This document shows, one piece after another, positions 1 through 64,000 of a DNA stretch of 64,000 nucleotides. The notes beneath the pieces were generated by a model. It saw nothing but the letters and a program-made list of their open reading frames with translations. It ran no database searches and was not told where the DNA came from. Positions within the stretch are counted from its first letter, which is position 1. Each line of letters starts with the position of its first letter. The translations under genes were made by a program, and so were the position numbers. Source of the stretch: an uncultured delta proteobacterium (GTDB lineage Bacteria; Desulfobacterota; SM23-61); NCBI GenBank assembly GCA_963760605.1, contig CAVXFA010000075.1, positions 11,237-75,236 of the forward strand, written 5' to 3'.

Positions 1-3000
1 GAGATGGACTTTCCCCCGGGTGTAACGGCCGTGGTGGGGCCAAATGGGTGCGGAAAATCTAACGTCGTGGACGCCATCCGCTGGGCCCTCGGAGAACAAA
101 GCCCGAAACAGCTCCGCGGAAAAAACATGGAAGACGTCATCTTCAACGGAAGCGAAAATAGAAAACAGCAGGGCATGGCCGAAGTGATCCTAACCTTCGC
201 CAACGAGAATGGACATCCCATCGCGGATTATTTGGATTTCACTGAAATTTCTGTTGGCCGAAGGTTTTTCCGTTCCGGAGAGAGCGAATACTTTATCAAC
301 AAGGTCCCCTGCCGGCTGAAAGATATCACCGATCTCTTCCTGGGTTCCGGAGTTGGGCACCGAGCTTATTCCATTGTCGAACAAGGAAAGATAGATTTTG
401 TCTTAAACGCTAAACCCGAAGAGAGACGCATCCTCGTGGAAGAAGCCGCCGGCATCACGAAATACAAAGACCGCAAAGCTGCCGCCCTGCGTAAAATGGA
501 GGCCACCCAGCAAAACCTTCTGCGCCTTACAGATGTCACCGGGGAGATCAAACGGCAGATGAACTCCCTCAATCGGCAGGCCAGGAAAGCCGAACGGTAT
601 AGAAGTTATCGCGATGAGATGCGTACCCTGGAACTGGGCCAAGCCGCCCAGACCTGTTATACTTTGGAGTCCCAGCGCAAAGAGATGGAATCTTCCCTGC
701 AGGAGCTCAAGGATTCCGAGATCAAGGCCATAGCAGGGATCAAAGAATTAGAAGCCTCGGTTGAACAGATCAAGGTCAACCTACTCGATTTGGAACGGGA
801 CCTGGCCCTCCATCAGGAGCGACTCTCCGAGAATGAAGGAGCCATTCAGAATAGAGAAACCCAGATCGAACTGGGTTCTCGGGAGCGGGAAAATCTTCAA
901 AAGCAAACCTTACGCATTGAGGAAGAAATCGGCAAACTCAATGAGCAGAAGGCGGCGGCGGAACGGGAGGGCCAGGGATATGAAGAATTCCTTCGGGATC
1001 ACGATCAGAAGATCGCCGCCGATGCTGAGTTTCTGGCCAGGAAGGAAGAAATGCTCCTGGAAAAAAAGACCCAGCATGCCGCCGCTGAACAGGCCCTCTC
1101 TCAAGAAAAAAATGGGTTGGTGGATCTCCTCTCTTACCTGGCCCAGTTAAAGAATCTGCTCATCGATCTCCAGCGCCGCTCAGAAGAACTCTCTCGCCGC
1201 CAGGGCAAGCTGACCAACGAAAGGGAGGAAGCGCAGCTGAAAGTTGAGGAGACCCGGGCGCTCATGGCCTACCAGTCCCTACAACTGAACGATCGCCGAA
1301 CCGTGCGCAGCCAGATCGAGGAGGAACTGAATCAAAAAATTGCCCAGGGCAAAGAACTGCAATCTTCCCTAACCGACCTGCAGGAATCGTTGGCCAAGAC
1401 CAAAGAACGCCTCAACGTAGAAGGCTCACGCCTTCACTCTCTCTTGGAATTACAGAAGAATTTCGAGGGCTACCAGGAAGGGGTCCGGGCCATCCTGATC
1501 AAATACCAAACCCAGGGATCGTTCCAGAACGGAATATACGGCTTGGTGGAGGACATTGTCGAGACCGAGCCAAAGTATGAATGTGTGGTGGAGTCCGTCC
1601 TGGGCGAACGATTGCAGCACATCATCGTCCGGGATCATCAGGAAAGTTTGAAGGCCATCGATTACCTAAAGGCCCAAGGATTGGGCCGCTCGAGCTTCAT
1701 CCCCTTACAGCTCAAACAGAACCCGGCCTCTCCCCAGGCAAGATCCCTCCCAGATGAAAGGGCGATCGCTCTTCTGGACGTGATTAAAATGAAGGAGGAG
1801 TTTGCTCATCTGGCGACCTATTTATTCGAAGATGTATGGATCGTCTCGGACCTGCGCCAGGCCATCGATCTCTGGAACCGCGATTCCCTCTGGAAAACCC
1901 TGGTCGACTCTCGACGGAGAAGTGCTCCATCCCTCCGGCGTGGTCACGGGTGGGAGCAAAGAGCAGGTCGGCTCCGGAACCTTCTCCCGCAAAAGGGAGA
2001 TCCGCGATTTAACCCAAAGCACTGAGGCCCTCCGTCCGCAAGTGACTTCTCTGGAGGTCAACCAGGAGCGGCTCCTCTCGAGCATTAAAAACCTGGAAGC
2101 CTCTATCGAAGGACTCACCCAAGCCCTGCACCAGGAGGACCTGGAGATCGTCAGCGCAACGAAGGAGCTGGACCAGAACCAACTCGAATTGAAGCGGTGG
2201 ATGCAAAAGATCGAGACCCTGCAGTTCGAGGAAAGCCAGCTCGCCGAGGAGGGGATCGGAATTCAGCAACAGGCCCACCAAAATGAGGCTGCCCTCCAGG
2301 CTTCTGAACTCCTGAAAAATGAGAAAGAAATCGCGCTGCGTAGCCGGGAAGACAACCTGCAAAACTTGAAAGCCCAAATAGAAGGGCTTCTGGGCGAGGT
2401 CACGGAAGCCAGGGTGCGCTTGGTCACCCTTCAGGAAAAGCGGCAAAACCTCGACCAGAACTTAGAGCGCACCCGCAGGGTTTTGCAGGAGACCGAATCC
2501 TTTCTCTGCAAGCGCCGTGATGAAGTCCAGGAAAGTCTCCGCCTGATCGGCAGCGCCGAAGAGCAGCGACGGGTGGCTGAGGCTGAGCTCCACCGTCTTC
2601 TTTCCGCACACCAGGAGTTACAGTCTCACATGAAAGAGAAGAAAGAGGCCCTGCTCCAGGAACGCGAGAAGCTCGAAAAAGCAGAGAGTCATTGCAAGGA
2701 AGGCCGCGAAGCGCTCCAGGCCCTCCAGGAGCAGAAGAATACGCTGTCCATGAGGCTCATGGAGCTCGACCTCAACCTCAAGCATCTTCTCTCCAACGTT
2801 GAGGAAAAGCACCGCATCAGTCCCGAGGCTCTCCTGACCCGGGAAGATGAGCGGGACTACTTCTCCCCGGAAGTAGAAGCCCGCCTCGGCGAATTAAAAT
2901 CTCTGATCGAATCCATGGGCGAGGTGAACCTTTTGGCCATCCAGGAATATGAGGAATCGAAAGCCCGCCTGGAATTCCTGACCGAGCAGGAAGCCGATTT

Positions 3001-3508
3001 GGTGAACTCCCTGGAAGCTCTGGACCAGGCCATCAAGAAGATCAACCGTACTTCCCGCAAGCGTTTCTCCACAACTTTCACCGCGGTCAACGAAAAATTC
3101 AAAGAAATTTTCGCCTCCCTCTTCAACGGGGGGCGGGCGGAGCTTGTGCTGGTCGACGAATCCAACCTTCTGGAGACCGGAGTGGACATCATCGTCCAGC
3201 CTCCGGGAAAGAAGTTACAGAATCTAAGCCTTCTCTCCGGCGGGGAGAAGGCCCTGACAGCTGTCGCCCTGATCTTTTCCCTTTTCCTGATCAACCCCAG
3301 CCCCTTCTGTCTTTTGGACGAGGTAGACGCCCCCCTGGACGACGCCAACATCGGGCGGTTTAACAAGATGATCCAGCAACTGGCCGAAAAATACCAGATC
3401 ATCCTCGTCACCCACAACAAGCACACCATGGAGATCGCCCACACGCTTTATGGGGTCACCATGGAAGAGCCTGGCATCTCTAAGCTCGTCTCCGTGAGAT
3501 TGAACTGA
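1..3508 (+). CDS. smc: Chromosome segregation protein SMC. The 5' end is truncated by the window edge. The gene is split by an apparent +1 frameshift near 1906 (ORFs 4..2025 and 1802..3508).
   Basis: The N-terminus carries the Walker A motif GPNGCGKSN. Long coiled-coil stretches follow, with the hinge region TLDGEVLHPSGVVTGGS. The C-terminus has the LSGGEKALTAVALIFSLF signature and the D-loop. The two ORFs join as WKTLV|TLDGEV across frames. Confidence 0.85.
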
Positions 3509-3556
3509 TCACAACAACAGAACCAACTGGTAATGGTAAACGTTTAGGTCCCCAAT

Positions 3557-3669
3557 AGGGTGTTGGGAGTAGGGTGTAAAGTGTTACGTGTTGAGTATTA
3601 AGTTTGGGGGGTGTAGGTTGTAGCGTGTAGGGCTTTTACGCTAGGCGCTTTGCTCTTTGCGCCTTACGG
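3557..3669. repeat. Intergenic repeat cluster with the motif gggtgt(a/t)ggg..gtaaag..ttacg; a degenerate multi-copy member of this family.
   Basis: The sequence shares the core agggtgtaaag..ttacg and gtgtagg with copies at 4618-4659 and 6988-7023. It lies immediately downstream of the smc stop. Confidence 0.4.
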
Positions 3670-3690
3670 CTTTTTCATTTTGGAGGAAGG

Positions 3691-4614
3691 ATGGCGGAAG
3701 GGAAAAAGGGGGTTTTCCAGCAGCTGAAAGAGGGCCTTTTCAAAACCCACGAGGGCCTGATCAGCAAGATCGACCAGCTCATCGTCGGGAAGAAGAAAAT
3801 CGACGAGGATCTCCTTGCCCAACTCGAAGAAATCTTGATCACCAGCGACATCGGGGTGAAAAGCACTCAAGAGCTGTTGGATAACCTTGCCGCTCAGGTC
3901 CAACGAAAAGAATTCGAGGATGCCGATCTCCTGAAAAAAAACCTTCAAGAGCAAATTTTCCGTATCCTCAGCGGGCAGGAGAAGCCGATCAACGTCGATG
4001 CAGCCCGCCCCTTCATCATCATGGTTATCGGCGTCAATGGCACGGGAAAAACAACGACCATCGGCAAGATGGCCCAAAAATTTAAAGAACAGGGGAAAGC
4101 AGTGCTCCTGGTGGCCGCAGATACCTTCCGGGCAGCGGCCATCGAACAATTGGAAATTTGGGCCCAGCGGGTGAGCTGCGAGGTGATTAAACAAAAGAGC
4201 GGCTCCGACCCATCGGCTGTCGTTTTTGATGCGCTCAAGGCGGCGAAATCCCGAGGGAGCGAGGTCATCCTCGTGGATACAGCTGGCCGGCTACACACCA
4301 AGGTCAACCTGATGGAGGAGCTGAAAAAAGTCAAGCGCATCATGGACCGGGAGTTTCCCGGTGCGCCTCACGAGATTCTATTGGTCCTGGATGCCACCAC
4401 GGGGCAGAACGCCATCGCCCAGGCCAAAATGTTTAACCAAGCGTTGGGAGTAACGGGGATCGCCCTGACCAAACTGGACGGCACGGCCAAAGGGGGAATT
4501 CTCATCGCCATCTCTGAGGAGCTGAAAATTCCCCTGCGCTACATCGGGATCGGTGAGAAGGTTGACGACCTGCGCGAATTCAACGCCCGAGACTTCGTCG
4601 AAGCCCTGTTTTAA
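3691..4614 (+). CDS. ftsY: Signal recognition particle receptor FtsY (short form without the A domain).
   Basis: The protein has the GVNGTGKTTTIGK P-loop and the DTAGRLH and TKLDGTAKGG SRP-GTPase motifs. An RBS (ggaggaagg) precedes the ATG. Adjacency to smc is the usual operon arrangement. Confidence 0.9.
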   Translation: MAEGKKGVFQQLKEGLFKTHEGLISKIDQLIVGKKKIDEDLLAQLEEILITSDIGVKSTQELLDNLAAQVQRKEFEDADLLKKNLQEQIFRILSGQEKPINVDAARPFIIMVIGVNGTGKTTTIGKMAQKFKEQGKAVLLVAADTFRAAAIEQLEIWAQRVSCEVIKQKSGSDPSAVVFDALKAAKSRGSEVILVDTAGRLHTKVNLMEELKKVKRIMDREFPGAPHEILLVLDATTGQNAIAQAKMFNQALGVTGIALTKLDGTAKGGILIAISEELKIPLRYIGIGEKVDDLREFNARDFVEALF

Positions 4615-4617
4615 ATG

Positions 4618-4659
4618 CTGGGTGTAGGGCGTCGGGTGTAGGGGGTAAAGCCTTACGCC
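4618..4659. repeat. Intergenic repeat gggtgtagggcgtcgggtgtagggggtaaagccttacgcc.
   Basis: It is near-identical to 6988-7023 and related to 3557-3669. It lies right after the ftsY stop and can form an imperfect hairpin (ggcgtagg / ccttacgcc). Confidence 0.5.
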
Positions 4660-4671
4660 TTTGGCCTTGCG

Positions 4672-5124
4672 CTATTTTCTTAGGTTGATTTCTCCGCTCT
4701 GGGAGAACGGGATGGTAGTGGTGCCCAGTTTTGCTTTCACAATTGCCGCCCCTTCAATCTTATACCGCAGATCCTTACCGGAGAGAACAAGCCCCAATGG
4801 ATTTCCCAGGCTTTTGAAATCGGCTTGCAGAGGAATCTGGACCAGGGTTGAAGACGATTTGGCGATCAATACTTCCTTTTCAAGTCGACCTTTACCCACC
4901 TCCTGGTCGTCAAGGTAAGCTTTATATTCTAAGGCCCGCAGCTTCAAATCAAAACTGTTGGGGTTCTGCACCTCGATGCCGAAGAGAAAATCGATTTCCT
5001 TCAAGGAGATGTGTGTGACCGCGACCTCCTTCAGAGTGAAGGTCGGCTTCTCAAAAAACCAGTTGGCGCAAGATGGCAGGAGGGACAAAAGCCCGAAAAT
5101 CAGGATTTTCTTTTCCAGCCTCAT
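4672..5124 (-). CDS. Lipoprotein of the LEA_2 / NDR1-HIN1-like (water-stress) domain family.
   Basis: The signal peptide has a lipobox (LLPSC). The sequence resembles the LEA14-like fold (FEKPTFTLKEVAV..FGIEVQNPN). Confidence 0.55.
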   Translation of the reverse strand: MRLEKKILIFGLLSLLPSCANWFFEKPTFTLKEVAVTHISLKEIDFLFGIEVQNPNSFDLKLRALEYKAYLDDQEVGKGRLEKEVLIAKSSSTLVQIPLQADFKSLGNPLGLVLSGKDLRYKIEGAAIVKAKLGTTTIPFSQSGEINLRK

Positions 5125-5346
5125 TATTCAAAAGTTCCCCTGAATTATTAATCTATCTAATGTCATCCGTTCTGTCAACAAACTACCACCCAGGAATCTC
5201 AAAGGGTTCAAGGGGCCGAGGGTTCCCTTTCATACCACCTTTCCTTGACTCTCCTCTAGAATTCCTCTAAACTTTTACTGAGCTTCTTAGCCAGAAGAAG
5301 CCTTGGGGTTGCAAAGAATTTAGATATCCAGAAACCCTCATGGGGC

Positions 5347-6944
5347 ATGGCGATTCTGCTGAAAAATGTCATCTTATCCCTGGAGGAAAAGGAATCCACC
5401 CTTCGACAGAAGGTTGCCGACCTTCTCAAGATTTCCCCCGAACAGATCCAGAAATTAAAGATCGTCAAAAAATCGCTCGATGCCCGCAGGAAGAATCGTA
5501 TTCACTTCCTCTACACTCTCGAACTATCCCTCCCGGCTGAGCAGGAAACAAGGGTTCTCGATCAGCCTTCCCTCAACCTTCAGGTCCAAAAGGTTTTCGA
5601 AACAGCTCTGCCAGCTCCTGGGCGCATCAAGAGGAAGCCCAAATTGCGCCCCATCATCGTGGGCACTGGCCCCGCGGGCCTCTTCGCCGCCCTGAAACTG
5701 ACGGAAAACGGCCTGCCTCCCATGATCCTGGAACGCGGCAAGGAGATCCCCGGCGCGGGTCAAGGACGTGGAAAGGTTCTGGCAGGAGCGGGACCCTCGA
5801 GACGGAGAGTAACGTCCAGTTCGGAGAAGGAGGGGCAGGGACTTTCTCGGACGGCAAACTTTACACCCGTGTCAATGATCCCGGGGTTTCCGCCATACTG
5901 GAAACCTTTTTTCACTTCGGAGCCCCTTCGGAAATCCTTTTTCTTCAGAGGCCCCACATCGGCACAGACAGGCTCCGGCAAGTGGTTCTGGCCATGCGCA
6001 AACACCTGCAGGAACTGGGCGCGGAATTCAAATTTCAGGCCAAGATGACCGGATTGAAAATATTTCAAGGTGATCTGCGGGGGGCCGTCATTAACGAGCA
6101 AGAAGAGGTCGATGTTTCTATCCTCTTCCTGGCCCTCGGGAACAGCGCCCGGGACACTTTCCGGATGCTCCAAAACTCTGGGGTGGCCATGGAGCCCAAA
6201 CCCTTCGCCATCGGACTTCGGGTGGAACATCCCCAGAGAGTCATCGACCGCATCCAATATGGGCCTTCGGCTGGGCATCCCCGCTTACCGCCAGCGGAAT
6301 ACAAATTGACCTACCGCAGCTCAAAAGGGCGCGCCGTCTATTCCTTCTGCATGTGTCCGGGGGGGTTTGTGATTGCAGCCAGCTCCGAGAATCGGGGGCT
6401 GGTGACCAATGGAATGAGCCTGTTCCGCCGGAATTCTCCCTTCGCCAACAGCGCCCTGGTCGTCAGTGTGGGAGTAGAAGATTTTGGAGGAAATGGACCT
6501 TTGGCTGGAATGGAATTCCAGCGCCGATGGGAAGAGCGGGCTTATCGACTGGGAGGAGGAAATTTCAGAGCTCCTGCACAAGGAGTCCCCGATTTCCTGC
6601 AAATCCGGGACCCTTCTTCAATTCGAGAAACGAGCTTCAAGCGGGGTATCGCTCCGGCCCGTTTGGATGAATGCCTTCCCGCCTTTGTTGTGGAGAGCCT
6701 CCGGGAAGGGCTTCCTTATTTCAACCGCAGGATGCCAGGCTTTTCTTCCTCCGAGGCAATGTTGATCGGCATTGAGACGCGCACCTCTTCCCCCCTGCGC
6801 ATCCTTCGGAAAAAAGATTATCAATCCCAGAGTGTTCGAGGCCTCTACCCCATCGGCGAGGGGTCGGGTTACGCCGGGGGAATCATCAGCTCCGCGCTCG
6901 ATGGAATGAAGGCTGCGGAAGCGGTCTTGAAACGATTTGAATGA
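5347..6944 (+). CDS. FAD-dependent oxidoreductase (COG2509 family), interrupted by two closely spaced frameshifts (about 5757 and about 5808).
   Basis: The N-terminus has a GxGxxG motif (IIVGTGPAGLFAA). Three reading frames across 5760-5830 join to give ERGKEI..KDVERFWQERDPRDGE..NVQFGEGGAGTFSDGKLYTRVNDP. The C-terminal part (5982..6944) is typical of COG2509. Confidence 0.75.
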
Positions 6945-6987
6945 ATAAAAAGCAGGCGATAGGCAAGGGCTATAGGCAAAAAAGCAA

Positions 6988-7023
6988 GTAGGGCGTAGGG
7001 TGTCGGGTGTAAAGCCTTACGCC
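6988..7023. repeat. Intergenic repeat gtagggcgtagggtgtcgggtgtaaagccttacgcc.
   Basis: It belongs to the same family as 4618-4659 and sits downstream of the oxidoreductase stop. Confidence 0.5.
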
Positions 7024-7049
7024 TTACGTTTGATAAGAGAGGAGAAAGA

Positions 7050-8010
7050 CGTGGCAAAAATATTCATCAAGGAGCTTAAAAAGGGCCAGACCGTGGAAAG
7101 CATTTTCCACGTCAGGGAAAAAGTCCTCTCAAAAACCAAGACCGGTAATCCCTATCTCTCCATGCGTCTCGGCGACCGCACTGGAGAGGTCGATGGACGG
7201 ATCTGGGAGAGTGCCACGGATTTTGCCCCCCTCTTCGAATCGGATGATTTTATCAAGGTGCGGGCGGAAGTTGACGAATTTCAGGGAACGACCCAGCTGC
7301 GCATCCTCAAATTGAGAAAATGCCAGGAGGCAGAAATCCAGCTCGATGATTTTCTTCCGCAAACGCCGCGGGACATCGAAAAGATGTTTTCCGAACTGAA
7401 AAGCATCGCTTCCGACGTCCATCACCCCTTTTTACGGAGGCTTCTGGAGGACTTCTTCGCAGACGAAGATTTCGTAAAAAAATTCAAGCTGGCGCCAGCC
7501 GCCAAAGCGGCCCATCATGTTTACATTGGGGGATTGGTGGAGCACACGCTTTCGGTTGTTCAGCTGATCCTCCTTATAGGGCCTCGGTACAGGGGAATCA
7601 GCCAGGACCTTCTGATCACGGGGGGAATTCTCCATGACATCGGAAAAATCTCCGAGCTCTCCTTCGACCGGACTTTTGATTACACGGACCCGGGCCGGCT
7701 CCTGGGCCACATCACCCTCACGGTGGAGATGATCGATGAAAAAATAAGGTCCATCCCCGACTTCCCCGAAGACCTGTCCATCCTCCTCAAGCACATTGCC
7801 CTCAGCCACCATGGGGAATTCGCCTTCGGCTCTCCCAAGCGGCCTAAGACCCTGGAGGCGCTCCTCCTTCATCACCTGGATGACCTGGATGCCAAGGTCA
7901 ATGGCTTTCTGGCCTGGATCGAGAAGGAAAAAGATACTCCTTCTCGATGGACTTCCTATCATAAACTTTTTGACCGCTTCATCTTCAAGCCCGAGGAAAG
8001 CGAATCTTGA
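7050..8010 (+). CDS. YhaM-like 3'-5' exonuclease / CMP-binding factor (N-terminal OB fold plus HD domain). The start is probably the GTG at 7050.
   Basis: The HD motifs are HHVYIGGLVEHTLSV and HDIGK. An OB-fold N-terminus is present. The RBS agaggag lies 7 nt before the GTG. The upstream ATG at 7000 lies inside the intergenic repeat. Confidence 0.7.
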
Positions 8011-8148
8011 ACCTCCGCCACAGAGGACACCGATGGGCACAGAGAGCGCCTAGAATCATTGCGCACTACCCCCCATCGTTCTAATCTAACTATTGTATCT
8101 CTGTGTTCTCTGTGAGCTCTGTGGCATAATTTTAGTAAAGAATTTCTT

Positions 8149-8828
8149 ATGAATATCCCGCTTATCCATCCTTGGAAGGTCAGTCCCCGGGAGGCAATCC
8201 GAATCCAGGAAAAGCTTCGAAAGAAACTTCGCCTCCGCGCGCCAACGACCCCTTTAAGAAAAATCGCTGCCGGCGACGTGTCATACAGTCGCCTAGACGA
8301 TATGACCTATGCTGGTTTTCTTCTCTTCACCTACCCCGATTTGACCCTCCTGGAAAGGGCATCGGCCAAAGGCCGCGCCTCTTTTCCCTACATCCCTGGC
8401 CTCCTCACCTTCCGGGAAGCCCCAGTCCTGCTGAAAGCATTCTTCGGGTTGGCAGCTCGACCGGATTTGATCTTGATCGATGGCCAGGGAATTGCCCACC
8501 CCAGGTCCATGGGCATAGCCGCCCATATCGGCCTGATCCTGAATCTCCCCTCCATCGGCTGCGCCAAGAGCCGCTTGATTGGAGCCCATGGAAATTTGGC
8601 CTCGAGTCGAGGAAGCGCTCTCCCCTTGGTTAAGGGGATCGAACAGTGGGTAGGGTCGTTCGAACACGAGATGGGGTGAGGCCTGTTTATGTCTCCCCAG
8701 GGCATAAGATGGATTTAGATACCAGCGTGAAGATCGTGCTCTCCCTCTGTCGAGGCTATCGAATTCCCGAACCCCTGCGCCAGGCCCATATCTTTGTAAA
8801 TCAATTACGAGGAATGGTAAAGTCCTAG
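8149..8828 (+). CDS. nfi: Endonuclease V (deoxyinosine 3' endonuclease), split by a frameshift near 8647 (ORFs 8149..8679 and 8646..8828).
   Basis: The Endo V motifs [16 protein letters not shown] and [13 protein letters not shown] are present. The C-terminal segment [17 protein letters not shown] continues in another frame. Confidence 0.8.
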
Positions 8829-8830
8829 CC

Positions 8831-9904
8831 ATGGAGAAAAGAATCTTAGGTAAAACTGGATGGGCTCTATCTGTGATTGGATTTGGAGCCATCAAACTCC
8901 CTCGTATCGGAACGAAGGAATGCGAGCGTCTCTTAAATCGGGCGCTCGACCTGGGGATCAACTTTGTGGATACGGCAGACTGCTACGGGGATAGCGAGGA
9001 AAAAATCGGGCAGGCCTTGAAGAAAAGGCGCAAGGAGTTTTACCTCTCTACCAAGGTGGATGAGAGAGATGGCCCGGGAGTTCGCGCGAAGCTGGAACGA
9101 TGCCTTCGCCGGCTGCAAGCGGATTGGATTGACCTCATCTTATTCCACGACGTACGGGGGTCCGAATATGAAAAAATATTCAATGCCGGCGGCCTGGAAG
9201 AGCTGGAGAAGGCCCGGCAAGAAGGGAAAATCTCTCAGATCGGGATCAGCATTCATGGTTCCCTGCCCATGATGAAACGGGCAATAGAATCCGGTGTTTT
9301 TTCGGTTTTAATGGTTGCCTATAGCGCCATTGATGAGGATCGTTTAACCGCCAACCTCCTGCCCATGGCCGCTGCCAAAGGAGTGGGCTTGATCGCCATG
9401 AAGCCCCTGGCCGGGGGAAGGTTGACTCAACTCCCATCCAGAAGATGGGATGCGCGACTTTTCAAGGGAGAATCGCCTGCCCAGATTGCCCTCCGCTACG
9501 TCCTCTCTAATCCCCATATCACTTGTGCCATTCCGGGCATGATGACCCTGATTGAATTAGAAGAAAACGTAAGAGTGGGCAAGGTGTCGAGGGATCTGTC
9601 GACCGCGGAGCTCCGGAAGTTTATGGAAAAAGCTGGAGATGCCGGAAAGGGGTTTTGCCGGAATTGTGGATATTGCCTGCCGTGCCCGGAAGGAGTTCCC
9701 ATACCCGATATTTTTCGATACGAAAGCTATTACCTCAATTACGGGCTGGAGGGCTGGGCCAAAGCCCAGTACACCGCTTTACTCACCAATGCGGGGGCTT
9801 GCACCGAATGCCAAGAATGCCTGGACCGTTGTCCCTATGGGGTTTCGATTTCCTCGGGTTTGAAAAGCGCCCATAAAATCTTAAAAAGTGCAAATATCCC
9901 CTAA
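8831..9904 (+). CDS. Aldo/keto reductase fused to a C-terminal 4Fe-4S cluster-binding domain.
   Basis: The N-terminus is AKR-like (GFGAIKLP..DTADCYG). The C-terminus carries two Cys clusters, CRNCGYCLPCP and CTECQECLDRCP. Confidence 0.8.
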   Translation: MEKRILGKTGWALSVIGFGAIKLPRIGTKECERLLNRALDLGINFVDTADCYGDSEEKIGQALKKRRKEFYLSTKVDERDGPGVRAKLERCLRRLQADWIDLILFHDVRGSEYEKIFNAGGLEELEKARQEGKISQIGISIHGSLPMMKRAIESGVFSVLMVAYSAIDEDRLTANLLPMAAAKGVGLIAMKPLAGGRLTQLPSRRWDARLFKGESPAQIALRYVLSNPHITCAIPGMMTLIELEENVRVGKVSRDLSTAELRKFMEKAGDAGKGFCRNCGYCLPCPEGVPIPDIFRYESYYLNYGLEGWAKAQYTALLTNAGACTECQECLDRCPYGVSISSGLKSAHKILKSANIP

Positions 9905-10137
9905 CAGCGGAGTTAAATGATTCCCTCCTGAAAGTGCGGTTTGACAAATCTTTATTCCGGCTACGACCCTCTGGAAGCCCATCTCGAGAGTGATGGGTCG
10001 AGAGGAGTGCATCGTAAACGACCTTGCCTCAATGGCAGGTATGGCATTGCCTGCCTAACCTTGGCGTTAGCCCACTCTATGCAAATTTGAGTTGACAATC
10101 TGACCAACATCGCCCATAAATAAGGCAGAGGTGAGTT

Positions 10138-10383
10138 ATGAATCAAGAAAAAGTATGGCAGAACTTTATTAATCTTCCCCCTGAAGCCCGACGTCAAGTG
10201 ATGGACTTTATGGTTTTTTTGCGGACACGCTATGCCCCTTCCCGTCGCCGCAGGACGGCGAAGTCGACTAAACTGGCAAACGAACCCTTCATTGGAATGT
10301 GGCGTAGTCGTGAGGATTTCCAGGACAGCAGTGCCTGGGTTCGGCGTGTACGAAAAAGCGAATGGGTAAAACGCAGTGCCTGA
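10138..10383 (+). CDS. Antitoxin (DUF2281-like) of a VapBC-type toxin-antitoxin pair.
   Basis: An 81-aa basic protein sits immediately upstream of, and overlaps by 8 nt, a PIN toxin. The motif RRQVMDFMVFLRTRY is present. Confidence 0.6.
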   Translation: MNQEKVWQNFINLPPEARRQVMDFMVFLRTRYAPSRRRRTAKSTKLANEPFIGMWRSREDFQDSSAWVRRVRKSEWVKRSA

Positions 10384-10789
10384 CAACTTGGTGCTCATTG
10401 ATACCGACGTCCTAATCGAGGTCGGGCGCGGTGTCCGGGAAGCCGTGATTTGCCTTCAACAAATCGAACAACAAGCTTCCCCAGCAATCAGCGCGATTTC
10501 CCAGATGGAACTCACTATTGGCTGTTTTAGCAAATCCGAACTTCGCGCGCTGGATCGCTTCTTACTCCGCTTTCACATCGTCAAGTTGAATGAGCAGATC
10601 TCGGATACTGCCATCGATTTACTCCACCGCTATCGGCTGAGTCATGGCTTACTCATCGCTGATACGTTGATTGCCGCCACAGCATTGTCACTGAATGCAT
10701 CCTTCCTGACGAAGAATCAGCGTGACTATCGTTTCATCAAGGGGCTGAGTCTGCTTATGTATCCCCAGCCATTCGCTACCGGGGCATAG
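10376..10789 (+). CDS. vapC: PIN-domain ribonuclease toxin VapC.
   Basis: The N-terminus has LIDTDVLIEV with a conserved Asp. Size and architecture are typical of a type II TA toxin. Confidence 0.75.
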   Translation: MPDNLVLIDTDVLIEVGRGVREAVICLQQIEQQASPAISAISQMELTIGCFSKSELRALDRFLLRFHIVKLNEQISDTAIDLLHRYRLSHGLLIADTLIAATALSLNASFLTKNQRDYRFIKGLSLLMYPQPFATGA

Positions 10790-11098
10790 AAGTGTGAGGC
10801 CTTCTGTCTCGCTTTTCTCTTTGGGGCCTTCCTTCATTCTGTCATCAAATGAGATTTTTATCCTCAACCAGCGTCGTTGGCAAAAGAAGGAAAGAACCCA
10901 AAGCCAGCGAAGGCGAAGTCATCGCCATCACCGCGGAGACCTGTGACATATTCATAGGATGATCGGCATCCTCCACGCCCTCGATTATGGGGTTGGCGGA
11001 GAGCGCGAGAACGTTGAGCGACAGATTGACGAACTTGGCAAGGTAGAAGGTGTCTGAGGTGGTGATACCTGTCGTGAAACCTTAAAGTAAACTGATAT

Positions 11099-12440
11099 AC
11101 ATGCCCAGTAGTGTCCCAACGTTATTAGAGTAATTTTAGCTGGTTAAAGGAATCGGTCTCTTTTTCTTCCGGTTGAATTTGCGAAAGTAATTGCAATATT
11201 GGAGTTTTTTCAAAAAGAGACACGCTCAAAATCTGTAACATGGTATAGAGGCTAAGTTTCACTCGGAGCCCCTTTTTCACGATGGCTACCAAGACATAAA
11301 CACTGATAGCAATCCAAATCTGGGTCTTTACGGCATTCTCCGAAGTCCCATAAAACGCCTTGATCCGGAGATGCTGTTTGATCCATTTGAAGAATAATTC
11401 GATCTTCCACCGGCAGCGAAAAAGTTCGGCAATCGTGAAGGCCGGCAGTGTAAAATGGTTGGTTAGGAAGATCAACCTCTTCTTCTTTTCGGCATCGTAG
11501 TAGCGAATCCGGCGGAGCCGGTCGGGATAATCTTTGCGGGCATAAAAGCCATGGAGTTCGATGATCTGATCGGCTTGAACGCCCTTTGCTTTGTCGGCCT
11601 TCTGGGAATACAGACGCCGGAACCGGAAGTTTCTTTTAGCTCGGATGATGAAAAAAGCTCCAGCCCGATGAATCTTGTAGAGGCGTGCAAAGTCTAGATA
11701 GCCTCGGTCGAAAATGTAAATGGCTCCCGGCTCTATGAGAAGCTCGTCGAGCAGATTGACCTCGTGGACCTTGCCATGAGTTACAAAGATCAGCGTGGGA
11801 ATGCTGCCTCGCAAATCCATCAGGGTATGGAGCTTGATCGCTCCTTTTCGCTGGCGGAATTGAGCCCAAGGGAAAAGAGACAGACAAAGATCGATGGTTG
11901 TGGCATCGAAGGCATAGGCCGTTTGTTTTAACTCGACACCCAAATCTTCGTTGGCATAAAGGATTCGGGCTTGGCCGATCAAGATGTGGGCGAAATCGGC
12001 GTAGATGCGCCAATCGCGGACTAGGTTGGCGTGAGCCAAGGTGTTGCGAGACACGTTTCCACGAAAGCCCATATGATAGAGTTTTTGTTGATTGCCCCGA
12101 AGGCAGGCTTGGATGTCTCGGAGGCTTTCCCGATAGGTGAGTTGGGCAAAACCCATACAAAGGAATTGATCCCAGCAGGAAAAGGATTTGATTTTGTAGT
12201 TGCCCTGGTAGCGCTGGACACATTTTTGAAATTCGTATTGGGGAATGAACTCCATTAATTGAGAGAAGACTGTTTTTCCAACATTCATATGCCATCTCCT
12301 CGGAAAGAAGTAAAGGAGTATGGCATTTAGAGGATTTCAAATTCAAATCGAAAAATGACATTTTTTCTGAATATCAAAATGCTTTCTGTTAGTTAACTGA
12401 TTCCCCAATTACAACGTTGGGACACTACTGATACATGCCT
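11099..12440 (-). mobile_element. IS4-family (DDE) insertion sequence with terminal inverted repeats.
   Basis: The left end catgcccagtagtgtcccaacgtt (11101-11124) matches the right end (12409-12436, reverse complement) with an 18-bp perfect core cagtagtgtcccaacgtt. A single 387-aa transposase ORF lies inside. Confidence 0.75.
11125..12288 (-). CDS. IS4-family DDE transposase.
   Basis: The 387-aa protein has a DDE_Tnp_1-like organisation (FDRGY...CRWKIELFFKWIKQ). Confidence 0.8.
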   Translation of the reverse strand: MNVGKTVFSQLMEFIPQYEFQKCVQRYQGNYKIKSFSCWDQFLCMGFAQLTYRESLRDIQACLRGNQQKLYHMGFRGNVSRNTLAHANLVRDWRIYADFAHILIGQARILYANEDLGVELKQTAYAFDATTIDLCLSLFPWAQFRQRKGAIKLHTLMDLRGSIPTLIFVTHGKVHEVNLLDELLIEPGAIYIFDRGYLDFARLYKIHRAGAFFIIRAKRNFRFRRLYSQKADKAKGVQADQIIELHGFYARKDYPDRLRRIRYYDAEKKKRLIFLTNHFTLPAFTIAELFRCRWKIELFFKWIKQHLRIKAFYGTSENAVKTQIWIAISVYVLVAIVKKGLRVKLSLYTMLQILSVSLFEKTPILQLLSQIQPEEKETDSFNQLKLL

Positions 12441-12504
12441 TGTATGTGAAAGCGTTAAATTTAACGTAGGGACGCAATTTTCTTAAAAAATTGAGGACTC
12501 CTTC

Positions 12505-12612
12505 CTTGTTTTTGGTATTTTTCTTCAGAATGCAATAGTTCAAACGGAATTCAACAACTTTGGCCGTAAATGGCACCAACTTAGGGAAGCAATTTTTTTT
12601 CTTGACCACCTT
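12505..12612. repeat. Dispersed repeat of about 100 bp, with a second copy at 51175-51275.
   Basis: The sequence ttttggtatttttcttcagaatgcaatagttcaaa...ttgaccacc matches ttttggtattttctttcagaatacaataattcaaa...ttgacgaccc at about 75 percent identity. Confidence 0.5.
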
Positions 12613-12853
12613 ATTTAACTCGGTAATCCTCTGATGGAAAAAGTTGACGCTGAAGAGGGGCTTGAATTTCGATAGGGAAGGAAGCTTGGTTTAATGGAAA
12701 ATGGGAAAGCTGGTTGAAGGCGGGACAGGCTGGCTTTAATCCAACAGACAGAGGCAGATTACAACAAAAAGAGGCAGGGCCATTTCTGACCCCGCCTCTC
12801 TCCGGACACCTGCGTTCAGGTTGACTTGCTCTTAGAAGATCATTCCTAACGCC

Positions 12854-13348
12854 CTATCGTCGCGGAAGCTCAACGTCCCATTCGGCATTCGCATAAAACA
12901 GCATTTCCGCCGGATAATACATTTCAGTAGAGGTTCCCCCTCCATGGATGGCTTCAAACTTTCCGGTTCCCTTTACTATTTCCCACCGCGATATATTGTT
13001 TTTGACTTCCCCTTTGTAATAGTATTTGTCACCATCCTTGTCGGTTACATATCCATAGTAAACAATAGATCCAACTCCGGTTTTAAGGTTTACATCGGAA
13101 ATCCCCCTGTTTACATCGACCCACCCATCGTTAAACCACTTCCCTTCCCTATTATTTTGGATACCCTTGCCTTCCCAGACCGCAACTATATGTCCATCTT
13201 CGTCGCCAACATCAATTGGGTGAAATTTTGTAGTATACATCACGGTGCGGCACTTGAACTTCTCTCCAGCCAGCGCATCGCCCACCATGAAGGCACCCAT
13301 GGCGAAGGAGATTAATGCCATCATTGCAACGATTTTTGACTTAGACAT
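12854..13348 (-). CDS. Secreted hypothetical protein with a signal peptide.
   Basis: An N-terminal signal peptide (MSKSKIVAMMALISFAMGAFMVGDALA) is present. No domain was recognised. Confidence 0.5.
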   Translation of the reverse strand: MSKSKIVAMMALISFAMGAFMVGDALAGEKFKCRTVMYTTKFHPIDVGDEDGHIVAVWEGKGIQNNREGKWFNDGWVDVNRGISDVNLKTGVGSIVYYGYVTDKDGDKYYYKGEVKNNISRWEIVKGTGKFEAIHGGGTSTEMYYPAEMLFYANAEWDVELPRR

Positions 13349-13841
13349 GTTCCTTTCCTCCTTCTGATTTTGATTTGTTTGGTATGGATGAAAAATTAGT
13401 TGATTTTAGAAAGATCTCATTTGCACTTTAAGAAGGCTCCAAAGGGACGCAAAAATCCCCCTGGAGCCTTCATATTGGCACTTTTCTGTGGCTCCCTAAG
13501 ATTCCCATCGAGAATACACGATTATAAAAATGTTTCTTTCCTTTTTCGCCCCCAGACCGCAAGACTTGCAGGTGGACATCACCTCCTCTTAGACTGTAAA
13601 GAAAAAATTAACAAATACTGGAAATCATTTAATAAATTATTTCATCGAGATATCGTTTAGCTAGTAATGGAGTTTTCTATGACGATAACTCCTCTACCAT
13701 TGGCTTGACACATTGAAAAAATTGTCTTGCAATTATTACCTTTCTCGATATAAATTTCATGGTGCTAACCGTGAGATTATTTTGGACTATTCCTAACCTT
13801 CGAAAAAACCAAGAGTTACAACCGGGGCTGGGGATACAAAA

Positions 13842-16800
13842 ATGGTCCAAAGTTCGAGACCCTCCATTGAGATTGACCTGAATGAATTCAAGCTCCACCT
13901 TCATCTCAAGAGCCGAACTCAATTAACCCTCCATTTCAACTCACCTTCCCGAAGATTTTATCTCTCCGTGATTGCCTTAGTCGTCAACGAGATGAAGAAA
14001 TTGGGAAGAATCATATCCATCCCTCTACAGGAACACCTTGACCTGCTCGTCCTGTTGAACGAATCCGTAGGGAGTTTAGCCGGATCATCCGACATGAAGA
14101 ATCTGCTGCAGAGAATTTACATGAAGTGGAAGGATGCCCTTCCCAATTTGGAAGAAGCTCCTCTTTTTAAGGTGCTGGGGAAGAGAAAGGAAGAAGGGGA
14201 TGGAGCAGTCGGTAGGATCTATTCATTTACGGACGCGGAAAAGGATGGGTGGGCAAATCTTTTTGAGTATATGGGAAGCCATGAGAATGTGAGGCTCAAG
14301 TTCGCCGTAGATAAAATCGGAGTCAGTTTGAATGAAACTTCGATTCGCTTCGGGGATTCTCTAAATGCTGAGGCGTGGGATCAATTCATATCCAGTCTGA
14401 AAAATGGCAGGAAAGAAGAATCTGAGCCGGTGGAAGAGAGTGCGGCAATTGATTACTCCAACGCCAGGTCGTACACTCCGAAATCTCTCGCGGACAAGAT
14501 TCTCACCATCCGCAGTTCCGTCGAAGGAGAACGAAAGCCGGTGACGGTGTTCTTTGCGGATGTGGCCAATTATACCGCGATGTTTGAGAACCTCGACCCC
14601 GACGAAGTTCATCAGATCATGGATGGTTGTTTCAAGATCCTGATGGACGAGATCCACAAGTACGAAGGGACGATTACCCAGTTTACCGGGGATGGAGCCA
14701 TAGCCCTCTTTGGTTCCCCCATTGCTCATGAGGACCATGCTCAGAGGGCCTGCCGTGCAGCCTTAGACATTCAGAGGGCGATGGAGGGTTATGGGCAGAA
14801 GATCAAGAGGGACTATGGCCTGGATTTTCGGCTGCGGATTGGGCTCAATTCGGGTCCTGTGATTGTGGGTTCTATTGGGGATGACCTGCGGATGCACTAT
14901 ACGGCGATCGGGGATACGGCCGACCTTGCGGCGCGTGTGGAGCAGGCGTCCAACCCTGGAGAAGTCTGGATGAGCCAGGAAACACGGCATATCATCTGGG
15001 GGTATTTTAAGGAAGAATCGGTAGGGGAGATTGCTTTGAAAGGGAAAGCCCAGCTGCAGCATCTCTATCGGCTGATTTCAGACCTGCCGGAGGTACGGAC
15101 AAGTTTCGCCGTGGGTTTGGCCCGGGGGATGACAGATCTCGTCGGTCGCCGACCCGAGATGGAAGCACTTCAGTTGGCGTATGAGAGGGTGAGAGGCGGC
15201 GATGCCCAAGTGGTAGGTGTGGTTGGCGAGGCAGGTGTTGGCAAGAGCCGGCTGGTCTATGAGTTTCAAAAGAATTTAGGGACCGATGAGACTTGTCTCA
15301 CCGGCTTTTGTCTCCATTACGGCCGGAGCCTCAACTTTCTACCGGTGATCGATGTCGTCAAGGCCGCTTTTGGGATCGTAGAGGGGATGAGTGAAGAGGA
15401 AGCAGGGAATCGCATCATGGAGAGGGCCAAGAATGGCCTTACCCCGATGGTCCCTTTCTACAGGAATCTTATATCCCTAAAAGTAGACGATCCGAGATTC
15501 AACCTCCTTGATCCCGAGGGGCGCAAGTTTGGGACGTTCGAAGCTGTAAAGAAACTTCTTCTTGCCATGAGTGAGGAAAAGCCGTTGGTTATTTTCCTCG
15601 AGGACGTCCATTGGATTGACAAAATATCCGAAGAATATTTCACTTATTTTTCCCGCTGTATTCATGGCCACAAGATCATGATGATCTCAGCCTATCGTCC
15701 CGAGGGTGCTCCGCCCTGGGCCCAGGGCGCCCATTATCAGCGGCTGGGTTTGGCGACCCTCAGTTTCGATGCTTCCATTCGTCTGGTGAGAAACATCCTG
15801 GGCGGATTTCCTCTGGACCCGACACTTGAGAAGAAGATCGTGGAGAAGACTGAGGGAAATCCTTTTTTCGTTGAGGAAATCATGCGGGATCTTCACGATC
15901 GAGGGGATCTTGTGAAGTCGGGGGATCGGTACATCTGTAACCGTCCCATCAATCAGTTGGAGATCCCAAACACGATTCAGGGCGTGTTGGCCGCCCGAAT
16001 GGACCGTTTGGGTGAGGACCTCAAACAAACCATGCAGGTAGCAAGTGTCATTGGAAGGGATTTTGCCTTTCGCCCCCTCAAAAACATTATGGAGTTAGAA
16101 GAGGAGGAGCTGCGGGGGCGCCTGACGAGCCTGGTGGGGCTTGAGATTCTGTATGAGAAGGCGCTTTACCCGGAGCTGGAATACATCTTCAAACATGCCC
16201 TCACCCAGGAGGTGGCTTACGAGAGTTTGCTCAAGCAGAGGCGCCAGGAGATCCACGGTCGCATAGCCCGGGCTATCGAAGAACTTTACGCTGATCGGCT
16301 TCCCGAACGCTACGAGTTGCTTGCGTACCATTACGGGAGAAGTGGGGAGGCGGAAAAGGCCATTGAGTATTTAATCTTGGCAGGAGAAAAATCCAACCAA
16401 AATAAGGCGGTTCAGGTGGCTTATGATTTTTTTAGGCAAGCGTTAAAAGTGGTAGAAAGCGCCCATATTTCACTGGATCCGGAAAAAGAAAGAAGAATTC
16501 ATCAAGGATTGGCTTCGGCCAGTGTTGACATTGGTGATATTAATACAGGATTGGAGAATTACAAAAAAGCTCTGGAAGTCTGCCAAAAACACGGTATGAT
16601 CGCACAGGAGATGGAGATTCTGACGGGATTTGCATGGGCAAAGTGGTTTACGACTATGAAGCGTGAAGAAGTAATCAAATTCTGTGAAGAAGGAATGGCC
16701 AGAGCTAGAGAAGTGGGGGATAAAGGGGCCGAGAGTCAAATACTATCGATGAAGGCGTTCTATTTGGGTGGCCTAGGGCATTATTACGAAGGACACAAAA

Positions 16801-17798
16801 TGGCAGTCGAAGCTGAGGCAATGGCCCATCAGGGCAGGGACCAAGGAGTAGTCGGCGTTACTCGTATAGCGCTCGCGCAAGCGGAGAGATGGCTTGGCAG
16901 ACCTGGCAAAACAGTCGAATTAACAGAGGGGTTGAATGACGCGCTTGGCAAGATGTTTAGCATTTGGCTATTAGCTCTTATATTCATCCGGGGACTTGGT
17001 CTTACTGAGATAGGCCGTATACAAGATGCCTTCGAATTGCTCAAGCACGGAATTGATCTTTGTGACAAATTTGGAAGCACAGTTCACTTAGGGAGACTTT
17101 ACAACGCTCTGGGTTACTGCTACAGCGAGATTCATCATCCTGAAGAGGCTTGGAAATGCAACCTGAAAAGTGATGAGATTGCACGTAAACTCATGGAGCA
17201 ATATCCGATGGGCAGGCAAGTCAGTGCCGAGGTCCATATGAGCGCCAATGTCAACATGATGGAGAATTTGTTCGACCAAGGGAACAAGGAAGAAACATGG
17301 GATCGGATTAAATCTTTTGAAGAAGAACTGAAGATCCCCTACTATTATAGGGGGCGAGACCGCTGCGGGGCCCGGCTGGATTTCCTGGCCTCTCTTATCC
17401 TCTTGCAGCGCGAAAATATTGATGAAGCACGGGCCAGAATTATAAAAAACCTTGAATTATCAAGGAGAGAGCATACGAAAAAGATCGAAGGGCGATTTTT
17501 GCGGCTACTCGGCGAGGTGCAGATGAAACGCGACGAGTCCGACAGTGCCATTTGGAGTTTGAGCGAAGCTATTCAGATTCTTAGAGACGTAGGGAATCCC
17601 AGACAACTCTGGCAGGCTCATGCCTCTCTCGCATCTGTCTACGACAAGCTGGGGCGCGTAAGCGAAGCCAAAGAGCAATGGGGTGTCGCGGTGGAAGTCA
17701 TCCGCAAGACGGCAAAGGGCCTATCCGACTGCGAGCTTCGGGAGAGATTTCTTGGCGCCAAACCGATTCGAGAGATCCTTGCGAACGCCGGACGTTGA
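13842..17798 (+). CDS. Large signalling protein with four parts: a roughly 200-aa N-terminal domain of unknown function, a class III adenylate/guanylate cyclase domain, an AAA (AAA_16-like) ATPase, and TPR repeats.
   Basis: The cyclase motifs are VTVFFADVANYT and FTGDGAIALFG. The Walker A is GEAGVGKS. The C-terminus is long and helical/TPR-like. Confidence 0.8.
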   Translation: MVQSSRPSIEIDLNEFKLHLHLKSRTQLTLHFNSPSRRFYLSVIALVVNEMKKLGRIISIPLQEHLDLLVLLNESVGSLAGSSDMKNLLQRIYMKWKDALPNLEEAPLFKVLGKRKEEGDGAVGRIYSFTDAEKDGWANLFEYMGSHENVRLKFAVDKIGVSLNETSIRFGDSLNAEAWDQFISSLKNGRKEESEPVEESAAIDYSNARSYTPKSLADKILTIRSSVEGERKPVTVFFADVANYTAMFENLDPDEVHQIMDGCFKILMDEIHKYEGTITQFTGDGAIALFGSPIAHEDHAQRACRAALDIQRAMEGYGQKIKRDYGLDFRLRIGLNSGPVIVGSIGDDLRMHYTAIGDTADLAARVEQASNPGEVWMSQETRHIIWGYFKEESVGEIALKGKAQLQHLYRLISDLPEVRTSFAVGLARGMTDLVGRRPEMEALQLAYERVRGGDAQVVGVVGEAGVGKSRLVYEFQKNLGTDETCLTGFCLHYGRSLNFLPVIDVVKAAFGIVEGMSEEEAGNRIMERAKNGLTPMVPFYRNLISLKVDDPRFNLLDPEGRKFGTFEAVKKLLLAMSEEKPLVIFLEDVHWIDKISEEYFTYFSRCIHGHKIMMISAYRPEGAPPWAQGAHYQRLGLATLSFDASIRLVRNILGGFPLDPTLEKKIVEKTEGNPFFVEEIMRDLHDRGDLVKSGDRYICNRPINQLEIPNTIQGVLAARMDRLGEDLKQTMQVASVIGRDFAFRPLKNIMELEEEELRGRLTSLVGLEILYEKALYPELEYIFKHALTQEVAYESLLKQRRQEIHGRIARAIEELYADRLPERYELLAYHYGRSGEAEKAIEYLILAGEKSNQNKAVQVAYDFFRQALKVVESAHISLDPEKERRIHQGLASASVDIGDINTGLENYKKALEVCQKHGMIAQEMEILTGFAWAKWFTTMKREEVIKFCEEGMARAREVGDKGAESQILSMKAFYLGGLGHYYEGHKMAVEAEAMAHQGRDQGVVGVTRIALAQAERWLGRPGKTVELTEGLNDALGKMFSIWLLALIFIRGLGLTEIGRIQDAFELLKHGIDLCDKFGSTVHLGRLYNALGYCYSEIHHPEEAWKCNLKSDEIARKLMEQYPMGRQVSAEVHMSANVNMMENLFDQGNKEETWDRIKSFEEELKIPYYYRGRDRCGARLDFLASLILLQRENIDEARARIIKNLELSRREHTKKIEGRFLRLLGEVQMKRDESDSAIWSLSEAIQILRDVGNPRQLWQAHASLASVYDKLGRVSEAKEQWGVAVEVIRKTAKGLSDCELRERFLGAKPIREILANAGR

Positions 17799-18408
17799 AT
17801 GAGAAGAATGAAATGCTCAAAGTGCGAGACTGAAAATCCCGATACAAAAAAATTTTTGGCATGAGTGCCGCGCTGAACGTTGGGTCGGGAAGTATGAGAA
17901 AGAGCTGGCATCCATTTCGCAAAAAATCAACCGCAATATATTGTGGTTCAATCACTTGGCAAAAAGTTGTGTTTACTGTTATCTCCATTCAATTTATGGA
18001 AGCCCAAAAAGTTTTCAATATTCAAAACATACATAGAATCAGGATGCATGACTTCCTTCAGTAATCCTTAACCTCCTAAGCAACCCTCCGCTGAACAGTA
18101 CGTGAAGTTGTCAGTTAAGACCTAATTTGACCTTGTCTGCAAGGTTAAATTTTGACTTTTACCCATAAATTTCCTTTTCTGTTTTTAATAGGTTCAGCCC
18201 CCTTTTACTCCTTTCCGGATGACAAGCCCAGGAAGAAGAAGCGAGGGGGGTCCCATCATAAACTTTTTGACCGTTACCAATGGAGCCGGAAGGGTCCTAT
18301 GGTCCGGTCAGTTACAGATACTGCCGGAATATCGATGGATAAAGAGATTTTTCTTTTTCCCGGGCCTCTCTTAACGTAAATCTTGCATAAAAATCTCTAA
18401 CCGCATCA

Positions 18409-18468
18409 CCCCCACCCTTCCCTCCCCCCTCCGAGGGGGAGGGTTAGGGTGAGGGGGGCAAAAGTCAC
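18409..18468. repeat. GC-rich imperfect long hairpin (ccccaccc..ccctcccc / ggggaggg..gggtgagggg), followed by a small gtcacc-aaa-ggtgac hairpin.
   Basis: The palindrome is visible in the sequence. It shares the gggtgaggg / ccctcaccc motif with the hairpin at 27096-27150. Confidence 0.5.
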
Positions 18469-18677
18469 CAAAGGTGACGTCCTGCTGCCATCTATAAAAA
18501 GCATTTCCGCCACCTGAATTAAAGGACACAAAGAATATTTTGAAAAAGTTTTTGCAACAATAAGGTAAATTCGAACCATGGGTTTCTTTGGCTTTCCAAA
18601 TTTGCTATAATTCGCTCCCAAAGGGATTTTGCTCAAATCCCAGAGGTGACTTTCTTAAGCTTACCTGGAAATAAAAA

Positions 18678-21011
18678 TTGGCCAAAGTTCCTCGAGAAGA
18701 AAAGAGAAAGAAAAGACGCGAGGAAAAACGGAAGGCCTATCGTCTAAGAAGGATGCGGATACTACGTCAGAGGAAGGCCGAAGAATTTTCCTGGCTGGCC
18801 ATGGGAGCCTTTGACCGCAGGGACTATACGACGTCCTTGAACTGGGCTTTGAAGGGACTCACGATTGATCCATCCGATGGTTCTCTTATGGACATGGCCA
18901 TTCAATGCGCAGAATTTCTGGATGATGAAACTACCCTTTACTCCCTTTTACGACAATGCTGGGAGCAGGAAAGCCTCTGGGGAGGAGCAGGACACCTGAG
19001 GTTGGGGAGACTTGCTTTTCAGCGGAAAGATTTTAAGCTGGCCGCGAAGATTTTCCAAAAATTAATAGCTGGCCCGAAAACTGCGGCATGGCGCCTTCCA
19101 AAAACTCAGTTAAAAGAAGTGGAAGGGTATCTCGCGTCCTGTCAAAGGATGCAACAACCCGCTCAAACAAGAGTTGAAATCGTTGTAGGGCAACCCGAGG
19201 ATTCAGCAGAGCCAGCACCCCTGTCTTTTCCAGAGGGCAGGAGCCAGGCGGAGAAGGCAACAAACCTTGCCCCGGAAGATTCTCTGGAGCTAAAAATTTC
19301 TTTTGAGTTGAACGACAAGCCGATTTTGGAAGCAATAAAGGCAAACCGCAAGGCAGATCAGAATACATTCGATCTGGCCCTGCAAGCCTACAAACTCTCC
19401 TTCCGGGGCTCCTACGATCAGCTCCTATGTCTTTCTACGCTTCGTAACGTGCAATCCCTCTGGTATCAGGAGGAAACTGCCCGCAAAGTCATGAAGACAT
19501 TTCGCGGCCGGGCAATCCTGGCTGACGAGGTGGGCCTCGGAAAGACCATCGAAGCTGGCTTCGTCCTGAAAGAATACCTGCTGCGGGGTCTGGCGCGCTC
19601 GGTCCTGATCATCGTACCCAGCTCTCTGGTTCCCCAATGGCAAGAAGAGATGCAGGAAAAATTCAACTTGCCCTTTGTCTCCTCTAATGATCCTCTTTTC
19701 CGGGAAGAGCCGGAGCAGTTCTGGGCAGAGCCGTTTATTTTGGTTTCTTTGCAGACCGCCCGGACAAAAAACCATTTTGAGGCCATCACTTCCCGGATCT
19801 ACGATTTGGTAGTCGTGGACGAGGCCCACCACTTAAAAAACCGGACCACGCGCAATTGGAAGCTGGTCAATGCCGTCCAGAAGACTTTCCTGCTCCTGCT
19901 CACCGCCACCCCCGTGCAGAATAAGCTGGAAGAGCTCTATAACTTGGTTACCTTGCTCAGACCGGGCCATCTCAAGACCCTGAAGGCTTTCAAAGAAGAA
20001 TTCGTTACTCGCGGGAATCCCACAGATCCCCGCAACCGGGAGAAACTTAGACAGCTCCTTAAGGAAGTCATGATTCGCAACACCCGTTCGATCACCCAAC
20101 TCCACCTGCCTCCGCGTTTTGCCTTTACCACCCGGGTAAGCCCCAAGCCGGCTGAGAGCGATTTCTATCAAAAGGTCAGCGAATTTGTCACAGAGCAAGC
20201 TCATCTACCTTCGACCCACATTCCCAAGATGACCCTGCGCAGGTTGCTGGAGGCCGCCGGGTCTTCCCACATCGCCGCCCTGCGCATGCTGGAGAAAATT
20301 GCGGTTCAGAGTACGGACGGAATCCAGGACGGAGCAAAAGAAATTTTGGCCATGGGCGAGGCTATCCAGATGGGAAGCAAATCTCAAAAAGTCATGGAAA
20401 TCCTTCAGGCCTCACCCGATCAGAAGATCATTTTCGTGAATTATCTGGCTACCCTGGAATATCTCCAGAAATTGCTGGAAGAACGAAACATTCCTCATAC
20501 TGTTTTCCAGGGGAATTTGACCCCGTCCGAGAAACAAGCGGCTATGAATTCCTTCAAGGATGGATGTCCCGTCCTCCTCACTACGGGTATAGGCGGGGAA
20601 GGCTACAATTTACAATTCTGCCACATGATGATCAATTACGATCTCCCCTGGAACCCCATGCAAATTGAACAACGGATCGGACGCATCCATCGCATCGGGC
20701 AGGAAAAGGAGGTCCAGGTCTATAATTTTTGCGCTGCGGGGAGCCTGGAAGACCATATTCTGGATGTCCTTGATCGGAAGATCAATATGTTCGAGCTGGT
20801 GGTGGGGGAAATCGAGATGATCTTGGGCCGTATCGAAGGAGAACAGGAGTTCAGCGACCGGGTCTATGAAATCTGGGTCCGAAACGCGGATGAATCTCAG
20901 CGAAAGAAAGCTTTTGATTCCCTGGGGTCGCTTTTAAAACGGGCGAGGGCCGCCTATGAAAAGAGCAAGGAATTGGATGAAAAGCTCTTCCATGAGGATT
21001 TCGGGGTATGA
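18678..21011 (+). CDS. SNF2-family (RapA/HepA-like) helicase. The start codon is uncertain (TTG at 18678 or a downstream ATG).
   Basis: The protein has ADEVGLGKTIEAG (motif I), DEAHHLKN (motif II) and a helicase C domain (QRIGRIHRIGQ). Confidence 0.85.
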   Translation: MAKVPREEKRKKRREEKRKAYRLRRMRILRQRKAEEFSWLAMGAFDRRDYTTSLNWALKGLTIDPSDGSLMDMAIQCAEFLDDETTLYSLLRQCWEQESLWGGAGHLRLGRLAFQRKDFKLAAKIFQKLIAGPKTAAWRLPKTQLKEVEGYLASCQRMQQPAQTRVEIVVGQPEDSAEPAPLSFPEGRSQAEKATNLAPEDSLELKISFELNDKPILEAIKANRKADQNTFDLALQAYKLSFRGSYDQLLCLSTLRNVQSLWYQEETARKVMKTFRGRAILADEVGLGKTIEAGFVLKEYLLRGLARSVLIIVPSSLVPQWQEEMQEKFNLPFVSSNDPLFREEPEQFWAEPFILVSLQTARTKNHFEAITSRIYDLVVVDEAHHLKNRTTRNWKLVNAVQKTFLLLLTATPVQNKLEELYNLVTLLRPGHLKTLKAFKEEFVTRGNPTDPRNREKLRQLLKEVMIRNTRSITQLHLPPRFAFTTRVSPKPAESDFYQKVSEFVTEQAHLPSTHIPKMTLRRLLEAAGSSHIAALRMLEKIAVQSTDGIQDGAKEILAMGEAIQMGSKSQKVMEILQASPDQKIIFVNYLATLEYLQKLLEERNIPHTVFQGNLTPSEKQAAMNSFKDGCPVLLTTGIGGEGYNLQFCHMMINYDLPWNPMQIEQRIGRIHRIGQEKEVQVYNFCAAGSLEDHILDVLDRKINMFELVVGEIEMILGRIEGEQEFSDRVYEIWVRNADESQRKKAFDSLGSLLKRARAAYEKSKELDEKLFHEDFGV

Positions 21012-21397
21012 ACAAAGTTTTTGATCCAGAGCTTTTCTCTTTTTCAGTCCAGTTGCTCGAAAAGAATGGCGGGCTAGTTGAACAGCGCTCTGACCATCTA
21101 ATGACATTGCTCCCCGGGCATCTAGCCCATTCATTAGAACTCCCCGAAGAGGTTCGACTGGGGGGAGATGGGGTGCCACTCCTTTACGGGAGCCCCTTAC
21201 TGGACCGCCTCACTCACCTGGCTACCCGAGAAGTACCCATTGTTTACGGCCAGGTGGAAATTCCCTATTTGAAAAAGGCTGGGTTCGAGCAGCTCATCGG
21301 CCAAGATCTGTCGTTCACGGACGGCCAGGCCCACATGACCAGCCGGGGGAGGCCCGCACGAGTTATATGGTGCTGGTTTGTCATTACGTTGCCCTAA
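21008..21397 (+). CDS. Hypothetical protein, translationally coupled to the SNF2 helicase (ATGA overlap).
   Basis: The ORF start overlaps the helicase stop. No domain was recognised. Confidence 0.45.
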   Translation: MNKVFDPELFSFSVQLLEKNGGLVEQRSDHLMTLLPGHLAHSLELPEEVRLGGDGVPLLYGSPLLDRLTHLATREVPIVYGQVEIPYLKKAGFEQLIGQDLSFTDGQAHMTSRGRPARVIWCWFVITLP

Positions 21398-22047
21398 GTG
21401 ATGAACGGAAGGAAGGCCTGGTTCAAGTAGGTGTGCACGAGGCAAGCGGGGCGCTGATCCCTGATCTTGAGGAAGGCCTGTCCGAATTTCAGCTCCAATT
21501 TTTTGAACCGGGAAAGGTTCCGCCCCACTTTCCTGTGCATCTAGAACGGGCTCTCTCCTGCGCCCTGAAAAGCGCAAGAACCCGCACGGAAACTGAACTT
21601 TCCGACTTTTTCAGCAGCATGCGCAGACGGCTCCGCCGCGACGTGAGGAATACCCGGGAATATTATGAAGCCTTGAAAAAAGAGATGGAAGACAGCCTGG
21701 GCCGCCCGCATCTCACCGATGCCCAGCGGCAGGAAAGGATGGCTAAGATTCGGGAACTTCCGCAAGAAATGGCCAACAAGATCGCCGACCTCGGAAACAA
21801 ATACCAGGTGCAAGTTACTCTGACGGGATGCGCCGCTCTCCGCTTTATCCTGCCCGTGGTGCAGATCATGATCGGAATTAATTACCGCAAGCTCCAACGA
21901 ACGACCCGAGCCACCTGGAATCCCATGACGCGGTGTCTGGATCCTTTGGTTTGCGAATGTTGCCAAGGGACCATCCGCACAGTACACCTTCGGGAAAAAG
22001 ACTCTCAAATTTCGCTGCTCTGCACATCCTGCAGCGCGCGGTCTTGA
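21367..22047 (+). CDS. Hypothetical protein with a C-terminal Cys-rich (zinc-ribbon-like) motif. It may be the continuation of 21008..21397 across a frameshift.
   Basis: The C-terminus contains CECCQGTIRTVH...CTSCS. Both frames are open across the 21330-21397 overlap. Confidence 0.4.
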   Translation: MVLVCHYVALSDERKEGLVQVGVHEASGALIPDLEEGLSEFQLQFFEPGKVPPHFPVHLERALSCALKSARTRTETELSDFFSSMRRRLRRDVRNTREYYEALKKEMEDSLGRPHLTDAQRQERMAKIRELPQEMANKIADLGNKYQVQVTLTGCAALRFILPVVQIMIGINYRKLQRTTRATWNPMTRCLDPLVCECCQGTIRTVHLREKDSQISLLCTSCSARS

Positions 22048-22645
22048 CGAAAGCCCCCACGGGGCACCTACAAGGCACCGCTGGACCTACCTTGTCTGGT
22101 TTTTCAGGCTATATAAACTCATTAGACTTTTTATGGGAGGTTAACAAATTGAATTAAAACCTATGTCCTGCTTTCCAGATTTTTTTGAAATAAGAAAAGG
22201 AAGGAACATCATTTCAATGGTGCAACAAATAAAAGCGGGTATTATACCTAATTATAAAAAGTGGAAATAGATATGACAAAGAGTGGTAAAGGAGGGATTA
22301 ACTTCTTCCAGAAAGTGTGATTTTTAGAACTCTTCCTTTCATACAACATTTAGGGCATTAATCGATAAGATAAAGTTACATATCAGGACGATGAGGCGTA
22401 GGAAATAATTCTTGTTGACGTTTCCGCTCAAAATGAGTAGCGTTTTGTTAAACCATAAACTTTCAAATCAACCTGCCAATCCAATCTCAACCTTTTGGAG
22501 TGGGTTATGAAGTGGGATTTCCCGAAGATTCCATTTTGAAGCCCCCAAGGGGACTTTTTTGTCCAGCGATTCGGAGAGGGGTGGCGAGAGTGGAATAGAG
22601 CTACTTGTCATTCTATCAAGATAAGAAACCCAGAGGAGGTGAACG

Positions 22646-23527
22646 ATGGTGGAAAGAACCATAGACGCAGCTGAAATCAAATGGCCGAGGCCAAGAAATG
22701 TTCAAATGCTCATTTTGCTTATCATCATCCTTATCGTTGTTTGGGGCACCTTTGTCATCGTCCCGGCTGGCCACAGGGGGGTTGCCCTCTGGTGGGGGAG
22801 TGTAGAGAAGAGAATCATGGGGGAAGGGCTCAACTTCAAGGTTCCCATTGCCGAAAGAGTCATCAAGGTGGATGTCAAGGTTCAACCCCATCCGTTCAAG
22901 GAGATCGATGCCTCTTCAAAAGAATACCAGATGGTGAAAATGACCGGAATGATGAACTTCCATATCGATCCGGCGTATGTCAATGACCTTTACCAGAAAG
23001 TGGGGCTCGATTTTGCCGACAAGGTGATCGACCCGGCCTTCAACGACTTCGTCAAGGAGGTTGTCCCGACCTACCCGATCGGGGAGATTCTTCCCAAGAG
23101 GGAGGAGATCCGGAAGAGGGCGATGACAAAATTGGGAGATAACCTGTCGAGGTATCACATCATCGTCGATGACATCTACTTTGCCAATATCCGATTCTCT
23201 CCTGAATATGAAGGGGCCGTGGAGGCCAAACAGGTGGCCCAACAACAGGTGGAAACCCAGAAACAGGTCTTGGCCCAACGCGAGATTGAAGCTCAGCAAA
23301 AGGTTGCCACCGCAAAAGGAGAGGCGGAATCCATTCTAGTGGTGGCTCAGGGACAGGCCAAAGCCAATGATGCCCTATCACGGTCGATCAGCCCGATCCT
23401 CGTGCAGTACAAGGGAATCGAGAAATGGAATGGGATTTTACCTCAAGTCTCTGGAGGAGCTGTCCCCTTCATCGACCTGAGCAAGAAGGGTAGCCTGTCG
23501 GGCGCAACGGAAGGAGGTAAGAGATAA
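22646..23527 (+). CDS. SPFH/band-7 (prohibitin/HflC-like) membrane protein.
   Basis: An N-terminal transmembrane helix is followed by an SPFH domain and a coiled-coil C-terminus. An RBS (gaggagg) is present. Confidence 0.8.
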   Translation: MVERTIDAAEIKWPRPRNVQMLILLIIILIVVWGTFVIVPAGHRGVALWWGSVEKRIMGEGLNFKVPIAERVIKVDVKVQPHPFKEIDASSKEYQMVKMTGMMNFHIDPAYVNDLYQKVGLDFADKVIDPAFNDFVKEVVPTYPIGEILPKREEIRKRAMTKLGDNLSRYHIIVDDIYFANIRFSPEYEGAVEAKQVAQQQVETQKQVLAQREIEAQQKVATAKGEAESILVVAQGQAKANDALSRSISPILVQYKGIEKWNGILPQVSGGAVPFIDLSKKGSLSGATEGGKR

Positions 23528-23701
23528 GGCCATCATTCATGACGGCCACGTCACCCACGAGCCGCCTGCCCGGGAAGGGCCCGAACCTACAGCCTAACGG
23601 TCAACATCTCAACAGGTCGCTAAGGCGCGGGTACAGTTCCGTATACACTGCGTAGCGGGGAATAGGGGACGTTCCGCGTGCTCACCTCATTTCTAAATTT
23701 T

Positions 23702-25798
23702 TTATTGTTCTGGCACTTCCATCACCCAGATGTCGAAGTTGCCCATGCGGTCAGACTCGAAGGCGATCTTCTTGCCGTCCGGGGACCAGGCCGCGTGGAC
23801 ATCCCATGACAAATTGTCGGTGAGTTGCGTCAGTCCGCTCCCATCGGCATTGGCAATGTAGATCTCCGGATTCCCCGTCTGCCAGGAGGTAAAGAGGATC
23901 TTCTGCCCATCGGGGCGCCACCTGGGGGTCATCTCGTCGCGAGGAGAGATCACGATATCCCGCTTGGCGCCGCCCTGGGGATTCATGGTCACCAGGTCAT
24001 AGCTCCCCTGGAGGGCCTTGTACTTTCCCCCGCGCCATCCCGAATAGAGGATCTGCTTGCCATCCGGCCTCCACTGGGGCACCACATTGGCCTGCCCCTC
24101 GGGGGTAAGGTGATGCCTCTCCAGAGTCTCCACATCCACCACCCAAATCTCGAATTGACCCGTCTCATCGGAGATGTAAGCCACCTTCTTCCCATCGGGG
24201 CTCCAATGGGGCGTCCAATCGAAGGCATCCGTGGGGGTCAGCCGCTTGAGGTGGGATCCATCTGCATCCATCACATAGAGGTCACCCTTTCCTGTCCGCT
24301 CCGAGACGAAAACGATGCGTTTGCCATCGGGGGACCACTCCGCATCCCCATCCAATGCCGGATGATCGGTCAGCCGCCTCTTGTTCGATCCATCCGCATC
24401 CATCACCCAGACATCCTGGTTGCCATCCCGGCAGCCCCAGTAAAGGATCTTCTTCCCATCCGGGCTCCAGGAAGGCCAGCCGGCGTCCTCATCGTCTCCG
24501 GTCAGTTGGCGCTTGTTCTTACCATTGGGATCCATCGTCCAAATGCTCCAATGTCCATTCGCATCCGAGTTGTAGGCAATCTTCCTCCCATCCGGGCTCC
24601 AGATGGCGCCCACCTCCCGGGCCTCGCTGTCGGTCAAGCGCTTGAGCGGGCTGCGAGATGGATCGACCATGGAGGCATCCACCTGCATTCGCAGAATGTC
24701 CCATCTTCCGCGTATGTCCGAGGAGAAGATCACCCACTTGCCATCGGGGCTCCAGTGAGGGTCCGTCTCTGCCGAAGGGGAGGTGGTCAGCCGCATCTGC
24801 TCCGACCCATCTGGATTCATCACCCAGAGATCCTGGTTGCCGGCCCTCTGACGGGAGAAGATAACCTTCTTTCCATCTGGACTCCAGCTAGGAGCCGTAT
24901 CCTCGTCTGGCCCCTGGATGAGCGCCCTCTGGCCCGAGCCATCTGCGTTCATCACCCAGATATTCTTATTTCCCGAGCGGTCGGAGACGAAAACGATCTG
25001 ATCCCCTTTTGGGCCGAAGACCGGATTCTCATTCTTTGCCCGGTCCTGGGTGAGCTGGGTCCATTTGCCCGTGGCAATCTCTAAAAGCCAGATTCCTTCA
25101 TTGCCAGACCGATTAGACTGGAAGACGATCTTCTTCCCATCGGGAGACCATTTCGGCATAGTCTCTTCACTTGGCTCGTTGGTCAGTTGGGTCAACTCCT
25201 CGGTGGCTATTTCCATTATCCATATGTCGAAATTTCCTGAGCGATTCGATTGAAAGACAATAAATTTGCCATCTGGACTCCAATCCGGGGCCATGTCTAT
25301 GGTAGGGCCGGAGAGGAGCGGAGTCCGATTCTTACCATTTGCATCCATGATCCAGAGATCCCAATCGTTCTGGAAGAGGTTGACGGAATAGACGATCCTC
25401 TTTCCGTCCGGGCTCCAGCCCCCCATCTTTTTGTTGAAGGGATACGGCAGAGCTGTGAGGAGCTGCCATCCGCCCGGGGGGCTGATCTGAATAGAGGAAA
25501 AGGGTTGCTCTCCCGGCCTCTCCGGCTTCTGGGGAGCAGTGGGATAGGGCATGCGGTGACAAGCCAGGCAGACAGCCCCTTTGTTGGCATCGATGATTTG
25601 TCGCCGAGATGGGAGCGGGAAGGGCACGGAGTCAGCCTCCAGCACTATATCCACTTTGGCGATCTCCTTGCTTTCCTTGCTTTCTTTCCTGGGCTCATCT
25701 TTTAGCTTCTCATAGGCTCCTGACTCCATGCGCAGGAGGAGAAGAGAACCCAGGATCCAGGCGATGAGGAAGAGGAAGATGAGTCGATGGCTTCTCAT
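23702..25798 (-). CDS. Periplasmic TolB-like beta-propeller protein with about 14 PD40/WD40-like repeats and an N-terminal CxxCH motif.
   Basis: A signal peptide is followed by CLACH. SPDGK(K/R)I(V/A)F repeats run throughout. Confidence 0.75.
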   Translation of the reverse strand: MRSHRLIFLFLIAWILGSLLLLRMESGAYEKLKDEPRKESKESKEIAKVDIVLEADSVPFPLPSRRQIIDANKGAVCLACHRMPYPTAPQKPERPGEQPFSSIQISPPGGWQLLTALPYPFNKKMGGWSPDGKRIVYSVNLFQNDWDLWIMDANGKNRTPLLSGPTIDMAPDWSPDGKFIVFQSNRSGNFDIWIMEIATEELTQLTNEPSEETMPKWSPDGKKIVFQSNRSGNEGIWLLEIATGKWTQLTQDRAKNENPVFGPKGDQIVFVSDRSGNKNIWVMNADGSGQRALIQGPDEDTAPSWSPDGKKVIFSRQRAGNQDLWVMNPDGSEQMRLTTSPSAETDPHWSPDGKWVIFSSDIRGRWDILRMQVDASMVDPSRSPLKRLTDSEAREVGAIWSPDGRKIAYNSDANGHWSIWTMDPNGKNKRQLTGDDEDAGWPSWSPDGKKILYWGCRDGNQDVWVMDADGSNKRRLTDHPALDGDAEWSPDGKRIVFVSERTGKGDLYVMDADGSHLKRLTPTDAFDWTPHWSPDGKKVAYISDETGQFEIWVVDVETLERHHLTPEGQANVVPQWRPDGKQILYSGWRGGKYKALQGSYDLVTMNPQGGAKRDIVISPRDEMTPRWRPDGQKILFTSWQTGNPEIYIANADGSGLTQLTDNLSWDVHAAWSPDGKKIAFESDRMGNFDIWVMEVPEQ

Positions 25799-26351
25799 GA
25801 GCTACCTCCCGAATCGAGAGCATGATGGTTGGACGAATCGATCAAACAGGCACGCACAAGTTATCATTCCTCCCTACTTAAGTCAATACTCCTGTTAAGG
25901 ACTCCTGTTAAGGAACGGAAAAAATGGTAAGAACTCACTCTTGGGGGAGTTGAGTATACAAAAAAGCGGGTCGGGGGTCAAGAAGAAAAGACTCCCAAAT
26001 ATGGGGGGCTTCACAGGAGGCGGATTAACGATGTCAACCATTCTTTCTCAAGAGAAATTCCCTTGGCTGCCGCTTTCCCGAACCTTTGCGCCCGGCCCAC
26101 TAATTTGCCAAAGGGTCGCCAGCTAAGCGGATCATCTGAAATGGCAAAAAGTATATTTTCAAGAAAGAATTTGTGTTAGAATTCTTCTATCTTTACCCTC
26201 CTGGCCGAATATACAAAAGTGCGTGGTTTAAAAAGCACCCGAGAATGGAAAAATTTCCGGAGTGAAGGTCCCAAAGGGTAGATTAGGAGGATTCCAGCGG
26301 GCCTGCATTTATCCATCCCAATTTTCTTTATGAATGAGAAAGGAGAAAATA

Positions 26352-26921
26352 ATGGTAGATTTTTTTGATCTCTTGGTGAAGCGGCGAGCCATCAGAGACT
26401 TTGAGAACAAGGAAGTCTCTCTGGAAACGATCAAGGAAATTATCAGGGATGGCTGTTTGGCTCCGAGCTCGGGAAACGGGCAGCCCTGGAGGTTCATCAT
26501 CGTCAACAATAAGGAGTGGATCAGAAAGCTTTCCGATGAGAGCAAGAAGAACATTCTTTACTTCATCGATAAGAACCCGGATTCGCCCCTAAAAAGCTAT
26601 GAAGCCCGCCTGAAAAACAAGAACTTCAACGTCTTTTATAATGCTCCCTGTCTAGTTTATATCGCCGCCCCCAAAGAAGTTAGGTCTGCCCAGGTTGATT
26701 GCGCTCTGGCCGCCTGTTACTTCATGTTCTCAGCAGCGGCGTTGGGCTTGGGCACCTGCTGGGTGGATTTAGGGTCGGAGATCAGAGACCCCGAGATCCT
26801 CGCCGAGATCGGGATGCCCTATGACTGCAAAATTGTCGCTCCCATCATCCTAGGTTATCCCAAAAGTATCCCCCCTTCGCCGACGAGGAACGAACCCCAG
26901 ATTCTCAAGATCATTACCTGA
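26352..26921 (+). CDS. Nitroreductase-family protein.
   Basis: The protein matches the NAD(P)H nitroreductase fold (RRAIRDF...PSSGNGQPWRFIIV). An RBS (aggag) lies before the ATG at 26352. Confidence 0.8.
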   Translation: MVDFFDLLVKRRAIRDFENKEVSLETIKEIIRDGCLAPSSGNGQPWRFIIVNNKEWIRKLSDESKKNILYFIDKNPDSPLKSYEARLKNKNFNVFYNAPCLVYIAAPKEVRSAQVDCALAACYFMFSAAALGLGTCWVDLGSEIRDPEILAEIGMPYDCKIVAPIILGYPKSIPPSPTRNEPQILKIIT

Positions 26922-27095
26922 AAAATTATTCTGCCGCGGAGAACACGGAGGTCACGAAACCCCGTGCTTCGGAGGTTAGAACCAAAGCCCAAGAACCAAA
27001 ATTCAAAAGTGAAATTTAAATTATTGCCCTGTCTTCTCTGTACTACTAATTTTCGATTTCTTGAAATTTTGTTAAGCAAATTTGCCTGTCGTTAT

Positions 27096-27150
27096 CGCCC
27101 TCACCCTCCCCTCTCCCCCGGACCCGGGGGAGAGGGATGGGGTGAGGGCG
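27096..27150. repeat. Near-perfect GC-rich hairpin with a 24-bp stem (cgccctcaccctcccctctccccc-ggaccc-gggggagagggatggggtgagggcg).
   Basis: The palindrome is visible in the sequence. It lies between the nitroreductase and the OMT, so it is probably a terminator or REP-like element. Confidence 0.55.
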
Positions 27151-27228
27151 CATTAAGGTCCGTTATTTGGTTGCGGCTCTGCCGCGCTGTAATCTCTTTG
27201 GCAAAATGTTTTTGAGACGGGGGTCGTC

Positions 27229-28221
27229 ATGAATAATGCCAGTTTAGAGGCGATCTTAGGCTTGTCCCGGAACTTTATGGAAAGCCGTATCTTGCTTTCC
27301 GCGGCAGAGCTGAAGCTTTTCACCCTCCTCACTCCTGACCCACTCTCCGCTCAGGAAGTTGCGAGCAGGATCGGAGCCAACCTGCGGGGATTAACCGTTC
27401 TCCTGGATGCCCTAACGGCCATGGCCCTTCTCGTCAAGGAGGAGGGAAAGTATTTATGTGCTCCCGCAGTATCGCCCTTTTTCTCCGCGGATTCTCCCCG
27501 TACAATTCTACCCATGGTCCTTCATATGGCCCACTTGTGGGAGAGATGGTCCACGCTTACAAAAACTGTTCAAGGCTCAAGCGTTCCAGGGAGACCCGTT
27601 TCCGCTTGTCGGGATGCGGGCGAACAGCAGGCCTTCATCGAGGCCATGCACGTCATCGCCGCACCGCAGGCTGCGCGGATTGTGGCCGCGGTTCATCCCG
27701 CATCATCGAGGGCCCTGATAGACGTCGGGGGCGCGTCGGGGACTTATACCCTGGCTTTTCTTCAGGCCGTACCTGAAATGAAGGCGACCCTTTTCGACCG
27801 GCCCGAGGTTGTCGAGATGGCCCGAAAACGTCTGGGCAAGGAAGGGATGCTGCACCGGGTCACCCTCGTTCCTGGAGATTTTTACCAGGACGAGCTTCCC
27901 CACGGCCACGACCTTGCTTTTCTCTCCGCCATCATTCACCAGAATAGCCCGGAACAAAACTTGAATCTTTTTAGCAAGGTGTTCCGGTCTCTGGGCCCAG
28001 GCGGACGGATTGTTATTCGGGATCACGTCATGGCGCCCGACCGGACCAGTCCGAAAGATGGGGCCATCTTCGCCGTGAATATGCTTCTGGGCACCGCTGG
28101 CGGAAGTACTTATACGTACGATGAGATTAAGGATGGCCTGACGCAAGCAGGGTTCATCGGCGTCCGCCTCCTCCAGGCAGGGCAACAGATGGATGCCTTA
28201 GTCGAGGCTTTTAAACCGTAA
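27229..28221 (+). CDS. Class I SAM-dependent O-methyltransferase (COMT-like, with a dimerisation domain).
   Basis: The SAM-binding motif LIDVGGASG is present, and the organisation matches O-MTase family 2. Confidence 0.8.
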   Translation: MNNASLEAILGLSRNFMESRILLSAAELKLFTLLTPDPLSAQEVASRIGANLRGLTVLLDALTAMALLVKEEGKYLCAPAVSPFFSADSPRTILPMVLHMAHLWERWSTLTKTVQGSSVPGRPVSACRDAGEQQAFIEAMHVIAAPQAARIVAAVHPASSRALIDVGGASGTYTLAFLQAVPEMKATLFDRPEVVEMARKRLGKEGMLHRVTLVPGDFYQDELPHGHDLAFLSAIIHQNSPEQNLNLFSKVFRSLGPGGRIVIRDHVMAPDRTSPKDGAIFAVNMLLGTAGGSTYTYDEIKDGLTQAGFIGVRLLQAGQQMDALVEAFKP

Positions 28222-28281
28222 ATTCCCCATCTTTCCCCGCTGAGGAAAAGGGGATGGAGAGGGAGCGAAAGGAGGCTTGAG

Positions 28282-28494
28282 ATGGGAACGAAAAAAAGTT
28301 TGCAGGTAAAAACCTTCACGAATGAGCTAAAGATTTTTCAGACCATGAAAGAGCTGGCGACCTTAGATGAGCAGGTGAATCTTTTTATCGCCAAGAATGG
28401 GGTGAAAAAAGTGATCTCGGTCAGCGATACCACGACGACGGACCAGACCGGGGCCACGATTGGATTGATCCGCGTGTTGGCCTACGAGGCGTAA
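28282..28494 (+). CDS. Small hypothetical protein (70 aa).
   Basis: The ORF is compact and has an RBS-like ggaggcttgag upstream. No domain was recognised. Confidence 0.4.
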   Translation: MGTKKSLQVKTFTNELKIFQTMKELATLDEQVNLFIAKNGVKKVISVSDTTTTDQTGATIGLIRVLAYEA

Positions 28495-28533
28495 AAAAGA
28501 AAAAATCCCTTACTCGTAGTAAGGTAGATCCAT

Positions 28534-29037
28534 CTAATAAGGGTACCCGTACCACCCGTAGGGATAACCCCACCAATAGGGATAGTAGGGGCTAGCAAGC
28601 TGCCGTTTTTCCCAGAGGTAAATTTCCTTGGCTAGAATAACCGGATAGGAATACTGCGTATCTCCCAAGGGGAGGACTTCTTTCCCACGCACCTCCCCCC
28701 CGACGGTGATTTCCCGTCCCTCCTTATAAATTTCTGGGTCCAGAAAGCCGGCAGATATAACTAAAAACCGTCCAGCGGAGCGATCTAAAGTCTGGGGTCT
28801 CTTTTCAAAGTCTAACTCTGTCTGCCTGACTTTCATCACCGTCTCATCTGTTTTGTTGACGGTCTCAATAATCACTCCTCCCCATAAGACGGTCTTCCCC
28901 ACGTACCGCTGCGGATCCTGCTGAACAACCTGGTAGGTCAGGGATTCGTCAACCTGGCGCATGATTTCTATGGATAGAGGGGCGCACGAAGCGATCAACC
29001 CAACAAACCAGAGGATGAGCAAAAGCTTTCTTTTCAA
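28534..29037 (-). CDS. Slp/YeaY-family outer-membrane lipoprotein (paralog 2). The start is likely the TTG at 29037.
   Basis: From the TTG start the protein has a clean lipoprotein signal MKRKLLLILWFVGLIASC, with a GGAGG RBS and a start that overlaps the upstream stop. It is paralogous to the adjacent gene. Confidence 0.65.
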   Translation of the reverse strand: MKRKLLLILWFVGLIASCAPLSIEIMRQVDESLTYQVVQQDPQRYVGKTVLWGGVIIETVNKTDETVMKVRQTELDFEKRPQTLDRSAGRFLVISAGFLDPEIYKEGREITVGGEVRGKEVLPLGDTQYSYPVILAKEIYLWEKRQLASPYYPYWWGYPYGWYGYPY

Positions 29038-29528
29038 TGGATCACGCCTCCGATCCCGATGCCAATATGAAAGGAAGGTCCGAGGCCGTTTTCGGGCTCC
29101 CAAAGGTAATGTTCGCGGGGGAGCAGCACAGGGTAGGTGTACTCCATCTCCCTAAGAGGCAACACTTTTTTCCCCTGTACCTCCCCCAGAACCGTTATGC
29201 TCCTTCCCGCCGCATAGATGGCCGGGTCACGAAAATCTGCAAAGCGGATGAAAAAGCGCCCGTACGAAACGTCGGTGTCTCCCGGCTTTTGTTGCCAGTT
29301 TAATAGCTGTTGCAGAACTTCCACCCATGTTTCCCCCTCCTTGACGGTGGTGGCCACAATCCTTCCTCCCAGAAGTATCACTTTTCCCTTGTATTTTTCC
29401 GGATTTTTGAGCAACTCCTGAAAAGTGATCGCTGGATCTACTTCCCTGAGCGACTGTTTGGAGATCACCGGTGCACAGGCATAGAGCAAAGCAACCAGAC
29501 TAAACGTCAATAAAATCTGCCTTCTCAT
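29034..29528 (-). CDS. Slp/YeaY-family outer-membrane lipoprotein (paralog 1).
   Basis: A lipobox (LLYAC) is present. The body (KYKGKVILLGGRIV...VLGEVQGKKVLPL) is paralogous to 28534..29037. Confidence 0.7.
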   Translation of the reverse strand: MRRQILLTFSLVALLYACAPVISKQSLREVDPAITFQELLKNPEKYKGKVILLGGRIVATTVKEGETWVEVLQQLLNWQQKPGDTDVSYGRFFIRFADFRDPAIYAAGRSITVLGEVQGKKVLPLREMEYTYPVLLPREHYLWEPENGLGPSFHIGIGIGGVIH

Positions 29529-29864
29529 TCTTTCCTCTTAAAGAAAAGGACTTTTTGCTGCCCAGAACATTTTTCCCGACAGCATCATGGCTCGTTCTGC
29601 TGGAAAACGCCCAATTTTGGGACGCTTCGCCCTGCCATGGGCCGTTTCCGGAAAAAGTATTCGCGCTCATCGCCCCCTCTTTGCCTTTTCAGCAACCTGC
29701 AAATAATTTATTATACCAAAATTTCAGTAACTTTACTTCCATCTATCCGAGTAATCACTCCACTCTTCCTTTGACATTTAGGCCGGATTAAAATAGTATT
29801 TTTAAGATTCATTCTTAATATTGCAAAAAGGCGCCCCTCATGCCTCGAGATATCCCAGTGGGTA

Positions 29865-30113
29865 ATGGCAGCCCGGACTGCGGTTCTTCCCCGATGGGGC
29901 GAAGCCGCACAGAAGACTGGGTTGAGCAATGGTTTGCTCAAGGCGGCCACGCCATTCACGGCAGTTGGCCTTATCTCTTCATTGGGCAATATAGGGCCTC
30001 TGGTGATACCGGTGGTCTTCGGGCTACTCATCGATTTTACCGGTACCTTCCATGCTTCAGTTTTTTCTGTTGCGCCCCCTCCGGAATCACCTTTGTGCTG
30101 GGCTCAAGACTGA
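29865..30113 (+). pseudogene. Probable C-terminal remnant of an MFS transporter.
   Basis: The fragment LGNIGPLVIPVVFGLLIDFTGTFHASVFSV resembles the last transmembrane helices of an MFS transporter. No plausible N-terminus is present. Confidence 0.3.
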
Positions 30114-30249
30114 GTCAAGGGGTTAAGCTTTTTCAGAAACATCCGGAGCATCGTCAACGGGATTAAGTTCCTTTGCGGCGGAGGCAGAAATTCGGGTATG
30201 GAAAACCGTTGACCGATTCAATAAAATCATTTTCAGAAGGGGGATCATC

Positions 30250-30507
30250 ATGGATGCCATCAGACCTGAATTGGCAGCCTTCGCGAGCGTCATGGAATCA
30301 AGGCTCAAAGAGAACGCCGACCGGGGAGATTGGAGGACTCTGAATTTTTATTACCTCGTTGCCGCCTTGACCTCTAACGTGGGTCAGTTGATCAGATCTT
30401 TTCAGGTGGACAAGCCCGATATCGTGCTGCGGTCAGCAGCGGACACAGCCAATTATGCCATGATGATCGCCGATCTCTATGGGGAATTGGCTAAAAGGAA
30501 AAAGTAA
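30250..30507 (+). CDS. Small hypothetical protein (85 aa, helical; possibly MazG-like).
   Basis: An RBS (agaaggggg) is present. There is weak resemblance to the MazG-like all-alpha fold. Confidence 0.4.
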   Translation: MDAIRPELAAFASVMESRLKENADRGDWRTLNFYYLVAALTSNVGQLIRSFQVDKPDIVLRSAADTANYAMMIADLYGELAKRKK

Positions 30508-30573
30508 AGATCGTGGGGTTCTCCAGCCGGTCTGTTTCAAGAAACAACAGGAGTCCGCATTCCTATCGTTCAA

Positions 30574-31371
30574 ATGACCGATTTCTTTCTTCTTAAACTC
30601 TTGCTCGCCTTCGTAGTTGGCAGTTCTATTGTCACCCTTTCCACTGTGGCGGCGGAAAAATTTGGCAGTAAAGTGGGTGGGTTTATTGGCGGCCTTCCCA
30701 GCACGGTGGCCATAACGTTATTTTTTATCGGGTTCGTACAGACTCCCCAGGTGGCCTCGGAAGCAACAAACATCATCCCCCTGGTCGTCGGATTTAATGG
30801 CTTGTTCTTGGTCATCTATGCTGTTCTGGCCAGATGGGGTTTCGCCACGGGATTCGCCGGAGCTTTATCGGTCTGGTTGTTTTTGTCGTTTTTGGCCGTA
30901 ATTCTGGACGTACAGAGCTTTTGGTTTTCAATTTCTATATTCTTAATCCTTTTGATTGGATCGTATTCCTTCCTCGAAAAAAAGCTGAGGCTGAGATCGG
31001 GTGGCAAGGTGGAGGTTCGCATTACGCCCTCCCAAATCGCTTTCCGTGCCTTTTTCAGCGGCTCCATTGTGACGGCGGGGGTTTATTTAAGTAAAGTGGG
31101 AGGAATCATTTGGGGAGGGATCTTATCACCCTTCCCCGCAGTATTCATCACCACTTTGGTTATCACCTGGAAATCAAGGGGGGTGGAGTTCTCCCGGATG
31201 ATTACAAAACCTTTGCTGATTAGCGGGATGGTAAACACAGTCGTATTCGCGGTGGCCGCGCGATATTTCTATCTTCTTTCCGGGCTGGTCCTGGGAACCA
31301 TCCTGGCTTATGCGATTTCCGGGATCAGTGCCTACGGGACCTATGTTTTCATCAAAGCCAAAATGACTTAG
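30574..31371 (+). CDS. Integral membrane protein of unknown function.
   Basis: Several hydrophobic helices are predicted. Confidence 0.5.
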   Translation: MTDFFLLKLLLAFVVGSSIVTLSTVAAEKFGSKVGGFIGGLPSTVAITLFFIGFVQTPQVASEATNIIPLVVGFNGLFLVIYAVLARWGFATGFAGALSVWLFLSFLAVILDVQSFWFSISIFLILLIGSYSFLEKKLRLRSGGKVEVRITPSQIAFRAFFSGSIVTAGVYLSKVGGIIWGGILSPFPAVFITTLVITWKSRGVEFSRMITKPLLISGMVNTVVFAVAARYFYLLSGLVLGTILAYAISGISAYGTYVFIKAKMT

Positions 31372-31522
31372 CCTTAGATCCTATCGGTGAACCTGTTCCA
31401 ATGAAAGGAAAGTAGCGAGCGGTCTTCCCCGCTTCTTAGGAAAAGAGGAGCGAGAGAATTTTGGAAAAGCGATCCCTCAAATTCACTCTTTTCTTGCCCA
31501 GAGAATCTCTTAAGGGGAACCG

Positions 31523-32668
31523 ATGAGACTTTTTTTACTGATCTTTTTCCTGCTCTACGGCGGGCTGCATTACTATTTATTCCTAAAAGCCAGTGCCACT
31601 TTGGCTTTAGGAACGATGTCCAGTATTCTTCTGATCCTGGTCATGTTGTTCATGGTATTCACCCCGCTGATTGTGCATAGTTCTGAAAGACATGGATTTG
31701 CTTCTGCAGCCCGCCTGTTGTCTTTCGTTGGATATAGCTGGATGGGATTTGTTTTTCTATGGTTCTCTTTTTCTATCCTTATAGATTTTTATCGTCTGTT
31801 GATCTACGCCGGGAGGCTGATCGTTCCGGGCTTCTTCTCTCATCTCAATCCTTCTCCGCAGTATTCTTTTTTGCTCTCCTTCCTCCTTTCCCTGTCCATC
31901 GCCCTCTATGGCTATTTCGAGGCAAAGCAAATCCGCACCGAGAGGATTGCGTTGAAAAGCTCTAAAATTCCCAAAGAGGCCGGCAGGCTGAAGATCGCTC
32001 AGATATCGGATGTTCATCTGGGGATGATGGTTCGGGAAGAACGTCTCACCAGGATTCTAAAGGAAGTGAAAAAGGCAACCCCTGATATTTTTGTATCCAC
32101 GGGCGACCTGGTGGATGGGCAGATTAACAACCTTTCTGGGCTGGCCGAAATCCTGAGAGAAATCAATCCCCGATATGGAAAATTTGCCATAACAGGAAAT
32201 CATGAATTTTATGCGGGGCTTTCTCAGTCTCTGGTTTTCACCCAAAATGCCGGATTCTCCGTCCTGAGAGGACAGGGTCTAACCGTTGCCGGCCTCATCA
32301 ATCTCGCCGGAGTGGACGACCCGGCTGGGCAAAGCTTCGGTCTTTTCAGGGGAGTCTCCGAAAAGGAATTGCTCCTCGGCCTGCCACGGGAGAAATTTAC
32401 CTTGTTGCTCAAACACAGGCCGGATCTGGATAAAAGTGCTCTCGGGCTTTTTGATTTACAGATTTCCGGCCATACCCACCAAGGACAGATTTTTCCATTT
32501 CGCCTCATCACCCGGCTTTTTTACGCTTATGACGGCGGGTCCTTTCATCTCCCCAATCATTCTTATCTGCATGTAAGCAGGGGCTCAGGAACCTGGGGGC
32601 CTCCGATCCGTTTTTTAGCGCCCCCGGAAGTGACGATCTATGAATTGATTCATGAGGATCAGCCCTAA
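31523..32668 (+). CDS. Membrane-anchored metallophosphoesterase (calcineurin-like).
   Basis: The phosphoesterase motifs are DVHLG, GDLVDG, GNHEF and GHTHQ. N-terminal transmembrane helices are present. Confidence 0.8.
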   Translation: MRLFLLIFFLLYGGLHYYLFLKASATLALGTMSSILLILVMLFMVFTPLIVHSSERHGFASAARLLSFVGYSWMGFVFLWFSFSILIDFYRLLIYAGRLIVPGFFSHLNPSPQYSFLLSFLLSLSIALYGYFEAKQIRTERIALKSSKIPKEAGRLKIAQISDVHLGMMVREERLTRILKEVKKATPDIFVSTGDLVDGQINNLSGLAEILREINPRYGKFAITGNHEFYAGLSQSLVFTQNAGFSVLRGQGLTVAGLINLAGVDDPAGQSFGLFRGVSEKELLLGLPREKFTLLLKHRPDLDKSALGLFDLQISGHTHQGQIFPFRLITRLFYAYDGGSFHLPNHSYLHVSRGSGTWGPPIRFLAPPEVTIYELIHEDQP

Positions 32669-32692
32669 AGTCCCAAAATAGGAGGAACGCCC

Positions 32693-34126
32693 ATGGCGAA
32701 ACTGGACGAATTCACTTCTCTCGATGCGATGGCCCTGGCCGAGCTGGTACGGCGAAGGCAGGTTAAGCCGATCGAGCTCGTGGATGCTGCTATTGAGCTT
32801 ATCGAGCGCCTCAACCCCACCCTCAACGCGGTGGTTACCCCGATGTATGAACAAGCTCGCATTGCGGCCGCCGGCAAACTTCCCGATGGCCCCTTTACCG
32901 GGGTACCCTTTCTGATCAAAGACCTGGGGGCTATGTATAGCGGAGTACGTATGACCATGGGTGCGGCAATTATGCGCAGCTTCGTACCTGATCATGACAA
33001 TGAGCTGGTAGCGCGGCTGAAGCGCGCCGGCCTGATTATCCTTGGAAAGACCAACACGCCGGAGCTCGGCATTCTGCCAACCACAGAACCCCGCTTGTTT
33101 GGACCCACCCATAACCCCTGGGATCTAAGCCGCACCCCGGGTGGCTCCAGCGGGGGCTCGGCCGCTGCTGTAGCCGCCCGTTTGGTACCCATGGCCCATG
33201 CCAGCGATGGCGGCGGGTCTATTCGTATTCCGGCCTCGTGCTGCGGGATCCTCGGTCTCAAGCCCACCCGGGCGCGCAATCCCCTCGGACCTGATTTTGG
33301 TGACATTTTTGGCGGACTGGTGGTGGATCACGCTGTCACCCGCTCGGTTCGTGACGGCGCTGCTCTGCTCGACGCCACCGCAGGCCCTGATGTGGGAGAT
33401 CCCTACTGGGCACCGCCTCCGGTGCGCCCATTCCTTCAAGAGGTGGGCGCTGACCCCGGAAGGCTGCGCATCGCTTTCACGACGACAGCAGCTACGGGTG
33501 TTAAAGTGCACCCGGAATGCGTCAGCGCGGTGCGCGATGCAGCGGCCCTATGCGCCAGCCTGGGACACGAGGTGATGGAGGCCGCCCCTTCGCTAAACGC
33601 GGAATTGGTGACCCACAGTTTTATGGTCTTGTGGTCGTCGGGTTTCGCCTGGAGCATAGACGGCATAGGCCTAGCAACGGGGCAGCCCCTCTCTCCAGAC
33701 CAGTTTGAACCGCTCACCTGGGGTTTATATGAGATGGGACGCCAGCAAAGCGCATCAGCCTACCTGCTTTCTTTGACTTTTCTCCAGAGGGTCGCCAGGG
33801 ACATCGCCCGCTTTTTCCTCAAGTACGATGTCTTGCTCACTCCCACCCTCAGTGAGCCTCCCGTACCGTTGGGCACTTTTGATTCGCCTCCGGAAGAGCC
33901 CCTGCGAGGTCTCCGCCGGGCAGAGGCCTTCGCTCCCTTCACGCCCATCTGCAACGCCACAGGGCAGCCGGCTATGTCAGTCCCCCTGTACTGGAATGCT
34001 GACGGGCTTCCTGTGGGGACTCATTTCATCGGTCGGTTTGGGGATGAAGCCACCCTGTTCCGTCTGGCCGCACAGCTTGAGGCCGCACGGCCATGGGCCG
34101 GCCGCCGTCCACCGGTATCAGCCTGA
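32693..34126 (+). CDS. Amidase-signature family amidase.
   Basis: The protein has the [12 protein letters not shown] motif and the catalytic Ser block [12 protein letters not shown]. Confidence 0.85.
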
Positions 34127-34276
34127 GCTGGCTGCCGGGGGGGGCTGTATCTTTTATTAAATTTCCTCATCTAAAAGACAGAGGATAGTAAGGGGGGAGA
34201 AGTGAAATTGTATTTCCCCTTTCCACCTATATTTGGGGATGTATCCTAAGACGAGAGTAGAGAGGAGGCGATAAAC

Positions 34277-34471
34277 ATGGCCGAGAAAGAATATAAGCAA
34301 CTAAGCTGCCGAGATGCGGGGGCGGATTGTGATTTTCTGGTTCGAGCCGAGACCAAGGAAGAAGTCATGGCAGTGGCGGCAGGTCACGGTGCTCGTGTCC
34401 ATGGGATGAAGGAAGTTACGCCCGAGTTGAAGAACAAGATGGAGTCCATTATTAAGACCGTGCGGGTCTAG
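34277..34471 (+). CDS. DUF1059-family small protein.
   Basis: The 64-aa protein (CRDAGADCDF...) is typical of DUF1059. Confidence 0.6.
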   Translation: MAEKEYKQLSCRDAGADCDFLVRAETKEEVMAVAAGHGARVHGMKEVTPELKNKMESIIKTVRV

Positions 34472-34567
34472 CTTCGGGGGGTTGCCCAGGGAGGAGACTC
34501 AGATAATCGGGTCTCTTTTCCTGGGAACGGTTTGGGTTTAAGGGGAAAGTTTGGGTGAAAACTAAGC

Positions 34568-35323
34568 CTAAGCTTGTAGGGGATTGCGCAGGGTACCGAT
34601 CCCCTCGATGCTCACTTCGACTACGTCCCCCGGTTTTATCGCGCCGATCCCTTTGGGAGTTCCTGTGCTGATGATGTCTCCCGGGAAGAGAGTCATACAT
34701 TGGGAGAGGTAGTGGACCAAAAAGGGCACGGAAAAAACTAGATTTCTGGTGTGGCCCTCTTGTACCTTTTTTCCGTTCAGAAAAGTCCGAACAATAAGCT
34801 GGGAAGGATCAAGGCCGGTGGCAATGCATGGACCGAAGGGAGCGAAGGAATCGAACCCCTTGGAACGGGTGAGCTGGCCCTGAACTTTGGTCAGCACCCG
34901 TTCGGTTACGTCGTTAAAGCAGGTGTATCCCAGAACATGGTCCAGGGCTTCCTCTGGAGAGACATCTTTCACCCGATTTTTGATGACCAGGGCTAACTCC
35001 CCTTCGTAGTCCACTCGTTGGGCGACCCTGGGGTAAAGGATCGGGTCCTCCGGCCCGATGACTGCGGAAAGAGGTTTGATGAAATGGCTGGGAAATTTGG
35101 GGATCTCATCGCCGAGTTCCTCGATATGATCCCGAAAATTCAAGCCGACGCACAAGATCTTCGAAGGTTCGGCAGGCGGAAGAAGACGTACTTCCGAAAT
35201 TTTATGCTTCGAAGAAGTGGTCTCAAATTTTCCGAAGATGGAGCCGGAGATCTCCCGAATGAAAGCATCTTCCCAGATTCCGTAACTTGCCCGTTCCCCA
35301 ATTTGATAGCGTACAAATTTCAT
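34568..35323 (-). CDS. Fumarylacetoacetate hydrolase (FAH) family hydratase/isomerase.
   Basis: The FAH C-terminal domain motifs (GLNFRDH...DYEGELA) are present. The start is at MKFVRY. Confidence 0.8.
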   Translation of the reverse strand: MKFVRYQIGERASYGIWEDAFIREISGSIFGKFETTSSKHKISEVRLLPPAEPSKILCVGLNFRDHIEELGDEIPKFPSHFIKPLSAVIGPEDPILYPRVAQRVDYEGELALVIKNRVKDVSPEEALDHVLGYTCFNDVTERVLTKVQGQLTRSKGFDSFAPFGPCIATGLDPSQLIVRTFLNGKKVQEGHTRNLVFSVPFLVHYLSQCMTLFPGDIISTGTPKGIGAIKPGDVVEVSIEGIGTLRNPLQA

Positions 35324-35643
35324 CTTCGCTCCCTCCTTTGAAGTGCAACGCAATCGCTTCCCTTGTCACATTCAGTCCCTACTCTGATTCCAATATAAAG
35401 ATGGGACTTCCAGGTTCGATTTTTACTCGTCCCCTTTCTTCCTTAAAAGCAGGTCTATCCTCACATCATCAACCCTTTGTATGAAGGTGAGGTATTGGGG
35501 CTTATTTATTTCATTGTAACATACCCTAGGACAAAAATCTTCTGCCTCTTGCCGAACAATGATTGCTGTATCGCCCGAGCGAAACCCCTCGCTCCGGTCG
35601 GGTTCGATCATCGATATTGTGATTAATTCCGAATCGGTTTAAA

Positions 35644-36489
35644 ATGTCTGAAAACCTTTATCCTGCAAAGACTGGGAGCCCGTCGGAGACACGAAGGGGA
35701 CTGAGTAATATGGGTTTGGCTAGAGACGACCTTAAGGATTTGAGATACGCCAGAGATCTTCTGGAAAATCCCGGTTTAGCTGCCAAAATTGCCAATCGCT
35801 TTGGGACTCCGATCGAGAAGGGGTTTAAGCTTCTTCCCGTAGGGTGGTCCGAGGCCGTACTCGAAGCCACCCGAGTCGCCTTGCGCAAAGTTTTAGACTT
35901 GGCCGTGATTACCCTGAACGAAAAAACGGATACCCCGTCTACCGATTGGATCCATAAAATAATGGTTGCGACCACCGGGGCCGCAGGCGGTGCCTTCGGC
36001 CTGATGGCCCTTTCGGTGGAATTGCCCCTTTCCACGATGATCATGTTCCGTTCCGTCGCCGACATAGCCCGAAGCGAGGGAGAAGAGATTAGAAGTATAT
36101 ACACAAAATTGGCCTGCTTAGAGGTCTTTGCCCTAGGAGGGAAATCTTCAAAGGACGACGCCACGGAAACCGGATATTTCGCAGTCCGGATGGCTCTGGC
36201 TTCTGCGCTGTCCAAGGCGATAAATTATATCGCCCAAAAGGGCCTGATGGAGGAAGGCGCCCCCGTGCTTGTCGGACTCATCACGAAGATCGCCAGCCGA
36301 TTTAGCGTAGTGGTTTCAGAGAAAGTCGCCGCCCAGGCCGTGCCCATCGTAGGTGCAGTCGGCGGAGCTCTCGTCAATACGATCTTTATGGATCACTTCC
36401 AGGACATCGCCCGCGGCCATTTTATCATCCGTAGACTCGAAAGGTTTTATGGCCCGAAGGAGGTTCAACGTCAATATGAGAGCCTTTAG
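35644..36489 (+). CDS. EcsC-family protein.
   Basis: The protein has the EcsC-like organisation (DLKDLRYARDLLENPGLAAKIANRFG). Confidence 0.65.
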   Translation: MSENLYPAKTGSPSETRRGLSNMGLARDDLKDLRYARDLLENPGLAAKIANRFGTPIEKGFKLLPVGWSEAVLEATRVALRKVLDLAVITLNEKTDTPSTDWIHKIMVATTGAAGGAFGLMALSVELPLSTMIMFRSVADIARSEGEEIRSIYTKLACLEVFALGGKSSKDDATETGYFAVRMALASALSKAINYIAQKGLMEEGAPVLVGLITKIASRFSVVVSEKVAAQAVPIVGAVGGALVNTIFMDHFQDIARGHFIIRRLERFYGPKEVQRQYESL

Positions 36490-36500
36490 GGAATGCCCAG

Positions 36501-37205
36501 TTACCTGAACAGAGCCTTCCGACCGACGACCTCTTGCTTTATGGACCACCTCTGGACAGCCTCAATGACCTCCTCCGGTTGGTCGCAAACTCTTAGATTA
36601 TGAAAATCTTCTTCAGAAACGAACCCTTTGGCCAAGATTGAATCCTTCAGCCAATCCAGAAACCCCCCCCAGTATTCGCTATTGAACAAGATCACCGGAA
36701 AAGGTCTTATTTTATGAGTCTGCATCAGAGTCAGCACCTCGGTAAGCTCGTCGAGCGTGCCCAGGCCCCCTGGCATAATGATAAAAGCTATGGCATACTT
36801 CACGAGCATTACTTTGCGAACAAAGAAATGATTAAACGTGATGGTCTTTGTGGAGTAAGGATTACAAGCTTGCTCCTGGGGTAATTCAATATTCAGTCCC
36901 ACAGATGTCACCCCCGCTGCCAGCGCTCCCTTATTGGCTGCCTCCATGACCCCAGGCCCCCCGCCAGTTATGATGGAAAAGCCCAGCTCCCCAAGTCGAC
37001 GGGTAATCTCCTCTGTCTGAACGTACAGTGGATCCCCGGGATGAATGCGAGCTGAACCGTATATAGTTACGGCCGGCCCGATTCCCGAAAGTTTATCAAA
37101 GCCCTCCACCAGTTCCCCGATGATCCGGAACATGCGCCAGGATTCTCCCTTGGCCAAATCGTTTATCTCATACTCCAGTTGCATATAACCCTCCTCAAGA
37201 GGCAA
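36501..37205 (-). CDS. LOG-family (TIGR00730) cytokinin-riboside-5'-monophosphate phosphoribohydrolase-like protein.
   Basis: The motifs GGGPGVMEA and PGGLGTLDEL are present. Confidence 0.8.
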   Translation of the reverse strand: MPLEEGYMQLEYEINDLAKGESWRMFRIIGELVEGFDKLSGIGPAVTIYGSARIHPGDPLYVQTEEITRRLGELGFSIITGGGPGVMEAANKGALAAGVTSVGLNIELPQEQACNPYSTKTITFNHFFVRKVMLVKYAIAFIIMPGGLGTLDELTEVLTLMQTHKIRPFPVILFNSEYWGGFLDWLKDSILAKGFVSEEDFHNLRVCDQPEEVIEAVQRWSIKQEVVGRKALFR

Positions 37206-37381
37206 TGTCTCTTAATATCCAAGTCCTGGAAAGAGAATAAGAGGAGCCATCAGTCCTGTCAAGTTCAAATTGACATTTGAACATGGGACCCCCAGCATTC
37301 CTCGTTTTATTGCTCCCGATCCAAACGCAGGTTAGGAATATGCCTATGAAGGATATTGCCTGCATACTGAAGACTGGATGA

Positions 37382-37593
37382 CCTGACGAGAAACTCAGAG
37401 AGAGGATAACGCCGGTGAGGTCCAATTTAAAGAGGAAATACCTTGGGGGAATGATCGGCAGTGCCCTGGGCGCGATGGCTTGTGCCATCTCGGGGGCCTA
37501 TCTGGGCATCGATGCCATTCCGGTGGCCTGGCAGGAAAAACTCGAAAATCGAGCTTATATAAAAGGGCCGGCAACAGGACCGGACCAAAGCTG
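37382..37593 (+). pseudogene. Possible C-terminal remnant of an ADP-ribosylglycohydrolase-family gene.
   Basis: The fragment GGMIGSALGAMACAISGAYLGIDAIPVAWQEKLE resembles the conserved C-terminus of DraG-like hydrolases. There is no upstream ORF. Confidence 0.3.
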
Positions 37594-37615
37594 ACTTGAA
37601 AATAGGATCATTCCC

Positions 37616-38038
37616 CTAATCGGCGTCCAGGCGCAGGGACATCCTTTTTCCTCCGATCTCGAGGGTGGTCTTGGAATAAGTGCTTTTCCGGATGATCTTA
37701 CCGTCTTGGAAGTGGATGACATCAAGACCGCGTCTCCGCTCGGGCTTTCCTTCGTATCCTTTTTCTTTAGATGGCCAGTCAAGATACCACTGGTAAAGAA
37801 CCTTCTGCTCGATCTCATCGATAAAGATGTCCTCCCCGGTGAATCGAAAGCCCCGATGGTCTTCAAACCAAGGTTTCCATGCTCCGTGTAAGGCCTGCTT
37901 GCCCTGAACTTTTGCACCCGTCCAGTTTTCGAAGAGGATATCCTCATGAAAAAGCCCCATGACGCCATTGAGGTCATGTTGATCCCAGGCCTGATTCCAT
38001 CGTGTCAACGATTCTATGATTTCCTTCCGAGAAAGCAT
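37616..38038 (-). CDS. SnoaL/NTF2-like family protein.
   Basis: The 140-aa protein has the NTF2-like pattern (LTRWNQAWDQHDL). Confidence 0.6.
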   Translation of the reverse strand: MLSRKEIIESLTRWNQAWDQHDLNGVMGLFHEDILFENWTGAKVQGKQALHGAWKPWFEDHRGFRFTGEDIFIDEIEQKVLYQWYLDWPSKEKGYEGKPERRRGLDVIHFQDGKIIRKSTYSKTTLEIGGKRMSLRLDAD

Positions 38039-38482
38039 GATCCACCTCCCTCTTGGCTAACAATAAGAAGGTCAACTCGGCTCAACCGACTCTTATAAAC
38101 ACCTCATTTCTCACATTAGATTAGCAAAAATTGCCGATGCGAGTCCATTCGTAATATCATAATTTGTACAAAATTAGGCTTGGGAATTGTACAGAAGTGA
38201 ACAAATTCTTTCCCTTTTTACCTATCAAAAAGCCCAAACCATACAGCGAAGAGGCTTTTTCCCGTATGGGCAGAAAAAGGAAGAACGAAATTTATTAAAA
38301 AAATCAACAATTAAAATCCGTCCGGGCCATCAGGAAAGCTCCCATCCCAAAATTTTCATCATCTATCTTGCAGCCTTAAATCCGATTGCGGCATAGGAAT
38401 TGCTGGAATATCTGTTTTTGAATAAAGAATCAAAGGTTAGACTATTTTCACAACTCATATTCATTTTCGGCGGTTCAGGAGA

Positions 38483-39445
38483 TTGGCGAACGAAGATTAT
38501 ACAGTCCTGATTCTTTCTCAGCAGTCTTCGGAAATCAAAAAGTTAAGGCTTCCTCCGTTCACCCTGAAGATGGCGGCAGCTCTGGGGGGGATCTTGACCT
38601 TTCTCGGGGCTTTCATCATCTACGACTACACGGCAAACAAGCAGGAATTTGGGGACCCGACCCGACTCCGCGCTGAAATCCATGCCCGTAATTTAGCAAT
38701 CCGCGCTTTTGGGGAAAAAGTAGCCCTCTTGGAAGAAAGACTGACCCATCTCAAAAATATGGAAAAGCAGACCAAGCTGACCCTTTATGAAGTAGACGAA
38801 CTAAAAAAACTAAGGAAAGATTCTCAGGTGGTTCGCCGAAAGGGGAACTCCCTGGGAACGAAAGATGCGCTTCAGGAGGCAGCCTGTTTCCGGGAAGAAC
38901 AAATATGCTTTTTCGAGAGCGAGCGGCCCCCCCTGCTTAGCCGCCTCCAACATGACCTGCTTGTACTGCGCAAAGAAGCTTTTCGAGCAGAGCAACATCT
39001 GAAGGGGCTCCAGCAATTCCTCCAGAGCAAAAAGGCGATTCTCCTGGCCACTCCTTTCCTCTGGCCTGTTTGGGGCCAGATCACTTCGAAGTTCGGGGAC
39101 ACCCGCTTATCCGCCTATTCAGGGGGTACGAGACCGCATAAGGGAGTCGACATCGCTGCGCCACGAGGAACTCCCATTGTCGCCCCCTCAGATGGGGTGG
39201 TCAGTTTCGTCGGCCAGGAATTAGACGTCGGACGCCTGATCTTCATCGATCATGGTCACGGGTTTACCACCATGTACGGCCATTTGAATAAAGCTTTTGT
39301 CCACCGAGGCGATAAAGTCAGAAAAGGGCAAACCATCGGAGCCGTAGGCGCGTCAGGCAAATGCACAGGGCCTCACCTCCACTACGAAGTGCGCCTCCAG
39401 GGCAAACATGTCAACCCCGCTTTCTATCTCAACCAAGCTCCATGA
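38483..39445 (+). CDS. M23-family metallopeptidase with an N-terminal transmembrane helix and coiled coil.
   Basis: The M23 motifs HKGVDIAAPRGTPI, HGHGFTTMYGHL and GPHLHYEV are present. Confidence 0.85.
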   Translation: MANEDYTVLILSQQSSEIKKLRLPPFTLKMAAALGGILTFLGAFIIYDYTANKQEFGDPTRLRAEIHARNLAIRAFGEKVALLEERLTHLKNMEKQTKLTLYEVDELKKLRKDSQVVRRKGNSLGTKDALQEAACFREEQICFFESERPPLLSRLQHDLLVLRKEAFRAEQHLKGLQQFLQSKKAILLATPFLWPVWGQITSKFGDTRLSAYSGGTRPHKGVDIAAPRGTPIVAPSDGVVSFVGQELDVGRLIFIDHGHGFTTMYGHLNKAFVHRGDKVRKGQTIGAVGASGKCTGPHLHYEVRLQGKHVNPAFYLNQAP

Positions 39446-39636
39446 ACCCCTTTTGCCGTGCCGTTCTTTTTTTCCTACTCAAATGATTCTGGATTTAGCG
39501 AGATTTTCTAAAGCGCTAAGAATCATCTCCTCCCAATTTTAAGGGCCCCATTCTTTTTGCCTGAAACAAGGTTACAAATAAAACTAACTTAAAACAATGA
39601 AGCTCGACGCATTGGACAGGGCCGGGAGTCTAGCCT

Positions 39637-40227
39637 CTACGAGGCGGCATTCCCCTTTAACCCGATTCCCTCTGCGACTTCTTGCATTCCTTTTATGGTA
39701 TCTTCGATAAGTTCGTCAATTCCAACTTGCAGCAGCTCCGCGCCTTTTTCGATAATGGACCTGTCCACGCCTGCGGCAAACCTTTTGTCGTTCCATTTCT
39801 TTCTTACTGACTTCACGTTTACATCCATTACGCTTTTAGAGGGGCGAACTAAAGCCGTTGTTACCACAAGCCCAGTAAGCTCATCGATGGCATATAGGAC
39901 CTTTTCCAGTTCAGTCTGGGGTACTACCTCTGAGCATATACCCCATCCGTGAGAAACGGCGGCACGGATATACTCCTCCGGCCAAGCATTTCCTTCGAGG
40001 ATTTCTTTCGTTTTAGAGCAGTGCTGGTCGGGGAACTTTTCATAATCGAGATCATGAATGAGGCCGATGATTCCCCACTTTTCCACGTCCTCGCCGCGTT
40101 TTCTCGCCATGTAGCGCATGACTCCTTCGACGGCATAAGCATGCTTGCGCAAGCTATCGCTCTCGTTATATTGGTGCAGAAGTTCTAACGCCTCTTTGCG
40201 AGTTGGCACTTTTCGTTCCATCGTCAT
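39637..40227 (-). CDS. HD/HDIG-domain phosphohydrolase.
   Basis: The HD motif is in GLIHDLDYEKF, with His residues upstream. Confidence 0.7.
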   Translation of the reverse strand: MTMERKVPTRKEALELLHQYNESDSLRKHAYAVEGVMRYMARKRGEDVEKWGIIGLIHDLDYEKFPDQHCSKTKEILEGNAWPEEYIRAAVSHGWGICSEVVPQTELEKVLYAIDELTGLVVTTALVRPSKSVMDVNVKSVRKKWNDKRFAAGVDRSIIEKGAELLQVGIDELIEDTIKGMQEVAEGIGLKGNAAS

Positions 40228-40582
40228 ATCCCCTCCCCGATCATTTAAAATGTCGTGTATTTCTTAACATCGCACGCCAAGTTTATCAGGCTCTAGTGCC
40301 CGTCCAGGTTCATCAAAAAAAGATCCTCTTCCCTATCGATCAATTTAGCATAGATTGTAAAGCGTGGAGGCAAATTTTCTTATTGATATTTGAATGAGTT
40401 TGGGATATTTTTCAATAAATATTGGCAGGGTCCGTTCAGTCTTTCTCCAGGCATTTAACGGAGGACCAAAATGGGGCGAAAAAAAACCGCTTCCAAAACT
40501 GAGGCGGGTTTTTTCCAGAGATTCTCATGGGTCTCCTGTGCCCTGATCACAAAGCTTCAGATAGACAGGTAGAGGTGCGCAC

Positions 40583-41992
40583 ATGGAAAAAGAGAGCATC
40601 CTTAGGGAATTGCAAAAAATCGTGGGGAGTCAGAATGTCCTGTGGAAGGATGTGGATCTGGCCGTCTATGAGTATGATGCCGGATTGGACAGGGGCAAAC
40701 CTCGCTTTGTGGTTTTTACCCGCACGGCGGAGGAAGTCGCGAACATCGTCAAATTCCTTTATCAAGAAGGGATCAGCTATGTGGCCCGGGGTTCAGGAAC
40801 GAATCTCAGCGGTGGCACGGTGCCCTTAAACGGCGGTGTCGTGATCGAACTCTCCAGGATGAATAAGATTCTGGAGATGGATCTCCCAAACGAAAGGGCG
40901 CTGGTGGAGCCGGGGGTTTACAACTTGACCCTGCAAAATGCCCTGGCACCCCTGGGATACTATTATGCCCCGGATCCTGCCAGCCAGAAGGTTTCCACAA
41001 TGGGCGGAAATTTGGGGGAGAACGCGGGTGGACCCCACTGTCTCAAGTATGGAGTGACCAGCAACCACGTGCTCGGGGCAGAAGTGGTTTTGCCCAATGG
41101 CGAGAAGATCTGGCTGGGAAGCAAATCCGTCGATCCCCCGGGCCCGGACCTGCTGGGTCTGTTTAACGGATCGGAGGGCACGCTGGGGATTGCCACAAAA
41201 ATCCTCGTGCGCATCATGCGGGCACCTGAACGGGTCTTGACGATGCTGGCGATCTTTAAGTCCGTTGAAGATGCGGGTCAGACCGTTTCCGACATCATCG
41301 GAGAGGGGATCATTCCGGCGACCCTGGAGATCATGGATAACCTTGTCATTCGGGCCGTCGAGGAATCTGTTCACGCCGGGTACCCGATGGATGCCGAAGC
41401 GGTCCTCATCATCGAACTGGACGGCCTCACCGATGGCATGGATGAGCAGGTCCAAAAAATTCTGGAAATCTGTCAAAAGAATGGAGTGGTTAACGCCAGA
41501 CGGGCGAAGGATGCCTCCGAACGGGCGGATTTGTGGGCGGGGCGGAGAGGCGCTTTCGGAGCGGTGGCCCGGCTCAGGCCCTCATTTCTCGTGTGTGATG
41601 GGACCGTTCCGCGAACGAAACTTCCTGCAGCCTTGGCGGCGGTGAAGAAGGTCGCGGAGAAATACAACCTCTCCATCGGGAATGTCTTTCATGCCGGCGA
41701 CGGTAACCTCCATCCTCTGATTATGTTCGACGAACGGGATGCCGGCGAGCTGGCACGGGTGCACAAGGCAGGGAGCGAGATCCTCAAGGTTTGTGTCGAT
41801 CTGGGAGGGACCATAAGCGGGGAACACGGCATCGGCACGGAAAAGCTGGTCGAGATGTCCCTGATCTTCAGAGAATCTGACATCGACATCATACGCAGCA
41901 TTAAGGCGGCCCTTGACCCGAAAGGGCTTTGCAATCCCGGGAAGCTGATTCCTCCGGCCGCCAAAGCGATGGCCGATTCCGGGACCGTTTAA
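40583..41992 (+). CDS. glcD: FAD-linked oxidase, glycolate oxidase subunit GlcD-like.
   Basis: The protein has an FAD-binding PCMH domain plus a FAD-oxidase C-terminus. It is the first gene of a three-gene D/E/F arrangement. Confidence 0.8.
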   Translation: MEKESILRELQKIVGSQNVLWKDVDLAVYEYDAGLDRGKPRFVVFTRTAEEVANIVKFLYQEGISYVARGSGTNLSGGTVPLNGGVVIELSRMNKILEMDLPNERALVEPGVYNLTLQNALAPLGYYYAPDPASQKVSTMGGNLGENAGGPHCLKYGVTSNHVLGAEVVLPNGEKIWLGSKSVDPPGPDLLGLFNGSEGTLGIATKILVRIMRAPERVLTMLAIFKSVEDAGQTVSDIIGEGIIPATLEIMDNLVIRAVEESVHAGYPMDAEAVLIIELDGLTDGMDEQVQKILEICQKNGVVNARRAKDASERADLWAGRRGAFGAVARLRPSFLVCDGTVPRTKLPAALAAVKKVAEKYNLSIGNVFHAGDGNLHPLIMFDERDAGELARVHKAGSEILKVCVDLGGTISGEHGIGTEKLVEMSLIFRESDIDIIRSIKAALDPKGLCNPGKLIPPAAKAMADSGTV

Positions 41993-42011
41993 AAAGAGAG
42001 GAGGAGATAGA

Positions 42012-43313
42012 TTGGCCTCAAACACCGAATTATTAGCAAAGTCCGCGGGCGAAACTGGGGCCGTGTCTTCAGCGATTCAGGAACTGGATTTCCTGGGTGT
42101 ACAAGCGAAACGCACCGAAATGCCAGGCACAGAGCGCGAAGCCCAACGAATATTAGCCCAGGCTTTTCAAGAAAAGAAGACGGTTCTTCCCTATGGCGGT
42201 GGCACAGCGATGGGTGTGGGGTTGCTCCCGGGAACCGTGGATATCGCCTTGGCCATGACCGGAATGAACCGGGTGTTGGCGTTTGACCCTCAGAACTTGA
42301 ACATGGCAGTCCTGGGAGGCATGACGCTTGACGCCATTAACGATTACCTGGCTGGACAGGGAAAAGGGTTTTTCCTTCCTTTAGATCCACCGCTGTCTCA
42401 TCGGGCTACTATGGGCGGGGTTTATGTTACCAATGCCAGTGGTTCCTCGAGGCTTCGCTATGGAACCGTCAGGGACCAGGTTCTCGGCGTGCGCGGGGCT
42501 GATGCGCGGGGGCGGGAGGTGGGTTTCGGGGGAAAGACAGTCAAAAACGTGTCGGGCTACGACCTGACCAAGTTTTTCATAGGATCGGCCGGAAGCTTGT
42601 GCCTGATTACGAGTATATCCTTTCGTGTTCTCCCCCTACCGGATGCCTCCTCGCTCTGTGACCTGATCTTCGGTAGACTGGAAGAGCTGGAGAAATTCCT
42701 TACAGCTCTGCGCTCTTCGATTCTGGTCCCCTCCGCTGTTGTGCTTACCGGTCCCGCTCCGAAACCCGGCCTTCCTGACCCGGGCGGTTTGCAGTTCCGG
42801 GTGTTGATTAGTTTTGAGGGTCACTGCCAGGCCGTTGAACGCCAGAACAATGATTTGCTAAGCCTGGCCCGGGAGTCCGGCGGAACCGGAGGGGCGAAGA
42901 CAGGGCGGGACAATATGGTGAAAAGCCTGCGGGCGGCCGTTGATCCAGATGGATTGACCCGGGATCTGCTGGCCCTGAAAGTCTCAGTGCCTATCGCCCA
43001 GGGCCCTCGCACCTATGTAGCCATCGGAAAATTGTCAAAGGAACAGGGCCTAGAGGCAAAGATCGCCCTTTTTGCCGGGAATGGGGTGATTTCCGTTTAC
43101 CTAAAAGGGACCCATAAAGAAGGACTATCTCGCTTCATCGCGGGAGTAAAAGACATCGGCCAGGCCGCTGGCGGCTATTCCGCGCCGATCTGGGGGCATC
43201 GTACCTTGCTTTCCGGCTGGGGGCCGAGGGTGGAGCCGGCCTTACACCGGTATGTGTTGCAACCCCTGAAGGATAAACTGGACCCAACGGGCGTTTTTCC
43301 ACCGATCATCTAA
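42012..43313 (+). CDS. glcE: FAD-binding subunit, GlcE-like.
   Basis: It is the second FAD-binding PCMH-type protein in the operon. Confidence 0.65.
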   Translation: MASNTELLAKSAGETGAVSSAIQELDFLGVQAKRTEMPGTEREAQRILAQAFQEKKTVLPYGGGTAMGVGLLPGTVDIALAMTGMNRVLAFDPQNLNMAVLGGMTLDAINDYLAGQGKGFFLPLDPPLSHRATMGGVYVTNASGSSRLRYGTVRDQVLGVRGADARGREVGFGGKTVKNVSGYDLTKFFIGSAGSLCLITSISFRVLPLPDASSLCDLIFGRLEELEKFLTALRSSILVPSAVVLTGPAPKPGLPDPGGLQFRVLISFEGHCQAVERQNNDLLSLARESGGTGGAKTGRDNMVKSLRAAVDPDGLTRDLLALKVSVPIAQGPRTYVAIGKLSKEQGLEAKIALFAGNGVISVYLKGTHKEGLSRFIAGVKDIGQAAGGYSAPIWGHRTLLSGWGPRVEPALHRYVLQPLKDKLDPTGVFPPII

Positions 43314-43336
43314 GATAGAAAGACCTGGGGTATACC

Positions 43337-44641
43337 ATGAATCAGCCATTGCAAACAGTCTATGATGAAGTTTCCAAGTGTAACCGCTGTGGCTTTTGCC
43401 AGGCCCACTGTCCGATATTCGAAATTACAGGAGATGAGCGCAATGTGGCCCGGGGCCACAATGTGCACATCCGTAAGCTCGTGGAAGGAAGCCTGGAAAT
43501 GAACCCGGACTTCAAAGATCCTCTCTTTGAATGCCTGCTATGCAAGGCCTGCGTGGCTAACTGCTTCCCCGCGGTGCGCACGGACAAAAACGTGATCGCG
43601 GGACGCGCCGAATACATGAAGCGCGTGGGCCAGCCGAAGGTTATGCATTTCCTTTTCCACCAGCTGCTCCCCGACCATGCCAAACTCTCCAAATATGTCC
43701 GGCTGGCTGCCCGGGGAAAAAACTCGGGGATGACCAAGATCGCCAGGGCCATGGGAATCCTGAAATGGTTCGGGAAAGATTTTGACAAGGTGGAGGGAAT
43801 CGTTGAAAAAATTCCCAAGACCTTCTTCCGGGAGCAGGCGGCTTCTCTTAACTTAGAGCCCGCCCAGCCAAATCTGAAGGTGGCCTACTTCGTCGGATGC
43901 GGTTTCAACTTCGTACTACCCCAGGTCAGCGAGGCGACTCTGGCGGTGTTGGTCCACACGGGGGCAAAAGTCCAAATCGCCGACAACTGCTGCTGCGGTC
44001 TTCCAGCTTACGGCTACGGCGATCTGGAGGCAGCGCGGAAAATGGCCCGGATTAACATTGAGGTTCTGGAAAAGCTGGATGCGCCTGTGGTCGTCACAGA
44101 ATGCGGCAGCTGCTCGTCTTTCCTCAAAGAATACACCCTTCTCTTCCAGGACGATCCGGACATGCTGGAGCGAGCCAAGGGCCTGGCAAAACGTGTGCGG
44201 GGATTCAGCGAGTTCCTCCAGGATCGAATGCCTGCCTCTATCCCCGCAAATGCGGTCTCAGGCAAGGTCACCTATCATGATCCCTGCCACATGAGCCGGT
44301 ACCAGAGCGTGGTGAAGCAACCCCGAGCCTTGCTCAAAAAGATTCCCGGCTTGACCTATACGGAGCTGCCCGAAGCGGATCTTTGCTGTGGAGCGGCCGG
44401 CAGCTACAACGTTCTGCACTATGAGCAATCCATGAAGGTCCTCGACCGCAAGATGAAAAATTTGCAGAAAATAGGGGCAGATATCCTAACGACCGAGTGC
44501 CCCGGGTGCATCATCCAATTAAGCTATGGCGCCCGCCGCGCCGGCCTCCCCGTCAGGGTCATTCATATAAGCGAGCTTATCCAACAAGTCTTTCAAGGAT
44601 CTTTATCCGCCATAGGGAAGTCTGACCCCAGATCCACATAA
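43337..44641 (+). CDS. glcF: Iron-sulfur subunit, GlcF-like (2x[4Fe-4S] plus two CCG domains).
   Basis: The ferredoxin-type motifs are CNRCGFCQAHCP and CLLCKACVANC. CCG-type Cys motifs lie in the C-terminal half. Confidence 0.8.
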   Translation: MNQPLQTVYDEVSKCNRCGFCQAHCPIFEITGDERNVARGHNVHIRKLVEGSLEMNPDFKDPLFECLLCKACVANCFPAVRTDKNVIAGRAEYMKRVGQPKVMHFLFHQLLPDHAKLSKYVRLAARGKNSGMTKIARAMGILKWFGKDFDKVEGIVEKIPKTFFREQAASLNLEPAQPNLKVAYFVGCGFNFVLPQVSEATLAVLVHTGAKVQIADNCCCGLPAYGYGDLEAARKMARINIEVLEKLDAPVVVTECGSCSSFLKEYTLLFQDDPDMLERAKGLAKRVRGFSEFLQDRMPASIPANAVSGKVTYHDPCHMSRYQSVVKQPRALLKKIPGLTYTELPEADLCCGAAGSYNVLHYEQSMKVLDRKMKNLQKIGADILTTECPGCIIQLSYGARRAGLPVRVIHISELIQQVFQGSLSAIGKSDPRST

Positions 44642-44652
44642 AATTCAGACGC

Positions 44653-44755
44653 AATGATGGGATATTGGGGATTGGAAAAAGATCTTTCCGTTATATTTAC
44701 CTATGACGAAAAGGATTATAAGAAGATTGAAGACCTCGAGGTTCGAAAACCATGA
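44653..44755 (+). pseudogene. 3'-terminal remnant of a PIN toxin gene (last about 34 codons), homologous to 58177-58278 and 61297-61398.
   Basis: At the nucleotide level, gatgggatattggggattggaaaaagatctttccgtt...gaggttcgaaaaccatga matches the 3' ends of both full-length copies. It marks the start of the accessory island right after the glcF stop. Confidence 0.7.
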
Positions 44756-44949
44756 CATGCCTTAGCCCGAAAATCCCAAAACAATTCCCGAAACCAATCG
44801 GTAGTTTCCGTTACCAACGCCTCACCAGAATTCTCTTCGCCCAGTCTTGACGTCGCTCGGTAGTTTTCTTCAATAGCGTATTTCCGTACCCTGATCCCAC
44901 CCTGCTGCAATAAGCATGCAAAGAAAATAGGCCTGACCCCGCTCGTGTT

Positions 44950-45051
44950 TTCCTGAAATCCGGGTTCGTTTTGCGAAGAACGATAAGGGATTATTACCGT
45001 CCTGGGGTGGATGGATATTTTATTGCTTTCGATGGAAAAACCAAGGATTAG
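44950..45051 (+). pseudogene. 3'-terminal remnant of the GNAT acetyltransferase cassette gene.
   Basis: At the nucleotide level, ttcctgaaatccgggttcgttttgcgaagaacgataagggattattaccgtcctggggtggatggatattttattgctttcgatggaaaaaccaaggattag is identical to the 3' ends of 58731..59162 and 61843..62274. Confidence 0.7.
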
Positions 45052-45139
45052 TATAAAAGGATCATCTCCGAAATAGTTGGCAAGAGCTTGGAGAATTTTA
45101 AGAGAGAAATAACGTTAATCCTGAAAGCTATATTTAAAG

Positions 45140-45190
45140 GGGACGATTCTATTTATTGCAGTCCTCAATTTCGGAAAATAGAACCGTCCC
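45140..45190 (+). repeat. Hairpin junction element copy H1 (15-bp stem, 21-nt loop; one stem mismatch).
   Basis: The sequence is gggacgattctattt-attgcagtcctcaatttcgga-aaatagaaccgtccc. It is preceded by the conserved arm ...gagaattttaagagagaaataacgttaatcctgaaagctatatttaaagg. Confidence 0.7.
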
Positions 45191-45290
45191 GATTTTCCAC
45201 TCCCTGCCGTCGAACTGACTCAATTTTTAAGTCAGCTTCTGGCCATTAGCCTCTTGCCACTGTACCGGCTTTCCTTTTCTGCCGCTCTAA

Positions 45291-46067
45291 TTACTGTTCT
45301 TTCCCTTCGATGATTTGAATAAAATCCACCTCCATATGCTGGTGATGTTCCACACTACTGGGTAATACCCCCAGCACGCTTAATTGCTGAATGAAGTCGA
45401 TACTCTGCAAATAGAAAGGCCCTTCAGGAATGACAATCCCCCAACCCTGAAACATTTTATGGATATTATCCAAGATCGCAACTCCAAGAGGAAAGGTGTA
45501 ATAAGCAGTGGTGGGATTCCAGTACACCATCTGTTCCTCCTGGGATATTTGCAGAACCAGACCTTGATTGAAATACAACCACAAACCTTGCCACTGATTG
45601 GTTTCCCCCGGCGGCGCAGGAGGAATCTGGTTTATAGACAGGGCGTCTATCTTATACATCAAATAGGTGTTGGGGGTTACAAGGATGGGCAAAATGTCTT
45701 TAAACTGACCATTACAACAAAGCATACTCACTGCGGACTCATTGACCCGAGCCTCACCCTCGCCCTTAAACCTTATGTTGTCTTTGATAAGGGTGTCCCC
45801 TACGATGACGTTACCCGTACTTCCATTATCAGGGTTTTGATTGTCTAGATTAAAGCCTGTATGGCCCCAGGCGTGATTCCCAGTAAGGCCATTATCCCAC
45901 TCTTCATTGAATACGACCTCTCCTGGGCTAAAAGCTTTGCCCACCACCGCGCCGACTTCGTTTCCCAGGGTTCCCTGAAATGCAAGCATAAACTTTATGG
46001 AATCATATTCTTTCTTGGGGAGCGGGGGATAGATCATAAAGTCAACCAGCATCTCACCCCACTCCAT
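45291..46067 (-). CDS. Hypothetical protein (258 aa), divergently transcribed from the Hxs cluster.
   Basis: It is a long clean ORF in an AT-rich island. No domain was recognised. Confidence 0.45.
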   Translation of the reverse strand: MEWGEMLVDFMIYPPLPKKEYDSIKFMLAFQGTLGNEVGAVVGKAFSPGEVVFNEEWDNGLTGNHAWGHTGFNLDNQNPDNGSTGNVIVGDTLIKDNIRFKGEGEARVNESAVSMLCCNGQFKDILPILVTPNTYLMYKIDALSINQIPPAPPGETNQWQGLWLYFNQGLVLQISQEEQMVYWNPTTAYYTFPLGVAILDNIHKMFQGWGIVIPEGPFYLQSIDFIQQLSVLGVLPSSVEHHQHMEVDFIQIIEGKEQ

Positions 46068-46348
46068 TGTCCCATCCGCCTTCTTACTCGCCCCTTTAAG
46101 TTCGATACAGGGAACGACAGCAGAACCATCGAGACCCCTAAAGCTTTTTTTAAAAGATACATCAATCCATTAACTTATATAAAAAAGTAGGGCCAGGGGG
46201 AGTTACGGGAAACGAGTGAGAAACCCGTCATGAAAGAATTTACTAAAAGAGATAATTTTGTTCTTGACATTTTATTTTGTAGGTTTATAATGCATACGGA
46301 ATAAAAGGACCAGTGTAATACATCCTCTTGCGTGGAGCGGGGTGGATT

Positions 46349-46618
46349 ATGAAGAGAATATGGAATAAATTAATTTTCCTGCTGTTTGGAATTCTTTCGC
46401 TCATTGGAATTAGCATCTCACCTTCCTTATCCGCAACGCGGTACACCCAGCAGATTACAGAGGTCAAAAAAACAACCCCACTTTTTTTGCAGCTCGGTAG
46501 TGATATGGGTTCCAGACTGGATAACCAAGGGACTTCATTTGCCCAGCATGAATCTCATTATTCCCACACGTCTCACTATTCTCATTCTTCTCATTACTCT
46601 CATTACTCCCGCTACTAG
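46349..46618 (+). CDS. hxsA: His-Xaa-Ser repeat precursor-like peptide (HxsA-like). It has a hydrophobic leader and a C-terminal (H-x-S)x7 repeat.
   Basis: The C-terminus HESHYSHTSHYSHSSHYSHYSRY is made of seven consecutive His-Xaa-Ser triplets. The N-terminus MKRIWNKLIFLLFGILSLIGISIS is hydrophobic. The gene lies directly upstream of two radical SAM/SPASM enzymes. Confidence 0.7.
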   Translation: MKRIWNKLIFLLFGILSLIGISISPSLSATRYTQQITEVKKTTPLFLQLGSDMGSRLDNQGTSFAQHESHYSHTSHYSHSSHYSHYSRY

Positions 46619-46800
46619 TTTTAAGGAAGGGGGGGCAACGTAATCTGCCAATTCAACCTCTGATGCAGGGCTGAATTGTTACAATTTTCCATCGTATCTG
46701 ATTTGTAACCCACCAGGAAAGAGGGAATTGCGATCTAAATCAGCCAGCTAGAGTGGGCACTTGATTTCTGCCGATTTGGAAAACATTGTGACAGACATGA

Positions 46801-47151
46801 ATGGTTGTTATGAAAGAGCAAAGCAAAACGTTAGAAATACGAGTTAGTAAAGCCCTCTATGATAGAGAAGCTATTATCGCGGCTGCTTACGCACTATCTG
46901 GGTTGTGCGGAATCAAAATCGAACCTGCATCTGAGCAGTTTTTAAAAGTGTCATTAGAACCACTTGAACCCCATAATGATTTAGACCTTTCGGAGTTGGA
47001 GCATAAGTTTACGAATGAGCTAATTGATCAACAACTGAGAATTGATCTTGAGAGACGATATGGCCCAATTCGCCAGCTGATTGTACAACATGCCTTCTCT
47101 CCCCTTGAAAATCTCAAGGCCGAGGTCAAGAAAATTGTCGGTCGTGAGTAG
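46801..47151 (+). CDS. hxsD: HxsD-like accessory protein of the His-Xaa-Ser system (tentative).
   Basis: The 116-aa protein sits between the precursor and the rSAM genes. The assignment rests on this context and a general family resemblance. Confidence 0.45.
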   Translation: MVVMKEQSKTLEIRVSKALYDREAIIAAAYALSGLCGIKIEPASEQFLKVSLEPLEPHNDLDLSELEHKFTNELIDQQLRIDLERRYGPIRQLIVQHAFSPLENLKAEVKKIVGRE

Positions 47152-48610
47152 CCGCTATCTGCTCTTACCCTTCCGATTCTGCCGTTTCCCTGGTAAGCCA
47201 GTTCTTTTGGTTAACGAAGTGGGCGAATACATTTTTTTAGATACAGAAGCTTTCGAGAGGATTATCTCTTACCGTCTTGACCGCAGTGAACCGATATTTC
47301 TGGACTTGAAGGGTAAGCACATCCTCACGGACACGGCTGTCACGCCCGTAATCAACCTCCTTTCTACCAAATATAGGACGAAAAAAGCCTTTCTAAAAAC
47401 CTTTACTGCTCTTCATATGATTGTCGTAACACTTCGTTGTAACCACCACTGTAACTACTGTCATGCTTCAAGCCAAGCAGCAGATAGACGCCATTGGGAT
47501 ATGAACCAAGAGACAGCGGAAAATGTGGTCCGAATTATAATGGAAACACCATCTCCGGTAGTCAAAATAGAATTTCAAGGAGGGGAACCACTTCTTAATT
47601 TCGAGATCGTAAAAACTATTGTCCGGGAAGCAAAAAGGATCAATCGACGAAAGGGTAAAGATCTCTCTTTTGTGCTCTGCACTAATCTTACCCTCCTCGA
47701 TAAGCCTACCTTGACATTCCTCAAGAAAGAAAAAATCCTGGTTTCCACGTCGCTAGATGGACCTAAGGAAATCCATGATCGGCACAGGATTATGCGAGAG
47801 GGAGGAAGTAGTTATGATGAATTCATCCATAAACTTAATTACTGCAAGAGTGTATTGGGTCATGAAAGTGTGTCTGCTCTTATGACTGCTACCAAAGATA
47901 GCCTTCCTAACATACAGTCGATTATAGATGAATATGTCAGACTCAATTTTCAGGGCATCTTTTTGCGAAGCCTTAATCCTTACGGTTATGCACGTACTGA
48001 GGCAAATAGGAAAATCTTAGAATATCAAATGGATGAGTTCGTTGAGGCATATAAAAAAGCCTTACTCTATATAATTAAGGTCAACCAAGAAGGAAGGCGT
48101 CTTGTCGAAAATTACGCCACTGTGCTTCTAACAAAAATTCTTACTCCATTTTCCACGGGCTTTGTGGACTTACAATCTCCCACAGGGGCAGGGATAAGTG
48201 GGGCGGTATATAACCATAATGGGGATGTTTATCCTTCTGATGAATCCAGGATGCTGGCCCAGATGGGTGATCGACGATTCTTTATGGGTAATGTAAATAG
48301 GGATTCATACCTATCCATTTTCAAATCTAATGTGCTACATGAACTGATTAAAACTTCCTGTGTAGAAACGCTACCCGGTTGCCATTCATGCGCTCTGCAA
48401 ACCTATTGTGGCGCCGATCCCGTAAGGAATTATGCTACCCAAGGGAACTTAGTCGGGCACCGCCCAACGAGTGATTTCTGTTTCAAACATAGGGAGATAA
48501 TCAGTTTTTTGTTGGACCTCATCGAGCAGGATAATCCAGATACTATTGACGTTTTCTGGTCATGGATAACTAACCGATCCCTCGCTGAGGTAAAAGGTAG
48601 GAACCAATGA
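47144..48610 (+). CDS. hxsB: Radical SAM/SPASM-domain maturase (HxsB-like; anSME-like). The likely start is the GTG at 47144, overlapping the hxsD stop.
   Basis: The CX3CX2C motif is CNHHCNYC. The C-terminal SPASM-like cysteines are in CHSCALQTYCGADP. The start lies in the same frame as ORF 47081..48610. Confidence 0.75.
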   Translation: MSSRYLLLPFRFCRFPGKPVLLVNEVGEYIFLDTEAFERIISYRLDRSEPIFLDLKGKHILTDTAVTPVINLLSTKYRTKKAFLKTFTALHMIVVTLRCNHHCNYCHASSQAADRRHWDMNQETAENVVRIIMETPSPVVKIEFQGGEPLLNFEIVKTIVREAKRINRRKGKDLSFVLCTNLTLLDKPTLTFLKKEKILVSTSLDGPKEIHDRHRIMREGGSSYDEFIHKLNYCKSVLGHESVSALMTATKDSLPNIQSIIDEYVRLNFQGIFLRSLNPYGYARTEANRKILEYQMDEFVEAYKKALLYIIKVNQEGRRLVENYATVLLTKILTPFSTGFVDLQSPTGAGISGAVYNHNGDVYPSDESRMLAQMGDRRFFMGNVNRDSYLSIFKSNVLHELIKTSCVETLPGCHSCALQTYCGADPVRNYATQGNLVGHRPTSDFCFKHREIISFLLDLIEQDNPDTIDVFWSWITNRSLAEVKGRNQ

Positions 48611-49800
48611 GAGAGTTTACCGGGAAGCCAGTGGGCATACTCAAGCCAATTATGGGGATGGTTACTACAAAGTCGTCCGCCAGGAGGGCACAGCAAGTGC
48701 TTTTAGTGTTCCAGCCACGCAATATAGCCCGAAGGCTATTTTCCCGTGTCTCACCTAGTCGTTACACGGCGGCCTGTATGATTTCTGATCACGGTGGCCT
48801 CCCCTTACAAAAGAACATCCCCCATTTGCTCGATTTGTCAGAGGATAATCTCTTTCAATTGCACGATGGCGACATCGTTAAAATAGAGCCCAGCGGCAGG
48901 GTGACTGTGGTTTATGAAGCTAATTCCTTACACAATACTATATTTTTTACGAACATCTGCAATTGCTCATGCGTCATGTGCTCACAGCCTCCGGCCAAGG
49001 ATTCAGAGGACCTCTTGGAGCAGAACCTGATGCTCATTTCCCTACTGGAAAGGCGCAAGGAAAGACATTTGGGGATAACCGGAGGAGAACCTACTATATT
49101 AGCTGAAAACCTTATAAAGTTTATCCAGACGTGCAGGGCGGAATTGCCCAAAACGTCACTAACTTTACTTACCAATGGTAGAAAACTCCAAGATTTCGAG
49201 TTCGCCAGGGCGCTTGTACTTTCTGGATACCCCCGCTTGTTTATGGAGATACCAGTATATGGAGACAATGATACGGAACATGATTCCATAATGGGTGCAA
49301 GTGGGAGCTTCTACGAGACCATACAAGGTCTCCACAACCTTGCACTCTTAAGTCAACCAGTGGGCCTGCGAACAGTACTCCACAGCATGACCATAAAACG
49401 CTTGTGCCAGTACGCCGAATTTGTCTATCGTAACTTACCATTTGTTGTCCAAGTGGCATTCATGGGAATGGAAACTACCGGAGCAGCTAAGGCGAATCTG
49501 GATTGTTTATGGGTAGATCCATATGATTATCGCCATCAACTCGAGTCTGCTGTCAGGTATCTCAATCAAAGAAAGGTGCCAGTTTCAATCTATAATCATC
49601 AACTCTGTACGCTACCTAAAGATTTATGGCCATTTGCCAGGCGGTCCATTAGTACCTGGAAAGAAACTTTCCTGCCACTTTGCGATGAATGCTACGTGAA
49701 GAACTTCTGTTGTGGTATTTTTGGCACGGGCGGAAGGCCTAGCGCCTTTCTCCGTCCCCTTTTCAAGAATGAGCTGCCGAAAGCGTGGCAAGATAACTAG
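48607..49800 (+). CDS. hxsC: Second radical SAM maturase (HxsC-like), translationally coupled to hxsB (ATGA overlap).
   Basis: The CX3CX2C motif lies within NICNCSCVMC. The C-terminus has a Cys cluster CDECYVKNFCCG. Confidence 0.7.
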   Translation: MREFTGKPVGILKPIMGMVTTKSSARRAQQVLLVFQPRNIARRLFSRVSPSRYTAACMISDHGGLPLQKNIPHLLDLSEDNLFQLHDGDIVKIEPSGRVTVVYEANSLHNTIFFTNICNCSCVMCSQPPAKDSEDLLEQNLMLISLLERRKERHLGITGGEPTILAENLIKFIQTCRAELPKTSLTLLTNGRKLQDFEFARALVLSGYPRLFMEIPVYGDNDTEHDSIMGASGSFYETIQGLHNLALLSQPVGLRTVLHSMTIKRLCQYAEFVYRNLPFVVQVAFMGMETTGAAKANLDCLWVDPYDYRHQLESAVRYLNQRKVPVSIYNHQLCTLPKDLWPFARRSISTWKETFLPLCDECYVKNFCCGIFGTGGRPSAFLRPLFKNELPKAWQDN

Positions 49801-49929
49801 CCATTTTTTATAGCAGTAATTTACAAATTCCGGGCAAATAAATAGTCTTTTCCAAGTATAGACCAAAGAAAAATAAACAAATGAGGCCGATTGGCGGTAA
49901 AACTCCAGGAAAACCGAAAGGCTATATAG

Positions 49930-50109
49930 ATGGCAGAGAAACTCGACCGCAAAGAAATAGTCAGCTTTGAGGAGCTTCTGCTAAGCAATGTTATTGAGCA
50001 GGAGGCCTTGGTCAATTTGCTGGAAGCCAAAGGAGTTATCACAAAAGCCGGCCTGCTCGAAGAAATTAAGAATCTCCGAAATAAGCGCAGAAAACTGAGA
50101 AAAGAATGA
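49930..50109 (+). CDS. Small helical hypothetical protein (59 aa) that is absent from the supplied ORF track because it is under 60 aa.
   Basis: It is a clean ATG..TGA ORF encoding MAEKLDRKEIVSFEELLLSNVIEQEALVNLLEAKGVITKAGLLEEIKNLRNKRRKLRKE, lying 20 nt upstream of the HExxH peptidase gene. Confidence 0.4.
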   Translation: MAEKLDRKEIVSFEELLLSNVIEQEALVNLLEAKGVITKAGLLEEIKNLRNKRRKLRKE

Positions 50110-50129
50110 TAATAAAGGCCTAAGAGGCA

Positions 50130-50537
50130 ATGGAGCTGGATAAGGTTTTTACTGAAGTTGAAATTGAAACCCCGTATTTAGAAAACACCCTCAAGAAGGT
50201 GCTTTCAATCATCAATGGGTATATGGATATTTATACCAACGGATTTGGCTCAATTCACGAAGGTCGAATTTTCGGGAATGAAGGGGTGGTTAGCGAGGCG
50301 GGGGATATTTATTTAGACTCAAAACAATTGCAGAGGCATGACGATGATGTGGCGATGGCGATCATTGCCCACGAGCTTGCTCATTATTATCTTGGCCATC
50401 ACATTAAGTCGGGTAGGGAAGCAGAAAACGAGAAAGATGCTGATGACCTTGCAAAACAATGGGGTTTCAATATTGATAAGATGCGACAAATATTTAGATT
50501 AAGAGGTGTCCAAATAGTTGGCTTGGAGAAAGAATGA
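50130..50537 (+). CDS. ImmA/IrrE-like HExxH zinc metallopeptidase (small).
   Basis: The motif AIIAHELAHYYLGHH (HExxH..H) is present in a protein of 135 aa. Confidence 0.55.
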   Translation: MELDKVFTEVEIETPYLENTLKKVLSIINGYMDIYTNGFGSIHEGRIFGNEGVVSEAGDIYLDSKQLQRHDDDVAMAIIAHELAHYYLGHHIKSGREAENEKDADDLAKQWGFNIDKMRQIFRLRGVQIVGLEKE

Positions 50538-50541
50538 GACA

Positions 50542-51099
50542 AAGATGAAGGCTACAAGAAATCATTTTTTGCGGCTGCTTTTAGCTTTTTTCATACTGCT
50601 CTTTTTCCTACCACTTCAGGCCCAGGAAAAACCGACTCCATGCCCCTCGTTGTCCGTATACTTTTCGCCCAGTCGTGGAAGCACAGAAGCCATCATTAAG
50701 GAATTGGATAATTCTAAAACCTCCGTCCTGGTTCAGGCATTCTCCTTTACCTCTGCTCCTATCGCTAAGGCCCTGCTGAATGCCCACAAACGAGGGGTTA
50801 AGGTCGAAATTATTCTGGACAAAAGCCAAAAGCGGGAGAAATATACTGCCGCTGATTTCTTCGCTAACTCCGGTATTCCGACCAAGATAGACGCAGCCCA
50901 TGCCAAGGCTCATAACAAGGTGATGGTTATTGACGGGGCGACCGTCATCACAGGATCATTCAACTTTACGCGTGCAGCAGAAGAGAAAAACGCCGAGAAT
51001 CTTCTCATCATCAGGGACAAAGCACTGGCCGAGAAGTATACTAAAAACTGGCAGGACCATGCGGGGCATTCAGAGCAGTATGCTGGAAGGGCGCGATAA
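50542..51099 (+). CDS. Secreted phospholipase-D-superfamily nuclease (Nuc-like, HKD motif).
   Basis: A signal peptide is present. The HKD motif lies in AHAKAHNKVMVIDG. The size is typical of Nuc endonucleases. Confidence 0.75.
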   Translation, partial: KMKATRNHFLRLLLAFFILLFFLPLQAQEKPTPCPSLSVYFSPSRGSTEAIIKELDNSKTSVLVQAFSFTSAPIAKALLNAHKRGVKVEIILDKSQKREKYTAADFFANSGIPTKIDAAHAKAHNKVMVIDGATVITGSFNFTRAAEEKNAENLLIIRDKALAEKYTKNWQDHAGHSEQYAGRAR

Positions 51100-51174
51100 G
51101 AGTCATGAAAGATGGGACTTAATACGACTGAAAATAATAGGGCGCATTATCAAGTTCTTCCTGAAGGAGTGATT

Positions 51175-51275
51175 TTGGTATTTTCTTTCAGAATACAATA
51201 ATTCAAAGAGAAATCATTAGCTTTGACCGAAGAATAAATGGACTGGGGGGCAATTTCCCCTTGACGACCCATTCC
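51175..51275. repeat. Second copy of the roughly 100-bp dispersed repeat (see 12505-12612).
   Basis: It aligns to 12505-12612 at about 75 percent identity. Confidence 0.5.
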
Positions 51276-51507
51276 CAGGAGAGCATTTTTTAGGCATGCG
51301 ATTCGACATCTTTTCGATTAACCCATCAAGCTAACCTTTAACCTTCTGGAGGATGTAATTAAAAATAGTTAATTTGCTCGAGGTGGATTTTTGAATAATT
51401 ATTTTAGTCCTTTATTAATTTTCGGAATGTCCCATTTTAAGGTAGTATTTTTCTCTTGACAAGGTTTTTGGGATTTGGTAAGATGTCCTATAAGGAGGTA
51501 GAGATAA

Positions 51508-52383
51508 ATGGACATCACAGAAATCTATGAATTGTATCCTACCCATGATGATTGCCTCGATCACCTTGAAAAAGTTAGGTGGCATGGCACCCCGAAATGT
51601 CCTTACTGTCAATCAAGCAGAACCAGCCCTCTCCCAAAGGAAAAAAGACATCATTGTAATGCTTGTAATACCACATTTAGTGTTACTGTCAAGACCATCT
51701 TTCATCATACCCATTTACCTCTTCAAAAATGGTTTCTGGCTGTTTGCTTAACGCTGAATGCTAAAAAGGGCGTAGCCGCTAGGCAAATGGCCCGTCACGT
51801 TCACGCTAATAAAGATACGGCTTGGCGGATCAACATGAAGATCCGAGAGGCAATGTCTGAAAGAGAACAAAGAGAGCTTTTAACTGGCCTTGTGGAGTGC
51901 GATGAAACGTACATTGGAGGAAAGCCACGGCCTGGGAGTGGACCACATACAAGAGGACGCGGAACAAAGAAAACTCCCGTTGTCGCATTGGCCAAAAGAG
52001 GGGTAAACAATATAAGAGCTGAGGTATTTAAAAACCGGAAGAGATTGAGCGGTAAAAACCTTAAAATGTTAGTCCGAAAAAACGTGGACACCGAGAACGC
52101 AACATTGATTACCGATGAATATAAAGGATACATTGGGATTCAAACTCTTATGCCCCATAAGATCGTTGACCATAGCGTTTGGTATGTCAATGGCGATGCT
52201 CACACCAACACCGTTGAATCTTTTTGGGCTCTCCTAAAACGGGGCATCGTTGGACAGTATCATAAAGTCAGTATGAAGCACTTACCAAAGTACGTTGATG
52301 AGTTTTCTTGTCGTTGGAACCATAGAGAGGACGAAAACCTGTGGGCAACAACTCTACAAAGAGCGCTGGAGGTGAGAGCATGA
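51508..52383 (+). CDS. IS1595-family transposase (N-terminal zinc ribbon plus DDE domain).
   Basis: The zinc ribbon is CPYCQS...CNACNT. The DDE_Tnp_IS1595-like core includes ECDETYIGGK and DEFSCRWNHRE. Confidence 0.8.
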   Translation: MDITEIYELYPTHDDCLDHLEKVRWHGTPKCPYCQSSRTSPLPKEKRHHCNACNTTFSVTVKTIFHHTHLPLQKWFLAVCLTLNAKKGVAARQMARHVHANKDTAWRINMKIREAMSEREQRELLTGLVECDETYIGGKPRPGSGPHTRGRGTKKTPVVALAKRGVNNIRAEVFKNRKRLSGKNLKMLVRKNVDTENATLITDEYKGYIGIQTLMPHKIVDHSVWYVNGDAHTNTVESFWALLKRGIVGQYHKVSMKHLPKYVDEFSCRWNHREDENLWATTLQRALEVRA

Positions 52384-53297
52384 CAAACGATAACCTACAG
52401 ACAATCCATCCAGGAAGTAAACCTGGGGAAATAATAATAGGGGATACTCGGATTCCGTGTTTCGTTTTAGAAGATGGAACAAGGATTTTGTCTGAACTCG
52501 GCGTAACTAAAGCAATGAAATCAAGAAGTGGAGCTTCAAAACGACGCAAAAAGGTGGAGCAAGAAGAGGGGCGTGCCCATTTACCGGTTTTTATGTCCTC
52601 AAATAACCTTGAACCTTTTATTTCTAATGAGTTACGAGCGGGGCTCATTAATCCAATAAAATATCGCATCGGGAAAAGAATCGCCCAGGGGTATCCAGCA
52701 GAATTACTACCGAAAATATGTGAGGTTTGGTTATCAGCCCGAGATGAGAAAAAGCTTCGTAAGGATCAATTAAGAAAATGTAAACAAGCTGAAATCTTAA
52801 TGCGAGCATTGGCCCATGTTGGGATAATTGCACTGGTTGATGAGGCTACAAATTATCAAGAAGTAAGGGACAAGATTGCACTCCAAAAGATTCTTGATAA
52901 ATATCTCTTAGCAGAATACGCAAAGTGGGCAAAGAGATTTCCAGACGAGTTTTATGAGTTAATGTTCAAATTTAAAGGATGGCAATGGAAAGGGATGTCG
53001 GTCAATCGACCAAGTGTGGTAGGAAAATATACTAACGATTTGGTATATGAGCGCTTAGCTCCGGGACTTTTGACGGAGCTAAGAAAACTAAATCCGCCAG
53101 ACGAACAAGGCAGAAGAAAATCAAAACATCAACAATGGCTTACGGAAGATATTGGACATCCCGCACTTCAAAAGCACTTAGCCATTTTGATTGCATTCAT
53201 GAGGGCGGCCCCCAATTGGACGATATTCCATCGAAACGTAGAAAGAGCATTACCAAAACTTGGGGAAACAATTCCAATGGCTTTGGATGAGGATTAA
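52380..53297 (+). CDS. P63C-domain-like protein (tentative; phage-associated family).
   Basis: The ATG overlaps the transposase stop (ATGA). The family resemblance is recalled from memory and is low-confidence. Confidence 0.35.
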   Translation: MTNDNLQTIHPGSKPGEIIIGDTRIPCFVLEDGTRILSELGVTKAMKSRSGASKRRKKVEQEEGRAHLPVFMSSNNLEPFISNELRAGLINPIKYRIGKRIAQGYPAELLPKICEVWLSARDEKKLRKDQLRKCKQAEILMRALAHVGIIALVDEATNYQEVRDKIALQKILDKYLLAEYAKWAKRFPDEFYELMFKFKGWQWKGMSVNRPSVVGKYTNDLVYERLAPGLLTELRKLNPPDEQGRRKSKHQQWLTEDIGHPALQKHLAILIAFMRAAPNWTIFHRNVERALPKLGETIPMALDED

Positions 53298-53300
53298 AAA

Positions 53301-54179
53301 TTGACTACTTTGAAGAAAATGACCAACCTTCGCCCCTTTTTCCACACAAATCGTGGTTTGCTCTATAATACAGATTGTTTCAATCTTTTTGCGTCGCTCA
53401 AGGACGAAACCCTGGACTGCATCTTTGCCGATCCGCCTTTTAATTTGGGAAAGGATTATGGAAACGGTTTTGTCAAAGATGATTTAAAGAGAGATGACTA
53501 TATAGAATGGTGTTTTTCTTGGCTCAATGAATTTGTTCGCCTTATCAAGCCAGGGGGAGCGGTATTTTTATACACGCTTCCACAGTGGGGTTATCATCTA
53601 GCTTTGCACTTAGAAAAATCTAAAATGACCTTTCGGCATTGGATTGCTCTTTCAATGAAGGGAACTTTCCCGAGAGGAAAGAAACTATATCCGGCTCATT
53701 ATGCCCTGCTATATTTTACCAAAGGAATGCCCAAGACATTTAACCGCGTCCGTTTGCCTATTCCCAAATGCCGACACTGCGGAAAGGATATCAAGGATTA
53801 TGGTGGACACAGAAAATATCTTAATCCTCTTGGCCTAAATCTGACGGACTTTTGGGACGACACGGCACCGGCTAGGCATCAAAAGTTCAAATCTCGTTGG
53901 CATATAAACGAACTCAAACCTATGATTCCATCAAGGTGTATAGAAATCTCAACTACTCCCGGAGAAATCGTAATGGATCCGTTTGGTGGTGGAGGATCAA
54001 CTTACGAATCGGCACAGCGGCTTGACCGTTATTGGATTGGAACGGAAATTGGAGATTGCGCAATAATTGAAGAAAGACTTCGAAGAAATTTTTCAAACCT
54101 AGAGAATGATGTGCCCAAGAAGCTAATTAATATCCTACAGAAAGGAAATCGAAAGTTTTCGATTCCACTATCCAAATGA
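53301..54179 (+). CDS. Beta-class DNA methyltransferase (N4-cytosine or N6-adenine), the M subunit of a type II R-M system.
   Basis: The N-terminal DPPF motif (FADPPFNLG) and the C-terminal FxGxG motif (MDPFGGGGST) give a beta-group order. This is the class to which M.BglII and M.BamHI belong. Confidence 0.8.
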   Translation: MTTLKKMTNLRPFFHTNRGLLYNTDCFNLFASLKDETLDCIFADPPFNLGKDYGNGFVKDDLKRDDYIEWCFSWLNEFVRLIKPGGAVFLYTLPQWGYHLALHLEKSKMTFRHWIALSMKGTFPRGKKLYPAHYALLYFTKGMPKTFNRVRLPIPKCRHCGKDIKDYGGHRKYLNPLGLNLTDFWDDTAPARHQKFKSRWHINELKPMIPSRCIEISTTPGEIVMDPFGGGGSTYESAQRLDRYWIGTEIGDCAIIEERLRRNFSNLENDVPKKLINILQKGNRKFSIPLSK

Positions 54180-54724
54180 CAAAAATAGTTGAGGAAGAGT
54201 CCTATAATGGGGCTAAAGAGAGGATTAAAAGACTTGGTCTTGATCCTCTCCTAAGTGAAATCCGTTCAATCATAACCGATTTTAGCCTTCTGGTTAAGGA
54301 ATCAAGGGATGCGAACGGTGGCGCAGCAGTTCGCAAGTTGATGGATGCCCAATTTCAGAAATCAAAGGGATGGTCAAAAAATCAAACGGGTGATGTGGAT
54401 TGGACTAAATGTCAGGTTGTAAATGGTACAAAGGTATGCATTGGTGTTGAGATTCAATTTTCGGCTAGGAGTGATCTATTGGTCATTGATTTGATACACT
54501 TACGGAAAGCTATCGTTAAAGGGCAGATAGATGTTGGCATACTCGTAGTTCCAAGCAATAAACTAGGGGTCTTTCTTACAGATCGGGGTCCTAAAATGGC
54601 AGATGCCAAAAGGCATGTAGTCGAAGCTAAAGCCGAAGATCTTCCTCTGATTCTGATAGCTATTGAACATGATGGCCCTGGCCCGCCGTTGGCCAAGCAG
54701 TTCAAGAGAACATCTGCGGTATAG
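54176..54724 (+). CDS. Type II restriction endonuclease of the BglII/BamHI fold.
   Basis: IGVEIQFSA matches the BglII active-site block LVEVQFSN (the E-x-Q variant of PD-(D/E)xK). The start overlaps the methyltransferase stop. Confidence 0.65.
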   Translation: MTKIVEEESYNGAKERIKRLGLDPLLSEIRSIITDFSLLVKESRDANGGAAVRKLMDAQFQKSKGWSKNQTGDVDWTKCQVVNGTKVCIGVEIQFSARSDLLVIDLIHLRKAIVKGQIDVGILVVPSNKLGVFLTDRGPKMADAKRHVVEAKAEDLPLILIAIEHDGPGPPLAKQFKRTSAV

Positions 54725-54780
54725 ATAATGACTACCTTAAAATGGGACATTCCGTTAATTTTTTCAAGGAGGATTCCACT

Positions 54781-57078
54781 ATGCCACTTCTCCCTGGAAT
54801 TGTTCAAACGTTGTTTGAGTTAGAGGATAATCCAATTCGGTTCGAGCGTGTGTGCCTCGATTTGTACAAAGACGCCGAGGGAGTCGAATTGGTTCCTACT
54901 TCCCGAACCTGGGATTTAGGCCGAGACGGGCGAAGCATTTCGATTTCGAAAAATGGGACTCTTTTAGGGATCCTTTGTGCAACATTGTCTATCGATATAG
55001 ATGGTAAAGTCGAGGCAGATATTCTTCGCCTCGCCGAAACAACAAATACTAGAGCAATAATATATTCTACATCCCGATCGTTGACGGAACACGCTTGTAA
55101 TGTGCTCGAGGCTAAAATTCGGAAATTGTACCCAGCGGTTAAATCCGTCCGTATTTTGGGTCAAATTCAACTTGTTGCTCTAGCAGAACGCTTCGAAAAT
55201 ACAATTCGTAAACATTATGCGGCAGAGATTAAAATTAGCGAGCAAGCTCTTCTGACTGTTCCCAATGAGCCAGAAAATATCGGGCTTCGTCTTGCCCTAA
55301 TTACTCAAACGGGCGATGATGCTCGAATCCTCCGAACCGAACTAACCAGGCGCCTTGTATTAGAAAGTCTTCATAGCCGAGGCTCCCAGAGCGCCGGTAG
55401 TCTTGCCGTGGCGATTTCAGGGCAACTACACCTTTCACGATCAATGACAACTAGTTACATAACTATTATTATATCATCACTAATCGAAGAGGGACTGGTA
55501 TCGAGTGACAAGGATGGCACAATATGCATTACTCCAAACGGCATAACATTTATAAGTGGGGTCCCAAAAGAGGCCAGTGCGAAATTGTTAGAAGGCCGCA
55601 CCGCAATTCGCAGAGAAATAAAAAGGCTGTCTGGGCATACGCTTACAGAGGAACAGTTTGAACGTCTTTGGGATTACTTCCAAGACGGACTTTCGGAAGT
55701 CTTTTATTCCCATGGAGCTGCTATTGTTCGCATGGTAGGTTCCTTGATCACAGGGGAACGAGGCAAACCAGAGCCAAAAACCTATTTGCTCCTCGAAGAA
55801 GTTGGCAACCACATCGGGTCCTTATTCTCTGACCCCATCCAGGGCGATGAGGTACGGCAGGCCATAATCGACATGTTCTCCGAAAAGGAAAGCGAAGCTT
55901 TTAATTGGCTAACGCAGATTTGCAGCGTATATGTGATGATGTGTTCACTAGGATTTGAGGCTTTAAGTTCTGAACAAATTACAAGAGTTCTCAGAAACTT
56001 CCGTCTTGTCCCAGATACTGACATCATTATTTCATTATTATGCGAGGGAGAAAATAACCATAAAGAGGTTTCACATATTGTTAATGGATGGAGACTCTTG
56101 GGCGGAAAAATTCTAATGTCAACCCCTGTCTTGGAGGAAACGGCTTTTCACGCTTGGATTAGTGAACACGATTATGTCCAAATGTGGGAACAGCTTGATC
56201 AAATATCAGATTCAGAAGCCTATCATTTAATTGAAAATGCATTCGTTCGCTCGTTTAGAATTTTATCAAGAGAAAATACGAGTAGGAGGTACTGGAACCA
56301 ATACATCAACCAGTATCGCGGTGAATCAGAACGTGATTACAGTCGTGTAATGCTAATTTTAAGAGAAGATTATGGGTTTGATAGGCTACCTGATGCCGAG
56401 GAGAATTACCAAAATTTTCCCAATAAAGTCAGGATTTTTTTGGCTCAGAAATTGGCCGAAAATATTGGAATAAGTTTTGAAGATTTAAGTTTTAAGATGC
56501 ATGACAAAAGTAGACGTGATGGATCTCTTTTTGGCTCCGTGCTTAGAGCAAGGGATGCATCACGACGGTCAGCGATACAATCTACTACGATTATTCTTTC
56601 CTCTTCGAGATTACTAAAACAGGCAGATCAAGCCTTCCGAAGTGAGCTTGGTGAGCCAGATGCAGTAGTCTCTACGGCCGCAGTGGGGTGTCTGTTGACT
56701 TTAACTCCGGGAGTACTTATGGGGATGGGGACCCTTCGTGAGGTACTTTTCGACTTAGGTTTAGCCACACGGCTAACGCCCATGCAGAGATATGCTTATC
56801 GGCTGATCACAGCATCCGGAGAATTTGACCTTCCTTGGTCCAGACGGGTAACTCTACAGAGGGAATTAGGCGAAAGACTCCTTTCGGACGCAAGAGCAAC
56901 TGGCGACCCTGTGCCTAAGGTCATTGAAAGGGTAATGAAATCTGAAGATCCGGAATTTTCCGTAAAGATGATTGTAAAAGCCTTGGACAATATGGCAGTC
57001 ACGCCCAAAACTGAAAAGGAGCTGCAAAGACTTAGAAAGGAAGTCAAAATATTGGAAGAGAAATTAAAAGCCAGGTAA
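54781..57078 (+). CDS. Large hypothetical protein (about 765 aa) with an N-terminal Mrr-cat-like (restriction-endonuclease-like) motif.
   Basis: FERVCLDLYKDAEGVELVPTSRTWDLGRDGRSIS fits the Mrr_cat pattern (F-E-x-L..G..V..T..D.G.D). The AGGAGG RBS lies 7 nt before the ATG at 54781. No P-loop was seen. The remainder is helical and of unknown function. Confidence 0.5.
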   Translation: MPLLPGIVQTLFELEDNPIRFERVCLDLYKDAEGVELVPTSRTWDLGRDGRSISISKNGTLLGILCATLSIDIDGKVEADILRLAETTNTRAIIYSTSRSLTEHACNVLEAKIRKLYPAVKSVRILGQIQLVALAERFENTIRKHYAAEIKISEQALLTVPNEPENIGLRLALITQTGDDARILRTELTRRLVLESLHSRGSQSAGSLAVAISGQLHLSRSMTTSYITIIISSLIEEGLVSSDKDGTICITPNGITFISGVPKEASAKLLEGRTAIRREIKRLSGHTLTEEQFERLWDYFQDGLSEVFYSHGAAIVRMVGSLITGERGKPEPKTYLLLEEVGNHIGSLFSDPIQGDEVRQAIIDMFSEKESEAFNWLTQICSVYVMMCSLGFEALSSEQITRVLRNFRLVPDTDIIISLLCEGENNHKEVSHIVNGWRLLGGKILMSTPVLEETAFHAWISEHDYVQMWEQLDQISDSEAYHLIENAFVRSFRILSRENTSRRYWNQYINQYRGESERDYSRVMLILREDYGFDRLPDAEENYQNFPNKVRIFLAQKLAENIGISFEDLSFKMHDKSRRDGSLFGSVLRARDASRRSAIQSTTIILSSSRLLKQADQAFRSELGEPDAVVSTAAVGCLLTLTPGVLMGMGTLREVLFDLGLATRLTPMQRYAYRLITASGEFDLPWSRRVTLQRELGERLLSDARATGDPVPKVIERVMKSEDPEFSVKMIVKALDNMAVTPKTEKELQRLRKEVKILEEKLKAR

Positions 57079-57413
57079 ATACCGACAAATACAAGTGGGA
57101 AGGAAATGAGCGCTTATCACTTTCAATCCGTAATTTTCAACGCCCCAACATAGTTCCCCTTATTGATTTGTAACTGTTACCAAAGGTCGCGTTTAAAAAG
57201 CTAGGCGTCAAAACCCGGGTTTTTTTCAACAAGCATTCGTGAAGGGTTGAGTAGTCTCTCACTGCGGAGGGCAGGGATTAAGGTTAAGCCACCAAAAGCT
57301 TTTCAACTTTCACTTTGTCCGGGCTGATAAAAACTGTCTTCTGGTGGGAAAAGGTCACGAAGCCGGGCCCGGCCCCTTTAGGTTTATGTAGATTCTTGAC
57401 GGGCAGGGTAAAG

Positions 57414-57468
57414 GGGACGGTCCTATTTATTGCAGTCCTCAATTTCAAAAAATTGACCCGCCCCGATT
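57414..57468 (+). repeat. Hairpin junction element copy H2 (degenerate variant).
   Basis: The sequence gggacggtcctattt-attgcagtcctcaatttc-aaaaaattgacccgcccc shares the 5' stem and loop start. The 3' half is diverged. Confidence 0.5.
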
Positions 57469-57578
57469 TTCACCAGTTTTCACGGGGGGCGTCGGGCAGC
57501 CGATTTCCTACCGCGGCCACTCATATTTTAGAAATTTATGTTCCTCCGACAATTTCCTTTTAAAGGAATAATATTTAA

Positions 57579-57607
57579 TTGACTACTTTTAAATAAAGTA
57601 GTAATAT
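57579..57607 (+). promoter_or_regulatory. Sigma70-like promoter with an embedded operator palindrome for the AbrB-PIN TA cassette.
   Basis: The -35 box is TTGACT and the -10 box is TAATAT, with a 17-nt spacer. The inverted repeat ACTACTTTtaaatAAAGTAGT spans the spacer. Confidence 0.55.
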
Positions 57608-57641
57608 AAAATGAATGTCAGAAAAAGGAGGTGGATTTGCC

Positions 57642-57875
57642 ATGCAGACTGTCAAGGTATTGCCCAAAGGGCAAATTACCCTTCCCAAACAAGTTAGAAA
57701 AAAGCTTAAGATTGGGGTGGGAGATCGGTTGCTCCTCGAGGAAGACGAAGAAAAAATCGTTCTGAAAAAAGGGAAAACGATATTCGATTATATCGGAAGC
57801 CTGCCCAGTCTGGGAATGTCTACTGAAAAGATGCGCGAAAAAGCTGTCGGGGAGGCAGCCAAGGAAAATGACTAA
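57642..57875 (+). CDS. AbrB/SpoVT-type antitoxin (VapB-like).
   Basis: The swapped-hairpin DNA-binding N-terminus is MQTVKVLPKGQITLPKQVRKKL. The RBS aaggagg is present. The gene overlaps the PIN gene by 8 nt. Confidence 0.75.
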   Translation: MQTVKVLPKGQITLPKQVRKKLKIGVGDRLLLEEDEEKIVLKKGKTIFDYIGSLPSLGMSTEKMREKAVGEAAKEND

Positions 57876-58278
57876 AGCGTTCATTGACACCAGCGTGATT
57901 CTCAGGCTGCTGATCAAGGATGACCGGGCAAAAGCCAGATCTAGCGAAAAACTGTTGAAAGAAGCAGAAAAGCGGGGACTGATCCTGTATTTATTGCCGG
58001 TAGCCATAATGGAGACAGTATGGGTGCTGGAAAAAATTTATAAATTCGAGAGAAAAACCATAAGGGAAATCATAGAAGCCATCCTTAATACCCCGCAGTT
58101 GAAGATTGAGATGGAGACCGTTTTTAGGAAGGCCATAAGGAACTACGAAGAAAAGAATATAAAATTTGCGGATGCCATGATGGGATACTGGGGATTGGAA
58201 AAAGATCTTTCCGTTATGTTTACCTATGACGAAAAGGATTATAAGAGGATTGAAGGCCTCGAGGTTCGAAGACCATGA
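57868..58278 (+). CDS. vapC: PIN-domain toxin VapC (copy 1).
   Basis: The PIN motif FIDTSVIL with acidic residues is present. The gene is paired with the upstream antitoxin. Confidence 0.8.
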   Translation: MTKAFIDTSVILRLLIKDDRAKARSSEKLLKEAEKRGLILYLLPVAIMETVWVLEKIYKFERKTIREIIEAILNTPQLKIEMETVFRKAIRNYEEKNIKFADAMMGYWGLEKDLSVMFTYDEKDYKRIEGLEVRRP

Positions 58279-58546
58279 CCTGCCTGAGCCCGAAAATCCC
58301 AAAGCAATTCCCGAAACCAATCGGTAGTTTCCGTTACCAACGCCTCACCAGAATTCTCTTCGCCCAGTCTTGACGTCGCTCGGTAGTTTTCTTCAATGGC
58401 ATATTTCCGTAACCTCTCCCCTCCCCCCCGGAATAAGCAGGCAAAGAAAATAGAGCTGACCCCGCTGGTGGTTGGCAAAAGCTTGGAAAATTTTAGGAGA
58501 GAGAAAACGTTAATCATGAAAGCTATATTTAAAGGGGACGTTAAAG

Positions 58547-58597
58547 GGGACGGTTCTGTTTATTGCAGTCCTCAATTTCGGAAAATAGTACCGCCCC
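58547..58597 (+). repeat. Hairpin junction element copy H3.
   Basis: The sequence is gggacggttctgttt-attgcagtcctcaatttcgga-aaatagtaccgcccc. It is preceded by the conserved arm ...cttggaaaattttaggagagagaaaacgttaatcatgaaagctatatttaaagg. Confidence 0.7.
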
Positions 58598-58730
58598 AAT
58601 TTTCCAAAGGTCAAACTTTCTCTCAGCGTCCCAGCCTGGCCGCGTACGGGACAAAGCAAACAAGTCGGATTTCCTTGGACTCCTGCAGGCCTGCGGGACA
58701 AAAGGAAATTTCCAATCGGGCATTTTGCAA

Positions 58731-59162
58731 ATGAAAATCGAGCTACGAGAAGACCTCGCTCCGGATCCGGATTTCTATTACCATCAACAATTCAAAATCT
58801 ATGACGAACCCTATTTGATTTGGGGCCGAGAAACATGGAAGGCAGCGCTCAGCGCATGCAGCGTCTATCAGATCGAAGCAGATGGGAGATACGCCGGAGA
58901 CCTGTTATTGGAGGACCAGAGGAAAGGCACCAAGTACATCCTTGACTTCGGCCTTTTGCCCGAGTATCAAGGGAAGGGGGTGGGGAAAGCGGTTGTTGAG
59001 CAGTTCAAGAAATTGGGCGGGAAATTCACTGCTGTCACACGAAAGGAAACTCTTGGTTTCTTCCTGAAATCCGGGTTCGTTTTGCGAAGAACGATAAGGG
59101 ATTATTACCGTCCTGGGGTGGATGGATATTTTATTGCTTTCGATGGAAAAACCAAGGATTAG
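58731..59162 (+). CDS. GNAT-family N-acetyltransferase (copy 1).
   Basis: Motif A is QGKGVGKAVVEQF. The gene is 143 codons long. Confidence 0.7.
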   Translation: MKIELREDLAPDPDFYYHQQFKIYDEPYLIWGRETWKAALSACSVYQIEADGRYAGDLLLEDQRKGTKYILDFGLLPEYQGKGVGKAVVEQFKKLGGKFTAVTRKETLGFFLKSGFVLRRTIRDYYRPGVDGYFIAFDGKTKD

Positions 59163-59277
59163 TATAAAAGGATCATCTCCGAAATAGTTGGCAAGAGCTT
59201 GGAGAATTTTAAGAGAGAAAAAACGTTAGTCATGAAAGCTATAAGCCTTCGGCCTGATGACCTTGATTTTGTTTAAA

Positions 59278-59328
59278 GGGGGCGGGTCTATTTATTGCAG
59301 TCCTCAATTTCGGAAAATAGAACCGTCC
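59278..59328 (+). repeat. Hairpin junction element copy H4.
   Basis: The sequence is ggggcgggtctattt-attgcagtcctcaatttcgga-aaatagaaccgtccc. The conserved arm upstream carries a 35-bp insertion. Confidence 0.65.
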
Positions 59329-59605
59329 CGATTTTCCACTGGCCATTAACCTCTTGTCACTGTGCCGGAGAAAGAACAACCGAATCCGTGTCCCCCTCAT
59401 ACCCATTATTTCATTCCCGTCGAAAACCCGCGAATGCGCGGGAAACCAGCCATAAAAAGAACGGCCGTTTAAAAATTTCTCCCCGCCAATGGATCAAAAT
59501 CGAGGGATTTTATCAAATGCAGAGCCGTCACTCCATAGCCCTTTTCACACCTTACACAAAAAATCAATAATCAAGACTTGAATCCGGATATGAACATTAA
59601 TCTAA

Positions 59606-60019
59606 TTATGGACGTGCCTCAAGGGGTAACTTCGCGAGAATCTGATTATAAATTTCGTGACTGATCTGAAGGGCCTCTTCAGCTTCTTGGTTTGTAGGTT
59701 CTTCCGTCCCTCCGGGGTAGCGGAATTTCCAAGCGTACTCAGTGAGGGGAGCGGCCTTATCAACTAAATCCTTCAAAGTGGGCTCTATTTTGACACATTG
59801 TCGCCCGATTTCCTCCAGACTATGGGTTTTGCGAAACGGAATATCATGCCAGGCCAGAAATCCCTTAAGCGCCTTTTCGATTGCCTGCTGGCAGTGAAAA
59901 ACCACATCTTCAAGCAGTGGAGGCGCCGCCGAAAGTCCGTGTTCAGCACTCCTTAGGTCCTTCTGGGCGTTAACAAGCCAACCGCGAGTGTCTTCCATGC
60001 GAACAGGATCAGGCTGCAT
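59606..60019 (-). CDS. HEPN-domain protein (toxin of a HEPN/MNT pair).
   Basis: The motif HCQQAIEKALKGFLAWHDIPFRKTHSLEEI matches the HEPN signature. The likely start MQPDP at 60019 overlaps the MNT stop by 11 nt. Confidence 0.7.
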   Translation of the reverse strand: MQPDPVRMEDTRGWLVNAQKDLRSAEHGLSAAPPLLEDVVFHCQQAIEKALKGFLAWHDIPFRKTHSLEEIGRQCVKIEPTLKDLVDKAAPLTEYAWKFRYPGGTEEPTNQEAEEALQISHEIYNQILAKLPLEARP

Positions 60020-60374
60020 AAAGCAACCTCCCTTCCGATATGACAGTAAATGGGAGCGAGGCACGGAGGTGAAGTCGGCGATCAAAGGCATCCTGAGTCC
60101 AAACCAGAACATCTGCAGCTATACCCGTACCCCGGAGTACTTCATAGGCTAAACGACTTCGTCTTCGCTCAGGGGGCGCAGACTCGGGGACAACGACCAT
60201 CAGGTCATAGTCACTGTCGCCACCAAAATCACTTCTGGCCCGGGAGCCAAAAAGATAGATACGTTCAGGAAGATATGCGTCAATTAAACGACACACAATC
60301 TCAGCCAGTTTCTTATCGTCCAGGCTTTTTACAGCGTCTTTCCCATCCACTCCATTATGATTCATAAGATCCAC
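60009..60374 (-). CDS. Minimal nucleotidyltransferase (MNT), the antitoxin partner of the HEPN protein.
   Basis: The nucleotidyltransferase motif GSRARSDFGGDSDYDL is present. Confidence 0.75.
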   Translation of the reverse strand: MDLMNHNGVDGKDAVKSLDDKKLAEIVCRLIDAYLPERIYLFGSRARSDFGGDSDYDLMVVVPESAPPERRRSRLAYEVLRGTGIAADVLVWTQDAFDRRLHLRASLPFTVISEGRLLYAA

Positions 60375-60515
60375 CTTTTCTATTATACCTCAGCCAATCC
60401 CATGCCACCAGAATAAGTTAACTTGTGTGATATCCCCGAGCTCTCTTTCTTCTTTGCCCATTATGACCCGGAAGGTTTCGCCCGGAAGACGGAATTATGG
60501 TAAATGGTGGTAAAT

Positions 60516-60566
60516 GGGACGGCTCTATTTATTGCAGTCCTCAATTTCGGAAAATAGAACCGTCCC
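60516..60566 (+). repeat. Hairpin junction element copy H5.
   Basis: The sequence is gggacggctctattt-attgcagtcctcaatttcgga-aaatagaaccgtccc. It is followed by the gattttcaccaattttcacgggggg arm shared with H2. Confidence 0.7.
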
Positions 60567-60698
60567 GATTTTCACCAATTTTCACGGGGGGTGTCGGTCA
60601 GCCAGATCCCTACCGTGACTTCTCATATTGGAAAATTATGATATTACGGATGTTTTAAGATCGTCCGGACAATATATTTTTAGAGGAATAATATTTAA

Positions 60699-60727
60699 TT
60701 GACTACTTTTCAATAAAGTAGTAAAAT
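60699..60727 (+). promoter_or_regulatory. Promoter/operator of the second AbrB-PIN cassette.
   Basis: The -35 box TTGACT and -10 box TAAAAT are separated by 17 nt. The palindrome ACTACTTTtcaatAAAGTAGT is present. Confidence 0.5.
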
Positions 60728-60761
60728 AAAGCCAATGTCAGAAAAAGGAGGCGGATTTGCC

Positions 60762-60995
60762 ATGCAGACTGTCAAGGTATTGCCCAAAGGGCAGATTACC
60801 CTTCCCAAACAAGTTAGAAAAAAGCTTAAGATCGATGTGGGAGATCGGTTGCTCGTTGAGGAAGACGAAGAAAAAATCGTTCTGAAAAAAGGGAAAACAA
60901 TATTCGATTATATCGGAAGCCTGCCCAATCTGGGAATGTCTACTGAAAAGATGCGCGAAAAAGCTGTCGGGGAGGCAGCCAAGGAAAATGACTAA
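60762..60995 (+). CDS. AbrB/SpoVT-type antitoxin (copy 2).
   Basis: It is about 95 percent identical to 57642..57875. Confidence 0.75.
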   Translation: MQTVKVLPKGQITLPKQVRKKLKIDVGDRLLVEEDEEKIVLKKGKTIFDYIGSLPNLGMSTEKMREKAVGEAAKEND

Positions 60996-61398
60996 AGCGT
61001 TCATTGACACCAGCGTGATTCTCAGGCTGCTGATCAAGGATGACCCGGTGAAAGCCAGATCTTGCGAAAAACTGTTGAAAGAAGCAGAACAGCGGGGACT
61101 GATTCTATATTTATTACCGGTAGCCATAATGGAGACTGTATGGGTGTTGGAAAAAATTTATAAATTCGAGAGAAAAACCATAAGGGAAATCATAGAAGCC
61201 ATCCTTAATACCCCGCAGTTGAAGATTGAGATGGAGACCGTTTTTAGGAAGGCCATAAGGAACTACGAAGAAAAGAATATAAAATTTGCGGATGCCATGA
61301 TGGGATACTGGGGACTGGAAAAAGATCTTTCCATTATATTTACCTATGACGAAAAGGATTATAAGAAGATTGAAGGCCTCGAGGTTCGAAAACCATGA
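60988..61398 (+). CDS. vapC: PIN-domain toxin VapC (copy 2).
   Basis: It is about 93 percent identical to 57868..58278. Confidence 0.8.
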   Translation: MTKAFIDTSVILRLLIKDDPVKARSCEKLLKEAEQRGLILYLLPVAIMETVWVLEKIYKFERKTIREIIEAILNTPQLKIEMETVFRKAIRNYEEKNIKFADAMMGYWGLEKDLSIIFTYDEKDYKKIEGLEVRKP

Positions 61399-61658
61399 CA
61401 GGCCCTAGTCCGAAAATCCCAAAGCAATTCCCAAAACCAATCGGTAGTTTCCGTTACCAACGCCTCACCTGAATTCTCTTCGCCCAGTCTTGACGTCGCT
61501 CGGTAGTTTTCTTCAATAGCGTATTTCCATAACCTGTCCCTGCCCCCTGGAATAAGCAGGCAAAGAAAATAGACCCCGCTGGTGGTTGGCAAAAGCTTGG
61601 AAAATTTTAAGAGAGAAATAACGTTAATCATGAAAGCTATATTTAAAGGTATTTAAAG

Positions 61659-61709
61659 GGGACGGTTCTATTTATTGCAGTCCTCAATTTCGGAAAATAG
61701 AACCGTCCC
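61659..61709 (+). repeat. Hairpin junction element copy H6 (perfect consensus).
   Basis: The sequence is gggacggttctattt-attgcagtcctcaatttcgga-aaatagaaccgtccc. The upstream tatttaaagg is tandemly duplicated. Confidence 0.75.
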
Positions 61710-61842
61710 AATTTTCCAAAGGTCAAACTTTCTCCCAGCATCCCACCCTAGCCGTGTACGGGACAAAGTAGACAAGTCGGATTTCCTTGGACTCCGGTAG
61801 GCCTGCGGGACAAAAGGGAATTTCCAATCGGGCATTTTGCAA

Positions 61843-62274
61843 ATGAAAATCAAGTTACGACAAGACCTCGCTCCAGACCCGGATTTCTATTACCATCAAC
61901 AGTTTAAAATCTATCACGAGCCCTATTTGATTTGGGACAAAGAAACATGCGAGTTGGCGCTCAGCGCATGCAGCGTCTATCAGATCGAAGTAGATGGGAG
62001 ATACGCCGGAGACCTGTTATTGGAGGACCAGAGGGAAGGTACCAAGTACATCCTTGACTTCGGCCTTTTGCCCGAGTATCAGGGGAAGGGGTTGGGAAAA
62101 GCGGTTGTTGAGCAGTTCAACAAAATGGGCGGGAAATTCACTGCTGTCACGCGAAAGGAAACTCTTGGTTTTTTCCTGAAATCCGGGTTCGTTTTGCGAA
62201 GAACGATAAGGGATTATTACCGTCCTGGGGTGGATGGATATTTTATTGCTTTCGATGGAAAAACCAAGGATTAG
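61843..62274 (+). CDS. GNAT-family N-acetyltransferase (copy 2).
   Basis: It is about 93 percent identical to 58731..59162. Confidence 0.7.
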   Translation: MKIKLRQDLAPDPDFYYHQQFKIYHEPYLIWDKETCELALSACSVYQIEVDGRYAGDLLLEDQREGTKYILDFGLLPEYQGKGLGKAVVEQFNKMGGKFTAVTRKETLGFFLKSGFVLRRTIRDYYRPGVDGYFIAFDGKTKD

Positions 62275-62362
62275 TATAAAAGGATCATCTCCGAAATAGT
62301 TGGCAAGAGCTTGGAGAATTTTAAGAGAGAAAAAACGTTAATCATGAAAGCTATATTTAAAG

Positions 62363-62413
62363 GGGACGGGTCTATTTATTGCAGTCCTCAATTTCGGAAA
62401 ATAGAACCGTCCC
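62363..62413 (+). repeat. Hairpin junction element copy H7.
   Basis: The sequence is gggacgggtctattt-attgcagtcctcaatttcgga-aaatagaaccgtccc, with the conserved upstream arm. Confidence 0.7.
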
Positions 62414-62474
62414 AATTTCCCATTGTTATCGATTTATTGCCACCTGGGACACGACGTCCCCATTTCCATTCATT

Positions 62475-63158
62475 TCACTTTGTCTTTTTTAGTTCGTCAA
62501 ATTCGTCTTTTGGCATATTCATTATGGTGTCCGCTGCTTCGTTTAATTTCTGGACCGACTCGTTCATCTCAGCGCGGCCCCGTTCCATTAATGCCATTTC
62601 TACCTCGAAAAGACGTTGAAATATGGCGTGAGCTTTCGTCTTGTTCGGCTCCACTCCTTCGCCACCCAGGGAATAGTTTCTCGCTAACGCGAGCAGGTTC
62701 ACCCGTGCCATAGGCGCTAACCATCCGCCACTTCTTCCAACTCTCACATACCATTCTATGGCTTTCTCTTCATTTTGTTGAACACCTTCCCCCTTGAGAT
62801 ACATATCCGCCAGTGTTAGCGCGGCATAAAAGTCTCCCCTTTCGGCCCCTAGGCGATACCACTTGGCAGCTTCGACGAGGTTCTTCTTGACGCCTTCCCC
62901 GTGTTGGTAACAGAACCCAAGCTGAAACGGAGCATAAGCATCGCCTTGGTTGACTTTGTCTTTCCATGATTGAATCATTTCGGCTGTTGCGCCTTCTGCG
63001 CGAGAAAGGGATGGTATAAAAAGGATCATCCAGCAAATCAGCCCAAGAATAAGAAATCGTATCATTTCTTTGAGGTTTATATTTGGGACCAAAGCTCGCC
63101 ACTTAGAACATGTATCAGTGTTCATTTCAGTCCTCCTATTTTTATTATTGTTACGCAC
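62475..63158 (-). CDS. Sel1-repeat (TPR-like) protein with an N-terminal membrane/signal segment.
   Basis: Repeated Sel1-like units are present (GDAYAPFQLGFCYQHGEGVKKNLVEAAKWY, GDFYAALTLADMYLKGEGV). Confidence 0.6.
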   Translation of the reverse strand: MRNNNKNRRTEMNTDTCSKWRALVPNINLKEMIRFLILGLICWMILFIPSLSRAEGATAEMIQSWKDKVNQGDAYAPFQLGFCYQHGEGVKKNLVEAAKWYRLGAERGDFYAALTLADMYLKGEGVQQNEEKAIEWYVRVGRSGGWLAPMARVNLLALARNYSLGGEGVEPNKTKAHAIFQRLFEVEMALMERGRAEMNESVQKLNEAADTIMNMPKDEFDELKKTK

Positions 63159-63269
63159 AACGACCAGGCTAACCCGCCGGGAACCGGACGGCGCGAAGGA
63201 CGTCGATCTGAGGCCACACTCAACTCGCCGGCCGGTTCCCGGTCAGGTTGAGCGTCTTGATGTTTCGCT

Positions 63270-63788
63270 TCATTTGAGGCTGATTTTCAATCCGTCTTCT
63301 TTCATTTGTAGCAACGCTTCTGCATTGCCACGAGCATCATCAACAGGATGATGGGTATGCTTCGTTTTTCGCAGGTGCTTGAAGTTGGTGAATGCGTCCT
63401 TCACGAGGCCTTTGTAAAGCGAGCCTAGATTGGACGAGCTGTGCCCGAAAGGATTAGTGCCAAGGAAATGATGAAAATACCAATTGATGAATTGCCAATC
63501 GAACCCATTGTTATCGGAGATGAAGAACGGACGCCCGCTGCTGTTGGCCTCGATCCAGGAGTTGAATTGATCCATGACGGTTTTGGGGTCTGCAAACTGG
63601 AGCGTTTCCTCGCGGGTGAATCCGCTGACGGCGAGCGCCTCGGGGAGCCATTTGTCGGAAATTGGCTTCAATTTACCGCAAAACGACTTTTGGAGCGATG
63701 GTTCGACGACGATGGCACCGAAGCAGATCATCGAGTAGTCGCCCGGTATCGGACCATCGGATTCGACATCGATCATGATGTAGCTCAT
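63270..63788 (-). CDS. DEDDh-family 3'-5' exonuclease domain protein.
   Basis: The Exo I motif MIDVESDG is present, with Exo II/III-like blocks (FISDNNGFD, HHPVDDARGNA). Confidence 0.6.
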   Translation of the reverse strand: MSYIMIDVESDGPIPGDYSMICFGAIVVEPSLQKSFCGKLKPISDKWLPEALAVSGFTREETLQFADPKTVMDQFNSWIEANSSGRPFFISDNNGFDWQFINWYFHHFLGTNPFGHSSSNLGSLYKGLVKDAFTNFKHLRKTKHTHHPVDDARGNAEALLQMKEDGLKISLK

Positions 63789-63818
63789 GCGATATCCTGT
63801 ATTTAAAGTATTTAAAGG

Positions 63819-63869
63819 GGACGGTTCTATTTATTGCGGTCCGCAATTTCGGAAAATAGAACCGTCCCA
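63819..63869 (+). repeat. Hairpin junction element copy H8 (compensated loop variant).
   Basis: The sequence is gggacggttctattt-attgcggtccgcaatttcgga-aaatagaaccgtccc. The upstream tatttaaag is tandemly duplicated. Confidence 0.7.
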
Positions 63870-64000
63870 ATTTTCACTGCATGGATCGCCACAGCCGTAC
63901 GGGATGGGGCCGTTGTGTCCAAGATTTCTTTATTACCTTTGTCCGACAGGTGCTCTCTTACTTCGTTATTCTTGTTATCGATTTATTGCCACCTGGGATG

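Follow-up and report, generated by a model that had tools for sequence, protein, structure and literature searches.

Same-strand hairpin repeats at module joints of a strain-variable island downstream of glcF in a Syntrophaceae-like uncultured deltaproteobacterium

Main findings

The stretch of DNA analysed here in its full length of 64 kb (the window) derives from a Syntrophaceae-like uncultured deltaproteobacterium (Desulfobacterota) and harbours eight copies (c1 to c8) of a hairpin repeat, all on the + strand. As far as can be seen, this repeat family is confined to one strain-variable island at the 3' end of glcF. The copies occupy intergenic joints between compact accessory modules, share a single orientation and drift without compensation. 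The repeat comes and goes as one unit, irrespective of neighbouring genes, and the island is a mosaic between strains, within which a 3.1-kb block bounded by repeat cores has been duplicated. The eight hairpins are not canonical integron attC sites and fail every attC feature of sequence and structure that can be checked by hand. We tentatively favour the view that they represent a family of small hairpin repeats, non-autonomous and not described before, which are gained and lost as a unit and provide portable homology for duplication, deletion and swapping of modules.

Gene content of the island

The island starts at the glcF stop codon, is low in GC (0.44 vs 0.52), displays positive GC skew on the + strand and varies in content between strains, as revealed by comparison with related contigs. 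A Pfam scan assigned the cargo to AbrB/MazE-PIN, GNAT, HEPN/MNT, Sel1 and RNase_T-type exonuclease domains, in agreement with the gene calls of an earlier note on this DNA; about half of the modules lie on either strand. Directly after glcF, a remnant of a third PIN-GNAT unit (44648–45062, + strand) consists of a PIN 3' end with its downstream region (44648–44947) joined to a GNAT 3' end (44945–45062), and c1 is located in this deleted remnant of the duplicated unit. The following interval (c1 to c2) spans 12.2 kb with at least 11 genes and no hairpin copy. It comprises an Hxs radical-SAM system, a PLD nuclease, an IS1595 transposase, a P63C protein, a methyltransferase with restriction enzyme and orphan proteins of 258 and 778 amino acids. 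The intervals from c2 to c8, each of 0.7–1.5 kb with one or two genes, carry toxin-antitoxin (TA), GNAT and defence-type cargo. Two modules are encoded on the minus strand: HEPN/MNT (HEPN, 59606–60112; MNT, 60009–60374) between c4 and c5, which possesses a terminator-like hairpin of its own (CCCGCG-N4-CGCGGG followed by TTTT, 59420–59442, minus strand), and a Sel1-repeat protein (62475–63158) with a DEDDh/RNase_T exonuclease (63270–63788), both within the single interval between c7 and c8. The proposal that every module is followed by an element is thus contradicted twice, by the hairpin-free 12.2 kb and by the joint Sel1-exonuclease interval. In total, two IS elements (IS4-like and IS1595) were found in the window. 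A separate palindrome at 63155–63254 looks attC-like.

Anatomy of the hairpin element

A 20-nt loop probe matched eight times (0.02 matches expected by chance), which bears out the eight same-strand copies proposed earlier. An nhmmer profile search (--max, both strands) of the whole 64 kb yielded no ninth copy, and the adjacent 44 kb of core genome contained none (nhmmer). Six of the previously given hairpin starts are exact (45140, 57414, 58547, 60516, 61659, 62363), while two were off by one (59278 and 63819 for 59279 and 63818). All copies share a core of ~66 nt, composed of (TA)TTTAAAGG, a 15-bp stem enclosing a 21-nt loop (51 nt for the hairpin) and RATTTTC(C)A. A 57-nt 5' arm precedes the core in five of the eight (c1, c3, c4, c6, c7), always after PIN or GNAT, and extends it to a long form of ~125–133 nt; the arm had earlier been described for all copies. 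Likewise, the perfect hairpin described for all is exact only in c6 and c8, the other window copies having 1–4 stem mismatches; outside the window the stem is also perfect in related contig L008, and the 15 bp are continuous in all three.

The copies differ in their immediate surroundings. The c1 core (45133–45198; hairpin 45140–45190, one stem mismatch) follows its arm at 45076–45132, whereas c2 (57409–57471; hairpin 57414–57464) has no arm, is bounded on the left by GGTAAAGG and is decayed, with four uncompensated stem mismatches. The long form c3 (58471–58605; arm 58471–58527, hairpin 58547–58597) contains a 12-nt tandem duplication at 58529–58552, and in c4 (59187–59337; arm 59187–59243, hairpin 59279–59329) a 29-nt insert separates arm and core. 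Armless c5 (60499–60573; hairpin 60516–60566) is situated 5' of the minus-strand MNT gene and carries a 9-nt duplication (GGTAAATGG, 60499–60517). In c6 (61585–61717; arm 61585–61641, perfect hairpin 61659–61709), which has a 10-nt tandem duplication at 61640–61659, TTGGAAAATT in the arm forms pairs with AATTTTCCAA on the 3' side of the hairpin. Long form c7 (62299–62420; arm 62299–62355, hairpin 62363–62413) is directly followed by motif m2 (TTGTTATCGATTTATTGCCACCTGGGACACGACGT, 62423–62463, + strand), which recurs at 63971–63998 and at 2604–2639 of related contig L009, in each case shortly 3' of a complete core or of half a core. The c8 core (63799–63875; perfect hairpin 63818–63868), with a 9-nt tandem duplication at 63799–63816, lies 11–22 nt 5' of the minus-strand exonuclease start codon. 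Overall, independent tandem duplications of 9–12 nt reside at the exact 5' foot of the hairpin in four of the eight copies, which hints at enzymatic nicking at this position.

Loop and stem are conserved to the same degree; the GCGGTCCGC allele of the loop, common to c8 and related contig L020, extends the mini-stem in c8. The sole asymmetry of the stem is a 6-nt TTCGGA bulge beside the terminal mini-stem, and a subterminal 10-nt inverted repeat occurs in c3 and c6 only. Folding predicts a strong RNA hairpin, flanked by short T runs on both strands (AATTTTC on the + strand, CTTTAAAT on the minus strand). Paired cells make up 90.7 % of the alignment of the copies, a value equalled by shuffles, and most substitutions disrupt pairs. 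No selection for pairing is visible, and the stem substitutions are uncompensated.

Duplicated block

Copies c2–c4 and c5–c7 belong to two versions of a ~3.1-kb block (91.2 % identity over 1950 nt) with cores at both ends. Block copy 1 (57407–59336, + strand) is arranged as core, AbrB (57642–57875), PIN (57868–58278), arm-core, GNAT (58731–59162) and arm-core, and block copy 2 (60509–62420, + strand) as core, AbrB (60762–60995), PIN (60988–61398), arm-core, GNAT (61843–62274) and arm-core. Due to this duplication and the position of c1 in the remnant, the window offers ~4–5 independent contexts rather than eight. Cores at unrelated positions are 95–98 % alike, as compared to 91 % for the blocks carrying them, and c7 shares its 5'-stem variant with c4 but differs at the 3' end, as expected of a hybrid core.

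Variation among related contigs

Seven short contigs of close relatives, obtained from metagenomes or MAGs, revealed a mosaic island, in which an identical core stands between different left and right neighbours. A single clean pair of filled and empty sites was found: relative to L009 and L019, the c1 region has a clean indel of 133 nt (45071–45203) with identical flanks on both sides (CATCTCCG to the left, CTGCCG... to the right), no terminal inverted repeats and no target-site duplication; the hairpin ends ~13 nt before its right end. The gene order PIN-GNAT-X exists in three states, with elements at both junctions (window), at one (L009) or at neither (L019), so that the hairpins are not the boundaries of independently captured cassettes. 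These relatives, L019 and L009, in which the same gene order lacks hairpins, argue that the hairpins do not define cassettes.

A Tag module whose end is exactly TCG/TATTTAAAGG distinguishes L008 from L009. Many breakpoints between strains are located elsewhere than at the cores. On the left of GNAT they are found near -125, -110, -45, -20 and +50, and the extent of the Tag gene truncation differs between L012 and L008. Three different left flanks (c2, c5, L013) are combined with the AbrB leader flank, and on the right of GNAT-arm-core there are likewise three (X, m2, GNAT193); this reshuffling is consistent with recombination inside a core or from one core to another. In the more distant L020 (GNAT 88.5 % nucleotide identity) cores flank the GNAT gene, one of them 1 nt after the stop codon, an arrangement that resembles an ORF-plus-site cassette. 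The ~15 known copies keep a single orientation whatever the gene strand and have constant core boundaries within at least eight left and at least eight right contexts. As the identical core including the loop is found beside unrelated genes in different strains (L008, L012, L020), duplication alone cannot explain the repeats. Joints without sites are present between exonuclease and Sel1 and among the L015 genes. The loop 21-mer was retrieved from only two JGI metagenome contigs, both with island-type contexts, and the family therefore looks array-specific rather than genome-wide.

Comparison with integrons and other element classes

Sites of the attC type are defined by R and L boxes, AAC...GTT triplets, an unpaired central spacer and extrahelical bases, and clusters of attC sites without a nearby integrase (CALINs) are common (PMC4889954). 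In such a site R'' (RYYYAAC) stands at the 5' end and R' (GTTRRRY) at the 3' end, the two triplets pair at the base of the fold, and the extrahelical bases belong to the L box. Like these (PMC4889954), the hairpins are palindromic same-strand sites less than 4 kb apart, closely similar within an array of strain-variable content, between compact and largely promoter-less or TA modules, and with 21 nt their loop fits the size range of the variable terminal structure (20–100 nt). [quoted passage not shown] In contrast to attC, R''/R' boxes are lacking, the triplets are reversed (GTT 5', AAC 3') and the 15-bp stem is continuous, with neither unpaired spacer nor extrahelical bases. No RYYYAAC...GTTRRRY pair (50–160 nt spacing, either strand) encloses any of the eight hairpins, and a relaxed attC-type scan combined with folding ranked only 63155–63253 and none of them. 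Tyrosine recombinases (PF00589), whole or fragmentary, gave no match among ORFs of at least 50 amino acids in the island and at least 150 amino acids upstream, nor did this search of the 64 kb yield any whole or fragmentary integrase, resolvase or Y1 transposase. Further differences from CALINs are that the hairpin site is itself an indel, that the same gene order occurs without sites and that the modules lie about half on either strand. The resemblance to attC sites or a CALIN put forward in the earlier note, which itself saw no intI, attI or canonical GTTRRRY core in the window, is not supported for the hairpins. From its cassette-array reading there remains a low-GC, strain-variable island with uniformly oriented hairpins at module joints. 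Its alternative, a family of recombination or terminator elements of another and undescribed kind, comes closer to the evidence. A terminator scan (GC-rich stem, loop of 3–8 nt, at least five T within 8 nt after the stem) reported none of the eight hairpins, the loop having 21 nt and only four T following.

Rfam returned no match in the 64 kb at the gathering threshold and only chance-level ones at E ≤ 5 over 57–64 kb. REP elements are imperfect palindromes of 20–40 nt with a 5' GTAG, dispersed in tens to hundreds of copies, often as inverted pairs, with REPs flanking the RAYT gene. MITEs possess terminal inverted repeats, a target-site duplication and a matching full-length IS. As in REP/BIME, ERIC, RUP and Correia elements, the copies are short, non-coding, intergenic, decaying palindromes polymorphic in presence, with possible roles as homology for rearrangement and as RNA hairpins. 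They differ from REP- and MITE-type repeats in lacking GTAG head, terminal inverted repeats and target duplication, in their single orientation, their restricted distribution (none in 44 kb of core genome, few per metagenome) and their much longer hairpin (51 nt) with conserved and structured loop. Neither assignment is supported, REP/RAYT because of the 51-nt palindrome, the missing GTAG, the direct orientation only, the absence of copies from 1–44 kb and of a Y1 domain, and MITE because the 133-nt indel has neither terminal inverted repeats nor target duplication. The hairpin stem bears no relation to the IS1595 ends or to the inverted repeats of the IS4-like element.

Palindrome-associated elements (PATEs) of the IS200/IS605 type have hairpins near both ends, neither terminal inverted repeats nor target duplication, and insert 3' of a fixed target of 4–5 nt. 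The present elements share with them the missing inverted terminal repeats and target duplication, the subterminal hairpin and the strand-specific orientation, but have one hairpin instead of two, no conserved target tetra- or pentanucleotide and no TnpA/TnpB nearby. The pdif sites of Acinetobacter plasmids are 28-bp duplex Xer sites (11-6-11; XerC/D), which flank TA or resistance modules in alternating orientation. Similar to these, small accessory modules including TA are bounded by short conserved sites with no dedicated recombinase adjacent, whereas the hairpins have 15-bp arms, 21 nt between these and always direct orientation.

Possible origin and function

It is possible that the core is the site of a new, non-IntI cassette system, i.e., an integron-like array with a different site and a dedicated recombinase encoded elsewhere, the site probably being used as a folded single strand, with the 5' foot of the hairpin (around TATTTAAAGG) as the point where modules are excised and inserted. 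More specifically, and somewhat more doubtfully, a recombinase or nuclease of an undescribed IntI-independent system of Syntrophaceae-like Desulfobacterota, encoded elsewhere, would recognise the folded 51-nt hairpin with its conserved and structured loop, cut its 5' foot, the place of the recurrent 9–12-nt duplications, and exchange the 0.7–1.5-kb modules between arrays. Such a system would agree with apparently array-restricted repeats (the core 21-mer is rare in metagenomes) of one orientation regardless of gene strand, compact intervals with TA, GNAT and defence-type cargo, constant core boundaries between variable flanks, the exact Tag module end, the GNAT gene between cores in L020 with one abutting the stop codon, recurrent small duplications at the 5' foot, and a loop conserved like the stem with an allele shared by c8 and L020. 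Against it stand the absence of a recombinase from the 64 kb and from any related contig, the same gene order without any site in L019, the behaviour of the site itself as an indel, the 12-kb stretch and several joints without sites, breakpoints away from cores, uncompensated decay and the mixed orientation of modules. The long form is unlikely to be a relic of single-strand transposition (HUH/Y1, IS200/IS605- or RAYT-type), in which a palindrome-associated element was moved in trans by a TnpA-like enzyme: the clean insertion without terminal inverted repeats or target duplication, the subterminal hairpin and the strictly uniform orientation on the + strand, whose positive GC skew we read as lagging-strand template, would suit it, but each unit has one hairpin rather than one per IS200/IS605 end, two independent left junctions of the long form lack a common target motif (CTCCG/AAATA vs CCGCT/GGTG), no GTAG-type 5' tetranucleotide occurs and Pfam detected no Y1 domain (ORFs of at least 50 amino acids in 44.6–64 kb, at least 150 upstream).

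Still less probable are ordinary intrinsic terminators repeated only through block duplication. The strong RNA hairpin, the T runs on both strands and the location of several copies after + strand genes (PIN, GNAT) are compatible with termination; the negative terminator scan, the positions of c5 and c8 5' of minus-strand genes and the conventional terminator owned by HEPN-MNT are not. A genuine CALIN with merely divergent attC sites and intI beyond the window end is very improbable. Layout and cargo do resemble sedentary integrons, integrase-less CALINs are common (PMC4889954) and an attC-like palindrome is present at 63155–63254, but the triplets are in the wrong order, the architecture of R/L boxes, central spacer and extrahelical bases is missing, and neither an enclosing RYYYAAC...GTTRRRY pair nor intI or a fragment of it was found.

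For the favoured non-autonomous hairpin repeat counts that the 64 kb encode no recombinase or transposase capable of acting in cis and that the IS inverted repeats are unrelated to the stem. Less in accord with it are the lack of classical MITE termini, REP-type GTAG and high copy number, the uniform orientation, the core-flanked GNAT gene of L020, the 5'-foot duplications, cores more alike than their blocks, the restriction of copies to the array and the single clean filled/empty pair. The repeat copies would act mainly as portable direct-repeat homology, and unequal or inter-strain homologous recombination between them could duplicate, delete or swap the intervening modules. The unit may initially have been spread by an enzyme recognising the hairpin, supplied in trans from a gene outside the window. 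A weak two-way barrier to transcription is a possible secondary role.

A strain-variable island downstream of glcF

The setting of the window is chromosomal, with smc, ftsY and glcDEF among the genes present. The best relatives of GlcF are metagenome proteins (94 % and ≤83 % identity), and its named matches derive from MAGs labelled 'Deltaproteobacteria' and 'Syntrophaceae bacterium'. At the glcF stop codon the GC content drops from 0.52 to 0.44 for the rest of the window. On contig L015 from a 95 %-identical relative, homology breaks off 22 nt short of the glcF stop and other genes follow; relatives with 78 % GlcF identity harbour ordinary core genes downstream of glcF. The region 44.6–64 kb is, therefore, a strain-variable island. 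Upstream of it, smc (4–3508) appears to be divided into two overlapping ORFs (4–2025 and 1802–3508), which could reflect a frameshift or a sequencing error, and a complete IS4-like element (11106–12430; DUF4372 + DDE_Tnp_1 transposase), bounded by terminal inverted repeats of 18 bp that match perfectly (CAGTAGTGTCCCAACGTT), locates within a low-GC patch.

The island starts with a deleted PIN/GNAT remnant carrying the first (c1) of eight hairpin copies (c1–c8). The following 12 kb are free of copies and encode a 258-aa orphan, a His-Xaa-Ser radical-SAM system (46801–49800; its two radical-SAM/SPASM proteins come after HxsD, TIGR03976, E 8e-19), a SprT-like protein, a PLD nuclease, an IS1595 transposase, a P63C protein, a methyltransferase with a BglII-like restriction enzyme and, adjoining the latter pair just 5' of c2, a 778-aa orphan (54742–57078). 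Thereafter the order is c2, AbrB-PIN, c3, GNAT, c4, HEPN-MNT (minus strand), c5, AbrB-PIN, c6, GNAT, c7, Sel1 and exonuclease (both minus strand), c8. The stretches c2–c4 and c5–c7 represent a single duplicated block (91.2 % identity across 1950 nt). MNT matched the candidate defence family PDC-S09, and the DEDDh exonuclease (63270–63788, minus strand) matched the PADLOC 'Effector exonuclease' model PDLC00753 (E 3e-38). About 100 nt located 3' of PIN (58295–58400; also ~44770–44875 and 61415–61520) are near-identical in all three copies, with flanks of 84–92 % identity, and carry the direct repeat CGGTAGTTT(C/T)C; this stretch is probably a non-coding element, since its antisense ORF of 90–92 aa is frame-broken between copies.

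Structure of the hairpin repeat

The eight copies on the + strand described in the earlier note were recovered by a 20-nt loop probe (eight + strand sites versus 0.02 expected by chance), and repeat finding and alignment pointed to these eight sites as well. According to the latter two, the hairpins start at 45140, 57414, 58547, 59279, 60516, 61659, 62363 and 63818; a pattern search of the window for GGGACGGTTCTATTT-N21-AAATAGAACCGTCCC yielded exact matches at 61659 and 63818. No further copies, intact or degenerate, were detected in the 64 kb with an nhmmer profile built from 13 copies (filters off). Common to all copies is a 66-nt core, composed from 5' to 3' of (TA)TTTAAAGG, a stem of 15 bp enclosing a 21-nt loop (ATTG-CAGTCCT-CAAT-TTCGGA), and RATTTTC(C)A. 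The loop itself contains a 4-bp mini-stem with a 6-nt bulge on the 3' side. The 57-nt 5' arm GTTGGCAARAGCTTGGARAATTTTAAGAGAGAAAWAACGTTAATCATGAAAGCTATA, assigned by the earlier note to the conserved element, does exist, but is restricted to five of the eight copies, namely those following PIN or GNAT.

Folding of RNA and both DNA strands gave the expected structure, the best copies reaching z-scores between -5 and -6.8. Visible decay is seen in c2 and the copy on contig L013. Support for the fold from covariation was rejected, as none was seen: paired cells (90.7 %) are indistinguishable from shuffles and compensated stem substitutions are almost absent. The cores of c1, c6, c8 and contig L008, which occupy unrelated positions, are 95–98 % alike, compared with 91 % for the carrier blocks.

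Four of the window copies (c3, c5, c6, c8) possess independent, perfect tandem duplications of 9–12 nt exactly at the 5' foot of the hairpin (58529–58552, 60499–60517, 61640–61659 and 63799–63816, respectively). They differ between the paralogues c3 and c6 and are absent from the orthologous copy on contig L009; slippage or enzymatic staggered nicking could be their source. Motif m2, TTGTTATCGATTTATTGCCACCTGGGACACGACGT, contains a small hairpin (GGGAC...GTCCC) and occurs three times, each after a whole or shortened core: the whole core c7 (62423–62463), a half core on L009 (2604–2639) and, at the window end, a possibly decayed core (63971–63998). It may represent a second type of junction element.

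Mosaic arrangement in related contigs

A scan of species-representative genomes returned chance 20-mers only. Two true contigs (L008, L009) were obtained from a metagenome scan, and four more (L012, L013, L019, L020) were reached via GNAT homologues of >80 % identity. In total, about 15 copies are known, all in identical orientation relative to the shared genes. The AbrB leader flank has three different left neighbours (at c2, c5 and on L013), and the GNAT-arm-core unit is joined on its right to one of three segments: the X region (the segment next to GNAT in the compared gene orders), m2, and a further GNAT module (GNAT193). The new modules found beside cores in these contigs are GNAT193, Tag glycosylase, histidine phosphatase and a small secreted protein. 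On L020 (GNAT of 88.5 % nucleotide identity), two diverged cores lie one on either side of GNAT; the 3' one starts 1 nt past the GNAT stop codon, is armless and has a c8-type loop.

Gains and losses affect the repeat as a whole. On L019, PIN is followed by GNAT and then the X region, the order seen in the window, with neither arm nor hairpin at either junction; on L009, the element is confined to the first junction. Compared with L009 and L019, c1 corresponds to a clean 133-nt indel (45071–45203) with identical flanks, no terminal inverted repeat and no target duplication. Many further strain differences are deletions with breakpoints unrelated to cores. Outside these contigs, an apparent coding region of an uncultured Clostridia MAG (L003, 2908–2934) contains 27 nt identical to the loop and the beginning of the 3' stem; this match is probably due to chance, even though its extension past the 20-nt probe is unlikely (~3e-4).

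Nature and spread of the repeat

A known RNA family and a tRNA/tmRNA attachment site were rejected (no Rfam match; no such site within the window), as were back-to-back inverted repeats of the IS4-like or IS1595 elements, whose ends are unlike the stem, and a coding function of arm or core (antisense ORF frame-broken between copies and without family match). The three open frames of the core matched no protein when searched, plasmids, phages and viral contigs did not match the repeat sequence, and nothing relevant was found in the searchable literature on the repeat sequence or on integrons in Syntrophaceae. Judged by these searches the repeat appears new; it has no clean fit among known repeat classes and would be akin to intergenic hairpin repeats or cassette-junction sites.

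Tentatively, the hairpin is regarded as a new small non-autonomous repeat. Its copies would supply direct-repeat homology for duplication, deletion and the exchange of modules between strains, as suggested by the flank shuffling, the block duplication and the hybrid-looking core c7. Original spread would require a trans-acting, hairpin-recognising enzyme, none of which was seen. The main rival, a dedicated cassette system other than IntI with the hairpin as its site, is possible though doubtful: the restriction of the repeats to the array, the strict polarity of the copies, the constant core boundaries, the L020 GNAT with a core on each side and the duplications at the hairpin 5' foot speak for it, whereas the hairpin-free arrangement on L019, the scattered breakpoints and the failure to find the enzyme speak against it. 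Domains of tyrosine or serine recombinases or Y1 transposases, whole or fragmentary, were absent from ORFs of at least 50 aa in the island and at least 150 aa upstream, and nothing in Pfam, NCBIfam, PADLOC, PHROGs or PDB suggested a recombinase among the orphans (258 aa, 778 aa, P63C), the 778-aa protein having no match there at all.

Other readings are less likely. Single-strand transposition of the IS200/IS605 type is improbable. Even less probable are plain terminators, considering that none of the eight hairpins passed a terminator scan and that c5 and c8 are wrongly positioned, 5' of minus-strand genes. attC sites are marked by R and L boxes, an unpaired central spacer, extrahelical bases and conserved AAC/GTT triplets (PMC4889954). 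None of these hallmarks was found in the hairpins, contrary to the proposed likeness to integron attC sites or an attC cluster lacking an integrase (CALIN). No RYYYAAC...GTTRRRY pair surrounds any hairpin on either strand, and a relaxed attC scan with folding ranked none of the eight. The triplet order differs from that of integron attC, with GTT on the 5' and AAC on the 3' side of the hairpin, and the stem is uninterrupted, in contrast to the unpaired central spacer there. Canonical attC is, therefore, rejected on three grounds, namely the box consensus, the order of the triplets and the architecture of the stem, and a divergent true attC is very improbable.

To our knowledge, integrons are the sole well-understood builders of arrays of promoter-less cassettes via folded single-strand sites, and the origin of their cassettes and sites is an open question. 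An unrelated second hairpin at the joints of a cassette-like array would be informative in two ways: cassette capture may have been solved in parallel in this anaerobic lineage, which has been sampled poorly, or the integron layout may be mimicked by a simple portable repeat and homologous recombination, which would call for caution in CALIN calls based on layout. Under either option the repeat is a convenient marker of accessory-gene flux in these uncultured syntrophs.

The top relaxed attC-like candidate of the whole window is a single-copy, GC-rich imperfect palindrome of ~90–100 nt (63155–63254) between the exonuclease and Sel1 genes (fold -29.9 kcal/mol, z -3.8). Its minus strand reads GCTCAAC...GTTGTGC with an inner GTTAGCC; possibly, the exonuclease is a stray cassette of the integron type with a lone attC.

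Follow-up and report, generated by a model that had tools for sequence, protein, structure and literature searches.

The HxsABCD (HXS) system of E. coli, which was found while searching for viperin homologues, is an anti-phage system that blocks the entry of phage DNA (Li et al., Nat Commun 2026, PMC13128918). It restricted 110 of 113 coliphages and delayed the DNA entry of T7, and defence requires all four hxs genes, the cysteine pairs of the radical SAM (rSAM) and auxiliary clusters, D61 and R65 of HxsD, and every HxS repeat of HxsA (PMC13128918). E. coli HxsA is matured by HxsB, HxsC and HxsD, of which HxsC and HxsD are described as a complex, and receives +8 Da on its last repeat, SHRSS; three residues of the S-H-x-S-S motif, namely its His and its first and last Ser, are essential (PMC13128918). 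The effector acts in the periplasm, and its N-terminal processing and export depend on HxsBCD. Residues 23-47 are needed for defence, mutating the peptidoglycan-binding domain abolished it, and the basic residues in the repeats are a proposed DNA-binding array, although the authors also list alternative modes of action (PMC13128918). The gene order is D-B-C-A in 99.6% of the systems they surveyed (PMC13128918). The view of the earlier note on this DNA, that the chemistry and product of Hxs systems are experimentally uncharacterised, is thus out of date.

The window analysed here, a stretch of 64,000 nucleotides from an uncultured delta proteobacterium, contains a real and intact four-gene Hxs operon in the order A-D-B-C, with the following features:

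46264..46291, + strand: sigma-70-type promoter-like site TTGACA-16 nt-TATAAT, 58 nt 5' of the hxsA ATG
46349-46618, + strand: hxsA, 89-aa ORF, short His-Xaa-Ser repeat effector or precursor, HxsA2-like
46349..46435, + strand: predicted Sec-type signal peptide or signal anchor, HxsA residues 1-29 (MKRIWNK + LIFLLFGILSLIGISI + SPSLSA)
46472..46498, + strand: conserved TTPLFLQLG motif between signal peptide and repeats, HxsA residues 42-50
46547-46609, + strand: seven tandem H-x-S triplets, HxsA residues 67-87, with x = E, Y, T, Y, S, Y, Y, then Arg-Tyr-stop
46801-47151, + strand: hxsD, 116-aa accessory protein
47144-48610, + strand: hxsB, 488-aa radical SAM maturase with a modelled N-terminal domain like a RiPP recognition element (RRE); open frame 47081-48610
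47438-47461, + strand: CX3CX2C motif of HxsB (CNHHCNYC)
48380-48409, + strand: C-terminal CX2CX5C motif of HxsB
48607-49800, + strand: hxsC, 397-aa radical SAM maturase
48958-48981, + strand: CX3CX2C motif of HxsC (CNCSCVMC)
49681-49710, + strand: C-terminal CX2CX5C motif of HxsC, absent from the earlier note
50130-50537: HExxH peptidase near the operon, weak Lit match

The open reading frames and their coordinates, the 89-aa HxsA with seven H-x-S triplets and the 116-aa accessory protein followed by two coupled rSAM enzymes, each with its CX3CX2C motif, had all been proposed before and are confirmed here on the + strand. The hxsA gene lies upstream, separated from hxsD by 182 nt, while the hxsD stop and the hxsB start overlap by 8 nt, and hxsB and hxsC by 4 nt (ATGA). 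The start of hxsB is likely the GTG at 47144, since exactly the resulting 488-aa protein stands in a public collection (P0001). The operon is not an assembly artefact, because an identical copy is present in an independent Logan assembly (L031). The promoter-like site agrees with the consensus at 12 of 12 positions and, by consensus match alone, is the sole perfect site within 45900-50300; a GGAG/GGGTGG ribosome-binding region precedes the hxsA ATG.

The three maturation proteins belong to the Hxs families, as the assignment to the HxsABCD architecture had implied. The HxsB protein matched the NCBIfam equivalog TIGR03978 over its full length (1-466 of 466) with 586.5 bits (cut-off 370), HxsC reached 349.8 bits with TIGR03977 (cut-off 267.9) and HxsD 67.7 bits with TIGR03976 (cut-off 50). 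The HxsD product in the public collection also carries a precomputed match to Pfam PF27806 (HxsD), and Pfam Radical_SAM was detected in both HxsB and HxsC. However, HxsA remained below the cut-off of every curated HxsA model, the best being NF038296 (HxsA2) with 39.5 bits against 48, followed by HxsA4 (25.9 against 55), TIGR03979 HxsA (23.9 against 121.65) and HxsA3 (17.3 against 65), so that the profile search suggested earlier for all four proteins was borne out for three of them. The HxsA2 model was matched at E<=1e-3 by 13 of the 16 short HxsA sequences that were aligned.

HxsB is 30% identical to the Klebsiella/E. coli-type HxsB, and HxsC is 32% identical to E. coli/Klebsiella HxsC (WP_000005560.1). 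The cysteines C99, C103, C106, C413 and C416 of HxsB correspond to C94, C98, C101, C399 and C402 of E. coli, and C118, C122, C125, C359 and C362 of HxsC to C101, C105, C108, C342 and C345; the E. coli numbering was verified against HxsB and against HxsC, which is identical in Klebsiella and E. coli. The window HxsD shows no BLAST similarity to E. coli HxsD. Its D76 and R80 align with D61 and R65 of the E. coli motif LLNDYxLRE, which reads ELIDQQLRID in the window, and both residues are invariant across eight HxsD sequences. The LYW motif reads AYA, with the Tyr retained but not the Leu and Trp, and the AF2 model of HxsD has a pLDDT of 87. Every Cys, Asp or Arg whose function was tested in the E. 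coli enzymes is conserved in the window proteins.

The C-terminal region of HxsB contains five conserved cysteines (406, 413, 416, 422 and 446) with the spacing C-x6-C-x2-C-x5-C-x23-C, which includes CX2CX5C but lacks the CX9-15GX4C part. HxsB thus falls short of the seven-Cys SPASM motif, and Pfam SPASM PF13186 scored 17.1 bits, below the gathering score of 21.5. Judged by its cysteine spacing, the region is a SPASM-derived or partial SPASM motif; the SPASM-type cysteines noted previously in the first rSAM are present, as part of an incomplete motif. Several rSAM/SPASM maturase families align over HxsB residues 110-451 or beyond (ORF numbering), and HxsB matches the PapB, SCIFF, QhpD, YhhB, XyeB and GrrM families with E values of 1e-15 to 5e-43. 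The match to the PapB family reached 147.6 bits, far under its cut-off of 340. Among solved structures, CteB of the SCIFF system (PDB 5wgg; E 2e-25, residues 94-426) is the nearest relative, and the HxsB core also aligns with anSME. In the model of residues 1-99, a beta-beta-beta-alpha-alpha topology is formed which resembles RiPP recognition elements and superposes on those of TigE (8vpo) and lasso-peptide systems, which makes a RiPP-like recognition step via the HxsB N-terminus plausible. Unlike the rSAM/SPASM RiPP maturases, however, HxsB has five C-terminal cysteines instead of the seven of SPASM, is partnered by a second rSAM enzyme (HxsC) and HxsD, and has a substrate with a predicted Sec signal; furthermore, the E. 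coli Hxs product is a protein effector rather than a small secreted peptide.

The C-terminus of HxsA, HESHYSHTSHYSHSSHYSHYSRY, contains the seven triplets and terminates in HYSRY, two residues past the repeats, with a SHYSR motif at the last repeat. The repeat is not due to chance: assuming typical frequencies of about 2% for His and 6% for Ser, seven consecutive H-x-S triplets would be expected with a probability of about 1e-20 per position. The 9-nt period of the DNA is only 70% self-matching, and the repeats are kept in HxsA homologues with just 28-59% identity. An alignment of the window HxsA with 15 short HxsA of other loci showed every H and S of the repeats to be invariant, as were L45 and L47 in the motif ahead of the repeats. 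This motif takes the form TPLYLQLG in Thermodesulfobacteriota loci and LVLEQ in those of Bacteroidales; Nostoc and E. coli have LVIAP / VPFYIA. TPLxLxLG is a candidate recognition sequence for the maturases. At the N-terminus, a basic n-region is followed by a 16-residue hydrophobic core and then SLSA, and a Met-basic-hydrophobic segment is common to all short HxsA aligned. The Kyte-Doolittle maximum (15-residue window) is 2.73 at residues 9-23, as compared with 1.37 in E. coli HxsA. The stretch, described earlier as a hydrophobic leader, does not resemble a RiPP leader but a Sec-type signal peptide, putatively cleaved, or a membrane anchor.

Compared with the E. coli system, the window operon has the four protein families and the overlapping genes in common, and the rSAM CX3CX2C and C-terminal cysteine pairs are kept (C98/C101 and C399/C402 in HxsB, C105/C108 and C342/C345 in HxsC). 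In both, HxsA starts with a predicted or known signal peptide, followed by a hydrophobic motif and then by HxS repeats in tandem, and short HxsA corresponds to this N-terminal module of E. coli HxsA alone. However, the window order A-D-B-C differs from hxsD-hxsB-hxsC-hxsA in E. coli, and the host is Thermodesulfobacteriota-like as opposed to Pseudomonadota. The window HxsA has 89 aa instead of 211 aa and is devoid of the Ser/Gly linker and of the peptidoglycan-binding domain, for which there was no Pfam match, whereas E. coli HxsA runs about 135 residues past the repeats. It has seven repeats with Tyr-rich x positions instead of five with Arg/Ser. Its terminal motif is SHYSR instead of SHRSS, with Arg in place of the last Ser; SHYSS is the usual form among short HxsA, a few of which carry G at the post-repeat position. 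The last window triplet corresponds to the +8 Da site of E. coli. The charge of the repeat tail at pH 7 is +0.37, as opposed to +3.2 in E. coli, and none of the x residues is basic. Electrostatic capture of DNA is therefore weakly supported for this effector.

The combination of an HxS-repeat peptide with paired rSAM genes, for which the earlier note had proposed to look, was found in 34 of 38 other loci examined and spans phyla. A same-strand HxS-repeat ORF lay within 5 kb in 26 of the 30 genome loci with HxsB (73-154 aa in 25), the remaining four being cut by contig ends. Short effectors occur in 34 other loci, eight of which have hxsA first (L025, L032-L037 and L039). Close relatives by HxsB (58-79% identity) are loci in metagenome-assembled genomes of Thermodesulfobacteriota, Desulfobaccales and Nitrospirota, and the order A-D-B-C with an HxsA of 81-98 aa recurs in each of the six metagenome loci from the closest clade. 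The same order is found on plasmid p057_G of Nostoc sp. C057, whose locus PGAP labels hxsA2-hxsD-hxsB-hxsC (HxsA2 type, NF038296) and whose HxsB is 45% identical. The Nostoc HxsA2 has 96 aa, a signal peptide, the LVIAP motif, six HxS repeats and the terminus HYSSSR; the window HxsA differs from the HxsA2 type in its score below the 48-bit cut-off, its non-basic x residues and its end, HYSRY. The window operon is an ordinary member of this already catalogued short-effector variant and not an uncharacterised natural-product cluster.

The operon lies in a low-GC, mobile, defence-rich island, in agreement with the AT-rich island reported earlier. At about 45 kb, the GC content drops from about 0.55 to about 0.43, and it does not recover within the rest of the window. 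Near the operon are a type II methyltransferase with a BglII-like endonuclease, a PLD nuclease (DrmC/NucT-like), PIN and HEPN/NTase genes, IS1595 and P63C. The HExxH peptidase has no conserved counterpart adjoining hxs in the relatives. There, the neighbours are RadC, GIY-YIG, PDDEXK, recombinase and SNase genes, and some relatives are located on IMG/VR viral contigs.

By analogy with E. coli, the operon is probably (with a probability of roughly 70%) a self-contained four-gene HXS anti-phage system with a short, HxsA2-like effector, which a Thermodesulfobacteriota-like genome carries in an island of defence genes and mobile elements. The promoter-like site would act as a strong promoter for hxsA, yielding an 89-aa protein with an N-terminal signal or anchor, the TPLxLxLG motif and the (His-x-Ser)x7 C-terminus. 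HxsB, composed of the RRE-like domain, a radical SAM core and a partial SPASM cluster, would recognise HxsA in the cytoplasm through its N-terminal domain, and together with an HxsC-HxsD complex would use radical SAM chemistry to modify the tail covalently, on the last H-x-S repeat if the analogy with E. coli holds. The matured HxsA would then cross the inner membrane by export or stay tethered in it, and may there hinder phage genome entry as in E. coli. We infer that defence, the +8 Da modification, periplasmic action and the HxsC-HxsD complex carry over to a short, non-basic effector without the cell-wall anchor. Speaking against this explanation are the score of HxsA under all curated cut-offs, its missing peptidoglycan-binding domain, the Arg in place of an essential Ser, the low charge of its tail, an HxsD that BLAST does not align with that of E. 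coli, and enzymes which are only 30-32% identical to the tested E. coli-type ones.

In the alternative favoured by the earlier note, the operon makes a RiPP natural product that is secreted or exported and acts on other cells, for instance as a bacteriocin or a signalling peptide, with HxsB and HxsC crosslinking the His/Tyr/Ser-rich tail, for example by a cyclophane or ether-type link. Cyclophane chemistry is known from the YhhB, XyeB and FxsB families and would fit the Tyr-rich x positions. The small 89-aa substrate with its repetitive C-terminal core, the relationship of HxsB to RiPP maturases and CteB, and its modelled RRE-like domain point in the same direction, as does the treatment of Hxs as a putative RiPP system in an earlier paper (PMC9062424). 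However, conservation across the seven close loci is limited to the A, D, B and C genes and does not extend to any adjacent gene for a transporter, a leader protease or immunity, so that a secreted natural product is the less likely reading. The N-terminus of HxsA resembles a Sec-type signal and not a RiPP leader, the homologous module of E. coli belongs to a cell-wall-anchored defence effector, and defence genes are abundant in the island. We consider a RiPP product unlikely, although the idea of RiPP-like maturation survives, because the modelled HxsB N-terminus resembles RiPP leader-recognition domains.

It is likewise improbable that the operon provides Hxs-family defence with a short, membrane-proximal effector that works unlike E. 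coli HxsA. Such an effector might be tethered to the inner membrane and serve there as a plug or sensor where the ejectosome exits, or might cooperate with a neighbouring secreted nuclease that degrades DNA stalled in the periplasm. The lack of a peptidoglycan-binding domain and of basic x residues and the longer, stronger hydrophobic core would suit this, and the authors of the E. coli study themselves allow for other modes (PMC13128918). A PLD nuclease with a signal peptide is encoded two genes downstream of the operon, and SNase/thermonuclease genes adjoin hxsC in D. tiedjei and Nostoc. However, a nuclease neighbour occurs in just about 4-5 of about 40 loci, with differing families and positions.

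A periplasmic His-rich peptide for metal binding or buffering, with a metal affinity tuned by the rSAM modification and a role unrelated to phage, would fit the seven regularly spaced His in a 21-residue tail, the predicted export signal and the anaerobic, metal-rich lifestyle of the host lineage, but is very improbable, as neither the window locus nor its relatives have a linked gene for a metal transporter, a metalloregulator or a metalloenzyme, the only tested homologue needs the repeats for phage defence, and the distribution tracks mobile islands and viral contigs.

For the anti-phage reading, support from defence databases is indirect, because PADLOC 2.0 has no Hxs model. The prokaryotic viperins (pVip) belong to the same radical SAM superfamily, have an anti-phage role and gave weak PADLOC matches of 45.5 and 27.7 bits to the rSAM core alone, to which the homology is limited. 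However, viperins make chain-terminating ddh-nucleotides in the cytoplasm, whereas the Hxs enzymes would modify a ribosomally made protein that acts outside the cytoplasm.

The operon under study lies on the plus strand in the order hxsA-hxsD-hxsB-hxsC, and its four consecutive open reading frames were found exactly where the earlier note had placed them:

46349-46618 (+): hxsA, 89-aa open reading frame ending HESHYSHTSHYSHSSHYSHYSRY
46801-47151 (+): hxsD, 116-aa open reading frame
47144-48610 (+): hxsB, radical SAM protein of 488 aa from the GTG start at 47144 (open frame from 47081)
48607-49800 (+): hxsC, radical SAM protein, start at 48607 with an ATGA overlap

The GTG at 47144 is most likely the start of hxsB, because a public protein collection holds exactly this 488-aa protein (P0001); it results in an 8-nt overlap with the upstream stop codon, as is also the case in relatives. 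Residues 67-87 of HxsA are seven His-x-Ser triplets without interruption. At the DNA level, the 9-nt period of this repeat matches itself to only 70%, so it is not a product of recent slippage, and the repeat is kept among proteins that share only 28-59% identity. A TTGACA-16-TATAAT sequence (12/12 consensus match) is located 58 nt upstream of hxsA. Between hxsA and hxsD, an attenuator or a terminator was rejected, as the segment 46612-46805 (194 nt, spanning the 182-nt intergenic region) scored no better than its shuffles (z +1.69) and no terminator-like site was found there on the plus strand. Divergent from hxsA, a 258-aa open reading frame (45291-46067, minus strand), whose 90% cluster has a 729-aa metagenomic member, gave no Pfam, NCBIfam or PADLOC match and has no counterpart in related hxs loci. 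An independent Logan assembly (L031) holds the same operon.

Standard annotation models already recognise three of the four genes. HxsB (TIGR03978, 586.5 bits against a cut-off of 370), HxsC (TIGR03977, 349.8 against 267.9) and HxsD (TIGR03976, 67.7 against 50) passed the cut-offs of the curated NCBIfam equivalogs, which confirms the Hxs family assignment of the earlier note; in the same comparison, which that note had proposed, HxsA stayed below the cut-off of every HxsA model, the best being HxsA2 (NF038296), the model of a short His-x-Ser effector, with 39.5 bits against 48. The motifs CNHHCNYC and CNCSCVMC were found, and a C-terminal CX2CX5C is present in HxsB and HxsC alike. Pfam assigns Radical_SAM and Fer4_12 to both proteins; the SPASM domain expected in HxsB matched below threshold only. 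PADLOC contains no Hxs models, and HxsB and HxsC gave only weak viperin-core matches in it.

The reading as an uncharacterised natural-product cluster, in contrast to the family assignment, has been outdated by the description of the E. coli HXS system, hxsD-hxsB-hxsC-hxsA (Li et al., Nat Commun 2026, PMC13128918), and the record for this locus is corrected here to an anti-phage-type HXS module instead of an orphan natural-product cluster. The E. coli system restricts 110 of 113 coliphages with intact adsorption and no abortive infection, delays T7 genome entry, and is escaped by phage mutations in the ejectosome proteins gp15 and gp16. Defence needs all four genes, the Cys pairs of the radical SAM cluster and of the second cluster in both HxsB and HxsC, Y23 and D61/R65 of HxsD, and in HxsA the signal peptide, residues 23-47, each HxS repeat and the peptidoglycan-binding domain. 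The periplasm is the site of HxsA action, and the protein binds DNA in vitro; its N-terminal processing depends on HxsBCD, and its last repeat, SHRSS, contains a modification of +8 Da (Li et al., PMC13128918).

Two loci, one on a Klebsiella plasmid and one on an E. coli chromosome, were used as references; HxsC is identical in both (WP_000005560.1) and the residue numbering reproduces that of the paper. Compared with this type, HxsB and HxsC of the window are 30% and 32% identical, respectively, and all cysteines mutated in E. coli are kept (C98/C101 and C399/C402 in HxsB; C105/C108 and C342/C345 in HxsC). The HxsD proteins are not alignable by BLAST; in a multiple alignment, the Asp and Arg of the E. 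coli LLNDYxLRE motif are invariant and correspond to D76 and R80 of the window. In E. coli HxsA (211 aa), the signal peptide is followed by an LVIAP/VPFYIA stretch and HRSHSSHRSHSSHRSS, after which come a linker rich in Ser and Gly and, at the C-terminus, a peptidoglycan-binding domain; HxsA of the window matches the N-terminal module alone. At the x positions it has E, Y, T, Y, S, Y, Y as opposed to R, S, R, S, R in E. coli, the tail charge at pH 7 is +0.4 as opposed to +3.2, and the last repeat is followed by Arg, whereas in E. coli it is followed by an essential Ser.

A word-indexed search for relatives of HxsA gave 10 matches, and the loci reached through HxsB were far more informative. 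HxsB relatives with 58-79% identity belong to Thermodesulfobacteriota, Desulfobaccales, Desulfomonile, Syntrophales and Nitrospirota, which makes this group the probable origin of the window. A scan of species-representative genomes yielded 30 loci, the majority from Bacteroidales and others from Nitrospirota, Cyanobacteriota, a CPR bacterium and a Methanosarcinales archaeon. An HxS-repeat open reading frame lies on the same strand within 5 kb of hxsB in 26 of these 30 loci, the remaining four being cut by contig ends, so the predicted co-occurrence of repeat peptide and maturase genes was borne out. The repeat proteins are 73-154 aa long in 25 of the 26 loci and about 200 aa in a Cyanobacteriota locus (L026), and nearly all terminate in H-Y-S-S-R, either alone or followed by a Y. 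The six closest-clade metagenome loci and L025 share the A-D-B-C order and an HxsA of 81-98 aa with a conserved TPLYLQLG, and the same order occurs on a Nostoc plasmid, where PGAP names the genes hxsA2-hxsD-hxsB-hxsC. These findings make the window operon a typical representative of an already catalogued short-effector variant.

Across the family, His is conserved at fixed spacing, as is Ser or a small residue in its place, and nearly every locus has a terminal H-Y-S. The minimal conserved HxsA is limited to a signal peptide, one short hydrophobic motif and HxS repeats that terminate in H-Y-S, whereas the peptidoglycan anchor and the basic residues stressed for E. coli are not family-wide. Several loci hold two hxsA paralogues (L035:4068-4313 and 4353-4613; L014:7386-7649 and 8810-9082; L028:7549-7950 and 7951-8208; L018), and the CPR, cyanobacterial and archaeal loci L026, L028 and L029 have much longer arrays of up to 46 repeats with Ala, Gly or Ser as x. 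Degenerate repeats (HWQ HWS HRD HRS HY(W)A HYA HRS(A) HYS HYD) occur in the close relatives L025:5166-5321 and L033:1856-2152; the His spacing is kept, the Ser position varies and the last H-Y-S alone is invariant, in keeping with one critical site of modification. Gene callers often skip hxsA (no call at L031:211-510, L032:4287-4553 and L036:4359-4628), and the 89-aa sequence of the window is absent from a collection of 15 billion proteins. Surveys based on HxsA annotation therefore under-count the system, in particular in taxa outside Pseudomonadota. Systems found by HxsA searches were to 99.7% from Pseudomonadota and had to 99.6% the order D-B-C-A (Li et al., PMC13128918).

The model of HxsB residues 1-99 (pLDDT 79.6) shows three strands followed by helices, and the core of the protein aligns with CteB, a SCIFF maturase bearing a RiPP recognition element (RRE; E 2e-25). 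HxsB appears to possess a RiPP-type recognition domain, which would dock on a conserved hydrophobic motif of HxsA that follows the signal peptide and precedes the repeats; defence in E. coli needs this region (residues 23-47). The E. coli paper does not discuss such a domain and makes no mention of an RRE, a leader or RiPPs (Li et al., PMC13128918). The HxsD model (pLDDT 87.4) has a beta-alpha-beta-beta unit and a long helical hairpin, and an RRE match sought for it was not found. HxsC-HxsD was the only complex detected in E. coli pull-downs (Li et al., PMC13128918). A natural HxsD-HxsB fusion (P0115, 613 aa, PF27806 and Radical_SAM) hints that HxsD may also work closely with HxsB.

Defence against phage entry is overall the most likely mechanism (probability about 0.7), with the membership of HxsD, HxsB and HxsC, the residue conservation and the co-occurrence established here, and the defence phenotype and modification, known for E. 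coli only, transferred by analogy to a short, anchor-less and non-basic effector. HxsA would be produced from a strong promoter, its C-terminal repeat tail would be modified by radical SAM chemistry of HxsB, through the RRE-like domain, and the HxsC-HxsD complex, and the matured HxsA, exported or tethered through its very hydrophobic N-terminus, would hinder phage genome entry. For work on the +8 Da chemistry, short HxsA peptides might prove more tractable substrates.

Since positive charge and peptidoglycan anchor are not conserved across the family, the electrostatic DNA-capture model may not generalise. Short HxsA2-like effectors have neither the anchor nor basic repeat residues, and the tail in the window is Tyr-rich and has no terminal Ser; radical SAM chemistry on such a His/Tyr/Ser tail could give another product that acts in another way. 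For example, the effector might be tethered in the inner membrane and plug the pore by which phage DNA exits, or it might act together with a secreted nuclease; its role may even lie outside defence. That these effectors depart from E. coli-type capture in product, action or role is possible, although rather unlikely. In that case, the RRE-like domain of HxsB reading the conserved TPLxLxLG would be what unifies the family, and the core module would be far wider than the 99.7% share of Pseudomonadota suggests, extending to Bacteroidota, Nitrospirota, Thermodesulfobacteriota, Cyanobacteriota, CPR and archaea. A secreted RiPP natural product is improbable: HxsA carries a Sec signal, and transporter, protease and immunity genes are absent.

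The following genes lie downstream of hxsC:

50130-50537 (+): HExxH protein (HELAHYYLGHH), 135 aa, weak matches to Peptidase_M48, SprT and PADLOC Lit
50518-51099 (+): PLD-family (NucT/DrmC-like) nuclease with a signal-peptide-like N-terminus, two genes after hxsC
51508-52383 (+): IS1595-family transposase (DDE_Tnp_IS1595 and zinc ribbon)
52341-53297 (+): P63C-domain protein, 318 aa, start overlapped by the transposase
53301-54179 (+): type II DNA methyltransferase (PADLOC MTase_II, 310 bits)
54176-54724 (+): BglII-like restriction endonuclease, 182 aa (Pfam PF09195, 32.6 bits), overlapping the methyltransferase

A secreted nuclease might cooperate with a block of DNA entry, a pattern seen in only about 4-5 of about 40 loci: SNase/thermonuclease genes adjoin hxsC in Desulfomonile tiedjei and on a Nostoc plasmid (L037:7756-8433; L039:6488-7024, minus strand), and a second PLD gene lies near hxs at L010:3435-4331. 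M48-like peptidases occur a few kb from hxs in two relatives (L032, at the locus start and at 2907-3503 on the minus strand; L036:10853-11494), differing in position and orientation. A conserved protease or nuclease partner was rejected, as the 59-aa, HExxH and PLD neighbours of the window have no consistent counterparts beside hxs elsewhere; nucleases recur only anecdotally, and conservation among relatives is confined to the four hxs genes. A variant of the defence mechanism, for instance by membrane tethering or by cooperation with a nuclease, is doubtful, and a metal-binding peptide highly improbable.

The genomic setting fits a mobile defence module. GC content falls from about 0.55 to about 0.43 near 45 kb, in agreement with the low-GC island claimed earlier, which starts at about 44650, immediately after a glcF-like gene; no tRNA or Rfam landmarks were found for its boundaries. 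The IS1595 transposase and the P63C protein are markers of mobile or phage-derived DNA within it. The methyltransferase and the endonuclease, 3.5 kb downstream of hxsC, probably make up a complete restriction-modification system, and the 778-aa open reading frame that follows (54742-57078) has no family match. A HEPN/NTase pair and duplicated PIN and GNAT genes are also present. Neighbours of hxs in relatives include RadC, GIY-YIG, PDDEXK, recombinase and SNase genes, and some relatives are on IMG/VR viral contigs. Bacteroidales-type HxsB genes with 47-49% identity to that of the window were found on six viral-classified IMG/VR contigs (L041-L046), so some short-HxsA systems may travel with prophages or other mobile elements.

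A tandem duplication of about 3.1 kb (57400-60500 and 60500-63600, 84-94% identity) carries the PIN (57868-58278, 60988-61398) and GNAT (58563-59162, 61837-62274) genes, and a partial third copy (44648-45199) immediately follows the glcF-like gene and makes up the left edge of the island. A 12.2-kb segment with the hxs, PLD nuclease, IS1595 and restriction-modification genes therefore lies between copies of one unit. An element of about 65 nt is present in eight copies on the same strand:

45124-45197, 57398-57471, 58531-58604, 59263-59336, 60500-60573, 61643-61716, 62347-62420, 63802-63875 (+): copies of TAAAGGGGACGGTTCTATTTATTGCAGTCCTCAATTTCGGAAAATAGAACCGTCCCGATTTTC

An integron attC was rejected for this element, as its arms are GTT...AAC and not RYYYAAC...GTTRRRY, the gene orientations are mixed and it belongs to no Rfam family; a metagenome collection gave only two exact matches (L047, L048). 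The element folds as a long hairpin with bulges (DNA dG -11.6 to -20.9 kcal/mol, z -3 to -6.9), and in the right-hand part of the island its copies are 700-1450 nt apart.

Follow-up and report, generated by a model that had tools for sequence, protein, structure and literature searches.

An IS1595-family element carrying a restriction-modification pair and, probably independent of it, a resident gene for a predicted multidomain nuclease

The locus described here lies within a 64,000-nucleotide stretch of DNA (the window) and comprises five open reading frames (Table 1), the last of which runs from 54742 to 57078 if taken from ATG 54742. All five, and the motifs quoted for them in an earlier note on this DNA, are present in the sequence. 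The first four encode an IS1595-family transposase, a P63C-domain protein, a DNA methyltransferase and a type II restriction endonuclease, labels that the note had proposed and that Pfam matches uphold; the fifth encodes a large protein. The same five-gene arrangement occurs on an independent assembly (L001). The earlier note had combined the five genes into a single candidate defence islet. We favor a different reading, with a probability of roughly 80%: the region contains two independent entities, namely an intact IS1595-family element with its own restriction-modification (R-M) pair and an unrelated resident gene of 765 codons.

Table 1. Positions in the window of the element, its genes, and the neighboring 765-aa gene with its predicted domains
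Feature	Position	Strand	Remark
Target-site duplication, left copy, TTAATTTT	51415..51422	.	Identical to 54755-54762
Left terminal inverted repeat, CGGAATGTCCCATTTTAAGGTAGT	51423..51446	+	24/24 complementary to 54731-54754
Promoter-like site TTGACA, 17 nt, TAAGAT, extended TG; IS left end	51456..51484	+	10/12 consensus; consensus match only
IS1595-family DDE transposase, N-terminal zinc ribbon, 291 aa	51508..52383	+	Pfam, NCBIfam
P63C-domain protein, 305 aa from ATG 52380	52380..53297	+	Pfam P63C 7e-34; phrog_2384 4.8e-100
Cargo gene 1, beta-class N6/N4 DNA methyltransferase, 292 aa from TTG 53301	53301..54179	+	Pfam, PADLOC
Cargo gene 2, BamHI/BglII-fold type II restriction endonuclease, 182 aa	54176..54724	+	Pfam, BamHI alignment
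Right terminal inverted repeat	54731..54754	-	24/24 complementary to left repeat
Target-site duplication, right copy, TTAATTTT	54755..54762	.	Identical to left copy
RBS AAGGAGG of 765-aa gene	54766..54772	+	8 nt upstream of ATG 54781
Resident 765-aa gene, corrected start ATG 54781	54781..57078	+	Identical to public call P0001
Residues 1-160, Mrr/FokI-like PD-(D/E)xK-fold domain without canonical (Q/E)xK	54781..55260	+	
Residues ~165-262, winged helix-turn-helix	55273..55566	+	
Residues 263-404, all-helical linker domain, no assignment	55567..55992	+	Model secondary structure
Residues 405-660, PIN domain with helical insertion of ~130 residues	55993..56760	+	
Residues 661-765, C-terminal helical region, long helix at end	56761..57075	+	Model

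The complete element, an IS1595-family “transporter IS”, occupies 51423-54754 (3332 bp). A 38-nt inverted repeat, 87% complementary overall and with a perfect 24/24 core, brackets exactly four genes (transposase, P63C, methyltransferase and endonuclease), and an 8/8 direct repeat, TTAATTTT, abuts both ends; the chance of such a match at a fixed position is ~1.5e-5. In an inverted-repeat scan over 14 kb (window positions 50000-64000), only two pairs of 20 nt or more were reported, one of them being the ends of the element. The repeats and the duplication are absent from the earlier note. Because they are bounded by these 24-bp repeats and the 8-bp duplication, the four genes form one mobile IS, and the proposed islet is thereby divided. 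We infer the insertion at this locus from the target-site duplication alone, and the perfection of both the 24-bp ends and the duplication indicates a recent event. The element, which occurs once in the 64-kb window, inserted upstream of the solitary 765-aa gene, at a distance of 3 bp from its RBS and 26 bp from its start codon. Its terminal CGGAATG is close to the CGGnnTT of the ISNha5 group, whose members measure 3.4-7.9 kb (ISfinder tables).

The transposase matched DDE_Tnp_IS1595 (PF12762, 6.6e-34) and Zn_ribbon_IS1595 (PF12760, 9e-10) in Pfam, as well as the NCBIfam model transpos_IS1595 (NF033547, 3.2e-55; 187 bits vs. a cutoff of 75), with full-length domain coverage. As had been described, its stop codon overlaps the start of the P63C gene (ATGA, 52380); a second ATGA, at 54176, joins the methyltransferase stop to the endonuclease start. 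An alternative start for the P63C gene, GTG 52341, gives a product of 318 aa. This gene had been regarded as a phage-associated ORF, but it adjoins the transposase in every related element that we checked (L015, L024, L034, L061 and others) and belongs to the conserved make-up of this type of IS, a subgroup in which it regularly takes second place. Presumably, the zinc-ribbon DDE transposase acts on the 24-bp terminal inverted repeats and makes the 8-bp target duplication, with the translationally coupled P63C-domain gene as a conserved partner. Behind it lies a cargo slot, filled here by the R-M pair.

Relatives of the element were traced through its ends: the 24-mer CGGAATGTCCCATTTTAAGGTAGT was found exactly in 27 metagenome stretches. 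The relatives share these ends and a core of transposase and P63C; their cargo has been swapped for a fused methyltransferase-Mrr gene, a Panacea toxin-antitoxin (TA) pair, or unknown ORFs. Three of them (L015, L034 and L061) are complete, each with its own 8-bp duplication (TTATTAAT, ATATTTTT and ATTTTCTT, respectively); transposase and P63C occur in all three, and the cargo differs. A target-site duplication was also sought in L024 and is absent there. Solo repeats and 50-bp IRL-IRR remnants occur in the metagenomes as well. None of the related copies adjoins a gene of the 765-aa family.

Two precedents frame these findings. The transporter IS (tIS) concept for the IS1595 family comes from Siguier, Gagnevin & Chandler (2009), as cited in PMC3129680 and PMC11891212. 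Like the tIS of the ISNha5, ISNwi1+ and ISPna2+ groups, the present element has a zinc-ribbon and DDE transposase, terminal inverted repeats, an 8-bp target duplication, and extra passenger genes between its repeats; unlike them, it has a P63C-domain second gene and a complete type II R-M pair as cargo. Moreover, R-M units with inverted repeats, imperfect or perfect, and 8-bp target duplications have been described, one of which, in Neisseria, retains the remnant of a COG3677 transposase (Furuta, Abe & Kobayashi 2010, PMC2853133). The R-M genes of the window likewise lie between inverted repeats with an 8-bp duplication; in contrast to those units, the transposase here is intact, and the element family is traceable across metagenomes with alternative cargo.

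The earlier note had also claimed an R-M pair, and a type II pair is present. The methyltransferase, for which an alternative ATG exists at 53319, matched N6_N4_Mtase (PF01555, 2.4e-34) and PADLOC MTase_II (6.1e-93), and its DPPF (residue 44) and FGGGG (residue 228) stand in the beta-class motif order, as had been proposed. The endonuclease has the quoted IGVEIQFSA block at residue 89 and exceeded the threshold for Endonuc-BglII (PF09195, 8e-8; 32.6 bits vs. a cutoff of 26); its match to PADLOC REase_II is weak (3.4e-4). In a weak alignment with BamHI (E 0.46), D75, E92 and Q94 fall opposite D94, E111 and E113. The Pfam match, the D...E-x-Q triad and the methyltransferase partner thus resemble the BamHI/BglII type IIP enzymes, and the Gln at the third triad position is of the BglII type. 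However, similarity to BamHI is very low, the protein is shorter, and the methyltransferase has DPPF instead of SPPY, the motif typical of N4-cytosine methyltransferases; for these reasons, an AGATCT or GGATCC specificity cannot be assumed. We looked for avoidance of either site in the window and found none, a result that is uninformative for a recent arrival. The predicted pair would protect the host from unmethylated DNA and may also stabilize the element through post-segregational killing.

The start of the large gene required correction. It had been called as a 778-aa ORF from ATG 54742, a codon that falls within the right inverted repeat of the element, and the strong RBS credited to that ORF serves ATG 54781 instead. 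The corrected start agrees with public records and with all homologs, of which 88 were found (31-68% identity); the family comprises 1047 representative clusters at 50% identity. Of 97 conserved columns, the intact window copy departs from a single one. The family is covered by no Pfam, PADLOC, NCBIfam or PHROG model and has no PDB counterpart, and a comparison of the protein with PADLOC-DB v2.0.0 returned no families at E values up to 0.01. Its spread is patchy, over at least seven phyla; it is absent from 72,556 plasmids and 50,697 phage records, and a single IMG/VR contig carries a member. No plus-strand terminator-like site occurs between the promoter-like site of the IS and the end of the endonuclease gene, or in the spacer that follows; the only one (56670-56688) sits inside the 765-aa ORF. 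Since the insertion, the gene has probably been transcribed by read-through from the IS.

An AlphaFold model (pLDDT 87.9, pTM 0.84) suggests what this gene encodes: a predicted multidomain nuclease with Mrr-like, winged-helix and PIN domains. Every sequence-level domain match of the protein lies at or below the Pfam thresholds, and the recurrent matches across the family map onto the expected residues. Residues 1-160 adopt the PD-(D/E)xK alpha/beta fold in the model and include the invariant R20, F21, E22, T40, D45, R48, D49, K76, D80, E103 and Q130. For Mrr_cat (PF04471), the window protein scored below the gathering threshold (12.2 bits vs. a cutoff of 21); the best member in a ten-member scan (P0003) reached 18.9 bits (E 0.0017), and the best E value among 31 N-terminal domains was 6.7e-4. 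The description of an Mrr-cat-like N-terminus without the canonical (Q/E)xK therefore stands: the Asp loop is conserved (D45, D49), and C66-A67-T68 takes the (Q/E)xK position in nearly all members. Compared to the Mrr_cat domains of E. coli Mrr, MspJI/AspBHI, the type ISP enzyme LlaBIII and the Avs4 effector, there is a fold-level match over 114-126 aligned residues, with an equivalent helix-1 FE motif and D-x-G-x-D loop. The differences are that the (Q/E)xK strand reads C-A-T, with the invariant K76 and D80 on the next helix, and that the model is poor in the loop where the conserved aspartates lie, the segment with the D45-R51 motif having low confidence. Further, the Mrr-like domain is N-terminal to the winged helix, the reverse of the order in E. 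coli Mrr.

Residues 405-660 have a PIN fold in the model, with D412, D414, E453, D519, D580 and S608 invariant. Three of the PIN acids (D412, E453 and D580) stand in canonical motif contexts, and the fourth position is S607-S608; the LVPDTD and PVLEE motifs fall at profile positions 1-50. One member (P0066) exceeded the Pfam PIN cutoff (23.9 bits vs. 23.6), and the window protein had no match; across 41 members, PIN matched six and PIN_3 matched 11. The domain aligns structurally over nearly its full length with VapC21, VapC26 and VapC11, and it shares with VapC ribonucleases the canonical first Asp (hhhDTD), the Glu (PVLEE) and the third invariant Asp. It departs from them in being embedded in a larger protein, in its helical insertion of ~130 residues, in the replacement of the fourth acid by Ser-Ser, and in that no antitoxin gene adjoins the 765-aa-family gene. 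On the strength of the model, the degenerate Mrr-like domain and the winged helix probably bind nucleic acid, and the PIN domain, its acidic site apparently intact, probably does the cutting.

Do the surroundings of the family point to defence? A conserved neighbor, R-M genes included, was sought in 26 homolog loci, and none was found; even four genomes of Acidobacteriaceae share no synteny. No neighbor family recurs in more than four of the 26 loci. Few of the 150 neighbor genes match defence models (Old, type IIG R-M, PDC-S02 and generic methyltransferases), and of six contexts inspected gene by gene, four are of a housekeeping kind (ABC transporter, PmbA/TldD, GlnA/NadE/P-II and peptidase M3). 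Genomic contexts are mostly housekeeping, and enrichment in defence islands is not clear. Some copies do adjoin a nuclease of the OLD family, an Mrr_cat gene in the vicinity of HsdR, type IIG R-M or serine recombinases, and the window copy is surrounded by a PLD nuclease, TA and HEPN/NT genes and IS elements, with TA cassettes downstream. Among the outcomes that the earlier note had named as speaking against defence, a large protein with no nuclease fold does not apply because nuclease folds are present in the model; homologs not enriched in defence islands come close to what was found.

A defence role is plausible, and our tentative reading, at somewhat less than even odds, is that this one gene would encode a conflict or defence nuclease whose PIN effector is controlled by binding of the N-terminal modules. 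A bolder version, which we regard as doubtful, is that the family would constitute a new kind of immune or abortive-infection nuclease encoded by one gene, with a catalytically rewired Mrr-like domain and a winged helix that recognize invading, possibly modified, DNA and license the PIN ribonuclease; separately, and with the same reserve, the transposase+P63C elements may be an IS1595 subgroup specialized in moving addiction and defence cargo (R-M, fused methyltransferase-Mrr, Panacea TA), with P63C as a transposition or regulatory accessory.

It is likewise rather unlikely, yet worth weighing, that the 765-aa protein is a chromosomal regulator or RNA/DNA-processing factor of ordinary physiology, in which a DNA-binding winged helix is combined with a PIN RNase and a nuclease-like domain that is inactive. 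The housekeeping contexts, the handful of defence matches among the neighbors, the lack of plasmid or phage copies beyond the one IMG/VR contig, and the lost Mrr catalytic motif all comport with such a role; the missing synteny within Acidobacteriaceae, the patchy distribution, the copies beside OLD, Mrr_cat/HsdR, type IIG and recombinase genes, and the company of the window copy contrast with it.

As for the element, it could be a fossil: either its transposase has ceased to mobilize it and its R-M pair is without activity, or it is moved only in trans. The single copy in the window, the solo repeats and remnants in metagenomes, and the unavoided AGATCT/GGATCC sites fit this proposal, which we judge improbable, as the four ORFs are intact with coupled junctions, the ends and duplication are perfect as in a recent event, and the transposase domains are covered in full. 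Finally, it is very improbable that all five genes are one co-selected islet in which the large protein assists the R-M pair in a type IV-restriction-like or abortive-infection capacity: the genes share a strand with short or overlapping junctions, may now be co-transcribed because no plus-strand terminator-like site separates them, have TA cassettes downstream and recur together on L001, but this reading is already largely refuted by the element boundaries, which place the large gene outside the mobile unit and make its adjacency an accident of insertion, and both the differing cargo of IS relatives away from the 765-aa family and the 26 homolog loci without a shared neighbor speak against it.

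With the locus read as two entities, the annotation should present the R-M pair as the load of a mobile IS and not as a component of a fixed defence island, and should count the P63C gene as belonging to that IS. The element and its relatives are a concrete case of R-M and TA modules hitch-hiking on IS1595-type elements in uncultured bacteria. The 765-aa family, for its part, has about a thousand clusters at 50% identity, and its confident model shows a DNA-binding domain besides two of nuclease type. Should a role in defence be demonstrated, the gene would contribute a new single-protein architecture; if not, its product would be a widespread, unnamed nucleic-acid-processing factor of soil and sediment phyla.

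The earlier note had read five consecutive genes as a single defense islet. All five open reading frames (ORFs) are present where it placed them, and family scans bear out the labels given to the first four: transposase, P63C gene, methyltransferase and BglII-like restriction endonuclease (REase). The grouping, however, is not supported, as the four upstream genes constitute one transposable element and the large ORF is separate from it. A repeat scan of 50–64 kb returned just two pairs of inverted repeats of 20 nt or more; a 38-nt pair (51417–51454 and 54723–54760) encloses exactly these four genes. The extent of the element was read from the junctions and checked by script. The element terminates in perfect 24-bp inverted repeats (CGGAATGTCCCATTTTAAGGTAGT) and is flanked by an 8-bp direct repeat, TTAATTTT, at 51415–51422 and 54755–54762; the probability of an 8-bp match at a fixed position by chance is approximately 1.5e-5. 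These ends and the duplication are the signature of insertion by a DDE transposase with an 8-bp target duplication. The pre-insertion site would have read ...CCTTTATTAATTTT joined directly to TTCAAGGAGGATTCCACTATGCC, with a single TTAATTTT. If the insertion sequence (IS) and one duplication copy are taken out, the intergenic region is intact, with the gene for a PLD-family nuclease (ending at 51099) followed by the large gene.

Features of the locus and complete elements of the IS type, with supporting matches or cargo
Feature	Window position	Strand	Length	Target duplication	Evidence or cargo after P63C
IS1595-family transposase	51508-52383	+			Pfam DDE_Tnp_IS1595 6.6e-34 + IS1595 zinc ribbon; NCBIfam 3.2e-55
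P63C-domain gene	52380-53297	+			P63C 7e-34; phrog_2384 4.8e-100
N6/N4 DNA methyltransferase	53301-54179	+			Pfam 2.4e-34; PADLOC MTase_II 6.1e-93
REase, Endonuc-BglII match	54176-54724	+			32.6 bits vs Pfam threshold 26
Hairpin repeat, copies 1-4 of 8	45150-45172, 57424-57446, 58557-58579, 59289-59311	+			repeat scan
Hairpin repeat, copies 5-8 of 8	60526-60548, 61669-61691, 62373-62395, 63828-63850	+			repeat scan
Window element	51423-54754		3332 bp	TTAATTTT	methyltransferase + BamHI/BglII-fold REase
Element in L015			3112 bp	TTATTAAT	438-aa methyltransferase-Mrr_cat fusion
Element in L034			2984 bp	ATATTTTT	SocA/Panacea antitoxin gene + 139-aa ORF
Element in L061			2843 bp	ATTTTCTT	unknown 278-aa ORF; transposase 88% identical
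Element in L024			2742 bp	none	unknown 126-aa ORF

The fine structure of the element agrees with what had been described from sequence. The transposase and P63C genes overlap in an ATGA at 52380, as do the methyltransferase stop and the REase start at 54176. The methyltransferase carries DPPF at residue 44 and FGGGG at residue 228, which is the beta-class order, and the BglII-type block IGVEIQFSA is found at REase residue 89. In a weak alignment, REase residues D75, E92 and Q94 lie opposite the catalytic D94, E111 and E113 of BamHI. The spacing in the enzyme is therefore like that of BamHI, and the third position holds Gln as in BglII. No avoidance of AGATCT or GGATCC, which could have served as a clue to specificity, was seen in the window. 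Just inside the left end of the IS is a promoter-like site, recognized by consensus match (TTGACA, 17 nt, TAAGAT with TG).

The exact 24-mer of the IS end occurs in 27 metagenome stretches, and wherever enough sequence is available it is adjoined by a transposase (59–74% amino-acid identity) and a P63C gene (33–64%). Comparison of five complete elements shows that these two genes are the conserved core and that behind P63C there is a slot for cargo; two of the five carry restriction-modification (R-M) cargo. Between stretches L009–L035 and window positions 51423–51446, 22–24 nt of the IS end are identical despite this divergence of the transposases and a DNA identity of ~65–71%. For sites bound by a transposase, such conservation is unusually strong. 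At some metagenome loci, solo repeats alone or a 50-bp IRL-IRR palindrome lie beside housekeeping genes; these are probably remnants. Loci with inverted repeats only were also considered as elements with giant cargo. We rejected this idea because their flanking genes are housekeeping ones (MoeA, DegT, RNase III, Fur), indicating solo or remnant repeats. A 50-bp element in two of the stretches (L025 1313–1362 and L033 390–439) consists of both IS ends and a 4-nt joint (CGGAATGTCCCATTTTAAGGTAG-CAGA-CTACCTTAAAATGGGACATTCCG), and may represent a minimal MITE, the footprint left by an excision or what remains of a circle junction in an IS of this kind.

We also entertained, and rejected, the notion that plasmid-borne P63C genes are as a rule accompanied by an IS1595 transposase: across three inspected contexts, plasmid and phage P63C proteins showed no such linkage, so the association is specific to this IS lineage. 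In a literature search, the term P63C turned up only in unrelated senses. The concept of the transporter IS, an IS copy with passenger genes, was established for the IS1595 family (Siguier et al. 2009, cited in PMC3129680 and PMC11891212), and Furuta et al. described R-M units lying between inverted repeats with 8-bp duplications, one of them with a COG3677 transposase remnant (PMC2853133). Given these precedents, the R-M-bearing IS adds a member to an already known type: it is ordinary, if neatly documented.

The large ORF lies outside the element and is a resident gene. The 778-aa product proposed for it cannot stand, as its ATG (54742) falls within the right inverted repeat of the IS. The strong ribosome-binding site reported for it does exist (AAGGAGG, 54766–54772); it serves a different start, the ATG at 54781, 8 nt downstream. 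The 765-aa product from this ATG coincides with the public gene call (P0001), and its N-terminus agrees with those of all homologs. From the IS promoter-like site through the whole of the gene, the plus strand has a single terminator-like site, at 56670 inside the ORF; the spacer between the REase and the 765-aa ORF has none. Thus, the gene is now probably transcribed by read-through from the IS. Of the 97 columns with at least 90% conservation, the window copy deviates at only one (C96S), and we therefore regard it as intact.

Before the IS arrived, the immediate upstream neighbors of the 765-aa gene were a 135-aa HExxH metalloprotease-like ORF (weak M48, SprT and Lit matches) and the PLD nuclease gene whose start it overlaps (50130–51099, plus strand). 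The nuclease (193 aa, PLDc_2 3.2e-28) is NucT/DrmC-like and has a hydrophobic, signal-peptide-like N-terminus. Neither gene is conserved beside homologs of the 765-aa gene. On the plus strand, 47081–49800 is occupied by two neighboring radical-SAM genes that overlap (509 and 397 aa) and may be a peptide-maturation pair, and then by a 59-aa ORF. Downstream, hairpin repeats of ~55–74 nt (GGGACGGTTCTATTT, a 21-nt loop, AAATAGAACCGTCCC; RNA fold −26.1 kcal/mol, z −5.2) are spaced 0.7–1.5 kb apart between small toxin-antitoxin (TA), GNAT and HEPN/NT modules. This layout is reminiscent of an integron-like cassette array, in which the 765-aa gene might be a cassette, or of a REP/terminator element. 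The ORFs checked at 38–50 kb included no integrase, no clear attC R'/R'' core was evident by eye in the repeats, and the additional copy at 45150 shows that the repeat also occurs outside the array. A ~1.3-kb block is duplicated 3.1 kb apart with 91–94% identity (57548–58840 and 60668–61952); it contains a MazE/AbrB-type antitoxin and a PIN toxin (57615–58278, 60735–61398), along with the first part of a GNAT acetyltransferase gene. On the minus strand at 59606–60374, a HEPN gene (168 aa, Pfam HEPN 4.9e-23) overlaps a 121-aa ORF resembling a minimal nucleotidyltransferase. The two make up a typical HEPN/MNT TA pair, in which the scan covered the HEPN gene and the nucleotidyltransferase is putative.

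Direct sequence searches with the 765-aa protein gave no match in Pfam, NCBIfam, PADLOC, PHROGs or PDB sequences. A word-indexed search found 88 relatives, all annotated “hypothetical” and nearly all of 750–800 aa, and an exhaustive profile search found 1047 representative clusters at E ≤1e-3, 347 of them at E ≤1e-30. Among 41 diverse members, 36 columns are invariant. Three members, P0205 (943 aa), P0153 (846 aa) and P0155 (802 aa), have N-terminal extensions of 50–180 residues before the conserved body, which could be alternative sensor or effector fusions. An AlphaFold model built with the family alignment had a pLDDT of 87.9 and a pTM of 0.84. Foldseek returned no match to the full model in the whole PDB at E ≤0.001 (query-normalized TM-score ≤0.13), implying that there is no solved full-length analogue, and the whole-family profile gave a marginal S19e winged-helix match alone against the PDB.

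When each member was scanned separately against Pfam, only the following families recurred. Mrr_cat matched 14 of 31 N-terminal domains (residues ~15–113 on profile positions 3–100), and winged-helix models matched residues 221–261. PIN was matched in 6 and PIN_3 in 11 of the 41 members, one of them just above threshold (residues 404–463 on profile positions 1–50). These matches lend weak, consistent sequence-level support to the domain assignments. The Mrr-like domain has a conserved R-F-E on helix 1 and the loop T-S-x-T-W-D-x-G-R-D-G-R; the canonical (Q/E)xK is indeed not obvious, as the earlier note had remarked, since the strand reads L-C-A-T-L, and invariant K76 and D80 lie on the helix that follows. 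The invariants of the PIN domain include LVPDTD (D412, D414), PVLEE (E452, E453) and RRD (D580), with the fourth canonical acid replaced by S607-S608. An hhalign comparison of the PIN region with the window's own VapC was uninformative (probability at most ~1%), and a profile of the N-terminal half of this domain found no PIN match among PDB sequences. The remainder of the protein, which the earlier note had described as helical, did not prove featureless, as a winged helix and a PIN domain are predicted there. The family is real, sizeable and unnamed, and its predicted architecture combines a Mrr-like domain, a winged helix and a PIN domain.

Loci of the family were gathered by exact-protein look-up (6) and from a scan of species-representative genomes (25), two being recovered both ways. 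Their hosts belong to Acidobacteriota, Chloroflexota, Planctomycetota, Gemmatimonadota, Dormibacterota, Myxococcota and Proteobacteria. When three genes per side were compared at 26 loci (150 neighbors, all-against-all BLAST), no neighbor family was common to more than two loci, even within four Acidobacteriaceae genomes. A conserved partner gene (antitoxin, ATPase or methylase) was rejected on this basis, and no clear enrichment of the homologs in defense islands emerged. A PADLOC check of the protein was likewise negative. Searches of 72,556 plasmids and 50,697 phage records yielded no family member; IMG/VR has one full-length member at 33% identity (L063 7665–9962, IMGVR_UViG_3300017821_000054), on a contig classed there as viral. 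The gene is therefore accessory and solitary, passing from genome to genome. Most neighbors are metabolic, and conflict-type genes (an OLD-family nuclease, a Mrr_cat gene with HsdR nearby, type IIG R-M, serine recombinases) adjoin it at a few loci. An ordinary cellular role for the protein was also weighed; we consider it somewhat less probable than a role in conflict. A role in conflict, as a self-contained sensor and effector in defense or abortive infection, is our tentative reading (probability about 0.4).

Building on the element boundaries, gene identities, conserved residues and predicted domain folds established in this analysis, we propose the following. The transposase would bind the 24-bp ends and insert the element via an 8-bp staggered cut; the R-M cargo would methylate host DNA and cut unmethylated incoming DNA, and loss of the IS would be penalized by that cargo. 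Within the large protein, nucleic acid is probably bound by the winged helix together with the rewired Mrr-like domain, the PIN domain is probably the active nuclease, and the long C-terminal helices may mediate oligomerization. The 765-aa family merits experimental testing.
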